DNA of 32,000 nt from Patescibacteria group bacterium (lineage in GTDB: Bacteria; Patescibacteriota; Patescibacteriia; 2-01-FULL-39-33): the NCBI GenBank assembly GCA_041662745.1, contig JBAZRV010000002.1, positions 120,001 to 152,000 of the forward strand, given 5' to 3'. Position numbers and translations under genes: made by a program. The notes under the pieces are model-generated. The model worked only from the letters and a program-made list of their open reading frames with translations. It made no database searches and was not told the origin of the DNA. This document shows, in pieces, positions 1 to 32,000 of this stretch. How positions within the stretch are numbered: position 1 is the first letter of the stretch; each line of letters begins with the position of its first letter.

Positions 1-2
1 AG

Positions 3-1415
3 ATTAATTTTAGCCAAGACCATTCGGAAACAGTTTTGCCCCTAGGCATCTTATCGGTCGGCAGCCATTTGAAACGTTGCGGCTATAAAGTTGAACTGGT
101 AAATATTACGGAAAAACAAATTACTGAGATAGCCGCGATTATCGCCGAGAAAAATCCGCTCTGTGTCGGCTTATCAGTTATGACCGGCGTGCAGACGCGC
201 CAGAGCGCTGAATTATCCAAAAAAATAAAAACTTTAAATAAGGCCATACCAATTATTTGGGGCGGTATTCATCCGTCGCTTTTGCCAGAGCAGTGTCTGG
301 GTGAGGATTACATTGATTTCGTAGTTATTTCTGAGGGAGAGATAACTACGACGGAATTAGTAGAAAAAATAATCAGAGGAGGGGATTTTCATGATGTTTT
401 AGGCATCGGCTATAAGCAAGCCGGAAAAATTACCATCAATCCCAACCGCCCGTTTATTGCCAACCTTGATGATTTCCGCCTTGATTGGTCTTTATTGGAT
501 TTGGAGCTTTATATTTCTCCGTTGAAAAATTTTAAGCGAGTTATTGCTTACAAGGCCTCGCGCGGTTGCCCGTTTAATTGCTCTTTTTGCTATAATAATG
601 CCTTTAATCAGAATAAGTGGCGTGTTTGGTCGGTGGAGGCGGTAGCGGAGGACATTAATTGGCTGAAAGAGCATTATCAGATTGATGCCGTTAAATTTTA
701 CGATGATAATTTTTTTGTTGATAAGAATCGCGCTTGGCAGATCTTAGAAAAAATAAATTTACCGACGCATTTGGAGGTGCGAATTGATACGATTGACGAC
801 GACTTGGCTCAAAAACTCAAAGAGTTTAGGGTTTTTGACATGTTAATCGGCGTCGAGTCGGGCAGCGATCGCATTTTAAGTCTAATCGATAAAAGATTTA
901 CCGTTGATCGTATTTTGGCCGGAGTAAAGCTTTTAGCCAAGTATAATTTACCGGCTACTTATTCGGCGATTGTCGGTTTGCCGACGGAAACCAAGGAAGA
1001 GTTTGACCGAACAGTTGACTTGTTTAATCAAATTAAAAAAATTCAGCCGTCCGCGGTTTTTTCCTTAGGCGCTTATTTGCCTTATCCGGGATCAAAAATG
1101 TATGATTTTGCCATTAAGCAGGGTTTTAAGCCGCCAACTAAAACAGAAGATTGGGGCAAGATTGATCGTTTTAGGAAAGATTTTAGTTCGCCTTGGGTGA
1201 ACGCGCAAAAAGTTTGGCGGATTAGGGAATACTTTAAACTCCTGAATTGGCGGCTTGGTCCAATTATCAAGTGGTTTAAATGGCGCATTGAGCATCGATT
1301 TTTTGCTTGGCCGATAGATATTTATTTAGTGGAATACTTTGGCGGTATAGCTATTGAACAGAGGGGGTTTTTAGGCAAGACACTAAGAAAAATTTATAAT
1401 TTATTAAGAAGATAA
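3..1415 (+). CDS. B12-binding-domain radical SAM protein (class B rSAM type); 5' end runs off the window
   Basis: The frame is open from nt 3. INFSQDHSETV precedes the TTG at 36 and aligns with the LLINP...PPLGL N-termini of the in-window paralogs. An N-terminal Rossmann-like module (LPLGILSVGSHLKRCGYKVELVNI, WGGIHPSL, SEGE) is followed by SRGCPFNCSFC (CxxxCxxC). Confidence 0.85.
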   Translation: MNFSQDHSETVLPLGILSVGSHLKRCGYKVELVNITEKQITEIAAIIAEKNPLCVGLSVMTGVQTRQSAELSKKIKTLNKAIPIIWGGIHPSLLPEQCLGEDYIDFVVISEGEITTTELVEKIIRGGDFHDVLGIGYKQAGKITINPNRPFIANLDDFRLDWSLLDLELYISPLKNFKRVIAYKASRGCPFNCSFCYNNAFNQNKWRVWSVEAVAEDINWLKEHYQIDAVKFYDDNFFVDKNRAWQILEKINLPTHLEVRIDTIDDDLAQKLKEFRVFDMLIGVESGSDRILSLIDKRFTVDRILAGVKLLAKYNLPATYSAIVGLPTETKEEFDRTVDLFNQIKKIQPSAVFSLGAYLPYPGSKMYDFAIKQGFKPPTKTEDWGKIDRFRKDFSSPWVNAQKVWRIREYFKLLNWRLGPIIKWFKWRIEHRFFAWPIDIYLVEYFGGIAIEQRGFLGKTLRKIYNLLRR

Positions 1416-1421
1416 CTGTTT

Positions 1422-2552
1422 ATGAGGATTTTAGTTTTCGGATCAGATCCGGCAATTTTAAATAGTTCCTCCAGCGTCGCTCAAAGAGCTATTGATGCCA
1501 GTATTGGTATTGATAAATATTCAGTAATCGTTCCTAATTATTCCGATGTAATAAAGCAGCATCAAGAAAATCTCTGGATTTACGGAGTCAACGCTAAAAA
1601 TAAAATAGTTGCTTCATATAAGATTTATCGCCTGGCCAATCAGCTTTTAAAAAAAGAAAAATTTGATTTAATTACCACCCCCGATGCTTATTATCTGGCT
1701 TTGGCCGGTTGGCTGTTGACCAGAAAAAATAAAATAAAATTAGAAGTTCAAATCCATGGCTTTGAAAAATTTTTTGGTCTGCGGAAACTCATTGCTAAAT
1801 TTGTTTTACCCCGGGCTGATGCCGTCAGGGTTGTCAGTGAGCGGCTCAGAAGAATGATGGTTAGGGAGTTTGGGGTTGTTAATGATAAAATTACGGTCGT
1901 GCCGGTTTTTTCTCCGCCTTACATAAATAATGATAATAGTAATCAGCCAGCGGCAGAACGCCAAGCGGGCAAGTTTGTTTTTTTAACTGTTTCTCGGTTG
2001 GTCTCTATTAAGAATATTCCTCTGCAAATTGAGGCCATGGCTGAAATGGTAAAAGATTTTCCGCAGGCGGAATTATGGCTGACCGGAGACGGTCCGGAGA
2101 AAGACCATTTGACTGAGCAGATAAACCAACTGAATTTAACCCATAAGGTTAAGCTTTTAGGCCATAAGAATAGGGAAGAGCTCGATGTTTTGTATCGTCA
2201 AGCCGATGTTTTTTTATTGACTTCATTGGCTGAAGGCTGGCCGATTGTGATTATGGAGGCGGCGCGTTATGGTTTGCCGATTATTATGACTGATGTTGGT
2301 TCGGCTGGAGAATTAATCATTAATCAGAAAAGCGGTTTAGTGATCCCCATTAATGATAAGCAGAAATTGATTTCTCAGATGAAGCTACTGATAGTCAATC
2401 AGGAGTTAAGGGAGTTGATCGGCCGGGGAGCCTTAAAGGCGGTAAACAGCATGCCCAATAAGGAGGAGATTATAAGGCTGTATCAGCTGGGCTGGCAGCG
2501 GGCGGTGGCTGATAAAATAGCCGTCGCTGGATCAGTAGAGAAGCAAAATTAA
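1422..2552 (+). CDS. Glycosyltransferase, GT4 (GT-B, Glycos_transf_1 type)
   Basis: 376-aa ORF starting 7 nt after the upstream stop. The C-terminal domain has an EX7E-type segment (SLAEGWPIVIMEAARYGLPIIMTDVGSAGELI). The N-terminus is MRILVFGSD. Confidence 0.85.
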   Translation: MRILVFGSDPAILNSSSSVAQRAIDASIGIDKYSVIVPNYSDVIKQHQENLWIYGVNAKNKIVASYKIYRLANQLLKKEKFDLITTPDAYYLALAGWLLTRKNKIKLEVQIHGFEKFFGLRKLIAKFVLPRADAVRVVSERLRRMMVREFGVVNDKITVVPVFSPPYINNDNSNQPAAERQAGKFVFLTVSRLVSIKNIPLQIEAMAEMVKDFPQAELWLTGDGPEKDHLTEQINQLNLTHKVKLLGHKNREELDVLYRQADVFLLTSLAEGWPIVIMEAARYGLPIIMTDVGSAGELIINQKSGLVIPINDKQKLISQMKLLIVNQELRELIGRGALKAVNSMPNKEEIIRLYQLGWQRAVADKIAVAGSVEKQN

Positions 2553-2556
2553 ATTT

Positions 2557-3594
2557 ATGAAATTATTGGTTTTAACACAAAAAGTAGATAAGGATGATGC
2601 CGTTCTCGGATTTTTCCATAAGTGGTTGGAAAAAATGGCTGCTCGCTGCGAGAGCGTGGTAGTTATTTGCCTTGGTTGTGGTCGTTATGATTTGCCGGTT
2701 AATATCAAAGTGTTGTCTCTAGGGAAAGAACAGGGAGCGAGCAGACTCAGATATGTGATTAATTTTTTTAATTATATTTGGCGGGAACGGCGCAATTATG
2801 ATCGGATTTTTGTGCACATGAATCCGGAATATTTAGTGCTGGGCGGCTGGCTTTGGTTTTGTTTACGCAAGCCAGCTTATCTCTGGTTTAATCATCAATA
2901 TGGCAATTGGCTTGCTCGCTGCGGTCAGATATGGACAACTAAAATTTTTTACACTTCACCCCAATCGTTTTTTGCCGGCAGTTCTAAGAGTATTTCTATG
3001 CCGGTAGGCATCGATACGGATAATTTTAGGCGACAGGGCGATGAGCCGCGTCAGAATAATTCCTGTTTATGTTTAGGTCGGATTTCTCCAGTTAAGAATA
3101 TTGAAGTTTTGATAGAAGCCGTGAAGATGCTTGATAAAAATGGCGTTGGATTGGTAGTAAAAATAATCGGCAGCGCTTTAAATAAAGATCAGGATTATCT
3201 TAAGGCACTGAAGGCTTCTTCAGCCGAATTAGTTTCTATCGGCAAAGTTTTTTGGCAAGAAGAAATTCCTAATTACCAAACCCCTACAATTTATCGCCAA
3301 TATGATTTTTTTGTTAATTTGACCAATTCTGGTTCTTTGGATAAGGCGATTTTGGAGGCCATGGCTTGCGGTTGCCTAACTCTGGTTTCTAATACTTCAT
3401 TAGAAGCGGTTTTGCCTGCCGAGCTGCTATTCAAAGAAAAGGATAGCATTGATTTGTCCCAAAAGATTATTGAAATTCTTGGCTGGACTGAAGAGAAAAA
3501 AGAAGCCCTCAGGGTTTCGTTAGCCGATTACGTCGAAAAAGCACATAGTTTGAATATGTTATTGGATAGAATATTTTTTTATTTGAATTCATGA
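2557..3594 (+). CDS. Glycosyltransferase, GT4-like (GT-B)
   Basis: 345-aa ORF. The N-terminus MKLLVLTQKVDKDDAVLGFFHKWLEKMA and the C-terminal SGSLDKAILEAMACGCLTLVSN resemble group-1 glycosyltransferases. The stop overlaps the next start (ATGA). Confidence 0.75.
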   Translation: MKLLVLTQKVDKDDAVLGFFHKWLEKMAARCESVVVICLGCGRYDLPVNIKVLSLGKEQGASRLRYVINFFNYIWRERRNYDRIFVHMNPEYLVLGGWLWFCLRKPAYLWFNHQYGNWLARCGQIWTTKIFYTSPQSFFAGSSKSISMPVGIDTDNFRRQGDEPRQNNSCLCLGRISPVKNIEVLIEAVKMLDKNGVGLVVKIIGSALNKDQDYLKALKASSAELVSIGKVFWQEEIPNYQTPTIYRQYDFFVNLTNSGSLDKAILEAMACGCLTLVSNTSLEAVLPAELLFKEKDSIDLSQKIIEILGWTEEKKEALRVSLADYVEKAHSLNMLLDRIFFYLNS

Positions 3595-4346
3595 AGCTAA
3601 AATCGTTGCTTAAAAATTTAATTTATCGTTGTTTATATTTTTTTCCGGCCGGTTCTAATCAGGCCGTCATATTAATGTATCATTCTATTGGCGAAAATAA
3701 TGTTTATTTTACCGTTAGGGCGGAAGAATTCTCTAAACAGATGGATTATTTAGTTAAAAATAACTATAATGTTGTAACTTTGAATAATTTGATTAAGCTG
3801 TTAAAAACAGGGACTATTCCGTCTAAAACGGTGGTTTTGACTTTTGATGATGGTTATAAGGATAACTATGTTAATGTTTATCCGATCTTAAAAAAATATA
3901 ATTTTTCGGCTACTATATTTTTGGCCACGGGCCTGATCGGACAAAAGATTCCTAATTCGTCGGGTGAAGCGCTAGCAGCCCTTAGCTGGAAAGAAATTAA
4001 AGAGATGAATCAGGGGGGATTAATTGATTTCCAGCCGCATACGGTTCAACACCAAAAAAATTATCTTAATAATGAAACCAATATTGCCAGCGAGGTTTCT
4101 AATTCTAAGCGGGAAATTGAAGAAGGCCTGCTTAAGACCTGCCAATTATTCGCCTATCCTTCGGGCAAATATAATGACTCAATAATTAAGGTTTTGAAAA
4201 ATTTGGGTTTTATCGCCGCTTTAACTGTCAGTAGGGGTGTGGTTAAAAGTTATGATGATTTATTCCGCTTAAAACGTAATTCTATTGATAGTCGAATAAG
4301 TTTAAATATGTTCAAGACCATTATTAAGCGAGGGAGAATTAATTAA
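3591..4346 (+). CDS. Polysaccharide deacetylase (CE4 / NodB homology domain)
   Basis: CE4 motif 1 LTFDDGYKDNY and motif 2 HTVQH (H-S/T-x-x-H) are present. The start is coupled to the upstream gene by an ATGA overlap. Confidence 0.85.
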   Translation: MKLKSLLKNLIYRCLYFFPAGSNQAVILMYHSIGENNVYFTVRAEEFSKQMDYLVKNNYNVVTLNNLIKLLKTGTIPSKTVVLTFDDGYKDNYVNVYPILKKYNFSATIFLATGLIGQKIPNSSGEALAALSWKEIKEMNQGGLIDFQPHTVQHQKNYLNNETNIASEVSNSKREIEEGLLKTCQLFAYPSGKYNDSIIKVLKNLGFIAALTVSRGVVKSYDDLFRLKRNSIDSRISLNMFKTIIKRGRIN

Positions 4347-4350
4347 AATT

Positions 4351-4998
4351 ATGCATAAAGCTTTTGATTTTGTTAGGGAAGTGCTGAGGGGTAAGACCAT
4401 TTATCGGATTCTATTCAATTGGGAGGTGCAAAAGCATTGCCGGAATTTATCTGGGGAGGTTTTGGATCTGGCAAGCGGCGGTTTGGCTAGTTATTATCGC
4501 TATCTGCCTAAAAATACAAAATTGATAAGGACCGATTATCGACCAGGAAAGGATATTGATTTAGTCGTTGATTTAAACCGGCCATTACCTTTGCCGGATA
4601 ATCAGTATCAAAATATATTATTATTTAACGCGATAAATATTTTAGTAAATACCACTGACGTGTTCAAGGAAATAAATCGTATTTTAACAGTTGGAGGCAA
4701 ATTATTTCTTTCCTCATTATTTATCGCCAATGAGATGCCGGAACCCCACGATTTTAATCGCTTAACTTATGAAGGCATAATGAAACAATTAACGGCCGCA
4801 GGATTTTCTCGGGTGGAAATTTATCGTATAGGAGAACGGGCGACTGCCGCTACCCATATCATGGCCCCTTTTTATCCTTTCAGTTTTATACGCTTGTTTA
4901 TTTATCCTATGGCGATATTGCTTGATCGCTTAATTTCTAAATCAGTCAGAACCAAGTATCCTTGCCCGATCGGTTATTTTGTAATCGCTCAAAAGTAA
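4351..4998 (+). CDS. Class I SAM-dependent methyltransferase (putative)
   Basis: Motif I-like VLDLASGG, then LTVGGKLFLSS (motif III-like) and a hydrophobic C-terminal tail. 215-aa ORF, 4 nt after the upstream stop. Confidence 0.65.
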   Translation: MHKAFDFVREVLRGKTIYRILFNWEVQKHCRNLSGEVLDLASGGLASYYRYLPKNTKLIRTDYRPGKDIDLVVDLNRPLPLPDNQYQNILLFNAINILVNTTDVFKEINRILTVGGKLFLSSLFIANEMPEPHDFNRLTYEGIMKQLTAAGFSRVEIYRIGERATAATHIMAPFYPFSFIRLFIYPMAILLDRLISKSVRTKYPCPIGYFVIAQK

Positions 4999-5014
4999 GC
5001 AAAAAATTAGAATT

Positions 5015-6133
5015 ATGAATAAGTCATTGACATTAAAAAAGATAATTAAGAAAATCGGCATTTATCAGTCGCTGCGAAATAGTTGGGAAAAACTCCAATC
5101 TCGAAAATATCGCGATACTTTGTTTTTGATTGAAAACAAAAAAGATCTGCCTCTGCCCAAAGATATTATTTTCGAGCCAACAACCCGTTGTAATTTAAAT
5201 TGTTGCATGTGTCCGCAACGCGAAGAGCGCAAACAACTAAAACCGGATTTGCCTCCCAGCCAAACCAAGGACTTATTGATTAAACTTAAAAAAGAGCTCG
5301 ATATCAAATCAATTAGTTTGATCGGCGGAGAGGTTCTGGTCAGAAGTGATATCTTGGAAATCATAAAGACGCTCAAAGATTTACATATTAAGGTTTTTAT
5401 TTCAACTAATGGAACATTGATTGATGAAAGATTGGCTGGAGAGTTTAATAAATTTAAGAATATTTCCGGCTTGGCTTTTTCTCTTGATGGCTTAAGGGAG
5501 AGGCACAACCAGATTAGGGGCAAGGATTATGCTTTTGATGGTGTTAAACAGGCCGTGGCTTTGCTTAAAGATGATTTTTCTTTGACCATTAACGCTGTAT
5601 TGATGGATGAAAATCTTAATCAGTTGGTGGATTTAGCCCGACAAATCAAGGCTTGGGGGGTGCCTAATTATTCTTTACAGTTTGAAATGTTTTCTACTGC
5701 CGCTGAAGTGGCTGCATCGGCGAAAATACTAGGGTTAGAGAATCAGGAAGATATTGCTGTAGAAATTAAAGAAAATCAGGATTACAGTTTTTCCCAAGAG
5801 GCGATTAGCGCGATTATTGAGGAATTAAATAAAATTCCCGGTTTAGCTTTGATGATCCAACCGCGTCTTTATTCTCGTTTTCCCGAATTTTATTTAAAAG
5901 GAGAATTAAGGCAAAAAGTAAAATTAGATTGCAAGTATGTTAATACCTTGAGAATTAGCGCTCAAGGGAAAATGATTTTTTGTCCTTTTATCAAAAAAAG
6001 TTTTGGCAGTTTATTAACTAATGATATCGCTAAAGTTTGGAATAGTGCTGAGGTGAAAGACTTCAGGCAAAAACTTTATGCTAATAATTTAACGCCGGTC
6101 TGCAAGCGTTGTTGCCGCTTGGGCGCGAAATAA
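5015..6133 (+). CDS. Radical SAM protein with SPASM/twitch-type C-terminal Cys cluster
   Basis: EPTTRCNLNCCMCPQ (CxxxCxxC). The C-terminus has CKYVNTLRISAQGKMIFC (Cx11Gx4C) plus PVCKRCC. Confidence 0.85.
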   Translation: MNKSLTLKKIIKKIGIYQSLRNSWEKLQSRKYRDTLFLIENKKDLPLPKDIIFEPTTRCNLNCCMCPQREERKQLKPDLPPSQTKDLLIKLKKELDIKSISLIGGEVLVRSDILEIIKTLKDLHIKVFISTNGTLIDERLAGEFNKFKNISGLAFSLDGLRERHNQIRGKDYAFDGVKQAVALLKDDFSLTINAVLMDENLNQLVDLARQIKAWGVPNYSLQFEMFSTAAEVAASAKILGLENQEDIAVEIKENQDYSFSQEAISAIIEELNKIPGLALMIQPRLYSRFPEFYLKGELRQKVKLDCKYVNTLRISAQGKMIFCPFIKKSFGSLLTNDIAKVWNSAEVKDFRQKLYANNLTPVCKRCCRLGAK

Positions 6134-6137
6134 TATT

Positions 6138-7274
6138 ATGAAGATTATATATTTAGCTAATTTGCGGTTACCGACTGAAAGGGCCCATGGTTTGCAAATC
6201 ATGAAGATGTGCGAGTCTTTCGCCGAAGCAAAAAATGAGGTGGAATTGGTGGTGCCGCAACGGTTTAATAAAATTAAAGAAGATTATTTCTCTTATTATA
6301 ATGTTAAGGATAATTTTAAGGTTACTAAGTTGCCCTGTTTTGATCTATTGCCGCTCGATCGCTGGTTGGGTGTTTTTGCGTTGTGGTTAGAGCTGACGAC
6401 TTTTTTGCTGGCAGCTAAGGCGTATTTATTTTTTAGGGTTTATGGCATGATTTATACCCGCGAGCCGTTAGTCGGTTTATTTTTTAAGAATTGCATTTTA
6501 GAGGTGCACTCATTGCCCAAGTTTAATTATTATTTTTTCCGTTTAGCTGTTAAGAGGTCTAAATTATTGATAGTTTTAACCGAAGGGATAAAACAAGCGT
6601 TAATCACGCAAGGAATTAGCGCTGATAAAATCATGGTTTCTCCTGATGCTGTCGATTTACAGCAATTTAAAACAGAATTAAGCCAGGCTGAAGCGAGAGA
6701 AAAATTATCCTTGCCCTTAAAATCAAAAATTATCGTTTATACTGGACATTTATATCCCTGGAAGGGAGTTGACGTGTTAGCTGAAGCGGCGTCTTTATTG
6801 CCGGCTGATTGCTTGGTGGTTTTTGTCGGCGGAGTTAAGGAGGATATTGATGAATTTAGAACTAAATATGCCAGCGTAAAAAGTATTTTAATTTTTGGTC
6901 ATCGACCACATCAAGAAATGCCGATTTTTTTGAAGGCGGCTGATGCCCTGGCTTTGCCTAATAGCGGTAAGGAGGAAATTTCCAGAGTTTATACTTCACC
7001 CATGAAATTGTTTGAATATATGAGTAGTGGTACGCCCATAGTCGCTTCGGTTCTGCCGTCATTAAGGGAAATTTTAGACAATAAAAATTCTTATCTAGTT
7101 GAACCGGATAATGCTCAGGCTTTGGTTGATGGTATTAAATATTTATTAAATAATGAAGATATCGGGGGAAAATTAGCAGCTGCGGCTTTGCAAAAAGTAG
7201 AACAATACACTTGGGTTAAGCGAGTAAAAAATATTTTAAATTTTATTAGCACCGCTGATCAGCGATTTAAATAA
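6138..7274 (+). CDS. Glycosyltransferase, GT4 (GT-B)
   Basis: The N-terminus is MKIIYLANLRLPTERAHGLQIMKMCESFA. The C-terminal SPMKLFEYMSSGTPIVAS is typical of group-1 GTs. 378 aa. Confidence 0.8.
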   Translation: MKIIYLANLRLPTERAHGLQIMKMCESFAEAKNEVELVVPQRFNKIKEDYFSYYNVKDNFKVTKLPCFDLLPLDRWLGVFALWLELTTFLLAAKAYLFFRVYGMIYTREPLVGLFFKNCILEVHSLPKFNYYFFRLAVKRSKLLIVLTEGIKQALITQGISADKIMVSPDAVDLQQFKTELSQAEAREKLSLPLKSKIIVYTGHLYPWKGVDVLAEAASLLPADCLVVFVGGVKEDIDEFRTKYASVKSILIFGHRPHQEMPIFLKAADALALPNSGKEEISRVYTSPMKLFEYMSSGTPIVASVLPSLREILDNKNSYLVEPDNAQALVDGIKYLLNNEDIGGKLAAAALQKVEQYTWVKRVKNILNFISTADQRFK

Positions 7275-7295
7275 AAGTAATCATTCTAAATAGTT

Positions 7296-8648
7296 ATGAA
7301 ATTTTTTTTGTTAGTGCCGAATTTTAATCAAGGAAAAAAATCAATTATGAGTGTCAGGGCTAGACAGCCGCTGTCTATGGCGATTATCGCTGCTATATTG
7401 ATTAAAGATAGTCACCAGGTAAAATTACTGGACGCTAATGTTTTAAATTTATCTTTAACGGAGGTTCTGGCCGAGATTGCGGCTTATGGGCCGGATTTTT
7501 TTATTTTGACTTCAACTAAAATTGATCGCTGGGAGTGTCCCAATTCCAATATTGAAAATATTTTTCAGATTATCAATCAGGTTTCAGCTAAGTATAAAAT
7601 TTTAATTGGCAGTCATGGCACTACTATGCCGGAATGGGTATTTGAAAATTGCCAAACAGATTTTATTATTCGAGGCGAACCTGAGTTAGCCGTTCAGAAT
7701 TTGATTATCAGCCTGGTTAGTGGTCAAACTATTTCAAATATCGCCGGCTTATCTTATCGTCAAGGAGAGAAGATAATAAATAATCCCAGCGAAAGAATAA
7801 CTGACTTGGATATTTTGCCACTCCCGGCTTATAATTTATTGCCGATGGCTGAATACTCTTGTAATGATTTTGAAAAGCCTTTTTCAATTGTGATGACCTC
7901 GCGTGGCTGTCCCTATAATTGTATTTTTTGCCTTAAAGCAATGATGCCGGGTCAATATGTTGTTAGAAGTGTTGATAAGGTGCTCGAAGAAATAGAATAC
8001 CTGATAAAAAATTTTCAAATTAAATCTATTTTTTTTCAAGATTGGGAATTTTTTATTGATAGTGACAGAGTCGAAAAAATTTGCTTGGAAATTATTAGAC
8101 GTGGTTTAAAATTCACTTGGGGCGCTAATGCCCGAGCGACGGATATTACCAAAAGCGAATATCTCATGCCTTTAGTTAAGCAGGCTGGTTGCATTCTGAT
8201 TAATTTGGGTATGGAATCTGCCAGTAATCGAGTTTTGGAACGAATTAATAAAAGAATAACTCAAGCTGATTTGCAACAAGCTGTAGATATTTTTAAGATT
8301 CATGGTATTAGTGGTGGTTATTGCGTCCTTTTAAATGCACCAGGGGAGAACCATCAAACGATTCAAGAAACGATTGATTTTGTGGTTAAAAATGATTTAC
8401 AGGTTAAGCAATTTTTGCCAGTCATTCCTTACCCCGGCACAGTCCTCTTTGATCTTATTAAGAAGAAATTTCCTAATCGAATTTTAAATTGGAATAATAT
8501 CGAACAATATGCTGGTTTAATCGAAGTTGAAAGTAAACCTTTTTGGAGCCTGTGGTTTTTAAGAAATTATAAAAATCATCTGAAATATGGCCGAGGCTAC
8601 TGGTTAAGGCCGGTTTTTTGGCGCGAAGTTGTTCTAAAAAATAAATAG
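7296..8648 (+). CDS. B12-binding-domain radical SAM protein (divergent paralog)
   Basis: SRGCPYNCIFC is preceded by a Rossmann-like N-terminal domain. It has variant motifs (IGSHGTT instead of GGPH, RGEPE instead of RGEGE). PYPGT lies in the C-terminal part. Confidence 0.85.
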   Translation: MKFFLLVPNFNQGKKSIMSVRARQPLSMAIIAAILIKDSHQVKLLDANVLNLSLTEVLAEIAAYGPDFFILTSTKIDRWECPNSNIENIFQIINQVSAKYKILIGSHGTTMPEWVFENCQTDFIIRGEPELAVQNLIISLVSGQTISNIAGLSYRQGEKIINNPSERITDLDILPLPAYNLLPMAEYSCNDFEKPFSIVMTSRGCPYNCIFCLKAMMPGQYVVRSVDKVLEEIEYLIKNFQIKSIFFQDWEFFIDSDRVEKICLEIIRRGLKFTWGANARATDITKSEYLMPLVKQAGCILINLGMESASNRVLERINKRITQADLQQAVDIFKIHGISGGYCVLLNAPGENHQTIQETIDFVVKNDLQVKQFLPVIPYPGTVLFDLIKKKFPNRILNWNNIEQYAGLIEVESKPFWSLWFLRNYKNHLKYGRGYWLRPVFWREVVLKNK

Positions 8649-8649
8649 T

Positions 8650-10065
8650 ATGAAGATCGCTTTAATTTTTACACCCTCCATTTACCAAACCAAAGAAACT
8701 ATGCCGCCGCTCGGCTTAGCTTGGTTGGCTGCGGTTTTGCAAAAAAATGGTTTCAACGACGTTTATATTATTGATAGTGTCATTAATAAATACGATAATC
8801 AAAAAATAATCGAATTATTAAAAGAACAAGGCGCTGATCTGATTGGGCTTTCTTTTGGCACGCAAAACCGTTTTTATGCTTTTCAATTAGCAGAACTTAT
8901 CAAAAAAAACTTCCCCTCCGTACCGCTTGTGGCGGGCGGACCGCATGTCACCTTGACTGCTGATGACACCTTAAGGCAGATTCAGTCTATTGATATAATT
9001 GTGCGAGGGGAGGGCGAATTTACTTTTTTAGAATTGATTCAGGCGATTGAGCGGGGAAATGACATCAGAATGATTAACGGCCTCTCTTATCGGAATAGCC
9101 AGGGCGAAATTTTCCACAATACTGAACGAACGCCGATTATCGATTTGGATGTCTTGCCTTTTCCGGCCCGGGAATTGTTGCCAATAAAGAATTATCAGCA
9201 GAAAATTCCATTATCGGATAAAATTTGCACGAGTATGATTACTAGCCGGGGTTGTCCTAATAATTGTATTTATTGTTCTACGGCCAGTCAGTGGGGGCAT
9301 AATATTAGATTTCGTTCGCCCAAGAATATTGTGGATGAGATAGAAATAATTGTTAATAAGTATGGTCTTGAAGGAGTTGGCTTTTTTGACGATTGTTTCA
9401 CTGTTGATAAAAAAAGAGTTATCGCTATTTGCCAAGAGATTATAAATCGAGGTCTAAAAATCGGTTGGTGGTGTGAGGCTCGAGCTAATACGCTTGATCC
9501 TGAAGTTTTGGCTTGGATGAAACGCGCTGGTTGCGAGTATATTGCCATGGCGATCGAGTCCGGCAGTAATGAGGTTTTAAAAAGAATAAAGAAAATGATT
9601 ACAGTTGAACAGGGTATTGCCGCCGCTAAAATGATCCATGCCGTTGGTATTAAGCAAAAAATATTTTTTATGCATGGTTTGCCTGGAGAAACCTATGAAG
9701 ACATTAAAAAAACTGTTTTTTTAAGTCGTTATTTATTAGACCGAGTGGGCGTGGAAGAAGCGACCCAAGGCGTAACTATTATTTATCCGCATACGGAAAT
9801 AGAAACGATAGCTAAGGAATTAAATATCTTGCCCCAGGATTTTTCTTGGAGTCGGATTTTCCATGAGCCGCGTTCGTATCCGCCGCTGATAGTTTCGCAA
9901 AATATGCCGATTTTTGAACAGCCGAATTTGAGTTATGAAAATATTTTTCAATTTGCTCGGCGAGCAAAAATGGAATATTACTTATCGCATCCTCTATTTT
10001 TAGCACGGAAATTATGGAAACATAGAGATAATATCACTAAGTGGTTCACGACTAGAACAGTCTAA
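8650..10065 (+). CDS. B12-binding-domain radical SAM protein
   Basis: MPPLGLAWLAAVLQKNG, AGGPHVTL, RGEGE, SRGCPNNCIYC. It starts 1 nt after the stop of the preceding paralog. Confidence 0.9.
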   Translation: MKIALIFTPSIYQTKETMPPLGLAWLAAVLQKNGFNDVYIIDSVINKYDNQKIIELLKEQGADLIGLSFGTQNRFYAFQLAELIKKNFPSVPLVAGGPHVTLTADDTLRQIQSIDIIVRGEGEFTFLELIQAIERGNDIRMINGLSYRNSQGEIFHNTERTPIIDLDVLPFPARELLPIKNYQQKIPLSDKICTSMITSRGCPNNCIYCSTASQWGHNIRFRSPKNIVDEIEIIVNKYGLEGVGFFDDCFTVDKKRVIAICQEIINRGLKIGWWCEARANTLDPEVLAWMKRAGCEYIAMAIESGSNEVLKRIKKMITVEQGIAAAKMIHAVGIKQKIFFMHGLPGETYEDIKKTVFLSRYLLDRVGVEEATQGVTIIYPHTEIETIAKELNILPQDFSWSRIFHEPRSYPPLIVSQNMPIFEQPNLSYENIFQFARRAKMEYYLSHPLFLARKLWKHRDNITKWFTTRTV

Positions 10066-10072
10066 AAAATCT

Positions 10073-11221
10073 TTGAATATGAATTTTGATTTGTTTAATA
10101 CTTTAAAGAAATTATTGTCATTACCGCTGGCCGGTTGGTTAAGATTGGTTGGTCTTATTTTTATTCGTAAAACCACTAGCCGCGCAGTAGTAGTTTTTTA
10201 TAACGGCAAATTGGGTGATATGGTTTGCTTGACACCGGTGTTAGCCGCCTTAAAAAGTAATTATCCAAATCAGAAGCTGATCGTCTATGCCCGGAATAAT
10301 TTTTTAGATGTTTGGCAGAATAATCCCAATTTGGATGAAATTATAGGTTTCGCTGGGGAGCAAGAATCCGGCCGATTTAGTTGGTTAATTAAACAATGGC
10401 AACGATTAAACTCTTTTCAGATTACTGCTTATTATAATTTGATGAATAATTTCGAAGGTGGGATTTTGGGGTTAATGTTGGCGGCCGATTGCCATTATAC
10501 TGTTTCTACCGAGTTGGATGGCCGGTTATTACGTTTGCTTTATCATTTTTATTCAACGAACGAATATAAATTTGATTGTTTGATAAAAGATTTCTATTTT
10601 GAATGGCTGAAAAAAAATGGTTTGAAGATTGAGGGTAATTTGCGGAATCAACTTTTTTTTCCGGGTGATCAAGATGAGGTGGAAGATTTTTTTTCTGCCA
10701 ACTCTTTAGCCGGGCAAACGGTTATCAGCGTCATTATTTCTTCTGGTAAGGATTATAAAATTTGGCCTTTGAGCTATTGGTTGGAATTATTAAAAAGATT
10801 ACAGAATGAATATCAGCCGGTTTTTTTGCTGTTTGGGTTGAAAGAGGATGAAAATTATTTAGAACAGATCAAAACTGAGATTGGTGTTAATGTTTATTTA
10901 ATTTTGGGTAAAGATTTAGAAATTATTCCTTACTATTTAAAAAAAAGTCACTTGTTTATCGGCGTTGATACTGGCTTGTTGTATATGGCTGATGCTTTGT
11001 CAATTCCCGTGGTTGATATTTTGGGACCCTGTGATGATAATAACCAACGGCCGGAAAATACTTATCGCTTGGTGACTGATCGGGCCGTTTGCCGGCCGCA
11101 ATGCAAAATGTTGTACAATGCGCCGATTAATAAAACTGAAGTAGCGGCTTGTTTTTTAGCAATCAGGCCGGAACAAGTTTTCGGGGCTTGTCGGGATTTG
11201 TTATTATTAGTAATTAGGTAA
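10073..11221 (+). CDS. Glycosyltransferase family 9 (heptosyltransferase-like)
   Basis: GKLGDMVCLTPVLAALKSNYP and IGVDTGLLYMADALSIPVVDILGP match the two GT9 hallmark segments. The start is TTG at 10073 or ATG at 10079. A roughly 35-aa N-terminal extension contains a hydrophobic stretch. Confidence 0.8.
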   Translation: MNMNFDLFNTLKKLLSLPLAGWLRLVGLIFIRKTTSRAVVVFYNGKLGDMVCLTPVLAALKSNYPNQKLIVYARNNFLDVWQNNPNLDEIIGFAGEQESGRFSWLIKQWQRLNSFQITAYYNLMNNFEGGILGLMLAADCHYTVSTELDGRLLRLLYHFYSTNEYKFDCLIKDFYFEWLKKNGLKIEGNLRNQLFFPGDQDEVEDFFSANSLAGQTVISVIISSGKDYKIWPLSYWLELLKRLQNEYQPVFLLFGLKEDENYLEQIKTEIGVNVYLILGKDLEIIPYYLKKSHLFIGVDTGLLYMADALSIPVVDILGPCDDNNQRPENTYRLVTDRAVCRPQCKMLYNAPINKTEVAACFLAIRPEQVFGACRDLLLLVIR

Positions 11222-11238
11222 AATATTAATTAAAATAA

Positions 11239-12597
11239 ATGAAATTATTTTTTAATAAAATAAAATCAGTAATAAAAGCAGTTTGGGATTATTTTTGGAA
11301 ACTTAATTTTTTTCGCGATCTTTTATTTTTACAATGGGGCTCATTTTGGGATTTAGGCTTGTCGCTGATGGCTTCAGTTGTTTATGCCCACCTGTTGGGA
11401 GTCGGGACTTATGGCGATTACGCTTTGATTTTCGCCCTAGCCGCTTTAATCGGGTTATTTATGGATTGGGGGACTGGTTATGCCACCTTGACTTTACTTG
11501 CTGAAGCCTATACCAGAAAAAACCGTTCTGAGATTAAAGATATTATTACTTATTTTTTAAAGCTCAATTTGATTATTACGGTCACTTTCGGTTTGGTGGC
11601 AATAATTTTTACTCCGACTTTAGCGGGTTGGTTTTACCATAACCCACTGATTGGTCAGTTAGCCCGGTTGGTTATTATTGGCTCTATTTTTAAAATTTTC
11701 TTTTCCTTGCTTATCAATTTGTTGCAAGTCATGCGTAAAATTAAGTATTTGACGATAATTGAGAATGTAAATAAATTTTTTGCGGTTGTTTTGCCGGTTA
11801 TCCTGGTCTTAATGGGTTTTGGTTTGGCCGGCATTGTTTACGGCTATTTATTGACGATCATCGGCTCCATGGTTTTTTCTATTTTAGTTTATCGCAATTT
11901 TTCTCGACGCAATCCCTTGGTGCCTTCTTTCTCTGAAATCATTGATAATTTTTTTAAGGTTAAAATAAAAAAATATTTTAAATTCGGATTTATTTTGGCT
12001 ATAGATAAAAATTTGTCTAATTTATTCGGTATTTTGCCGCTGATAGTTTTGGGTTACTTGGCCGCTTCCACTGATGTAGCTAATTTAAAAATCGCCTTGG
12101 CTTATTTGGCCCTGCCGAATGGTTTTTTAAATCCGATCAGCCGCTTATTGCAAGTGCAGCTGCCTAAGGCCAAAGTCGCCGGCATCAAAGATTTAAAAGT
12201 TAATTTTTATAAATCATCTTTTTATGCCGGCACAATTTTCATTTTTCTGACTTTGGGATTTTTATTTTTCGCCCCGTTTTTGATTAAATTGGTTTATGGC
12301 AAGTCCTTTGCCGCCAGCGCTCAATTAGTCTATCCACTTAGTTTGAGCGTGATTTTTTCCGGTTTTGCAATCGGCTTCGGTTCCATTTATCGGACGATCA
12401 ATAAGAATATTTTTGCCATCGCTATCAATTCAGCCAGTATTCTATCCGGATTTATCGTGTTGTTTTTCGCCTTAAAATCGTTGTCTCCATTAAATAGCGT
12501 CGTCTTACTGATAGTCTATTGGTCTCTGTTTAATCTTATCAGCCATCTTCTTTACATCAGGGGCTACTTTTTAAAACTAAGTTCCCAAAAAATATGA
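11239..12597 (+). CDS. Polysaccharide/oligosaccharide flippase (MOP/Wzx family)
   Basis: 452-aa polytopic membrane protein with roughly 12 hydrophobic segments, typical of Wzx-type flippases. It sits among GT genes. The stop overlaps the next start (ATGA). Confidence 0.75.
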   Translation: MKLFFNKIKSVIKAVWDYFWKLNFFRDLLFLQWGSFWDLGLSLMASVVYAHLLGVGTYGDYALIFALAALIGLFMDWGTGYATLTLLAEAYTRKNRSEIKDIITYFLKLNLIITVTFGLVAIIFTPTLAGWFYHNPLIGQLARLVIIGSIFKIFFSLLINLLQVMRKIKYLTIIENVNKFFAVVLPVILVLMGFGLAGIVYGYLLTIIGSMVFSILVYRNFSRRNPLVPSFSEIIDNFFKVKIKKYFKFGFILAIDKNLSNLFGILPLIVLGYLAASTDVANLKIALAYLALPNGFLNPISRLLQVQLPKAKVAGIKDLKVNFYKSSFYAGTIFIFLTLGFLFFAPFLIKLVYGKSFAASAQLVYPLSLSVIFSGFAIGFGSIYRTINKNIFAIAINSASILSGFIVLFFALKSLSPLNSVVLLIVYWSLFNLISHLLYIRGYFLKLSSQKI

Positions 12598-13763
12598 GGA
12601 TCGGCTTGGATTACATTAATGCACTAGGCGTGGGCGGGCTAAGCACCTACAGTCAGAATTTAATCGAAAGCTTGGCGTTGATTGATGAGGAAAACCAATA
12701 TTTTCTTGGCAATTATTGCCATGATTTTTTGCCTGGACGATCAAGGCAAAAATTCAACAATCCCAATTTTAAGCTGGCTCCAGTTTATGTAAGTCCGTTG
12801 GGCCTAAGTCTTCCGGAAAAGTTTATGGCGGCTGTTAATCGGCGATCAGTCAAACTAAATTATAAGCTGAGGCGATTGGATTTTTTTCATTTCACTAATC
12901 CCTTAAATTATGTTTTGGGCGTTAAATGCGGCATTGTAACGATTCATGATTTGGCCTTGTTGCATAATCGGACTTGGGCCAAGGATTATGTTGTTTCAGC
13001 TTTTGTTGATAATATCGGAAAAATCATCGGCGAATCAAAAAGGATTATTGCCGATTCCGAATTCACTAAGAATGACATTGTCAAGTTTTTCAGTACTGAT
13101 GAGAAAAAAATTTCCGTCATTCACTTGGCGGCATCCGCAAAATATTATCCGGATATTGACCGTGAATATTTGGCGGCTGAATTCGGCCTTAAAAATTTTA
13201 TTTTTTATGCCGGCCAATTGCAGCCAAGAAAAAATATCTTGCGATTGTTGGAGGCCTATAGTTTGTTGCCGAATGATTTAAAAGACAGGTATCAATTAAT
13301 TTTGGCCGGCCGGCCGCGCAACCAAGAATTTCTGTCGGAGATAAATAAGGCCTTAGAGCGATTTAATTTGGTCGGCCAGGTAAAGATCATGGGGTTTGTT
13401 TCAAACACAGATTTGCGGAAACTTTATAGTTGTGCTAAATTTTTTGTTTATCCGTCGCTATTTGAGGGTTTTGGTCTGCCGATTTTGGAAGCCTATAATT
13501 GCGGTACTCCGGTCATAACTTCCAACACTTCGTCTTTGCCGGAAGTGGCCGGGACTAAAGCGGCGATTTTAGTCGATCCGGAGGATGTCAAAACTTTGGG
13601 AGCGGCGATGGAAAAATTGTTGGTTGATCAGGAATTATACGAAAGTTTAAAAAGCCATGCCTTATTGGAAGCAAAAAAATTCAGTTGGCAGGCAACGGCA
13701 GAAAAAACCAAAGCCGTTTATGAAGATGTTTATCGGGAATTAAAACAAAATTATGGCCGTTAA
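12594..13763 (+). CDS. Glycosyltransferase, GT4 (GT-B)
   Basis: YPSLFEGFGLPILEAYNCGTPVITSNTSSLPEV (EX7E region) and HDLALLHN in the N-terminal domain. 389 aa. Confidence 0.9.
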   Translation: MRIGLDYINALGVGGLSTYSQNLIESLALIDEENQYFLGNYCHDFLPGRSRQKFNNPNFKLAPVYVSPLGLSLPEKFMAAVNRRSVKLNYKLRRLDFFHFTNPLNYVLGVKCGIVTIHDLALLHNRTWAKDYVVSAFVDNIGKIIGESKRIIADSEFTKNDIVKFFSTDEKKISVIHLAASAKYYPDIDREYLAAEFGLKNFIFYAGQLQPRKNILRLLEAYSLLPNDLKDRYQLILAGRPRNQEFLSEINKALERFNLVGQVKIMGFVSNTDLRKLYSCAKFFVYPSLFEGFGLPILEAYNCGTPVITSNTSSLPEVAGTKAAILVDPEDVKTLGAAMEKLLVDQELYESLKSHALLEAKKFSWQATAEKTKAVYEDVYRELKQNYGR

Positions 13764-14709
13764 TTATCCTAAAGTGGACATTATAATTTGCTCGTATCGC
13801 AACAAGGATTTGACAGCTAAATGCCTTGACTCTTTGCTTAATTCTATTTATACTGATTATAGAATTATTTTAGTTGATGACGATTCGCCGGACGATTCCG
13901 TTGCTTTTTTTAAACAAAATTATCCGACTATCACTATTATTGAAAACTCGATTAATTTAGGCGCCGCCCTGGCCCGCAATGTAGGTATTGATGCCGGTCA
14001 AGCCGAATACGTGGTTACAATGGATAACGATGCTTCACTTTCGCCAGCTTGGCTTGGACAAATGGTGGAATTGATGGATGCTGACAAAACAATCGGCCAG
14101 GCGGTTGGCAAAATTTTATTTGCTGATAAACCGGACATAATTGCCGCCGCCGGAGGCAGTATGTTTTTTCGCGGTAAAGGATATGACATCGGACAAGGGA
14201 ATGACGCTAATGATGCCAAATATAATCAGCCGAGGAACGTGTTGTTTGCCTGCAGTGCCGCCATGATTGTCCGGCGTGAGATTTTGCAAGCCGTGGGTGG
14301 ATTTTATGGCGGTTTTTTCCATGGTTATGAAGATGTTGATTTATCATTAAGAATAAATATTGCCGGTTACCGTGTTTTCTATTATCCTTCGGCAACCAGC
14401 TATCATTTGATAAGTGCTACGATTGCTGACACGATTAAGCGGCGGCACAGCACTTATTTGTTTATGCGCAATCGTCTTTTAATCATGCTGAGGAATTATG
14501 AATTAAAAAGCTTAGTGAAGTATTTGCCGCTTAATCTGCGTTTTAATTTAAGATTATGCCTTGACAATCGGGAAAACATTTGGCCTTTTATCCTTAGTCA
14601 CTTTTCCTTTATCAGGGAAATTCCTAATATTATCCGAGCGCGCCGTTTATTAAATAAAATTAGAACCGCAACCGACCGGCAACTGGAATCATTATTTAAT
14701 CTTGATTAA
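13753..14709 (+). CDS. Glycosyltransferase family 2 (GT-A)
   Basis: VDIIICSYRN, ILVDDDSPDDS, TMDNDA (DxD) and GYEDVDLSLR. It overlaps the upstream gene by 11 nt. Confidence 0.9.
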   Translation: MAVNYPKVDIIICSYRNKDLTAKCLDSLLNSIYTDYRIILVDDDSPDDSVAFFKQNYPTITIIENSINLGAALARNVGIDAGQAEYVVTMDNDASLSPAWLGQMVELMDADKTIGQAVGKILFADKPDIIAAAGGSMFFRGKGYDIGQGNDANDAKYNQPRNVLFACSAAMIVRREILQAVGGFYGGFFHGYEDVDLSLRINIAGYRVFYYPSATSYHLISATIADTIKRRHSTYLFMRNRLLIMLRNYELKSLVKYLPLNLRFNLRLCLDNRENIWPFILSHFSFIREIPNIIRARRLLNKIRTATDRQLESLFNLD

Positions 14710-14717
14710 ATTTTATT

Positions 14718-15806
14718 ATGAATCTTTATACTAGACTAAAAATAATTAAACAAAATTGGCCAATAGGCAAGTTCTATTTTTATCATCTATTTAGGCGGGA
14801 TTGGCCGCTTTATAGTTTGATTTTTCAAGTAACCAATCAATGCAACTCTCGTTGCCTAATGTGTTTTAATTGGCAAATTATCAATACGGAGACCGATGAG
14901 CTTTCTTTGGCGGAAATAGAAAAATTTTCTAAAAGCATCGGTACTGTCAGTAGTGTTATTCTGGGCGGCGGCGAACCTTGTTTGCGTGTTGATCTGCCGG
15001 AAATCTGCAAAATTCTTTATCAAAGCGGCGTCACTAAGAAAATTGTTTTGCCGACTAATTGCCTATTGCCGGATTTGATAATCGATCAGACTAAAAAAAT
15101 ATTAGAAATCGCCCCGGTTAAATTGAAAGTTGTTTTATCTTTAGACGGAATCGGAAATGTTCATGATGAAATTCGCGGCATTCAAGGCAATTTTGAAAAA
15201 TTTATTGATACTTACAACCGTCTGGAAGAAATATCTCACACCCATGATTTATTGCAGGTTAGCGTCAACACTACGATTTCTGACAAAAATCAGGATAATA
15301 TTTCGGCGATTATTGATTATATTGATCAGCATCTCAAATTCAAATATCATACCGCCGAAGTTATCCGCGGCACATTTGATAAGGCTAAAATTGGACCGCC
15401 GGCCCTGGCTAAATACGAAGAATTAATTGATCAAACTTTACTCAAGAGCCAAACCACCGATCGTGATCCGGCGCATAAATTATTCTATGCCTATTATCAT
15501 AAATTGGCGCTAAAAATGATGAAGCGGAAGAAACAAATTTTGCCTTGCCGTTCCTCCTCTTTTTTTCCGGTGATTGACGCTTGGGGTAATGTTTATAATT
15601 GTGAGATGCTGCCTAAATTGGGAAATTTAAGGGGTTATGATTACGATTTAAAGAAAATTTGGCATTCTCCGACCGCTCAAAACCAGCGTCACAATATTAG
15701 AAATAAAAAATGCTGGTGTACCCATTATTGCTATCAATCACCAAACATTTTAATAAGTCCTTGGCATCTGTTCAAGGCGGTTTTTGGCGATTATTTTTTC
15801 AAATAA
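14718..15806 (+). CDS. Radical SAM protein with SPASM/twitch-type C-terminal Cys cluster
   Basis: VTNQCNSRCLMCFNW (CxxxCxxC). The C-terminus has CRSSSFFPVIDAWGNVYNC (Cx12Gx4C) plus KKCWCTHYC. Confidence 0.85.
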   Translation: MNLYTRLKIIKQNWPIGKFYFYHLFRRDWPLYSLIFQVTNQCNSRCLMCFNWQIINTETDELSLAEIEKFSKSIGTVSSVILGGGEPCLRVDLPEICKILYQSGVTKKIVLPTNCLLPDLIIDQTKKILEIAPVKLKVVLSLDGIGNVHDEIRGIQGNFEKFIDTYNRLEEISHTHDLLQVSVNTTISDKNQDNISAIIDYIDQHLKFKYHTAEVIRGTFDKAKIGPPALAKYEELIDQTLLKSQTTDRDPAHKLFYAYYHKLALKMMKRKKQILPCRSSSFFPVIDAWGNVYNCEMLPKLGNLRGYDYDLKKIWHSPTAQNQRHNIRNKKCWCTHYCYQSPNILISPWHLFKAVFGDYFFK

Positions 15807-15830
15807 ACTATTGGCCGCTATTTTAAACTT

Positions 15831-17603
15831 ATGGTTGGATTAAAAAAAACGGCAGTTGCTTTTTTAAAAGATAATTATTTAATAATTTCAATCTTGGGTT
15901 TAGGATTGCTGATTCGGCTGTGGGGCGTGGCGAACGACTTGCCGATGATTTCTACGGTCGCCGATGAATCATTGATGATTTTTCCAAGTATTGGCATGCT
16001 GGCTCGGCATAGCTTTATTCCGGAAGCGACTTTAGGCACTTATTTCCCTTTTCTTCATTATGTGTATATTGTTGCTTTTTTGCCGCATATATTTTGGCTG
16101 TTCATTGTTAACGGCTTTAGCTTTTTAGCCGTTGAAAAATCGATTATTTTTGATTTATCGGGGTTAACATTAATGGCTAGGCTATCCTCGATTTTAATGG
16201 GTACGGCGACTATCTGGCTAATTTATGCGATTAGTCTAAAAATCTTCAAACGCCAGTTGCCGGCTTATTTAGCTGCTCTTTTCTTCGCTTTGGATCCGCT
16301 CAATGTCGCTTTAAGCCATGTAGCAAGGGTGTGGGGTCCGCAGACTTTCTTTATTTATTTGTCATTATATTTTTCTTTGCGTTATTTTGGAGATCAGGAT
16401 CAAAAGGTGAAGGTTAGAGGATATTTGATTACGGCTATTTTCATACTTTTATCCATCGGCGTTAACCCGCCCGGGATCTTTGCTTATTTTTTATGGCTGA
16501 TAATTATAGCTGTTTATCGTTTTAATTTAGATTGGAAAAAATATTTTAAATTTTTATTTAGTAAACCCTCGATTTTTTTCCATGGTATATTATTATTGGG
16601 TGGTGCCGCCATCTTATCGCTGGCCAGCGGTTCTTTGATTTTATTGTATAAAGACGCCTATTCTGTTTTTTTTGATGCCGGCAGCAGCGCAGTGATTTCC
16701 GGACACACAGTTACTCGTTCTGTCTTGCCGCTTTGGCAAAAAATTCTTTTATCGTTCAATACTTTTTGGCAGTATGAAAGCGTGGCGATTATTCTTTTTA
16801 TTCCCGCATTATTCCTGATTTTTAGGAAAGATAAGAAACTTTTTTTCTTTTTGTCCTTGTCTTTTTTGGTATTTTTTATTTGTCTGAATCCGCCTTTGAT
16901 AAATTTTGTTCGAGCTCGATACTTGGCGACGATGATGCCGTTTATCGTCTTGCCGGCCGCTTGGCTGTCGGCGGAAATATTCCTTCGGCTAAAAAATAAA
17001 AACTTTTTATTAGCCTTAATATTCATCGGGCTAATTGCGGCACCGGCGTTATTTTTGGATTTACGAAATGACTATTTATTGGCGCGAAGCAGCTCTAACT
17101 TGGATCTTTATTATTGGCTGAAGGATAATTTAAAAGCTGATGAGCGAGCCTTTATTTTCGGCAACTATTTGTCTCAAGATCTTTTGCCTAGTCGAGAATT
17201 ATTAGCCCAGATCAAAAAGTCGGCTCCGGATTATTATTCGGCACGATTCAAATATTTGTCAGATAACAAGTCCGGGGACTGGGCGGGTTATAATCTTTAC
17301 TCGGAAGGTTTTTTATGCCGGTTTTCGCCGGAGCAAATTAAGCAGTTAAAATTTAAATATTTGATAATTTCAGAGAATTCAGATTTAGAAATCAATTTAG
17401 CCGAATTTAAGATTTGTGGTTTAATACCAGTTGATTTATTTAACAGCAATCCGGTTTTTATTCGAGATACTGCTCCGTTTTACAAATATTCCCTTACTGA
17501 TTCCTACTACATCGACGGCAATCTTTTTGCGGAAAGCTATAAGCCGTTGCTGTCAATAAAACAATTCGGGCCGCGAATTAGAGTTTATCAAATTAATCAA
17601 TAA
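15831..17603 (+). CDS. GT-C fold membrane glycosyltransferase (ArnT/PMT, GT39/83-like)
   Basis: 590 aa. About 400 N-terminal residues are polytopic membrane sequence with LLIRLWGV...VADESLMIF (a DE motif in the first predicted loop). The C-terminal domain of about 170 aa is soluble. Confidence 0.7.
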   Translation: MVGLKKTAVAFLKDNYLIISILGLGLLIRLWGVANDLPMISTVADESLMIFPSIGMLARHSFIPEATLGTYFPFLHYVYIVAFLPHIFWLFIVNGFSFLAVEKSIIFDLSGLTLMARLSSILMGTATIWLIYAISLKIFKRQLPAYLAALFFALDPLNVALSHVARVWGPQTFFIYLSLYFSLRYFGDQDQKVKVRGYLITAIFILLSIGVNPPGIFAYFLWLIIIAVYRFNLDWKKYFKFLFSKPSIFFHGILLLGGAAILSLASGSLILLYKDAYSVFFDAGSSAVISGHTVTRSVLPLWQKILLSFNTFWQYESVAIILFIPALFLIFRKDKKLFFFLSLSFLVFFICLNPPLINFVRARYLATMMPFIVLPAAWLSAEIFLRLKNKNFLLALIFIGLIAAPALFLDLRNDYLLARSSSNLDLYYWLKDNLKADERAFIFGNYLSQDLLPSRELLAQIKKSAPDYYSARFKYLSDNKSGDWAGYNLYSEGFLCRFSPEQIKQLKFKYLIISENSDLEINLAEFKICGLIPVDLFNSNPVFIRDTAPFYKYSLTDSYYIDGNLFAESYKPLLSIKQFGPRIRVYQINQ

Positions 17604-17606
17604 AAT

Positions 17607-19331
17607 ATGAATAAATTTGTCCTCACTCCGCTTTGGAAACGGTTGCTATTTAGTCTTTTTTTAATCTTTGCCTTTTTATCGGCAGTCGGTTTTTGGTATT
17701 CCCCGGTGCTGTTTAAAGGTTATTCAACCGAATCAATAGGTGAGGGGATAATCTTAGCCAGAAATTATGTTAAAAGTGGCACTTTGGGGATAGAGAATGA
17801 TTTGAATGTGGTGGTGGCTTCTGATTTAGCCAAGACTTCTGTGCATAACAGTTATATCAGCAACGGTTTTAATGCTATTTCCGATGTGGCTATTTTTAAA
17901 TTGTTCGGCTGGCAAAGTTGGAATAATTTAGTTTTGATTTCGGTGGTTATTTATGCTTTAAGTTTGGTATTTCTGGCCATAACAACTTATTGTTTATTTG
18001 GCTTTCCAATCGCCGTGATTTTTTCTTTGGTGTATATTTTGTTGCCTTTTAGCGGCCAAACTGCCAGAGCCGTCAGTTTATATGAATTCGCTCAATTATA
18101 CTTATCTTTATTTATTTTATTTTTCTTCCTTGGCCGCGGTAAGAAATTTTATTATTTGTATTTGGCGATAGCCGGGGTCTTTTTAAGCCTAGCCTGTTTG
18201 TCCCGAGAAACTTTTTTTATATTTTTGCCCATCTTGTTTATTTGGCTGGTTATTTCCGGCAAGAAAAAAGAATTGCTTAGCCTGTTTATTCCAATCGGCT
18301 TGATCCTGTCATTTTTTTGGCTGCCCTCGATGATTGGGCCGGGTAGCGGCAATACTTATGCCAGCCTGTTTGTGGCTCAAGATCAGAATCAAAGCCAGTG
18401 GTCGGAATTTGATTCTTATGGTCATATTTATCCCGATCCCTACACTTTTCATTTTGACCGTCAACAGGTAATTGATCAGATAAATACTGATTTAAAAAAT
18501 AACAATTCCAGTTTTTTATATAAAATCGATCGTTTAAAAGTCGGCAAGAATTCCGGCATTATTGATATCGGAATTTTGGAGCGGTTAGTAGTTGGAACTT
18601 CTATTTTAATCGCTCATTTGTCAAAATTTTTAGCGATTGAATTTATCGGCGGACCGATTATTTTCATTTTAATATGCTTAGGCTTATTGGAGCTGAAGAA
18701 AAAAAACATCAGTTTATATTATTTATTTTTATCATGGCTGGTTGGATCGGTGGTGTTAATGAGTTATGTTGTTTTGTCCAGCCGAAGCCATTTGATGGAT
18801 TTTACTTGGCCGATTGCCGTTTTAAGCGCTTTGGGTTTGGCGGGTTTGGTTAAATCAATAACCGATCATTACCAATTTAAAAAATATTCCAGCTTGGTCT
18901 CTTTAGGTTTAATCGTCTTAACGCTGTATAGTTTAGTGGTGGCTAGCCATGTGTATTTAGGGCGAAGTTATGATGACAATAGGAATTTAGTTTTGGATTA
19001 TTTGGCCCAAAAAATTAATGAAAGGAATATCGGTTCAACCGAAGTCATTGCCGTCGGTGAAAGAACCGCTCATCCCATCTTAAATTATTTGACTGATAAA
19101 TCAATCGTTTATTTTGATCCGGCTACCATTAAAAAAATGGCCCAGACTGGCAATTTACAACAGGCTTTTGATAAATTCAATGTTAAATACGTGGTTGGCT
19201 TTAATAGTTCGACAAGTGATTTGATAACTCAAAAAAGCCAAGCCGTCAATATTGCCGTTTGGCCGGAAACTGGCTTTTTGGAACAGCCGGTCGGCTTTAA
19301 TAAGATGTGGCTGCTTAATATTATCAAATAG
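17607..19331 (+). CDS. Polytopic membrane protein, probable second GT-C-type glycosyltransferase
   Basis: 574 aa with many hydrophobic segments. The first-loop sequence STESIGEGIILARNYVKSGTLG resembles ArnT/PMT_2 family loops. It has a soluble C-terminal domain and starts 3 nt after the preceding GT-C gene. Confidence 0.55.
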   Translation: MNKFVLTPLWKRLLFSLFLIFAFLSAVGFWYSPVLFKGYSTESIGEGIILARNYVKSGTLGIENDLNVVVASDLAKTSVHNSYISNGFNAISDVAIFKLFGWQSWNNLVLISVVIYALSLVFLAITTYCLFGFPIAVIFSLVYILLPFSGQTARAVSLYEFAQLYLSLFILFFFLGRGKKFYYLYLAIAGVFLSLACLSRETFFIFLPILFIWLVISGKKKELLSLFIPIGLILSFFWLPSMIGPGSGNTYASLFVAQDQNQSQWSEFDSYGHIYPDPYTFHFDRQQVIDQINTDLKNNNSSFLYKIDRLKVGKNSGIIDIGILERLVVGTSILIAHLSKFLAIEFIGGPIIFILICLGLLELKKKNISLYYLFLSWLVGSVVLMSYVVLSSRSHLMDFTWPIAVLSALGLAGLVKSITDHYQFKKYSSLVSLGLIVLTLYSLVVASHVYLGRSYDDNRNLVLDYLAQKINERNIGSTEVIAVGERTAHPILNYLTDKSIVYFDPATIKKMAQTGNLQQAFDKFNVKYVVGFNSSTSDLITQKSQAVNIAVWPETGFLEQPVGFNKMWLLNIIK

Positions 19332-19372
19332 CCGAAGGAAGCGGCAGGAGATAAAATGAAATTATAACTGGC

Positions 19373-19401
19373 TTGATTTTTTGTTAGTTTTTAGTTAAAA
19401 T
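19373..19401 (+). promoter_or_regulatory. Sigma-70-like promoter candidate (TTGATT-17 nt-TAAAAT)
   Basis: TTGATT at 19373-19378, a 17-nt spacer, and TAAAAT at 19396-19401. It lies in the only sizeable intergenic gap of the plus arm, about 80 nt upstream of the 19483 start. Confidence 0.45.
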
Positions 19402-19482
19402 ATGTCTAAGCTTGGGGCAATAAATTGGCAAGATTTTGATTCCTAACCGGGCGCGTTTAAGAAGTTTTATTTGAAAGCTTGA

Positions 19483-20931
19483 ATGATTTCAGGCTTTAAA
19501 TCTATGATTGATATCCTCTTAATTAATCCAAATGTGTCAAAAATTTCTGATACCGGCGAAGGCGTATTACCCCCTTTAGGCTTATGCTATATTTCCGCTT
19601 ATGTAAAAAATCAAGGCGGCAAATCGGAAGTTTTAGACGCTAATGTTTTAAATTTGGATGATCATCAGCTATTGCAACTTATTAAAGAAAAAGCTCCGAG
19701 AATAATCGGTTTTACGGCTACAACTCCGCTGATTACGGAGGTTGGCCGGCTTTCGGCTTTAATTAAAAAACAATATGGCGATTTAATCATTATCGTCGGC
19801 GGTCCGCATGTGACGGTATTGCCGGAACTGACATTAAAACAGAATCACGATATTGACATCGTAGTGAGGGGCGAAGGAGAGAAAACGACGTTTGAGCTTA
19901 TTGACCATTTAAAAAAGTCAAGTCAGATTGATTATTCCCAAATTAAAGGCATCACTTATCGCGATTCGATTGGGCAAATAGTTTCTAGCGCGTCTCAGGA
20001 GATTTTGGCTGATTTGAACTCTTTACCCTTGCCCGATCGGAGCGATCTGCCTAATCATAAATATCATCCTTCCATTAAGTGGTTTAATCGAACCCCCTTT
20101 GCGACTGTCATGACTTCGCGAGGCTGTCCCAATGATTGTATTTTTTGCGCTTCAAAATTTATTTTGGGCCGCACGGTCAGATTTCGATCGCCAGAAAATG
20201 TTTTGGAGGAACTGGAGCAATTAGTTAAGAATTACGGCGTTAAAGAAATAATGTTTTATGATGATACTTTCACCATTGATAAGGATCGCATTTATAAATT
20301 ATGCGATTTGATGATTACCAGCAAACTTAATATTACTTGGGGCTGTTTGAGCCGCGTTGATCGAATTGATAAGGATCTTTTGTTCAAAATGAGGCAGGCG
20401 GGCTGCCATATCATGTGCTATGGTGTGGAATCCGGTTCTGAAGAAATGCTCAAGGCCATTAGAAAGAATATTAATTTAAAACAGGTTAAGGAAGCAATCC
20501 TGGCCACTCGGCAGGTAGGCATAGATTGCTCGGCTTCTTTTGTATTCGGCGTGCCGGGAGAAACCGCGGATACCATGAAGAAGACCATTGATTTTGCCTT
20601 AGAAATTGATCCTTTATTCGCTCAATTTTATCGGGTCGTGCCTTATCCTGGCACTGATTTGTTTAAAATGTATCTGGATAGCCATGATATTTCCTCCATT
20701 GACTGGGAAGAATTCTTGGAAATCGGCAATGCTGATAAATTAATGAAACTCGACACAATTTCGGAAGAAGAATTCAACCGTCTGCTTAAGCTCAGTTATT
20801 TGCGTTTTTATCTTCGTCCTAAAAAAATCATGCAGTTAATCATAAAGATGGTCTCTCCCTATAAGATTAAGGGAGTTATTTTGGCCGGCGCGTATTTTAT
20901 TAAAATACTTTTTGGCAAAAAGAAAAATTAA
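19483..20931 (+). CDS. B12-binding-domain radical SAM protein
   Basis: LPPLGLCYISAYVKNQG, VGGPHVTV, RGEGE, SRGCPNDCIFC, PYPGT, and a C-terminal FYLRPKKIMQL shared with paralogs. The ATG at 19504 (MIDILLINPN) is an alternative start. Confidence 0.9.
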   Translation: MISGFKSMIDILLINPNVSKISDTGEGVLPPLGLCYISAYVKNQGGKSEVLDANVLNLDDHQLLQLIKEKAPRIIGFTATTPLITEVGRLSALIKKQYGDLIIIVGGPHVTVLPELTLKQNHDIDIVVRGEGEKTTFELIDHLKKSSQIDYSQIKGITYRDSIGQIVSSASQEILADLNSLPLPDRSDLPNHKYHPSIKWFNRTPFATVMTSRGCPNDCIFCASKFILGRTVRFRSPENVLEELEQLVKNYGVKEIMFYDDTFTIDKDRIYKLCDLMITSKLNITWGCLSRVDRIDKDLLFKMRQAGCHIMCYGVESGSEEMLKAIRKNINLKQVKEAILATRQVGIDCSASFVFGVPGETADTMKKTIDFALEIDPLFAQFYRVVPYPGTDLFKMYLDSHDISSIDWEEFLEIGNADKLMKLDTISEEEFNRLLKLSYLRFYLRPKKIMQLIIKMVSPYKIKGVILAGAYFIKILFGKKKN

Positions 20932-20938
20932 TTTTACC

Positions 20939-21901
20939 ATGCTGAAAAATTTTAAAATAAAGAATCTTTTAAGCCTGCTGGGCCCGATTATTTTGATTTA
21001 CATCTTGACCAGAATTAATTACGGCTTTTTGTTTGAACAAATAAAATTAATAAAATTGCCGTTTTTGATTGCCGCCGCCATTGTTGCTATACTGGGAATT
21101 GTTTCCCGATCGTTAAAATGGCGTTTAATCTTAAATAATCTTAATATTAAGATCAGCAAGTTGGACGGTTTGAATTTGTTTTGGCTTGGCCTTTATGCTG
21201 GAATAATTACTCCTGGCCGTTTAGGAGAGCTGATCAAGGTTTATTTTTTAAAATTAAGGAACCATGCGCCCCTCCCGTCTTTTTTGAGCATTTTTGTGGA
21301 TCGCATGATCGATATCATGTTTTTGCTCGGGTTAGGGTTGCTTGTTTCCATTTTTTATTTAAAGGGCATTGTCATCCAAGTGTTAGCGCTAATTATCATC
21401 CTGATGTTAGCGATTACGTTGTTTTTATTGGTGCTTGATCAGCGCACGGGTTTGCATCGGTTCTTTAATGTTTTTATAAAGAGATTTTTCTCCTTTGATT
21501 TGGCAAAATATAGCAATTTTACTTTTCTCAAACTATGGAAGGGAATTAAACGGGTAAAAATCGGAGACGTACTGATTTATCTGGCTTATTTGCTATTCAG
21601 TTGGTTCCTTTATTTCTTTTCCAGTTATTTGATTGCCTTGGCTTTGGCTTTAAATTTATCTTTTTTTAATCTTTCCGCGATTTTAGTGGTAGTGGCGATT
21701 GTTTCTATCTTGCCGATCACTATTGCCGGCATTGGCACCCGTGAGGCGGTAATCATATATTTTTTTAGTTTGTTGGGTTTTAGTTCCGAACGCGCTTTGA
21801 TTTTTTCTTTTTTTATTTTTATTAATGATCTTGTTACGATCGCCGTGGGTATCATTCCTTATTACCGAGAAAGTATTTTATTAGGAAAATTTAAAAACTA
21901 A
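20939..21901 (+). CDS. Flippase-like membrane protein (UPF0104 / lysylphosphatidylglycerol-synthase TM-region family)
   Basis: RSLKWRLILNNL...LYAGIITPGRLGELIKVYFL matches the family signature, and the protein is polytopic. I prefer the ATG at 20939 over the in-frame TTG at 20912, which would overlap the upstream gene. Confidence 0.7.
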   Translation: MLKNFKIKNLLSLLGPIILIYILTRINYGFLFEQIKLIKLPFLIAAAIVAILGIVSRSLKWRLILNNLNIKISKLDGLNLFWLGLYAGIITPGRLGELIKVYFLKLRNHAPLPSFLSIFVDRMIDIMFLLGLGLLVSIFYLKGIVIQVLALIIILMLAITLFLLVLDQRTGLHRFFNVFIKRFFSFDLAKYSNFTFLKLWKGIKRVKIGDVLIYLAYLLFSWFLYFFSSYLIALALALNLSFFNLSAILVVVAIVSILPITIAGIGTREAVIIYFFSLLGFSSERALIFSFFIFINDLVTIAVGIIPYYRESILLGKFKN

Positions 21902-21906
21902 GATAT

Positions 21907-22554
21907 ATGATATTTCAAAATAAATATTGGGAGCGGAGAGTTTTAAATAAAAGAAGGCAACCATTTAACGAAGTAGTACGGTGTTATGTTTTTCCAAAAA
22001 TATGTCAAATTTTAAAAGTAATCCCGATAAATAAAAATACTCAACTTTTAGATGTGGGGTGTGGAAATGGATTCTATAGTTATTATTTTAATGAGATATG
22101 CGATGTTACTGGAATAGATTATTCCCATGAACTTATTAGACAAAATCCGATAAAAAAAACAATTCTTATGGACGCAAATGATATTAGGTTTGCTGATGAT
22201 TCTTTTGATATAACATTCTGTGGCGCGTTACTTCATCACGTGTTAAATGAAAAAAGAGTTATTAATGAAATGAAAAGAGTGTCTAAGGAGTATGTTATTA
22301 TTATCGAACCAAATAGGAATAATCCATTTTTATTTTTATTTTCACTTTTTGTAAAGGAGGAAAATAAAGCATTGAGGTATTCTATGAAGTATTTAAAAAA
22401 AATGGTTAAAGATTGTGATTTAAAAATAATATCAACATTCTCACATGGATTAATAGTGCCAAATAAAACTCCAAGAATTTTATTACCAATATTAAAATAT
22501 TTTGAGATTAAATATCCATTAGGTATGATGAATATACTAATTTGTAAAAAATAA
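21907..22554 (+). CDS. Class I SAM-dependent methyltransferase (Methyltransf_11-like)
   Basis: LLDVGCGNGFYS (motif I), DANDIRFADDSFDITFCGALLHHV, and KEYVIIIEPN. The gene is markedly more AT-rich than its neighbours. Confidence 0.8.
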   Translation: MIFQNKYWERRVLNKRRQPFNEVVRCYVFPKICQILKVIPINKNTQLLDVGCGNGFYSYYFNEICDVTGIDYSHELIRQNPIKKTILMDANDIRFADDSFDITFCGALLHHVLNEKRVINEMKRVSKEYVIIIEPNRNNPFLFLFSLFVKEENKALRYSMKYLKKMVKDCDLKIISTFSHGLIVPNKTPRILLPILKYFEIKYPLGMMNILICKK

Positions 22555-22577
22555 ACGCAAAGGTATTTTTTTATCAA

Positions 22578-23279
22578 TTATTTTTTACCCAAACAAATTA
22601 TGTTTGGGTAAAAAAATAATTGAGTCGGCAGATCATGGATTTCAATAGAATGCCAACCGGTTTTCTCTAATATTTTTTTGTATTCTGAACTTCGATAATA
22701 ATGCGGTTTATTTATTCTATGGCCAAAAATTTTGCTGGAGGCTTTGTCGGCGGAGAAGAAATGGAAAAAAGCAACAAGCTTTTCAATGATGAGCGAGCTG
22801 GAGATGGAAAGCAGATAACGGAAGAAGCGATCCCGACTCATGGTTTTAATAATAATGACCCCATTCGGTTTGGTTTTTTTTCGGCAATCTTCTAGCATAT
22901 TCAGGACTTCTTGGCGGGACATTAAAACCTCCACATCAATGACGATTGTGGCGTCGAACTCCTCTTCTTGCAGACTCCCGACTTCCGTTTGGATAAATGT
23001 TAAATTTTCAGGCTTGAATGATACCTGATTCGCTTGCTTGATGCGATCGGCTGAAGGGTCAATGGCCACTACTTTTAAGGTGGGTCGTTTAAAAGCGAAA
23101 AAATAGGAAAAAACTCCGAACCCGCAACCCAGGTCAAGCAATTTTCCGCTGGTCGGCACGTATTGGGAAATTGTTTCCAGCGGCGTTGTCGTGAATCTGA
23201 CGAAGGTAATTAATTTTTCTACCGCTCCCAATCCGAGATAATTATTTTTTATCTGTTGGTATTCTTTTTGGAATCTCAT
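22578..23279 (-). CDS. Class I SAM-dependent methyltransferase
   Basis: LLDLGCGFGVFSYFF (motif I), VVAIDPS, NGVIIIKT. It is the last gene of the minus arm. Confidence 0.8.
   Translation of the reverse strand: MRFQKEYQQIKNNYLGLGAVEKLITFVRFTTTPLETISQYVPTSGKLLDLGCGFGVFSYFFAFKRPTLKVVAIDPSADRIKQANQVSFKPENLTFIQTEVGSLQEEEFDATIVIDVEVLMSRQEVLNMLEDCRKKTKPNGVIIIKTMSRDRFFRYLLSISSSLIIEKLVAFFHFFSADKASSKIFGHRINKPHYYRSSEYKKILEKTGWHSIEIHDLPTQLFFYPNIICLGKK
22581..22615. repeat. Perfect 15-bp inverted repeat with 5-nt loop at the convergence point of the two arms
   Basis: TTTTTTACCCAAACA (22581-22595), AATTA, TGTTTGGGTAAAAAA (22601-22615). It lies 27 nt after the plus-strand stop and inside the last ~12 codons of the minus-strand methyltransferase. 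Confidence 0.6.
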
Positions 23280-23305
23280 AAATAATATTTTTCTAAAATG
23301 AATTT

Positions 23306-24733
23306 TTAGGCTTTTTTAATCATAATTCTAACGAAAATCCTAAATCCTTCAAACATTGTTTTTAAGGAATCAAAAGAGTTTATTTGTTTAAGCTTCCGCC
23401 AAACATAGATCGGCCGCAAATAGAATTCGCGGAAACCTCTTTTCTGCCAATAAACCAATTCTTCCGCCGTTAAGTTTTTTTGCACCAGTAGCGGCGACGT
23501 GTTAGTAAGGGGAGCGAAGGCTTCCCAGGGCGTATCGGAAGCGATAAAGCCTTCATCTTTGGCGTAGTAATACAGATCTGAGCCAGGCACCGGGCAGGTG
23601 ATAAAAAAGGTCGCATTATCTAAATCCAGGCTTTTGGCGAAATTGATCGTCTCTTTAATGGTTTCTATCGTCTCGCCGATGTTACCCAGCATGAAACTGG
23701 CATGAGCCAATATATTGTGGTGTCTTAAGATCGCCACTGCTTGCCGCCCCTTGTCCGTGGTGGTTTGCTTGCGCATAATGTCTAATATTTTCTGCGAGCC
23801 GGATTCTAGTCCTAAGGAAATTTTCTTACAGCCGGCCTTTGACATGATGGAGGCTAATTCATCGTCGATGGTATCGGCTCGGGAAAAACAGATCCAAGCA
23901 ATCGGCAGTTTTTTGTCTATGATTTTTTGGCAGACTTCAATCGCTCTTTTTTTGTTTAAAGTGAAATTATCGTCCAAAATGCTGAATTCTTTGATATTGT
24001 ATTTATTGATGCATTCTTCAATTTCAGCCAGCAAATTGTTAGCGCTGCGATAGCGTAAACGGCGATTCCAAATGCTTTTGGAAACACAATGGATACAGTT
24101 GTGGGCGCAGCCGCGGCTGGTTTGGATCGGTGAGCATTGCTCCTCAGTCAATTTTTTAGTTGGGGCGGAACGGTAAAGTTTTAAATCAAATAAATCGCGG
24201 GCTGGAAAAGGGATTTCATCAAGATTTTCAATCATTGGCCGTGGCAGATTGCCTATAATTTTGCCGTCGCGCTTAAAATACAAGCCGGAAATATTTTCCC
24301 AATCCGTCCGTTTGTCTTTGACGGCTTGGACCAATTCAGAAAAAGTCACTTCGCCTTCCCCAATGACAGCAAAATCTACGAATGGGTTGGTTAAAACTTC
24401 AATTGGCAGAATCGTCGGATGAGTGCCGCCTAGTATGGTGACGCAATCCAGTTTTAATTCATCTTTAATGATTTGGCAAATTTTAAAAACGTGATTGACG
24501 GTTGGCGACAGACAAGTAAAGCCGACGACGTCGGGCCGCTCATGCGCAAAATAATCCTTTATTTCCTTATAGCCGATGCCTAAGGCTTCAGTATCTAATA
24601 TTTTAATTTCGCAATCAACCTTATTGCGCAAATAACCAGCTAAGTAAGCCAGATTAAAAGGCATTGCATGGCCGCCGGATTCTTTCATGCCTTCAAAGTT
24701 TATGTAGGGCGGATTTACCAAGATAACTTTCAT
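23306..24733 (-). CDS. B12-binding-domain radical SAM protein
   Basis: MKVILVNPP, LGGTHPTI, IGEGE, SRGCAHNCIHC, and a C-terminal FYLRPIYVWRKLKQ. Confidence 0.9.
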   Translation of the reverse strand: MKVILVNPPYINFEGMKESGGHAMPFNLAYLAGYLRNKVDCEIKILDTEALGIGYKEIKDYFAHERPDVVGFTCLSPTVNHVFKICQIIKDELKLDCVTILGGTHPTILPIEVLTNPFVDFAVIGEGEVTFSELVQAVKDKRTDWENISGLYFKRDGKIIGNLPRPMIENLDEIPFPARDLFDLKLYRSAPTKKLTEEQCSPIQTSRGCAHNCIHCVSKSIWNRRLRYRSANNLLAEIEECINKYNIKEFSILDDNFTLNKKRAIEVCQKIIDKKLPIAWICFSRADTIDDELASIMSKAGCKKISLGLESGSQKILDIMRKQTTTDKGRQAVAILRHHNILAHASFMLGNIGETIETIKETINFAKSLDLDNATFFITCPVPGSDLYYYAKDEGFIASDTPWEAFAPLTNTSPLLVQKNLTAEELVYWQKRGFREFYLRPIYVWRKLKQINSFDSLKTMFEGFRIFVRIMIKKA

Positions 24734-24745
24734 AATTATATTTTA

Positions 24746-26158
24746 TTATATTTTGAGCAGTTTCAGACCCGCTTTAAAATTATTTTTTAAATTATTCCAG
24801 TTTCTTATTTCTTTTAATCTTCGCCAGATATAGCGGGGAGCTAAGTAATATGAACGATAAGCTTGAATTAATGTTTTAAATAACTGTTCGCGAGTAAAAT
24901 TTTCTTCCCAGGCCGGTGGATGAAAATCTGCCTGAGGATGTTTAGAAAATTCACGCCAATAATCCTGTTTGATAATGCCTTCTTTTAGGCCTTTTAAATA
25001 CAAGTCAGTCGCTGGAAAAGGGGTAAGTACGGAAAAGTGCACATAATCAGGAAATAGTTCTTTAGCTAGTTTAATTGTTTCTTTAATATCATCTTCGGTT
25101 TCCGTTGGTGAGCCGATCATGAAATAACCCGCTGTCTCAATGCCGGCTTTTTTGGTTAATGCAAAAGCTTTTTTGATCATCGGAATTGTAATGCCTTTTC
25201 TTAAAACATTAAGAATTTTTTCGGTGCCGGCTTCTACTCCATAATGGATTCTGGTGCAACCAGCTTTTTCCATTAATATTAGTAATTCTTCATCAACCGT
25301 ATTAACTCGAGCGCGAATATCCCAATTGAGGATTATATTTTTTTCCATTATCAATCGGCAGATGTCTACCACTCTTTGACGATCAATCGTAAAAGTATCG
25401 TCGTAAATAAAAACCTCTTTAATGCCCAGGGCGGCGATCTCGGCCAATTCCTGGACGACATTTTGTGCTGAACGTGCTCGGAAAATTTTGCCTAAATGGG
25501 GCCGATCGCAAAAGAGACATTGATAAGGACAGCCACGGGAAGTGAACATTGTGGTTGTCGGATTTTTTTGCGCGATGATGGAATAGTATTTTTTGTAAGG
25601 GGTTAAGGTACGCGCTGGAAATGGCAGATCGTCTAACTGCATAATCAAATCTCGGCAACCGTTATTAATGATATTACTCGCTTGTCTGAAGACAATACCC
25701 TTAATCGTTGGCCATTGTTCCGGTTGTTGGAGATTATTAATTAAATCATAAAAAGGCTGTTCGCCTTCACCCAGGATTAAAAAATCAATTTCTGGATTAG
25801 CCATCGTTTCTTCCGGGTAAATATTGACATGCGGGCCGCCGAGGACAATGGGAATTTCTGGCTGAGCCGCTTTAATTTTTTTGGCTGCCATCAAAACATC
25901 AATAATCGTGAAAGTCATAGCGGTAATGCCAACGAGTTCTGGTTTTTCTAATTTAATGATTTCTGCTAGCGCATCAAGATTGATTTTTTCTACTGGGCAG
26001 TCGATAATTTTTACTTCATGGTTAGAATGTTTCAATAGGTAGCCAGCCAGATACATAAGTCCTAGTGGTGGTAAAAAATCCATACCCGATTCTAGCTCCT
26101 TAGGCATATCGCTTTCTATAATGTGTTGAATGGGGGGATTAATCAAGAGTATTTTCAT
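24746..26158 (-). CDS. B12-binding-domain radical SAM protein
   Basis: MKILLINPP (ATG at 26158; an in-frame TTG at 26173 is the ORF-track start). LPPLGLMYLAGYL, LGGPHVNI, LGEGE, SRGCPYQCLFC, and a C-terminal YYLAPRYIWRRLKE. Confidence 0.9.
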   Translation of the reverse strand: MKILLINPPIQHIIESDMPKELESGMDFLPPLGLMYLAGYLLKHSNHEVKIIDCPVEKINLDALAEIIKLEKPELVGITAMTFTIIDVLMAAKKIKAAQPEIPIVLGGPHVNIYPEETMANPEIDFLILGEGEQPFYDLINNLQQPEQWPTIKGIVFRQASNIINNGCRDLIMQLDDLPFPARTLTPYKKYYSIIAQKNPTTTMFTSRGCPYQCLFCDRPHLGKIFRARSAQNVVQELAEIAALGIKEVFIYDDTFTIDRQRVVDICRLIMEKNIILNWDIRARVNTVDEELLILMEKAGCTRIHYGVEAGTEKILNVLRKGITIPMIKKAFALTKKAGIETAGYFMIGSPTETEDDIKETIKLAKELFPDYVHFSVLTPFPATDLYLKGLKEGIIKQDYWREFSKHPQADFHPPAWEENFTREQLFKTLIQAYRSYYLAPRYIWRRLKEIRNWNNLKNNFKAGLKLLKI

Positions 26159-26987
26159 AGAGGTATTTTTCAATTGATTGGCAATCGTATGAGTTTAATA
26201 AATAAATTAATTTTTTCCAACTATTCTTAGTATTGAAAAATTTTATGATTTTTTTTATGATTGGCATTGAAATATCTGGCGGTTTGGCTAGGAAATCAAA
26301 GGGATGAAAATGGATAGTGGTTGCACCTTGAGTGGTCTTTTTTGTTAACATTTTTTTAAAAATTTTCCAAGGTGTAATTCTTATGTAGATACCGCCGGTC
26401 ACTGGCCAATTAAGAAGTGACCCGCTATATACGGCCAAAGGAAACTCGTATAGATGTTTGTTTATTAAATAGGGCAATCGCGGCGCTTTCTTGATACCGT
26501 AGGTGCTGTTTGGAAAAATCAGGGACGTGAGTCTTGGTAATTTTAGCGGAAAAACAGAGGAGTCATATCTTAACTGGTTGTCTTCAAGCACTTTTATGAC
26601 CCAATTTTGGTTATCATTAGTTAAAGAAAAATTAACAGCGCGATGACCCAGTACGGCCTTTCCGGTTAAAGAAAGTATTTTTTCTTTCATGATCTTAATT
26701 TCTTGATCAAAGTTTTGATAATTCTTTACCCAAAGTGGGCGATGATCAAAGGAGTGAATGGCAATTTCGTGTCCATGCACAGCGAGTTTTTTTATCATCG
26801 CCGGTTCTTGTTCAATAACTTTCCCAGTGACGAAGAAAGTCGCAGTCGCTTGGTTGGATTTAAGAGCGGCAATCAGTTGATCGACAAATTCTTCTAAATG
26901 TTCAGTTTCTGATCCATTAAGATGGGGTTGGAGGGATAATGATTCAAACCAGTATTCAAGATCAAAAGTCAGAATGAGTTGTTTCAT
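26139..26987 (-). CDS. Polysaccharide deacetylase family protein (CE4-like)
   Basis: LTFDLEYWFE at the N-terminus, ATFFVTGKV, HGHEIAIHSFDH (H-S-x-x-H), GHRAVNFS. It resembles the FDVEDYF-type CE4 subgroup. Confidence 0.75.
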   Translation of the reverse strand: MKQLILTFDLEYWFESLSLQPHLNGSETEHLEEFVDQLIAALKSNQATATFFVTGKVIEQEPAMIKKLAVHGHEIAIHSFDHRPLWVKNYQNFDQEIKIMKEKILSLTGKAVLGHRAVNFSLTNDNQNWVIKVLEDNQLRYDSSVFPLKLPRLTSLIFPNSTYGIKKAPRLPYLINKHLYEFPLAVYSGSLLNWPVTGGIYIRITPWKIFKKMLTKKTTQGATTIHFHPFDFLAKPPDISMPIIKKIIKFFNTKNSWKKLIYLLNSYDCQSIEKYLYENTLD

Positions 26988-26999
26988 AAGAGCTTTTCT

Positions 27000-27875
27000 T
27001 TAGCGGTAGATTTCTCTTCTTAAGGCGGCAATCTGATCGGCTAAAAGTCCAAAAAAGAAAATAATAATAGCGGATAAGACAACTAAAATAGTACTTTTGG
27101 CGATGTTATTCATAATTAATCCGGCAATTAGCATAATTAATCCGGTTAGCCCCAAAAGCAGGCCGATTGGCAGGAAAAATCTAAGTGGGGAAAAGAGCAT
27201 TGTTAGACGCATGACCAGGATTAGGTAAGTAAAAAATTCCCTGGGCTTAACCATGCTTTTGCCACCGCCTCGTTTGTCGATTTGGATTGGAATAAATTTT
27301 ACATTAAGCCCTTCTTTTATGAAAGCGAAAAGGGAAGTCGTAGAGCAAGAAAAACCATTAGGTAGAATGTGTGAGAACCTAAGAAATTCATTTTTTTTGA
27401 TCAACCTTAAACCGCAATTAAAATCAGAAATTTTTTTGTTTAAAAGGTATATCGCTAACCAATGTATAAGTTTTTTTCCGGGTTGCCTTAGCCAGGGGCC
27501 TTGGTAGCCGACGCGTTCACCGGAAATCAGATCGAAATTATCCATAAAGGGAACCATTTCTTTAATGTATTCCGGGCGATGTTGGCCGTCTGCATCAAAA
27601 AATATTAGCCACTCGGACTGGGCAGTTTTGGCGCCGGTTTTGAGCGCAGCACCATAACCCTTATTGTAGGGTTGAACGATTATTTTTATATCGGTAATAT
27701 TTTTTAAAATATCCGAAGTATTGTCAGTTGAAGCATCATTGACGACAATAATCTCGAAATTTAATGACAAATTGTTGATGGAATTTTTAAGCCCCTCGAT
27801 AGTTTTGCCGATCGTCTCCGCCTCATTGTAGGCAGGTATAATGATTGAAAGGGATTTTTCTGATGTTTCTGGCAT
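27000..27875 (-). CDS. GT2 polyprenyl-phosphate glycosyltransferase (GtrB/ArnC/DPM1-like)
   Basis: LSIIIPAYNEAETIGKTI, VVNDASTDNT, FFDADGQH, and two C-terminal transmembrane helices (LFSPLRFFLPIGLLLGLTGLIMLIAGL..). This is the architecture of GtrB-type enzymes. Confidence 0.85.
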   Translation of the reverse strand: MPETSEKSLSIIIPAYNEAETIGKTIEGLKNSINNLSLNFEIIVVNDASTDNTSDILKNITDIKIIVQPYNKGYGAALKTGAKTAQSEWLIFFDADGQHRPEYIKEMVPFMDNFDLISGERVGYQGPWLRQPGKKLIHWLAIYLLNKKISDFNCGLRLIKKNEFLRFSHILPNGFSCSTTSLFAFIKEGLNVKFIPIQIDKRGGGKSMVKPREFFTYLILVMRLTMLFSPLRFFLPIGLLLGLTGLIMLIAGLIMNNIAKSTILVVLSAIIIFFFGLLADQIAALRREIYR

Positions 27876-27883
27876 AATAATTT

Positions 27884-28879
27884 TTAGGATTTATTAAATT
27901 CAACATGCCAACCCATAAAATCAGATTGACTTAGTGAACAATTCTGGCATAGCTTATATTTTTTGCATAAACCATCTTTTCTAACTTGTTTTGCTTCGGG
28001 GCTGAAGAATTGTTTCAACAATTTCGATCCTTTAATATTAGGCATTTTGACATCGGTATTCACATCAATACAGCAAAGTCCCAGATCGCCATTCCAGCAA
28101 ACAACGGCCTGAGTCAGCGGTACGGTGCAGACGGTTTTTTTGATTTTTGATTTTTTTCGTAAATATTTTTCATTTTTTGGCAGTAGATACTGGTATTTAT
28201 CACGCATCTCCAGTGTTGTCACCGAACCCAAGCTTAAGGATTTAAATTGGATGCTGTCAGCCCCAATGGATCGTGCCCAATCCAGGATTTTAGTATTTTC
28301 ATTTTCCGAAAACGATGTTAATAGGGATTGAATACAAACGCTCGGATACTGACGATTCAAGTTGCGTTTTATTGTTAAGAAATTTTCAATATTTTGTTTA
28401 ACTGTTTCAAAATTAGAGCCAAAACGGTAGGCCTCATGTGATTCTTTAGTGGCGCCATCAAGGCAGAGATGAATTAATTTTAAATCCGCCGCTATTATTT
28501 TTTTTGATAATTCTTCTGATAGCATCATGGCGTTGGTGCTTAAGAAGGTGTCATGACTATGCTGGCTGGCATAAGCAATAAATTGATCGATTTGAGGATG
28601 AAGCAATGGTTCGCCGGCAAAAATAAAAGTTATTCGCGGCTTATCTTGAAATTCTTTAAATTCGTCAATAATTGATTTATACATTTCAAAATCCATAAAA
28701 CCTCGTTCGCGGTTCATGGCAAAGTTCGTGGGACAGACCGGACAACGCAGATTACAATTATTTGTCACTTCAATCGCAATATCCTTAGGCGACTTGTCAA
28801 AGTTGCTTAATGGATAAAAGTTAGCCATGAGGCCAGCTATATCCCAAAAAAATTGAGATTTTTTAAGCTGTTTTATCAT
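27884..28879 (-). CDS. Radical SAM protein with SPASM-type C-terminal Cys cluster
   Basis: EVTNNCNLRCPVCPT (CxxxCxxC). The C-terminus has CTVPLTQAVVCWNGDLGLCC (Cx12Gx4C) plus GLCKKYKLCQNC. Confidence 0.85.
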   Translation of the reverse strand: MIKQLKKSQFFWDIAGLMANFYPLSNFDKSPKDIAIEVTNNCNLRCPVCPTNFAMNRERGFMDFEMYKSIIDEFKEFQDKPRITFIFAGEPLLHPQIDQFIAYASQHSHDTFLSTNAMMLSEELSKKIIAADLKLIHLCLDGATKESHEAYRFGSNFETVKQNIENFLTIKRNLNRQYPSVCIQSLLTSFSENENTKILDWARSIGADSIQFKSLSLGSVTTLEMRDKYQYLLPKNEKYLRKKSKIKKTVCTVPLTQAVVCWNGDLGLCCIDVNTDVKMPNIKGSKLLKQFFSPEAKQVRKDGLCKKYKLCQNCSLSQSDFMGWHVEFNKS

Positions 28880-28949
28880 AATAAAATTTTACAAATTAAC
28901 GATCGCGGTATAAATCATATTTTTTAGCTTTGTTGCGTACTGAAATAAA

Positions 28950-30299
28950 TCACTGTCCTCGGCCGCCAAAAACAACCCCAATCGTCTTTAAGGTGATGCT
29001 TAAATCAAGAAGCAGCGAGCGGTTTTTTATATAATATAAATCATATTTTAGTTTTTCCACAGTTTCCTTTTGTGAACCGCCGTAAGCCGGACCCAGTAGC
29101 TGTGCCCAGCCGGCCAGTCCTGGTTTGACTAAGAGCCGTTCGCTGTAGAATGGTATCTCTTGCGCTAGGGTAGCAGTAAATTCCGGTCGTTCCGGCCTGG
29201 GGCCGATCAGTGACATTTCGCCCCGGAGAATATTAAGCAATTGAGGAATTTCGTCCAACCTGGTTTTTCTCATTATCCGGCCGAAACGGGTAACGCGCGC
29301 GTCATTTTTTGTCGCCCATTGAGCGCCGTTTTTTTCGGCATCCTTGACCATGGAACGGAACTTCATCGCCAAGAACTCCTTGCCATTTTTGCCCACCCGG
29401 ATTTGCCGGAAAATAACTGGTCCAGGGCTTTCTATCTTAATAATTAAAGCGATAAACGGCATTAGTGGGGTAGCAACTATTAAACCGGCAATTGCTAGAA
29501 TAACGTCTATTAGGCGCTTGAAAATCTCATAGGATTTTTTGGAGTTTTCAGTCAGGTTTTCCAAAAACCAGCCCAGCTCAATGGATTCTACCGGAACTTT
29601 CTGCGCAATGGTCTCGTAAAAATCAGTTAACCGATGCACGTCAATGCCCAGTGACAAGCAGTCAAAAATTTTCTTGGCGGTTGAGGCATCAGCATGCAGG
29701 GTATTATCGGCAGTTAAAATATCAATATTATTATCTATGCAATATTTTTTTAGATCTTCAGGTATCTGGCTGCTTACTTGCGCGACATAGCCCAACTGAG
29801 GCCGTTTTTTTATTTCTTCCAGCAGTTCGGCGGATAACGGATTATTGCCGATAATCAATACGTGGTTGGCGATTTGCGGCGATTTGATTAAACCGTAGAA
29901 TATTTTACGCCAACCAAATAAGAGAATAAAAGTTACAACCAAATCAATTATCAAGACCCTCTGCGGTTTAATTGAGGGGAAAAGTGGTGCGAGGAAATAA
30001 AATAAAAGGACAGCGATAATGCCGTTGATGATTATGGCTCGGCCGTAATTAGTCAAAAGCGAAAAATTATTGTAACTGATTTTAAGTTCGTAAAAATCAC
30101 TGATATAAAAAACCAATAGCCAAGCCATAAAGATAAATAAAAACGCTCCAGCATGGGTCGGCCAGTTTTCTGATGTGGTATTGCCCCAGTAACGCAAGAC
30201 CAATGTTAAATAAAGCGCCAGATAAAGGCAGCCAATGTCGCCCAAAAACAAGAAGAATTTTTTGGTTTTTAGTATAAAACCAGTCATAGGATTAATCAA
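28950..30299 (-). CDS. Polyprenyl-phosphate sugar-phosphate transferase (WbaP/CpsE-type initiating phosphoglycosyltransferase)
   Basis: N-terminal TM helices, a central Rossmann-like segment (HVLIIGNNPLSAELL) and a C-terminal bacterial sugar transferase domain (KRLIDVILAIAGL..., FRQIRVGKNGKEF, KFRSM, DEIPQLLNILRGEMSLIGPRPERPEF). The start is TTG at 30299 or ATG at 30287. Confidence 0.9.
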   Translation of the reverse strand: MINPMTGFILKTKKFFLFLGDIGCLYLALYLTLVLRYWGNTTSENWPTHAGAFLFIFMAWLLVFYISDFYELKISYNNFSLLTNYGRAIIINGIIAVLLFYFLAPLFPSIKPQRVLIIDLVVTFILLFGWRKIFYGLIKSPQIANHVLIIGNNPLSAELLEEIKKRPQLGYVAQVSSQIPEDLKKYCIDNNIDILTADNTLHADASTAKKIFDCLSLGIDVHRLTDFYETIAQKVPVESIELGWFLENLTENSKKSYEIFKRLIDVILAIAGLIVATPLMPFIALIIKIESPGPVIFRQIRVGKNGKEFLAMKFRSMVKDAEKNGAQWATKNDARVTRFGRIMRKTRLDEIPQLLNILRGEMSLIGPRPERPEFTATLAQEIPFYSERLLVKPGLAGWAQLLGPAYGGSQKETVEKLKYDLYYIKNRSLLLDLSITLKTIGVVFGGRGQ

Positions 30300-30310
30300 T
30301 TAACGAACTA

Positions 30311-30339
30311 TTTATACCATATTTAGGAAGAAAAAACAA
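30311..30339 (-). promoter_or_regulatory. Promoter candidate for the minus arm (TTGTTT-17 nt-TATAAA with upstream TG)
   Basis: On the minus strand: TTGTTT (30339-30334), a 17-nt spacer ending in TGG, and TATAAA (30316-30311). It lies about 12-24 nt upstream of the candidate starts. Confidence 0.4.
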
Positions 30340-30340
30340 G

Positions 30341-30369
30341 TTTTATCTTAATTTAATTTGTGTTATAAT
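30341..30369 (+). promoter_or_regulatory. Extended -10 promoter candidate for the GtrA-family gene (TGTTATAAT)
   Basis: TGnTATAAT at 30361-30369 and a weak -35 (TTTTAT, 30341-30346). The ATG at 30396 lies 27 nt downstream. Confidence 0.4.
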
Positions 30370-30395
30370 GAAACAGGGTCAAATGCCCGCTTTTT

Positions 30396-30827
30396 ATGTT
30401 AAAGACGTTAAAGGAAAAAATTTACCTGTTGCCGTTATTCAAGCGATCATTATTCAGGCAATTCATTAAGTTCTGCTTGGTTGGCACATCCAATTTCTTT
30501 GTTGATTTGGGCGTATATTGGCTGATGACTCGTTTGTTCGGCCTTCATTATCTTATTGCTTCGGTTATTTCTTTTTCCGTAGCCGTTACTTGGAGTTTTG
30601 AATTTAACCGTAAATGGACTTTCCGCCATCATAACAATAATCTAAAGCGACAGTACGTTAAATTTTTTATTGCCAATATCGTAAGCTTATCATTGAACTT
30701 GAGCCTTTTAAGCTTATTAATTGAATTAGCGCATGTCCCCGATTTGTGGGCCAAGACCCTTTCCGCTCTTATCGTGGCTATTTTTAATTTCAGCCTAAAC
30801 CGTTTTTGGACCTTTCGTCGCCAATAG
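30396..30827 (+). CDS. GtrA family membrane protein (polyprenyl-phosphate-sugar translocation family)
   Basis: 143 aa with four hydrophobic segments. FIKFCLVGTSNFFVDLGVYW and the C-terminal FNFSLNRFWTF are typical GtrA-like signatures. Confidence 0.8.
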   Translation: MLKTLKEKIYLLPLFKRSLFRQFIKFCLVGTSNFFVDLGVYWLMTRLFGLHYLIASVISFSVAVTWSFEFNRKWTFRHHNNNLKRQYVKFFIANIVSLSLNLSLLSLLIELAHVPDLWAKTLSALIVAIFNFSLNRFWTFRRQ

Positions 30828-30828
30828 C

Positions 30829-30858
30829 TTGTTTGGCAATAAGGAATTATGTTATAAT
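30829..30858 (+). promoter_or_regulatory. Promoter candidate (TTGTTT-18 nt-TATAAT with TG extension)
   Basis: TTGTTT at 30829-30834 and TGTTATAAT at 30850-30858, about 45 nt upstream of the 30904 start. Confidence 0.4.
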
Positions 30859-30903
30859 TTAAGTGTTAAGTTTTAGACTTTAGAAATTTTAACCATCAAG
30901 CCT

Positions 30904-31944
30904 ATGCCAGTTAAGAAGGCGATATTTGATAAAAAAAATATTTTGGTCGTCGGAGGAGCCGGATTTGTCGGTTCCAATCTTTGCGATGAACTGGTCAAGA
31001 CCGCCAAAGTTATCTGTCTTGATAATTTTATTACCGGCGATCAGTCCAATATCGCCCATCTGTTAGCCAATCCTGATTTCAAGTTTATAAATCATGATAT
31101 TATAAATCCGATTGAATTGGAAAGTCGTCCGGAATTAGCCGAGTTTAAAGTTGCTTTTCAGGGGGTGCAGGAAATTTATTTCTTGGCTTCGCCGACATCG
31201 CCCAAGGCTTATGTGGCACATCCGATAGAAACATTGTTAGTCAATTCAGTCGGCTTACGACACGCTTTGGATTTGGCGGTTAAGTACGAATCATCTATTT
31301 TATTCGCTTCGGCGCCGGCGGTTTATGGCGCCGGCACCGGTCCCATGCCGATCAAAGAGGATTATGTCGGTCCGGTTGATCAGTTCGGACCGCGCGCCTG
31401 TTATGCTGAGGCCAAGCGTTTTGGCGAGGCTTTAGTTAACAATTATCGTTTGACTCATAAGGTAAACACCAAGATAGCCAGGATTTTCAATTGCTATGGT
31501 CCGCGTTTGAGCTTAACCGACGGCCGAATGATTCCAGAAATGATTTCTGCCGCTTACAGCGGAACGGCAATCACTGTTTATGGCCAGGAAAGCGAGTTTG
31601 CTTCTTACTTTTATATTACCGATTTAATCCGCGGATTGATGAAATTGATGGAAAGCGGGGAAAGCGGTCCGGTCAATATGGCATCGGAATGGAAGATGGG
31701 CGTAACCGAAATCGCCAAAAAAATCATTGCCTTGACTAATTCTAAATCAGTGATTGAGTTTAAGGATCGTCCGGCTCATTTTGAAGCCCAGCCCCTGGCT
31801 AATATTTCTTTGGCTAAAGAAAAATTGGGTTGGTTCCCGATAATTTTAATGGATGAAGGCTTGCAAAAGACCATTGATTATTTAAGCGCGCAAAAGGGGA
31901 TTAGGCGTCCGGAAACAACCCTCGGTTCCGGCCGGGCGATTTAG
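30904..31944 (+). CDS. Extended SDR, UDP-glucuronate decarboxylase (UXS/ArnA-C)-like but with non-canonical active-site segment
   Basis: VVGGAGFVGSNL (GxxGxxG), CLDNFITG, CYAEAKRFGE (YxxxK), RIFNCYGPR, LAKEKLGW. The position of the canonical STSEVYG reads ASAPAVYG. Confidence 0.8.
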   Translation: MPVKKAIFDKKNILVVGGAGFVGSNLCDELVKTAKVICLDNFITGDQSNIAHLLANPDFKFINHDIINPIELESRPELAEFKVAFQGVQEIYFLASPTSPKAYVAHPIETLLVNSVGLRHALDLAVKYESSILFASAPAVYGAGTGPMPIKEDYVGPVDQFGPRACYAEAKRFGEALVNNYRLTHKVNTKIARIFNCYGPRLSLTDGRMIPEMISAAYSGTAITVYGQESEFASYFYITDLIRGLMKLMESGESGPVNMASEWKMGVTEIAKKIIALTNSKSVIEFKDRPAHFEAQPLANISLAKEKLGWFPIILMDEGLQKTIDYLSAQKGIRRPETTLGSGRAI

Positions 31945-31947
31945 CTT

Positions 31948-32000
31948 ATGAAATTGGCGATAATTATTCCGGCTTATAACGAAGCGGAAAAAATAAGCTC
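31948..32000 (+). CDS. GT2 glycosyltransferase, 5' fragment (runs off the window)
   Basis: MKLAIIIPAYNEAEKIS shares the IIIPAYNEAE N-terminal motif with the GtrB-like GT2 at 27000-27875. Only 17 codons are visible. Confidence 0.55.
   Translation, partial: MKLAIIIPAYNEAEKIS

Follow-up and report, generated by a model that had tools for sequence, protein, structure and literature searches.

A radical-SAM-rich surface glycan locus in a CPR bacterium

We analysed a 32,000-nucleotide stretch of DNA (the window) from an NCBI MAG labelled "Patescibacteria group bacterium", an uncultured member of the CPR with a tiny genome. The window is part of a cell-surface sugar-polymer gene cluster of at least 43 kb into which nine radical SAM (rSAM) enzymes are built, one of them fused to a glycosyltransferase (GT), pointing to uncharacterised radical chemistry on lipid-linked sugars. 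The encoded proteins are identical to NCBI MFA6227912 to MFA6227938, which lie on a 239-kb contig. In what follows, L and P numbers are our labels for loci and proteins, respectively, and gene names are those of Table 1.

Gene content of the window

The nine rSAM proteins noted in the initial annotation were confirmed, six with an N-terminal B12-binding-type domain and three with a SPASM/twitch domain. All nine carry CxxxCxxC motifs, namely CPFNCSFC (B12_1), CPYNCIFC (B12_2), CPNNCIYC, CPNDCIFC, CAHNCIHC, and CPYQCLFC in the B12 type, and CNLNCCMC (SPASM_A), CNSRCLMC (SPASM_B), and CNLRCPVC in the SPASM type. In Pfam searches, Radical_SAM was detected in all nine with E-values of 4e-13 to 2.5e-28, the B12-binding domain PF02310 scored 43.6-88.3 bits (cutoff 32.1) in six, and SPASM PF13186 scored 24.1-33.2 bits (cutoff 21.5) in three. 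The six N-terminal domains share GG(P/T/I)H, an invariant Asp, and GEGE-like motifs. The 6 B12-type paralogues are only 25-36% identical, so they are old lineages and not recent duplicates. SPASM_A and SPASM_B have only 5 C-terminal Cys and are therefore twitch-like or partial SPASM proteins, whereas SPASM_C has 7.

The accessory genes were also confirmed, including a polyprenyl glycosylphosphotransferase (PGT), Wzx, GtrA, a flippase-like UPF0104 protein, two CE4 deacetylases, and three methyltransferases (one weak). However, we count 10 glycosyl/phosphoglycosyl transferases in the window (4 GT4, 2 GT2, 1 GT9, 1 PGT, and 2 GT-C), not the 11 proposed initially. Spacing between genes is -35 to +26 nt at 23 of 27 junctions, and the other four gaps are 70-151 nt. 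The window is 98% coding, and rSAM genes take 36% of the bases. Moreover, ORF 36-1415 is cut by the window edge and represents the C-terminal 459 aa of a 1178-aa methyltransferase-GT4-B12-rSAM fusion.

Table 1. Genes of the window, with strand and supporting evidence
Position (strand)	Gene product	Evidence
1-1415 (+)	C-terminal B12-binding + radical SAM domains (B12_1) of the methyltransferase-GT4-B12-rSAM fusion; start codon about 2.1 kb upstream of the window	Pfam; full protein at L087:6458-9994
1422-2552 (+)	GT4 glycosyltransferase (GT4_a)	Pfam Glycos_transf_1 1.6e-37; conserved next to the fusion in L173
2557-3594 (+)	GT4 glycosyltransferase (GT4_b)	Pfam; conserved in L173, L005 and L010
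3591-4346 (+)	CE4 polysaccharide deacetylase (CE4_a), PgaB/IcaB-like	Pfam 2.8e-28; NCBIfam
4351-4998 (+)	215-aa protein with weak class I methyltransferase similarity (MT_a)	Pfam Methyltransf_11 1.3e-4; a 215-aa gene with no Pfam hit at the same position in L173; homologue in L005 (93 bits)
5015-6133 (+)	Radical SAM + SPASM/twitch protein (SPASM_A)	Pfam; conserved in L173
6138-7274 (+)	GT4 glycosyltransferase (GT4_c)	Pfam
7296-8648 (+)	B12-binding-domain radical SAM protein (B12_2)	Pfam; a B12-rSAM at the same position in L173
8650-10065 (+)	B12-binding-domain radical SAM protein (B12_3), 7 nt upstream of the GT9 gene	Pfam; a B12-rSAM-GT9 fusion exists elsewhere (P0259)
10073-11221 (+)	GT9 (heptosyltransferase-like) glycosyltransferase	Pfam 8.9e-14; below all NCBIfam cutoffs
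11239-12597 (+)	Wzx-type flippase (Polysacc_synt)	Pfam; about 10 TM segments
12594-13763 (+)	GT4 glycosyltransferase (GT4_d)	Pfam
13753-14709 (+)	GT2 glycosyltransferase (GT2_a), soluble type	Pfam; no TM segments
14718-15806 (+)	Radical SAM + SPASM/twitch protein (SPASM_B)	Pfam
15831-17603 (+)	Polytopic membrane protein, PMT-like GT-C glycosyltransferase (GTC_a)	Pfam PMT 23.7 bits vs cutoff 22.7; 9 TM segments with GT-C-like spacing
17607-19331 (+)	GT-C-fold membrane glycosyltransferase (TM574)	No Pfam hit above threshold; AF2 pLDDT 90.2; all top Foldseek PDB hits are GT-C enzymes (STT3/AglB/PglB, ArnT, ALG9/12, AftA/B); orthologues beside the B12 pair in L002 and L170
19483-20931 (+)	B12-binding-domain radical SAM protein (B12_4); public gene calls start at alternative codons (465-482 aa)	Pfam; orthologues and their contexts; AF2 and Foldseek
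20912-21901 (+)	UPF0104 / LPG_synthase_TM flippase-like membrane protein	Pfam 3.6e-38; passes TIGR00374; conserved next to B12_4 orthologues in L002, L004 and L169
21907-22554 (+)	Class I SAM methyltransferase (MT_b)	Pfam; orthologue in L170
22578-23279 (-)	Class I SAM methyltransferase (MT_c)	Pfam
23306-24733 (-)	B12-binding-domain radical SAM protein (B12_5)	Pfam; orthologues in L170, L114 and L103
24746-26173 (-)	B12-binding-domain radical SAM protein (B12_6)	Pfam; orthologues paired with B12_4 orthologues in L002, L003, L004 and L170
26139-26987 (-)	Cytoplasmic CE4 deacetylase + DUF3473 (CE4_b)	Pfam; nearest NCBIfam is the XrtA-system deacetylase (below cutoff)
27000-27875 (-)	GT2 of the polyprenyl-phosphate-sugar synthase type (GT2_b; ArnC/DPMS/GtrB/AglJ-like)	Pfam; NCBIfam; PDB hits ArnC, DPMS and GtrB over about 250 aa; C-terminal TM helices; orthologues beside B12-rSAMs in L002, L169, L171 and L114
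27884-28879 (-)	Radical SAM + SPASM protein (SPASM_C)	Pfam; best PDB hit BtrN 4e-14
28950-30299 (-)	Polyprenyl glycosylphosphotransferase (WbaP/WcaJ-type initiator)	Pfam Bac_transf 2e-67; passes TIGR03025
30396-30827 (+)	GtrA-family small membrane protein (putative polyprenyl-P-sugar flippase)	Pfam 1.5e-32
30904-31944 (+)	NAD-dependent sugar-nucleotide epimerase/dehydratase, first gene of a block also found in L002 (GtrA-epimerase-GT2-DUF2304-GT2-SIMPL)	Pfam; L085 and L002

Fusions and conserved gene neighbourhoods

To investigate whether the rSAM genes are linked to glycosyl transfer, we examined domain fusions and gene order in relatives. Besides the fusion at the left edge of the window, relatives carry GT4-GT4-B12-rSAM and GT4-B12-rSAM proteins, and in the reverse order B12-rSAM-GT4 (P0254), B12-rSAM-GT9 (P0259), and four B12-rSAM-methyltransferase fusions. 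These mirror the adjacencies of B12_3 with GT9 and of MT_c with B12_5 in the window.

Two blocks are co-inherited with their rSAMs. On the left, L173, a relative about 74% identical, keeps the order fusion-GT4-GT4-CE4-215aa-SPASM-GT4-B12. The right-hand block pairs an ArnC/GtrB-like polyprenyl-phosphate GT2, a flippase-like protein, and GT-C enzymes with B12-rSAMs. B12_4 orthologues at 42-73% identity always sit with a small GT2, a GT-C or TM574 orthologue, UPF0104 or GtrA, and further B12-rSAMs, and often with a PGT, a CE4, or an AsnB-like amidotransferase. L170 carries B12_4, B12_6, B12_5, MT_b, and TM574 orthologues contiguously, and L114 has a GT2_b orthologue beside six B12-rSAMs.

Clusters combining several rSAMs with GTs recur in CPR, DPANN, Omnitrophota, and Elusimicrobia MAGs. 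The initial annotation regarded the share of rSAM genes as far outside the usual pattern. This probably holds against characterised O-antigen and capsule loci, but it does not hold against uncultured anaerobes: among 106 sampled loci around distant homologues, 40% have >=3 rSAMs and 3% have >=7. GTs are present in 64% of loci with >=3 rSAMs and in 33% of single-rSAM loci (Spearman 0.28, p=0.004), although this statistic is based on phmmer searches with window proteins on six-frame ORFs and has no matched random-genome control.

None of the nine proteins reaches the curated cutoff of BchE, HpnJ, HpnR, PhpK, BzaD, QCMT, AprD4, any SPASM equivalog, or any other named NCBIfam family; the best score is 250 bits against cutoffs of 481-578. 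The chemistry therefore cannot be transferred by homology. Taken with the fusions and the co-inheritance, the initial interpretation, a surface glycan or glycolipid whose sugars undergo radical tailoring, is the best-supported reading.

A two-module model for radical tailoring of lipid-linked sugars

In the model we favour with moderate confidence, in the absence of biochemical data or a known product, the window is the core of a cell-envelope glycan biosynthesis locus, and the nine rSAM enzymes are integral tailoring enzymes that act on lipid-linked sugar intermediates before and between glycosyl transfers. Two modules can be told apart. Module 1 (left, window 1-15806) is inferred to assemble a repeat unit on a polyprenyl-diphosphate carrier, using the PGT initiator, four GT4s, a GT9, a GT2, Wzx, and a Wzy found upstream of the window. 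B12_1, B12_2, B12_3, and SPASM_A/B are interleaved with these and would modify sugars immediately after each is added, on the cytoplasmic face.

Module 2 (right, window 15831-30827) is proposed to be a "three-component" side-branch pathway like ArnC-ArnD-ArnEF-ArnT or GtrB-GtrA-GtrC. In the proposed order, GT2_b makes a polyprenyl-phosphate-(N-acetyl)hexose, CE4_b de-N-acetylates it, B12_6, B12_5, B12_4, and SPASM_C carry out radical C-H chemistry on it, MT_b and MT_c methylate heteroatoms, UPF0104 and/or GtrA flip it, and GTC_a and TM574 transfer it to the polymer outside the membrane. This order is inferred only from gene order and from analogy with Arn and Hpn. The closest solved relatives, AprD4 for B12_4 and BtrN for SPASM_C, act on aminosugars or cyclitols.

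The chemistry itself is unresolved. By prior, cobalamin-dependent C-methylation of unactivated sugar carbons is the leading candidate for the B12-type enzymes, although only tentatively, followed by cobalamin-independent AprD4-like dehydration/deoxygenation and HpnJ/OxsB-like ring rearrangement. For the SPASM/twitch enzymes, the leading candidate is BtrN-like oxidation or epimerisation. Methylation is not shown and B12 dependence is unproven: AprD4, a sugar diol-dehydratase, does not bind cobalamin (PMC12931638), and no feature separates methylases from non-methylases in this group according to a 2026 review (PMC12931638). There is no cobalamin riboswitch in the window.

Alternative readings

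The alternative that survives best, though less likely than the model above, keeps the locus and substrates but changes the chemistry. The "B12-binding" domains would be cobalamin-free Rossmann modules as in AprD4, and the enzymes would be radical dehydratases/deoxygenases or rearrangement enzymes (HpnJ-, Cds-, or OxsB-like ring contraction) that make deoxy or carbocyclic sugars anaerobically, and not C-methyltransferases. AprD4 is the best hit of B12_4 among solved structures by sequence (1.6e-31) and the best full-length structural hit (TM 0.76/0.80), and the top NCBIfam similarities are BchE and HpnJ, both non-methylases. Notably, GT2_b-CE4_b-B12_6 follows the same logic as HpnI-HpnK-HpnJ, in which a GT and then a deacetylase precede an rSAM acting on a lipid-linked glucosamine (PMC13459092), and non-methylating enzymes fall in the largest, unexplored SSN group. 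However, the AprD4 family model aligns only to the rSAM half (from about residue 153-178), whereas the BchE, HpnR, PhpK, BzaD, and KedN5 models align through the N-terminal domain, and PF02310 scores are well above the cutoff. No AprD3-like dedicated reductase partner is evident, every characterised SSN group contains C-methyltransferases, and TM-scores to the cobalamin-bound enzymes OxsB, CysS, and TokK are nearly as high (0.69-0.73).

It is unlikely, but not excluded, that the rSAMs modify the lipid part, either the polyprenyl carrier or (scavenged) membrane lipid tails, through methylation, cross-linking, or cyclisation, so that the unusual feature of the glycolipid would be its lipid. There is sub-threshold similarity to lipid-modifying rSAMs, including the ladderane-type TIGR04072 "lipid biosynthesis B12-binding/radical SAM" (105-149 bits), HpnR, and Tes/GDGT-MAS, the range of such chemistry has been reviewed, and a conserved MprF-type flippase-like UPF0104 protein lies next to B12_4 orthologues. 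In contrast, the fusions are to GT4 and GT9 catalytic domains, and a CE4 deacetylase or an AsnB-like amidotransferase, both of which act on sugars, lies directly between GT2_b-type and B12 genes. No fatty-acid, isoprenoid, or glycerolipid synthesis genes occur in any of the loci, and the best solved homologues act on aminosugars or cyclitols.

It is very unlikely that the rSAMs, especially the SPASM ones, are peptide or protein maturases and the GT-C enzymes protein glycosyltransferases, so that the locus would modify and glycosylate a surface protein (S-layer or pilin). SPASM enzymes are most often peptide maturases, those of the window show sub-threshold similarity to many RiPP maturases and to SkfB, and the top structural hits of TM574 are the oligosaccharyltransferases (OSTs) STT3, AglB, and PglB. 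However, the 28 listed genes leave no room in the window for precursor peptides, TM574 lacks the WWDxG motif of OSTs, TM-scores of about 0.55 are generic for the GT-C fold, and the GT fusions tie the B12-rSAMs to glycosyl transfer. A protein acceptor for the finished glycan is not excluded, but that does not make the rSAMs protein maturases.

Finally, an anti-phage or conflict system of GT4 "conflict" glycosyltransferases and viperin-like rSAMs can be all but dismissed, since the Pfam GT4-conflict hits on GT4_a and GT4_d, although above cutoff, and the PADLOC pVip (about 50 bits) and PDC-M51A hits are all weaker than the generic GT4 and rSAM hits on the same residues, indicating similarity at superfamily level only, and the locus has a complete PGT/Wzx/Wzy/GT-C glycan assembly logic.

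Radical SAM complement and extent of the locus

The window holds 28 tightly packed genes and is 98% coding, with intergenic distances of -35 to +26 nt at 23 of 27 junctions. Pfam searches confirmed the radical SAM (rSAM) complement: all nine proteins carry the CxxxCxxC motif that the initial annotation had reported and score 50-100 bits against Radical_SAM (PF04055, cutoff 29.5). Six of them (B12_1 to B12_6) have an N-terminal B12-binding-type domain scoring 43.6-88.3 bits against PF02310 (cutoff 32.1), and these domains share GGxH and GEGE-type motifs. The other three (SPASM_A, SPASM_B, and SPASM_C) score 33.2, 24.1, and 32.1 bits against SPASM (PF13186, cutoff 21.5). SPASM_C has 7 C-terminal Cys, whereas SPASM_A and SPASM_B have 5 each and are twitch-like or partial. 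The 6 B12-type paralogues are only 25-36% identical to each other, indicating 6 old lineages and not a recent amplification. The accessory genes are as described in the initial annotation, except that we count 10 transferases and not 11: four GT4, two GT2, one GT9, one WbaP/WcaJ-type initiator, and two GT-C-type membrane proteins. The remainder are Wzx, GtrA, a UPF0104 flippase-like protein, two CE4 deacetylases, and three methyltransferases, one of them weak. Rfam and tRNA scans of the window found no RNA genes or riboswitches.

Coordinates of the features discussed (window positions unless a locus handle precedes them)
Feature	Coordinates	Strand	Assignment
B12_1 (first ORF)	36-1415	+	B12-binding-type domain + radical SAM; tail of a longer fusion protein
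Complete gene of the first ORF	window 1-1415, and L087:6458-9994		1178-aa methyltransferase-GT4-B12-binding-radical SAM fusion
SPASM_A	5015-6133	+	Radical SAM + SPASM, twitch-like or partial
B12_2	7296-8648	+	B12-binding-type domain + radical SAM
B12_3	8650-10065	+	B12-binding-type domain + radical SAM
GT9	10073-11221		LPS heptosyltransferase-like glycosyltransferase
Wzx	11239-12597		Flippase
SPASM_B	14718-15806	+	Radical SAM + SPASM, twitch-like or partial
TM574	17607-19331		574-aa membrane protein, predicted GT-C fold
Intergenic gap	19332-19482		Possible internal promoter
B12_4	19483-20931	+	B12-binding-type domain + radical SAM
B12_5	23306-24733	-	B12-binding-type domain + radical SAM
B12_6	24746-26173	-	B12-binding-type domain + radical SAM
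GT2_b	27000-27875		GT2 of the polyprenyl-phosphate-sugar synthase type
SPASM_C	27884-28879	-	Radical SAM + SPASM
Initiator/GtrA intergenic region	~30300-30395		Divergent; possible boundary of a hypervariable region
Serine recombinase	L085:5341-6825		Resolvase/Recombinase/Zn_ribbon_recom
AsnB-like amidotransferase	L002:6579-8585		GATase_6/7
AsnB-like amidotransferase	L169:4578-6572		GATase_6/7
AsnB-like amidotransferase	L171:17134-19179		GATase_6/7
GT4::TM574-like fusion (P0188)	L173:10613-13274		982 aa

The proteins are identical to consecutive NCBI entries MFA6227912 to MFA6227938, annotated only as "radical SAM protein" or "hypothetical protein", on a 238,918-bp contig of a MAG labelled "Patescibacteria group bacterium". 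The 90%-identity cluster of the epimerase also contains a Candidatus Buchananbacteria protein, and homologues of the GT-C-like protein and of the GT4 domains are overwhelmingly from Patescibacteria lineages, with one from Nanoarchaeota. The host is therefore a CPR bacterium, although the taxonomic label rests on the binning of the MAG. Start codons are ambiguous for 3 genes: public gene calls give B12_4 as 465, 475, or 482 aa, B12_6 as 470 aa, and SPASM_C as 314 or 331 aa. The 35-nt overlap between B12_6 and the deacetylase gene CE4_b shrinks to about 20 nt if the 470-aa start is used.

The locus is larger than the window and spans at least 43 kb. The first ORF is cut by the window edge, and the complete protein contains methyltransferase (residues 78-231), GT4 (318-646), B12-binding (720-827), and Radical_SAM (893-1048) domains. 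Upstream lie a Wzy_C protein (771 aa, about 8 kb upstream of the window on the same contig), two GT4s, a UDP-sugar dehydrogenase, a PMT_2 GT-C, and a small GT2. Downstream lie a small GT2, DUF2304, another GT2, and SIMPL, followed about 1.1 kb later by a large serine recombinase, about 5 kb downstream of the right end of the window. The glycan locus may sit next to, or within, a mobile or variable region. In the ENA assembly ERZ27249449, a 150-kb contig ends in the divergent region between the initiator and GtrA genes and a separate 12-kb contig begins. The block to the right (GtrA-epimerase-GT2-DUF2304-GT2-SIMPL) is also found in L002, a 73% relative, while the left side differs, which looks like the boundary between a conserved flank and a hypervariable glycan region, or like strain heterogeneity. 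The only sizeable gap inside the long + strand gene array (151 nt) precedes B12_4 and may be an internal promoter separating the repeat-unit genes from the B12_4-UPF0104-MT_b unit (MT_b, a methyltransferase), although a promoter/terminator scan was not above the shuffled controls.

Association of radical SAM and glycosyltransferase genes

Three independent lines of evidence indicate that the rSAMs are part of the glycan pathway. The first is domain fusion. The methyltransferase-GT4-B12-rSAM protein has a 74%-identical counterpart (P0122), and relatives carry GT4-GT4-B12-rSAM (P0123) and GT4-B12-rSAM (P0185, 23% identity) proteins. An exhaustive HMMER search of 1.84 billion representatives added fusions in the reverse order, namely B12-rSAM-GT4 (P0254), B12-rSAM-GT9 (P0259), and four B12-rSAM-methyltransferase proteins. 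These fusions mirror adjacencies in the window, where B12_3 lies 7 nt upstream of the GT9 gene and B12_5 lies next to the methyltransferase gene MT_c. The GT9 itself reaches no heptosyltransferase cutoff.

The second line is conserved synteny. L173, a relative about 74% identical, keeps the order fusion-GT4-GT4-CE4-215aa-SPASM-GT4-B12 and then jumps to a GT4::TM574-like fusion (P0188, JGI contig Ga0172371_10008230; relative about 64-74% identical). In this protein, one polypeptide would hold a cytoplasmic GT-B and a membrane GT-C. Orthologues of B12_4 at 42-73% identity were inspected in 6 independent contigs (L002, L003, L004, L169, L170, and L171). Their contexts were taken from the encoding contigs and not from the set of 160 loci that served only as a background sample. 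In every contig, the orthologue lies with a small GT2 and with a polytopic membrane protein, which is PMT, PMT_2, YfhO, or a TM574 orthologue. All but L169 carry further B12-rSAMs. Most also have a UPF0104 or GtrA protein, and often a SPASM rSAM, a PGT, methyltransferases, and either a CE4 or an AsnB-like amidotransferase. Mapping by phmmer placed B12_6 orthologues (516-593 bits) next to B12_4 orthologues in L002, L003, L004, and L170, and L170 also carries B12_5, MT_b, and TM574 orthologues. A further locus, L114, has a GT2_b orthologue beside six B12-rSAMs.

The third line is a broader pattern. We sampled 106 loci of at least 10 kb around 30-40% identical homologues, from MAGs of many phyla including CPR, DPANN, Omnitrophota, Elusimicrobia, and Bathyarchaeia. 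Of these, 40% have >=3 rSAMs, 12% have >=5, and 3% have >=7. GT homologues occur in 64% of the multi-rSAM loci against 33% of the single-rSAM loci (Spearman 0.28, p=0.004), although this comparison lacks a matched random-genome control. With 9 rSAMs in 32 kb, of which 7 lie within about 21.6 kb, the window is an extreme member of a widespread pattern. In the full-text searches made, which do not exclude a published account, we found no description of B12-rSAMs in envelope-polysaccharide or three-component glycosylation loci, of GT::B12-rSAM fusions, or of such loci in CPR bacteria.

Proposed assembly pathway

GT2_b is of the polyprenyl-phosphate-sugar synthase type. It aligns over about 250 residues with ArnC, archaeal DPM synthase, and GtrB, whereas ordinary GT2s match only the first ~110 residues. 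Its best NCBIfam models are AglJ, ArnC, PgfS, and PpgS (all below cutoffs), and it ends in TM helices at about residues 219-280. TM574 has no Pfam hit above threshold, and a profile-profile comparison of its family with PMT-like proteins was only weakly positive (75% probability over 77 columns). Its AlphaFold model is confident (pLDDT 90.2), and all top Foldseek matches are GT-C enzymes (STT3/AglB/PglB, ArnT, ALG9/12, AftA/B, and Pmt4). It lacks the WWDxG motif of oligosaccharyltransferases. Together with GtrA (1.5e-32), UPF0104 (which passes TIGR00374), and a neighbour that hits PMT (GTC_a), the right half of the window has the parts of a three-component extracytoplasmic glycosylation pathway such as ArnC-ArnD-ArnE/F-ArnT, GtrB-GtrA-GtrC, CsbB-GtcA-YfhO, or PpgS-Rv3632-Rv3779. 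The CE4 next to the GT2 recalls ArnD, which deformylates the lipid-linked sugar. The known systems apparently contain no radical SAM enzymes. Here a CE4, three B12-rSAMs, a SPASM rSAM, and two methyltransferases are inserted, and in at least seven related loci as well as this one, one to six B12-rSAMs (with or without a SPASM rSAM) are embedded between the GT2 and the flippase or GT-C genes.

We therefore propose that a polyprenyl-phosphate-HexNAc is made by GT2_b, de-N-acetylated by CE4_b, radical-tailored, methylated, flipped, and transferred by a GT-C enzyme. The substrates and the order of steps are inferred. In 3 relatives (L002, L169, and L171), a 664-681-aa AsnB-like amidotransferase lies next to a GT2_b-type gene, and in L002 and L169 it sits directly between that GT2 and the B12-rSAM genes, the position held by CE4_b in the window. 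This suggests alternative pre-activation of the lipid-linked sugar, by amidation of a uronate versus de-N-acetylation.

The left half of the window would assemble the repeat unit, using the initiator (Bac_transf 2e-67; TIGR03025 362.8 bits, cutoff 295.55), the GT4s, GT9, GT2, Wzx, and the upstream Wzy. B12_1 (fused to a GT4), B12_2, B12_3, and SPASM_A/B would act between glycosyl transfers. No chain-length regulator or export component was found in the window or in the 10-kb flanks inspected.

Candidate chemistries and alternative readings

None of the nine proteins reaches the curated cutoff of any NCBIfam family. The B12-rSAM families compared include BchE, HpnJ, HpnR, PhpK, BzaD, QCMT/MJ_0865, ApyD, AprD4, TIGR04072, and TIGR04295, and no named SPASM equivalog cutoff is reached either. 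The best scores are 250.2 bits for HpnJ (cutoff 577.6) and 249.7 for BchE (cutoff 481.35). B12_2 hits TIGR04295 (B12_rSAM_oligo), itself an uncharacterised, bioinformatically defined B12-rSAM family, at 126 bits against a cutoff of 400. The best solved homologue of B12_4 is AprD4 (PDB 6FD2), a radical SAM 1,2-diol dehydratase of apramycin/aminoglycoside C3'-deoxygenation, both by sequence (1.6e-31) and by predicted fold (model pLDDT 92.5; TM 0.76/0.80 over the full length). Both have a Rossmann-like N-domain and an rSAM barrel, and AprD4 acts on an aminosugar. However, identity is only 22%, and the B12-type proteins score 61-131 bits against NF033070 (cutoff 500). AprD4 does not bind cobalamin, works on a soluble pseudodisaccharide in an antibiotic pathway, and needs the reductase AprD3, whereas the context here is a lipid-linked envelope glycan. 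The next matches of the B12_4 model are the cobalamin enzymes QCMT, OxsB, TsrM, CysS, and TokK (TM 0.62-0.73). In favour of genuine B12 domains, the AprD4 family model aligns only with the rSAM half, the BchE, HpnR, PhpK, BzaD, and KedN5 models align through the N-terminal domain, and the PF02310 scores are strong.

The sugar C-methyltransferases GenK, GenD1/GntE, Fms7, and MoeK5 (PMC12931638) combine an N-terminal B12-binding domain with a CxxxCxxC rSAM core and methylate unactivated carbons of (amino)sugars. They are secondary-metabolite enzymes of actinomycetes, with one or two per cluster, and we found no GT fusions, and no six paralogues in one envelope-glycan locus, described for them. 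HpnI-HpnK-HpnJ, in which a GT and a deacetylase precede rSAM ring contraction of a lipid-linked glucosamine (PMC13459092), has the same order as GT2_b-CE4_b-B12_6. Like calditol synthase Cds, it is comparable in the use of a B12-domain rSAM on a lipid-anchored sugar. HpnJ is the top or second NCBIfam hit for all six B12-type proteins (131-250 bits), but no hopanoid genes are present, the lipid here is presumably a polyprenyl phosphate, and the product would be handed to a GT-C enzyme. HpnI-HpnK-HpnJ, and probably MoeK5, which appears to act between GT steps of a phosphoglycolipid pathway, are precedents for rSAM action on lipid-anchored sugars. The best solved homologue of SPASM_C is BtrN, an aminocyclitol dehydrogenase.

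A 2026 review states that nothing in sequence or structure separates methylases from non-methylases in the largest group of B12-radical SAM enzymes, and that every characterised group contains C-methyltransferases (PMC12931638). In the absence of biochemical data, we consider C-methylation the leading candidate for the B12-type enzymes, though somewhat less likely than not. Cobalamin-independent dehydration or rearrangement is less likely still, and other or mixed chemistry accounts for the remaining possibilities. Where such organisms obtain cobalamin is a related question, and one study reports cobalamin and thiamin modules as exceptions among the vitamin pathways missing from Patescibacteria MAGs (PMC8672522).

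Modification of the lipid tail or carrier is not excluded, but it is disfavoured by the GT fusions and by the sugar-acting CE4 or AsnB-like neighbours. Peptide or protein maturation is unlikely, because there is no coding room for precursors and the B12-rSAMs are fused to GTs. A defence-system reading was rejected, since PADLOC gave only superfamily-level hits to the rSAM core (pVip about 50 bits, PDC-M51A 37-79 bits).

Radical SAM tailoring of sugars is known from a handful of antibiotic and lipid pathways (GenK, AprD4, BtrN, MoeK5, HpnJ), and not from cell-envelope polysaccharide assembly. The largest groups of the roughly 84,000 B12-radical SAM sequences are unexplored (PMC12931638), and this locus, its GT fusions, and its conserved polyprenyl-phosphate-sugar module give those enzymes a concrete and testable substrate class. 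CPR bacteria typically have very small genomes, and devoting at least 43 kb and nine oxygen-sensitive, cofactor-hungry enzymes to one surface glycan implies strong selection on surface chemistry, which could matter for host attachment, phage evasion, or immune-like recognition in episymbionts. It is possible, although we hold this only tentatively, that CPR bacteria, and with them DPANN archaea, Omnitrophota, Elusimicrobia, and other uncultured anaerobes, use a previously unrecognised enzymology. In it, B12-domain and SPASM rSAMs, often fused to GT4 or GT9 or embedded in ArnC/GtrA/GT-C modules, would perform several C-H functionalisations (C-methylation, deoxygenation, carbocycle formation) on polyprenyl-linked sugars. 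The result would be heavily C-modified surface glycans that have never been seen chemically, and part of the largest unexplored group of B12-radical SAM enzymes would gain a function. If C-branched, deoxy, or carbocyclic sugars are made on lipid carriers, this would be new glycobiology and a source of new biocatalysts. A TM574 homologue carries a Nanoarchaeota label (P0222), and B12-rSAM + GT clusters occur in DPANN archaeal MAGs (loci L026, L032, L037, L053, and L055), which hints at sharing of these glycan-tailoring genes between CPR bacteria and DPANN archaea. An even denser cluster is found in L049 (Omnitrophica UBA6253 contig DJVP01000008.1), with about 10-11 rSAM ORFs (7 B12-type, 4 SPASM-type) in 17.6 kb together with a GT2_b-like and a CE4-like gene.

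Follow-up and report, generated by a model that had tools for sequence, protein, structure and literature searches.

Two probably distinct radical SAM cassettes in a cell-surface glycan locus of a Patescibacteria genome

The window analysed here, a stretch of 32,000 nucleotides (contig JBAZRV010000002.1, forward-strand positions 120,001 to 152,000), comes from a Patescibacteria genome of 1.0 Mb and forms the core of a cell-surface glycan locus of about 45 kb. In window coordinates the locus extends from roughly -10.4 kb to +34.5 kb, and close homologues carry the label Candidatus Buchananbacteria. Genes lie on two convergent arms and are referred to by their lower coordinate. Family calls were scored against Pfam gathering cut-offs, and the gene positions and families of the preliminary description were confirmed, with all ORFs in place and thresholds passed. 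B12-binding and Radical_SAM domains are found together in 7296, 8650, 19483, 23306 and 24746 (the last two on the minus strand) and in the piece 36-1415, and Radical_SAM with SPASM in 5015, 14718 and 27884 (minus). Polysacc_deac_1 is present in 3591 and 26139 (minus). The glycosyltransferase (GT) 6138 is GT4-type (Glycos_transf_1), while 27000 (minus) and 13753 are GT2. Class-I methyltransferase (MT) matches were obtained for 21907 and 22578 (minus), and a weak one for 4351 (22.9 bits, cut-off 21.2). Despite the six B12-domain enzymes in the window, a corrinoid adenosyltransferase was not found in the genome.

The plus arm begins with the C-terminal B12-binding radical SAM domain of an MT-GT4-B12 fusion (1..1415, Pfam B12-binding and Radical_SAM). 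The piece 36-1415 is not a stand-alone gene but the C-terminal third of this 1183-aa protein. The protein's start lies 2136 nt before the window begins (ORF 117864-121415 on contig C2, in an open frame of 1196 aa), and its middle portion resembles GT4 1422. Further along the arm are a Wzx-type (MOP) flippase (11239..12597, Pfam Polysacc_synt; orthologues of 68-74% in G001, G002 and G008) and a conserved block of GT2, SPASM radical SAM and PMT-like GT-C genes (13753..17603, Pfam). The pairing of this third SPASM gene (14718) with GT2 13753 holds, and their orthologues (SPASM 68-69%, GT2 59-60%) are adjacent in G001 and G002 as well. The B12-binding radical SAM gene 19483 (19483..20931, plus, Pfam) is a long branch with no close orthologue among relatives in the B12 tree. 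An initiating polyprenyl-phosphate glycosylphosphotransferase (PGT; 28950..30299, minus; Bac_transf 226 bits, TIGR03025 362.8 bits, over cut-off) and a GtrA-family small membrane protein (30396..30827, plus; PF04138 112.6 bits) lie near the far end.

Cassette P occupies 1422-11221 of the plus strand and reads GT4-GT4-CE4-MT-SPASM-GT4-[B12 7296]-B12 8650-GT9. Without 7296, the block has orthologues on three unrelated contigs: L031 and L032 keep the gene order, and L033 has part of the block. It opens with two GT4 (GT-B) glycosyltransferases (1422..3594, Pfam), whose orthologues hold the same position on all three contigs at 33-45% and 41-52% identity (33-39% and 44-52% in L031 and L032). The CE4 deacetylase (3591..4346, PF01522 98.8 bits) belongs to a PgaB/IcaB-like subfamily, these being its best NCBIfam matches, under cut-off, and has orthologues of 43-50% in L031 and L032. 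The divergent class-I SAM methyltransferase (4351..4998, Methyltransf_11) has orthologues in the same position in L032 (53%) and L033 (41%); the L031 methyltransferase gave no BLAST match to it. The SPASM enzyme (5015..6133, Pfam) represents a small family with 44 homologues at E<=1e-20. Its orthologues in L031 and L032 (49-50%) sit between the methyltransferase and a GT4, and that in L033 follows the methyltransferase without a GT4 orthologue next to it. The GT4 (GT-B) enzyme after the SPASM gene (6138..7274, Pfam) has orthologues of 49-50% at the equivalent site in L031 and L032.

The core B12-binding radical SAM enzyme of the plus block is 8650 (8650..10065, Pfam), with orthologues of 63-66% in L031 and L032 and a homologue list headed by orthologues at 53-89% identity. 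A GT9 gene lies directly 3' of these orthologues in L028, L029, L031, G001, G002 and G008; here it is the heptosyltransferase-family enzyme 10073..11221 (PF01075; NCBIfam heptosyltransferase models match under cut-off). The B12-binding radical SAM 7296 (7296..8648, Pfam) is an extra copy beside 8650 in this genus only, with orthologues of 72-75% in G001, G002 and G008 and none beside the 8650 orthologues of L028, L029, L031 and L032. In G001, G002 and G008, the closest relatives, cassette P is rearranged, with a SPASM domain of 29-31% identity fused to GT-C and the 6138 orthologue four genes off.

Cassette M lies mainly on the minus arm. It corresponds to a widespread operon, GT2-CE4/DUF3473-B12(24746)-flippase-like-SPASM-MT, in rearranged form. 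The operon appears in L024 as PGT-GT2-CE4/DUF3473-B12-LPG_TM-SPASM-MT and is also kept in L025, L026, L027, G019 and G025 (GT2 52-65%, B12 56-71% identity). The divergent SPASM radical SAM enzyme 27884..28879 (Pfam) falls in the clade accompanying 24746 orthologues in the tree; its orthology is weak, with only 21-37% identity to the SPASM proteins of canonical operons. The GT2 (27000..27875, Pfam) is of the polyprenyl-phosphate-sugar synthase type, with AglJ, ArnC, PgfS and PpgS as best NCBIfam matches, all under cut-off, and two C-terminal TM helices (TM segments 237-279). Its orthologues (53-65%) adjoin those of 24746, being adjacent or separated by the CE4 or one other gene in L022, L024, L025, L026 and L027. 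The CE4 deacetylase (26139..26987) carries DUF3473 and is of the XrtA-type subfamily (PF01522 and PF11959; TIGR03006 152 bits, under cut-off), with orthologues of 49-52% in G019 and G025. The core B12-binding radical SAM 24746 (24746..26173, Pfam) likely starts at 26158, as described before: this ATG lies five codons downstream of the TTG (26173) that opens the longest ORF, and it fits the 470-aa database form. The enzyme has 4881 homologues at E<=1e-30, with 56-75% identity among the 119 matches listed besides the window's own. Its facultative companion 23306 (23306..24733, Pfam) has B12-binding radical SAM orthologues of 77% in G019 and 59% in G014 and L026. The last minus-arm gene is a UbiG-like class-I methyltransferase (22578..23279, Pfam and NCBIfam).

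Cassette M also straddles the convergence point, with three plus-arm members. The class-I methyltransferase 21907 (21907..22554, Pfam and BLAST) has a 58% orthologue inside the canonical operon of L024. The LPG_synthase_TM, flippase-like membrane protein 20912 (20912..21901, Pfam 132 bits, TIGR00374 over cut-off) has its domain fused to the 24746 orthologue in G019 (797 aa) and encoded downstream of 24746 orthologues in L024 and L027. The polytopic 574-aa membrane protein 17607 (17607..19331) has about 10 hydrophobic segments, and PMT_2 matches sub-threshold in four of six family members. Its top 11 Foldseek matches are all GT-C (ArnT, AglB/STT3; E about 1e-3, from a low-confidence model of pLDDT 62.7) and homologues of 34-37% adjoin 24746 orthologues in L024 and L027. 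17607 probably has a GT-C fold, and it is a member of the extended minus-type module.

Both cassettes draw on the same five families: glycosyltransferase, CE4, class-I methyltransferase, SPASM radical SAM and B12-domain radical SAM. The preliminary description took them for one and the same cassette, but cross-arm members are never closest relatives. Cross-arm identity is 25-36% for the B12 enzymes and 23-29% for the SPASM enzymes, and cassette genes resemble orthologues in other genomes much more closely (49-77%). A B12 tree of 70 sequences places 7296, 8650, 23306 and 24746 in strongly supported orthogroups (orthologues 68-77%), and 36 and 19483 form long branches that lack close orthologues. 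The paralogy is similarly deep elsewhere, with the three SPASM proteins in three deep clades, 5015 in its own, and the CE4s in two deep subfamilies (path length 6.5). The distribution of the two cassettes is independent: G014, G019, G025 and G028 carry 24746-clade genes and no 8650 orthologue. Each cassette recurs in its own order, CE4-MT-SPASM-GT4-B12 for P versus GT2-CE4-B12-flippase-SPASM-MT for M. The suggested reusable module is real in that both sets recur with orthologues on unrelated contigs, but it is not one module.

The cassettes are alike at family level only and are not copies, therefore the toolkit was probably assembled twice. The favoured reading, held with reasonable confidence, is of two different, independently conserved tailoring cassettes, with the toolkit either recruited twice or diverged to family level. 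Of the two origins proposed earlier, repeated recruitment fits better than duplication. An ancient en-bloc duplication of a GT-CE4-MT-SPASM-B12-B12 cassette before the lineages split, with one copy swapping its GT fold, is unlikely. It would account for the five common families and for the core order of SPASM, GT and two B12 genes, which does occur in both arms. When labels were shuffled over 26 genes, this order arose twice anywhere with P about 6e-4, and the P for finding "SPASM, GT, 0-1 gene, B12, B12" in each of the two arms was about 2e-4; these values are generous as the pattern was defined post hoc. The shared order is seen in this genome only, however; in other genomes a single B12 gene is usual at this point of the plus block, and SPASM usually follows B12 in the minus block. 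The B12 tree is more permissive, since a single clade of 7296 and 24746 survives an AU test (p=0.29, with a poorly supported deep backbone), and 8650 and 23306 share a loose 18-row clade (SH-aLRT 87). Nonetheless, reciprocal best B12 matches in the window are within an arm (23306 with 24746) or to 19483. Moreover, GT4 (GT-B) and GT2 (GT-A) are non-homologous, the CE4s differ in architecture and show no BLAST similarity, and methyltransferase 4351 gave no BLAST match to 21907 or 22578. The plus-arm B12 pair is also recent, because the plus block of genomes outside the genus lacks 7296.

The tandem B12 genes are separated by 1 nt (8649) and 12 nt (24734-24745), as first described. The proposal that they act as heteromers is unlikely to hold as an obligate pairing because partners vary between genomes: 8650 orthologues occur with B12 enzymes other than 7296 or with none, and 24746 can have an orthologue where 23306 has none.

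Domain fusions bear on what the cassettes may do. Besides the MT-GT4-B12 and B12::LPG_synthase_TM proteins above, relatives encode GT-C::SPASM (854 aa), B12::MetW-MT (719 aa), SDR-B12-aminotransferase (1213 aa) and GT4::CE4 (704 aa) fusions. Radical SAM fusions to GT4, GT-C, methyltransferase, flippase-like and NDP-sugar enzymes fit sugar tailoring coupled to transfer. The nearest solved relatives, AprD4 for 24746 (E 9e-30) and BtrN for 27884 (E 4e-14), act on sugars or aminocyclitols. A precedent is HpnI/HpnK/HpnJ, in which a GT, then a deacetylase, then a B12-type radical SAM enzyme act on a lipid-linked amino sugar (PMC13459092). From context, the substrates would be lipid-linked amino sugars and the radical SAM chemistry C-methylation, oxidation or rearrangement.

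From sequence, one toolkit set is best read as working with cytoplasmic GT-B enzymes and the other with a polyprenyl-phosphate-sugar donor for GT-C enzymes. Cassette P and its GT-B enzymes would extend a polyprenyl-diphosphate-linked oligosaccharide begun by PGT 28950 and flipped by Wzx 11239. The cassette M operon would load a HexNAc onto polyprenyl phosphate and deacetylate it, after which radical SAM enzymes and methyltransferases would remodel the lipid-linked sugar. It would then be flipped and passed to a GT-C enzyme outside the membrane, a scheme like Arn/Gtr-type logic. In this bacterium with a tiny genome, the two cassettes probably serve a kind of surface-sugar chemistry that is as yet unstudied. 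The product may be a glycolipid in which a membrane lipid carries the sugar, as for HpnI/K/J; this overlaps with the favoured reading.

It is for peptide maturation that SPASM enzymes are best known. It is quite improbable that the radical SAM enzymes act on non-sugars with the GTs as mere neighbours, whether the substrate is a scavenged membrane lipid, methylated on its head group or chain and flipped by the LPG_synthase_TM protein, or an unrecognised peptide, with the SPASM enzymes in a RiPP-like role. Weak NCBIfam SPASM matches include many peptide-maturase families, the B12 enzymes match the lipid-biosynthesis model TIGR04072 (about 125-149 bits, under the cut-off of 360), and the LPG_synthase_TM domain derives from a lipid flippase/synthase. 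However, fusions link radical SAM domains with GT4, GT-C and an NDP-sugar dehydratase/aminotransferase, AprD4 and BtrN modify sugars, no precursor gene would fit into the short intergenic gaps, and a polyprenyl-P-sugar-type GT2 and a carbohydrate deacetylase are constant companions.

Across 11 related loci, 70 of 298 ORFs are B12 genes. B12-B12 tandems show no enrichment (11 observed versus 15.3 +/- 3.0 expected), B12 genes are next to a GT only mildly more often than expected (47/70 versus 39.9 +/- 3.8), and all six classes fall in both arms of the window with a shuffle P of only about 0.03. Such figures, and a pattern defined post hoc, could suit a coincidental clustering of common glycan families in a crowded locus, the likeness of the arms having no modular meaning, but this is very unlikely given that each block has orthologues on unrelated contigs from different samples, several neighbours are single fused proteins in relatives, and GT2 27000 and B12 24746 orthologues stay together in five loci. 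SPASM genes adjoin or are fused to a GT in 12 of 14 cases versus 7.7 +/- 1.8 expected, a mild enrichment (P about 0.02) among kin that are non-independent.

The genes and family assignments of the preliminary description were all borne out at their coordinates by the ORF list and Pfam scans. By Pfam, and with genes named after their start coordinates, the window encodes six radical SAM proteins with a B12-binding domain (B12 proteins; the piece at 36-1415, 7296, 8650, 19483 and, on the minus strand, 23306 and 24746). It also encodes three SPASM radical SAM proteins (5015, 14718 and 27884 (-)), two CE4 deacetylases (3591 and 26139 (-)) and three class-I methyltransferases (4351, a weak match, 21907 and 22578 (-)). 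The glycosyltransferases concerned are GT4 6138, GT2 27000 (-) and GT2 13753, and the gaps of 1 nt and 12 nt within the tandem B12 gene pairs agree with the ORF list. The first B12 gene (window 1-1415) encodes the C-terminal end of a longer protein, a 1183-aa MT-GT4-B12 fusion (G000:C2:117864-121415) whose gene starts 2136 nt upstream of the window. All six B12 proteins exceed both Pfam cut-offs, for the N-terminal B12-binding domain (PF02310) and the radical SAM core (PF04055), and C205, C209, and C212 of the CxxxCxxC cluster motif are invariant in their six-way alignment. The SPASM domain (PF13186, cut-off 21.5 bits) scores 33.2 bits in 5015, 24.1 in 14718 and 32.1 in 27884. The radical SAM proteins have no predicted TM segments, with one marginal hydrophobic stretch in 24746.

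GT2 27000 consists of a GT2 domain and two C-terminal TM helices. Its best NCBIfam matches are AglJ, ArnC, PgfS, and PpgS, every one below its cut-off. The locus also holds a PGT (28950) scoring over the TIGR03025 cut-off, a Wzx flippase, a GtrA protein, a flippase-like LPG_synthase_TM protein and PMT-like polytopic proteins, of which 15831 passes PF02366 marginally (23.7 vs. 22.7 bits). A candidate O-antigen-ligase/Wzy-like protein lies upstream, judged by sequence appearance alone. The family of 17607-19331 is conserved and polytopic (572-611 aa), has no above-threshold Pfam match and travels with the GT2-CE4-B12 operon. The top fold matches of 17607 are all GT-C enzymes (ArnT, AglB/STT3), at marginal E-values and from a low-confidence model (pLDDT 62.7), while a profile search of the family against PDB sequences gave no match. 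Together with sub-threshold Pfam matches, these weak fold matches hint that 17607 may be GT-C-like.

It had been proposed that the same six-function cassette occurs on both convergent arms, with a core order of SPASM, GT and a tandem B12 pair. All-versus-all BLASTP does not support this. Identity among the window paralogues is 25-36% for the B12 proteins and 23-29% for the SPASM proteins, the latter confined to the core. Neither CE4 matches the other even at E=10, methyltransferase 4351 matches neither of the other window methyltransferases, and GT4 6138 and GT2 27000 differ in fold. The best in-window matches pair genes of one arm (23306 with 24746) or involve 19483, and are never cross-arm. 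Members of the two arms are thus not each other's closest relatives, as orthologues elsewhere are 49-77% identical vs. at most 36%, or no similarity, across the arms.

Trees were then built with the equivalent loci of eight relatives. In the B12 tree (70 sequences), 7296, 8650, 23306, and 24746 fall in strongly supported orthogroups whose members are 68-77% identical, and 36 and 19483 have no close orthologue and sit on long branches. Long branches separate the groups, 7296 is placed apart from 24746, and 8650 and 23306 have in common only a loose 18-member clade (SH-aLRT 87). The three window SPASMs represent three deep clades. The CE4 tree comprises two deep subfamilies, one PgaB/IcaB-like and the other with DUF3473, resembling the XrtA-type deacetylase. 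On the B12 tree alone the B12 genes may go back to a very ancient duplication, because its deep backbone is unresolved and the AU test does not reject 7296 and 24746 as a single clade (p=0.29). Recent duplication is ruled out by in-window identities of ≤36% vs. 49-77% to orthologues elsewhere. The earlier interpretation stands in so far as the modules are real, with recruitment favoured over duplication, but not as one cassette present twice or as a meaningful B12 tandem. What the present analysis adds is that the two look-alike cassettes are distinct, separately conserved and tied to different glycosyltransferase folds.

Label shuffles over the 26 window genes give P ~2e-4 for the core order in both arms, ~6e-4 for its occurrence twice anywhere, and ~0.03 for all six classes in both arms, for patterns that were defined post hoc. 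Across 11 loci, SPASM genes beside or fused to a GT are mildly enriched (12/14 vs. 7.7 expected), as are B12 genes beside a GT (47/70 vs. 39.9 expected), the relatives being non-independent in both counts. Modularity is supported strongly by the recurrence of orthologous blocks on unrelated contigs and by fusions, rather than by these statistics. Tandem B12 pairs are ruled out as a conserved or enriched feature, with 11 observed in the 11 loci vs. 15.3 ± 3.0 expected and partners that vary between genomes. That such pairs form obligate heteromers is also unlikely, because the core B12 genes 8650 and 24746 are each found elsewhere without their window partner. The tandem arrangement is thus incidental, a further addition of this analysis.

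Orthologues of the plus-arm genes (cassette P, 1422-11221) recur with their order kept or almost kept on two unrelated contigs, L031 and L032, and partly on a third, L033. L031 reads GT4, GT4, CE4, MT, SPASM, GT4, B12, GT9, and L032 reads GT4, GT4, CE4, MT, SPASM, GT4, an extra SPASM and B12. Identities on these two contigs are 33-39% for GT4 1422, 44-52% for GT4 2557, 43-50% for CE4 3591, 49-50% for both SPASM 5015 and GT4 6138, and 63-66% for B12 8650. Methyltransferase 4351 is 53% identical to its L032 counterpart and has no BLAST match to the L031 methyltransferase. L033 carries a partial plus block with a 704-aa GT4::CE4 fusion (L033:10998-13112 (+)). SPASM 5015 belongs to a small family (44 homologues at E≤1e-20), several members of which share contigs with 8650 orthologues. 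The tandem partner 7296 is absent from the blocks of all three contigs and lies beside 8650 in this genus only. Contigs L028 and L029 keep the 8650 orthologue with GT9 downstream but have a different B12 gene upstream. A heptose link was considered for the B12-GT9 block: slightly downstream of this pair L028 and L029 carry heptose-pathway-like genes (SIS, PfkB, CTP_transf/HAD, transaldolase; L028:11677-14234 and L029:15117-19241), of which tblastn found none in the window's own genome, although GT9 (10073-11221) is present there.

The minus gene set likewise recurs, on contigs L024-L027 and in genomes G019 and G025. Homologues of 24746 number 4881 at E≤1e-30, and the 119 matches listed besides the window's own are 56-75% identical. 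The canonical operon is clearest in L024 and consists of PGT, GT2, CE4/DUF3473, B12, LPG_synthase_TM, SPASM and MT, with variants in L025, L026, L027, G019 and G025. In minus-type contexts identities are 52-65% for GT2 27000, 56-71% for B12 24746, 23-52% for CE4 26139 and, where it is present, 59-77% for B12 23306. Methyltransferase 21907 is 58% identical in L024 and the membrane protein 17607 is 34-37% identical in L024 and L027. The SPASM gene of L024-type contexts lies downstream of B12 and the flippase-like gene, therefore the shared order of SPASM, GT, B12, B12 is peculiar to this genome. SPASM-GT adjacency is ruled out as the conserved core of the module by the same position.

Members of the minus-type module (cassette M) straddle the convergence point: the plus strand carries 17607, 20912, and 21907, the minus strand those from 22578 to 28879. 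That the module crosses this point is also new here, and the functional unit is not the minus arm, because the canonical operon includes genes from both sides. A scan for promoters and terminators around the convergence point found sites no commoner than in shuffles. The two cassettes are distributed independently, with genes of the 24746 clade present without an 8650 orthologue in four genomes (G014, G019, G025, G028).

In relatives, radical SAM domains are fused to GT4, GT-C, a MetW-type methyltransferase, a flippase-like domain, and an NDP-sugar dehydratase with an aminotransferase. In G019, a 24746 orthologue of 68% identity is fused to the flippase-like LPG_synthase_TM domain (797 aa, L009:16267-18660 (-)), a fusion also found in the protein database entries P0004 and P0023. 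G001 encodes an 854-aa PMT_2 (GT-C)::SPASM fusion (L002:719-3283 (-)) and a 719-aa B12::MetW-type methyltransferase fusion (L002:7234-9393 (-)), and both occur likewise in G002 and G008 of the same genus. A 1213-aa protein (L025:13712-17353 (-)) joins an NDP-sugar epimerase/dehydratase, a B12 radical SAM and a DegT-type aminotransferase; this fusion and the GT4::CE4 fusion of L033 both lie on unrelated contigs carrying cassette orthologues.

Among known systems, hopanoid side-chain tailoring by HpnI/HpnK/HpnJ begins with the transfer of GlcNAc to a lipid by a glycosyltransferase (GT2); the amine is then released by a deacetylase, and the lipid-bound amino sugar is remodelled by a radical SAM enzyme with a B12 domain (PMC13459092). 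The cassette in the window has the same succession of GT, deacetylase and B12-type radical SAM, which by analogy would be the closest documented logic for the cassettes. HpnJ (TIGR03471) is the best or second-best NCBIfam match for all six B12 proteins, at 250.2 bits for 19483 and 233.6 bits for 24746, which do not reach the cut-off of 577.6. No match to squalene-hopene cyclase (PF13243) was found anywhere in the genome, therefore this is not a hopanoid pathway. HpnK belongs to the YdjC family, whereas the window deacetylase is a CE4 enzyme and the cassette adds SPASM, methyltransferases and a flippase-like protein.

The Arn and Gtr systems (ArnC/ArnD/ArnE-F/ArnT and Gtr), in which extracytoplasmic glycosylation has three components, offer a possible second parallel. 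The window GT2 has C-terminal TM helices and most resembles polyprenyl-phosphate-sugar synthases, a CE4-family enzyme would act after it, and the locus has GtrA and LPG_synthase_TM membrane proteins and candidate GT-C-type polytopic proteins. The window cassette differs in including radical SAM enzymes, as we know of no radical SAM step in either system. GT2 27000 scores 75 bits against ArnC (NF007986), short of the cut-off of 529. Aminoglycoside pathways, with AprD4, BtrN and B12-type C-methyltransferases of the GenK/GenD1 kind, likewise bring together GT4, deacetylase, N-methyltransferase and radical SAM enzymes that act on amino sugars. Among solved structures, 24746 comes closest to AprD4 (E 9e-30), over the radical SAM core only, and 27884 to BtrN (E 4e-14), over the N-terminal 100 residues; both AprD4 and BtrN modify sugars. 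The six B12 proteins score 61-131 bits against the AprD4 family (NF033070; 24746, 126 bits), which does not reach the cut-off of 500, and the setting here is a surface-glycan locus with Wzx and PGT rather than a secondary-metabolite cluster. With Wzx/Wzy O-antigen and capsule loci it shares an initiating PGT, Wzx, many GT4 and GT2 genes and a G+C content below the genome mean, but differs from them in carrying nine radical SAM genes. The literature searched was found to describe neither loci like this one nor radical SAM tailoring in loci of the O-antigen/capsule type. At family level the genes qualify as class B radical SAM, SPASM and CE4, while the equivalog tests for HpnJ, ArnC, and AprD4 all failed.

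Read from the protein families, the substrates and chemistry of the cassettes may be as follows. In cassette M, a polyprenyl-phosphate HexNAc would be made and then deacetylated, the deacetylated lipid-linked sugar would be remodelled by radical chemistry and methylation, and the product would be flipped and donated via a GT-C enzyme. In cassette P, the same kinds of enzyme would act on sugars that GT-B enzymes add to a PGT-initiated, Wzx-flipped oligosaccharide, or on NDP-sugar donors. As independent cassettes are drawn from one toolkit and fusions occur, radical SAM tailoring of lipid-linked amino sugars is probably a recurring design selected in these bacteria, not one genome's accident. 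A tentative generalisation, which we hold to be slightly more doubtful than credible, is that the surface glycans of Patescibacteria follow a rule of one glycosyltransferase, one radical-tailoring set, with the toolkit of deacetylase, methyltransferase, SPASM and B12-type radical SAM joined on separate occasions to enzymes of the GT-B, GT-A (polyprenyl-phosphate-sugar) and GT-C types. If so, a single 45-kb locus would install on lipid carriers several different radical-modified amino sugars (e.g. C-methylated, oxidised or ring-rearranged); we know of no surface glycan with such chemistry. Two portable units lend themselves to testing: GT2 27000, CE4 26139, B12 24746, the flippase-like protein and SPASM for cassette M, and CE4 3591, MT 4351, SPASM 5015, GT4 6138 and B12 8650 for cassette P. 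Such units, expressed in a laboratory host, could show which sugar chemistry is performed by B12-domain radical SAM proteins, of which thousands are uncharacterised.

The genome (G000) is 1.02 Mb in size and 98% complete, and a search across it for corrinoid adenosyltransferase (PF01923, PF02572) gave no match. It encodes at least six radical SAM enzymes with a B12 domain, and how they obtain cobalamin without a recognisable corrinoid adenosyltransferase is a question the locus raises. Close homologues carry the labels Patescibacteria or Candidatus Buchananbacteria. Related B12 genes are present in 23 of 41 related genomes, in 4 of 8 of the same genus and in 16 of 24 genomes of this family, while 24746 orthologues occur in only 2 of 301 sampled genomes of the phylum at E≤1e-130. 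The 24746 module is patchy, concentrated in this family and scattered elsewhere. The window (G000:C2:120001-152000) has a G+C content of 37-40% and the locus one of 33-40%, vs. a genome mean of ~44%, with the minimum around methyltransferase 21907-22554, and 9 of the genome's 23 Radical_SAM matches fall within the locus, which resembles a variable accessory island.
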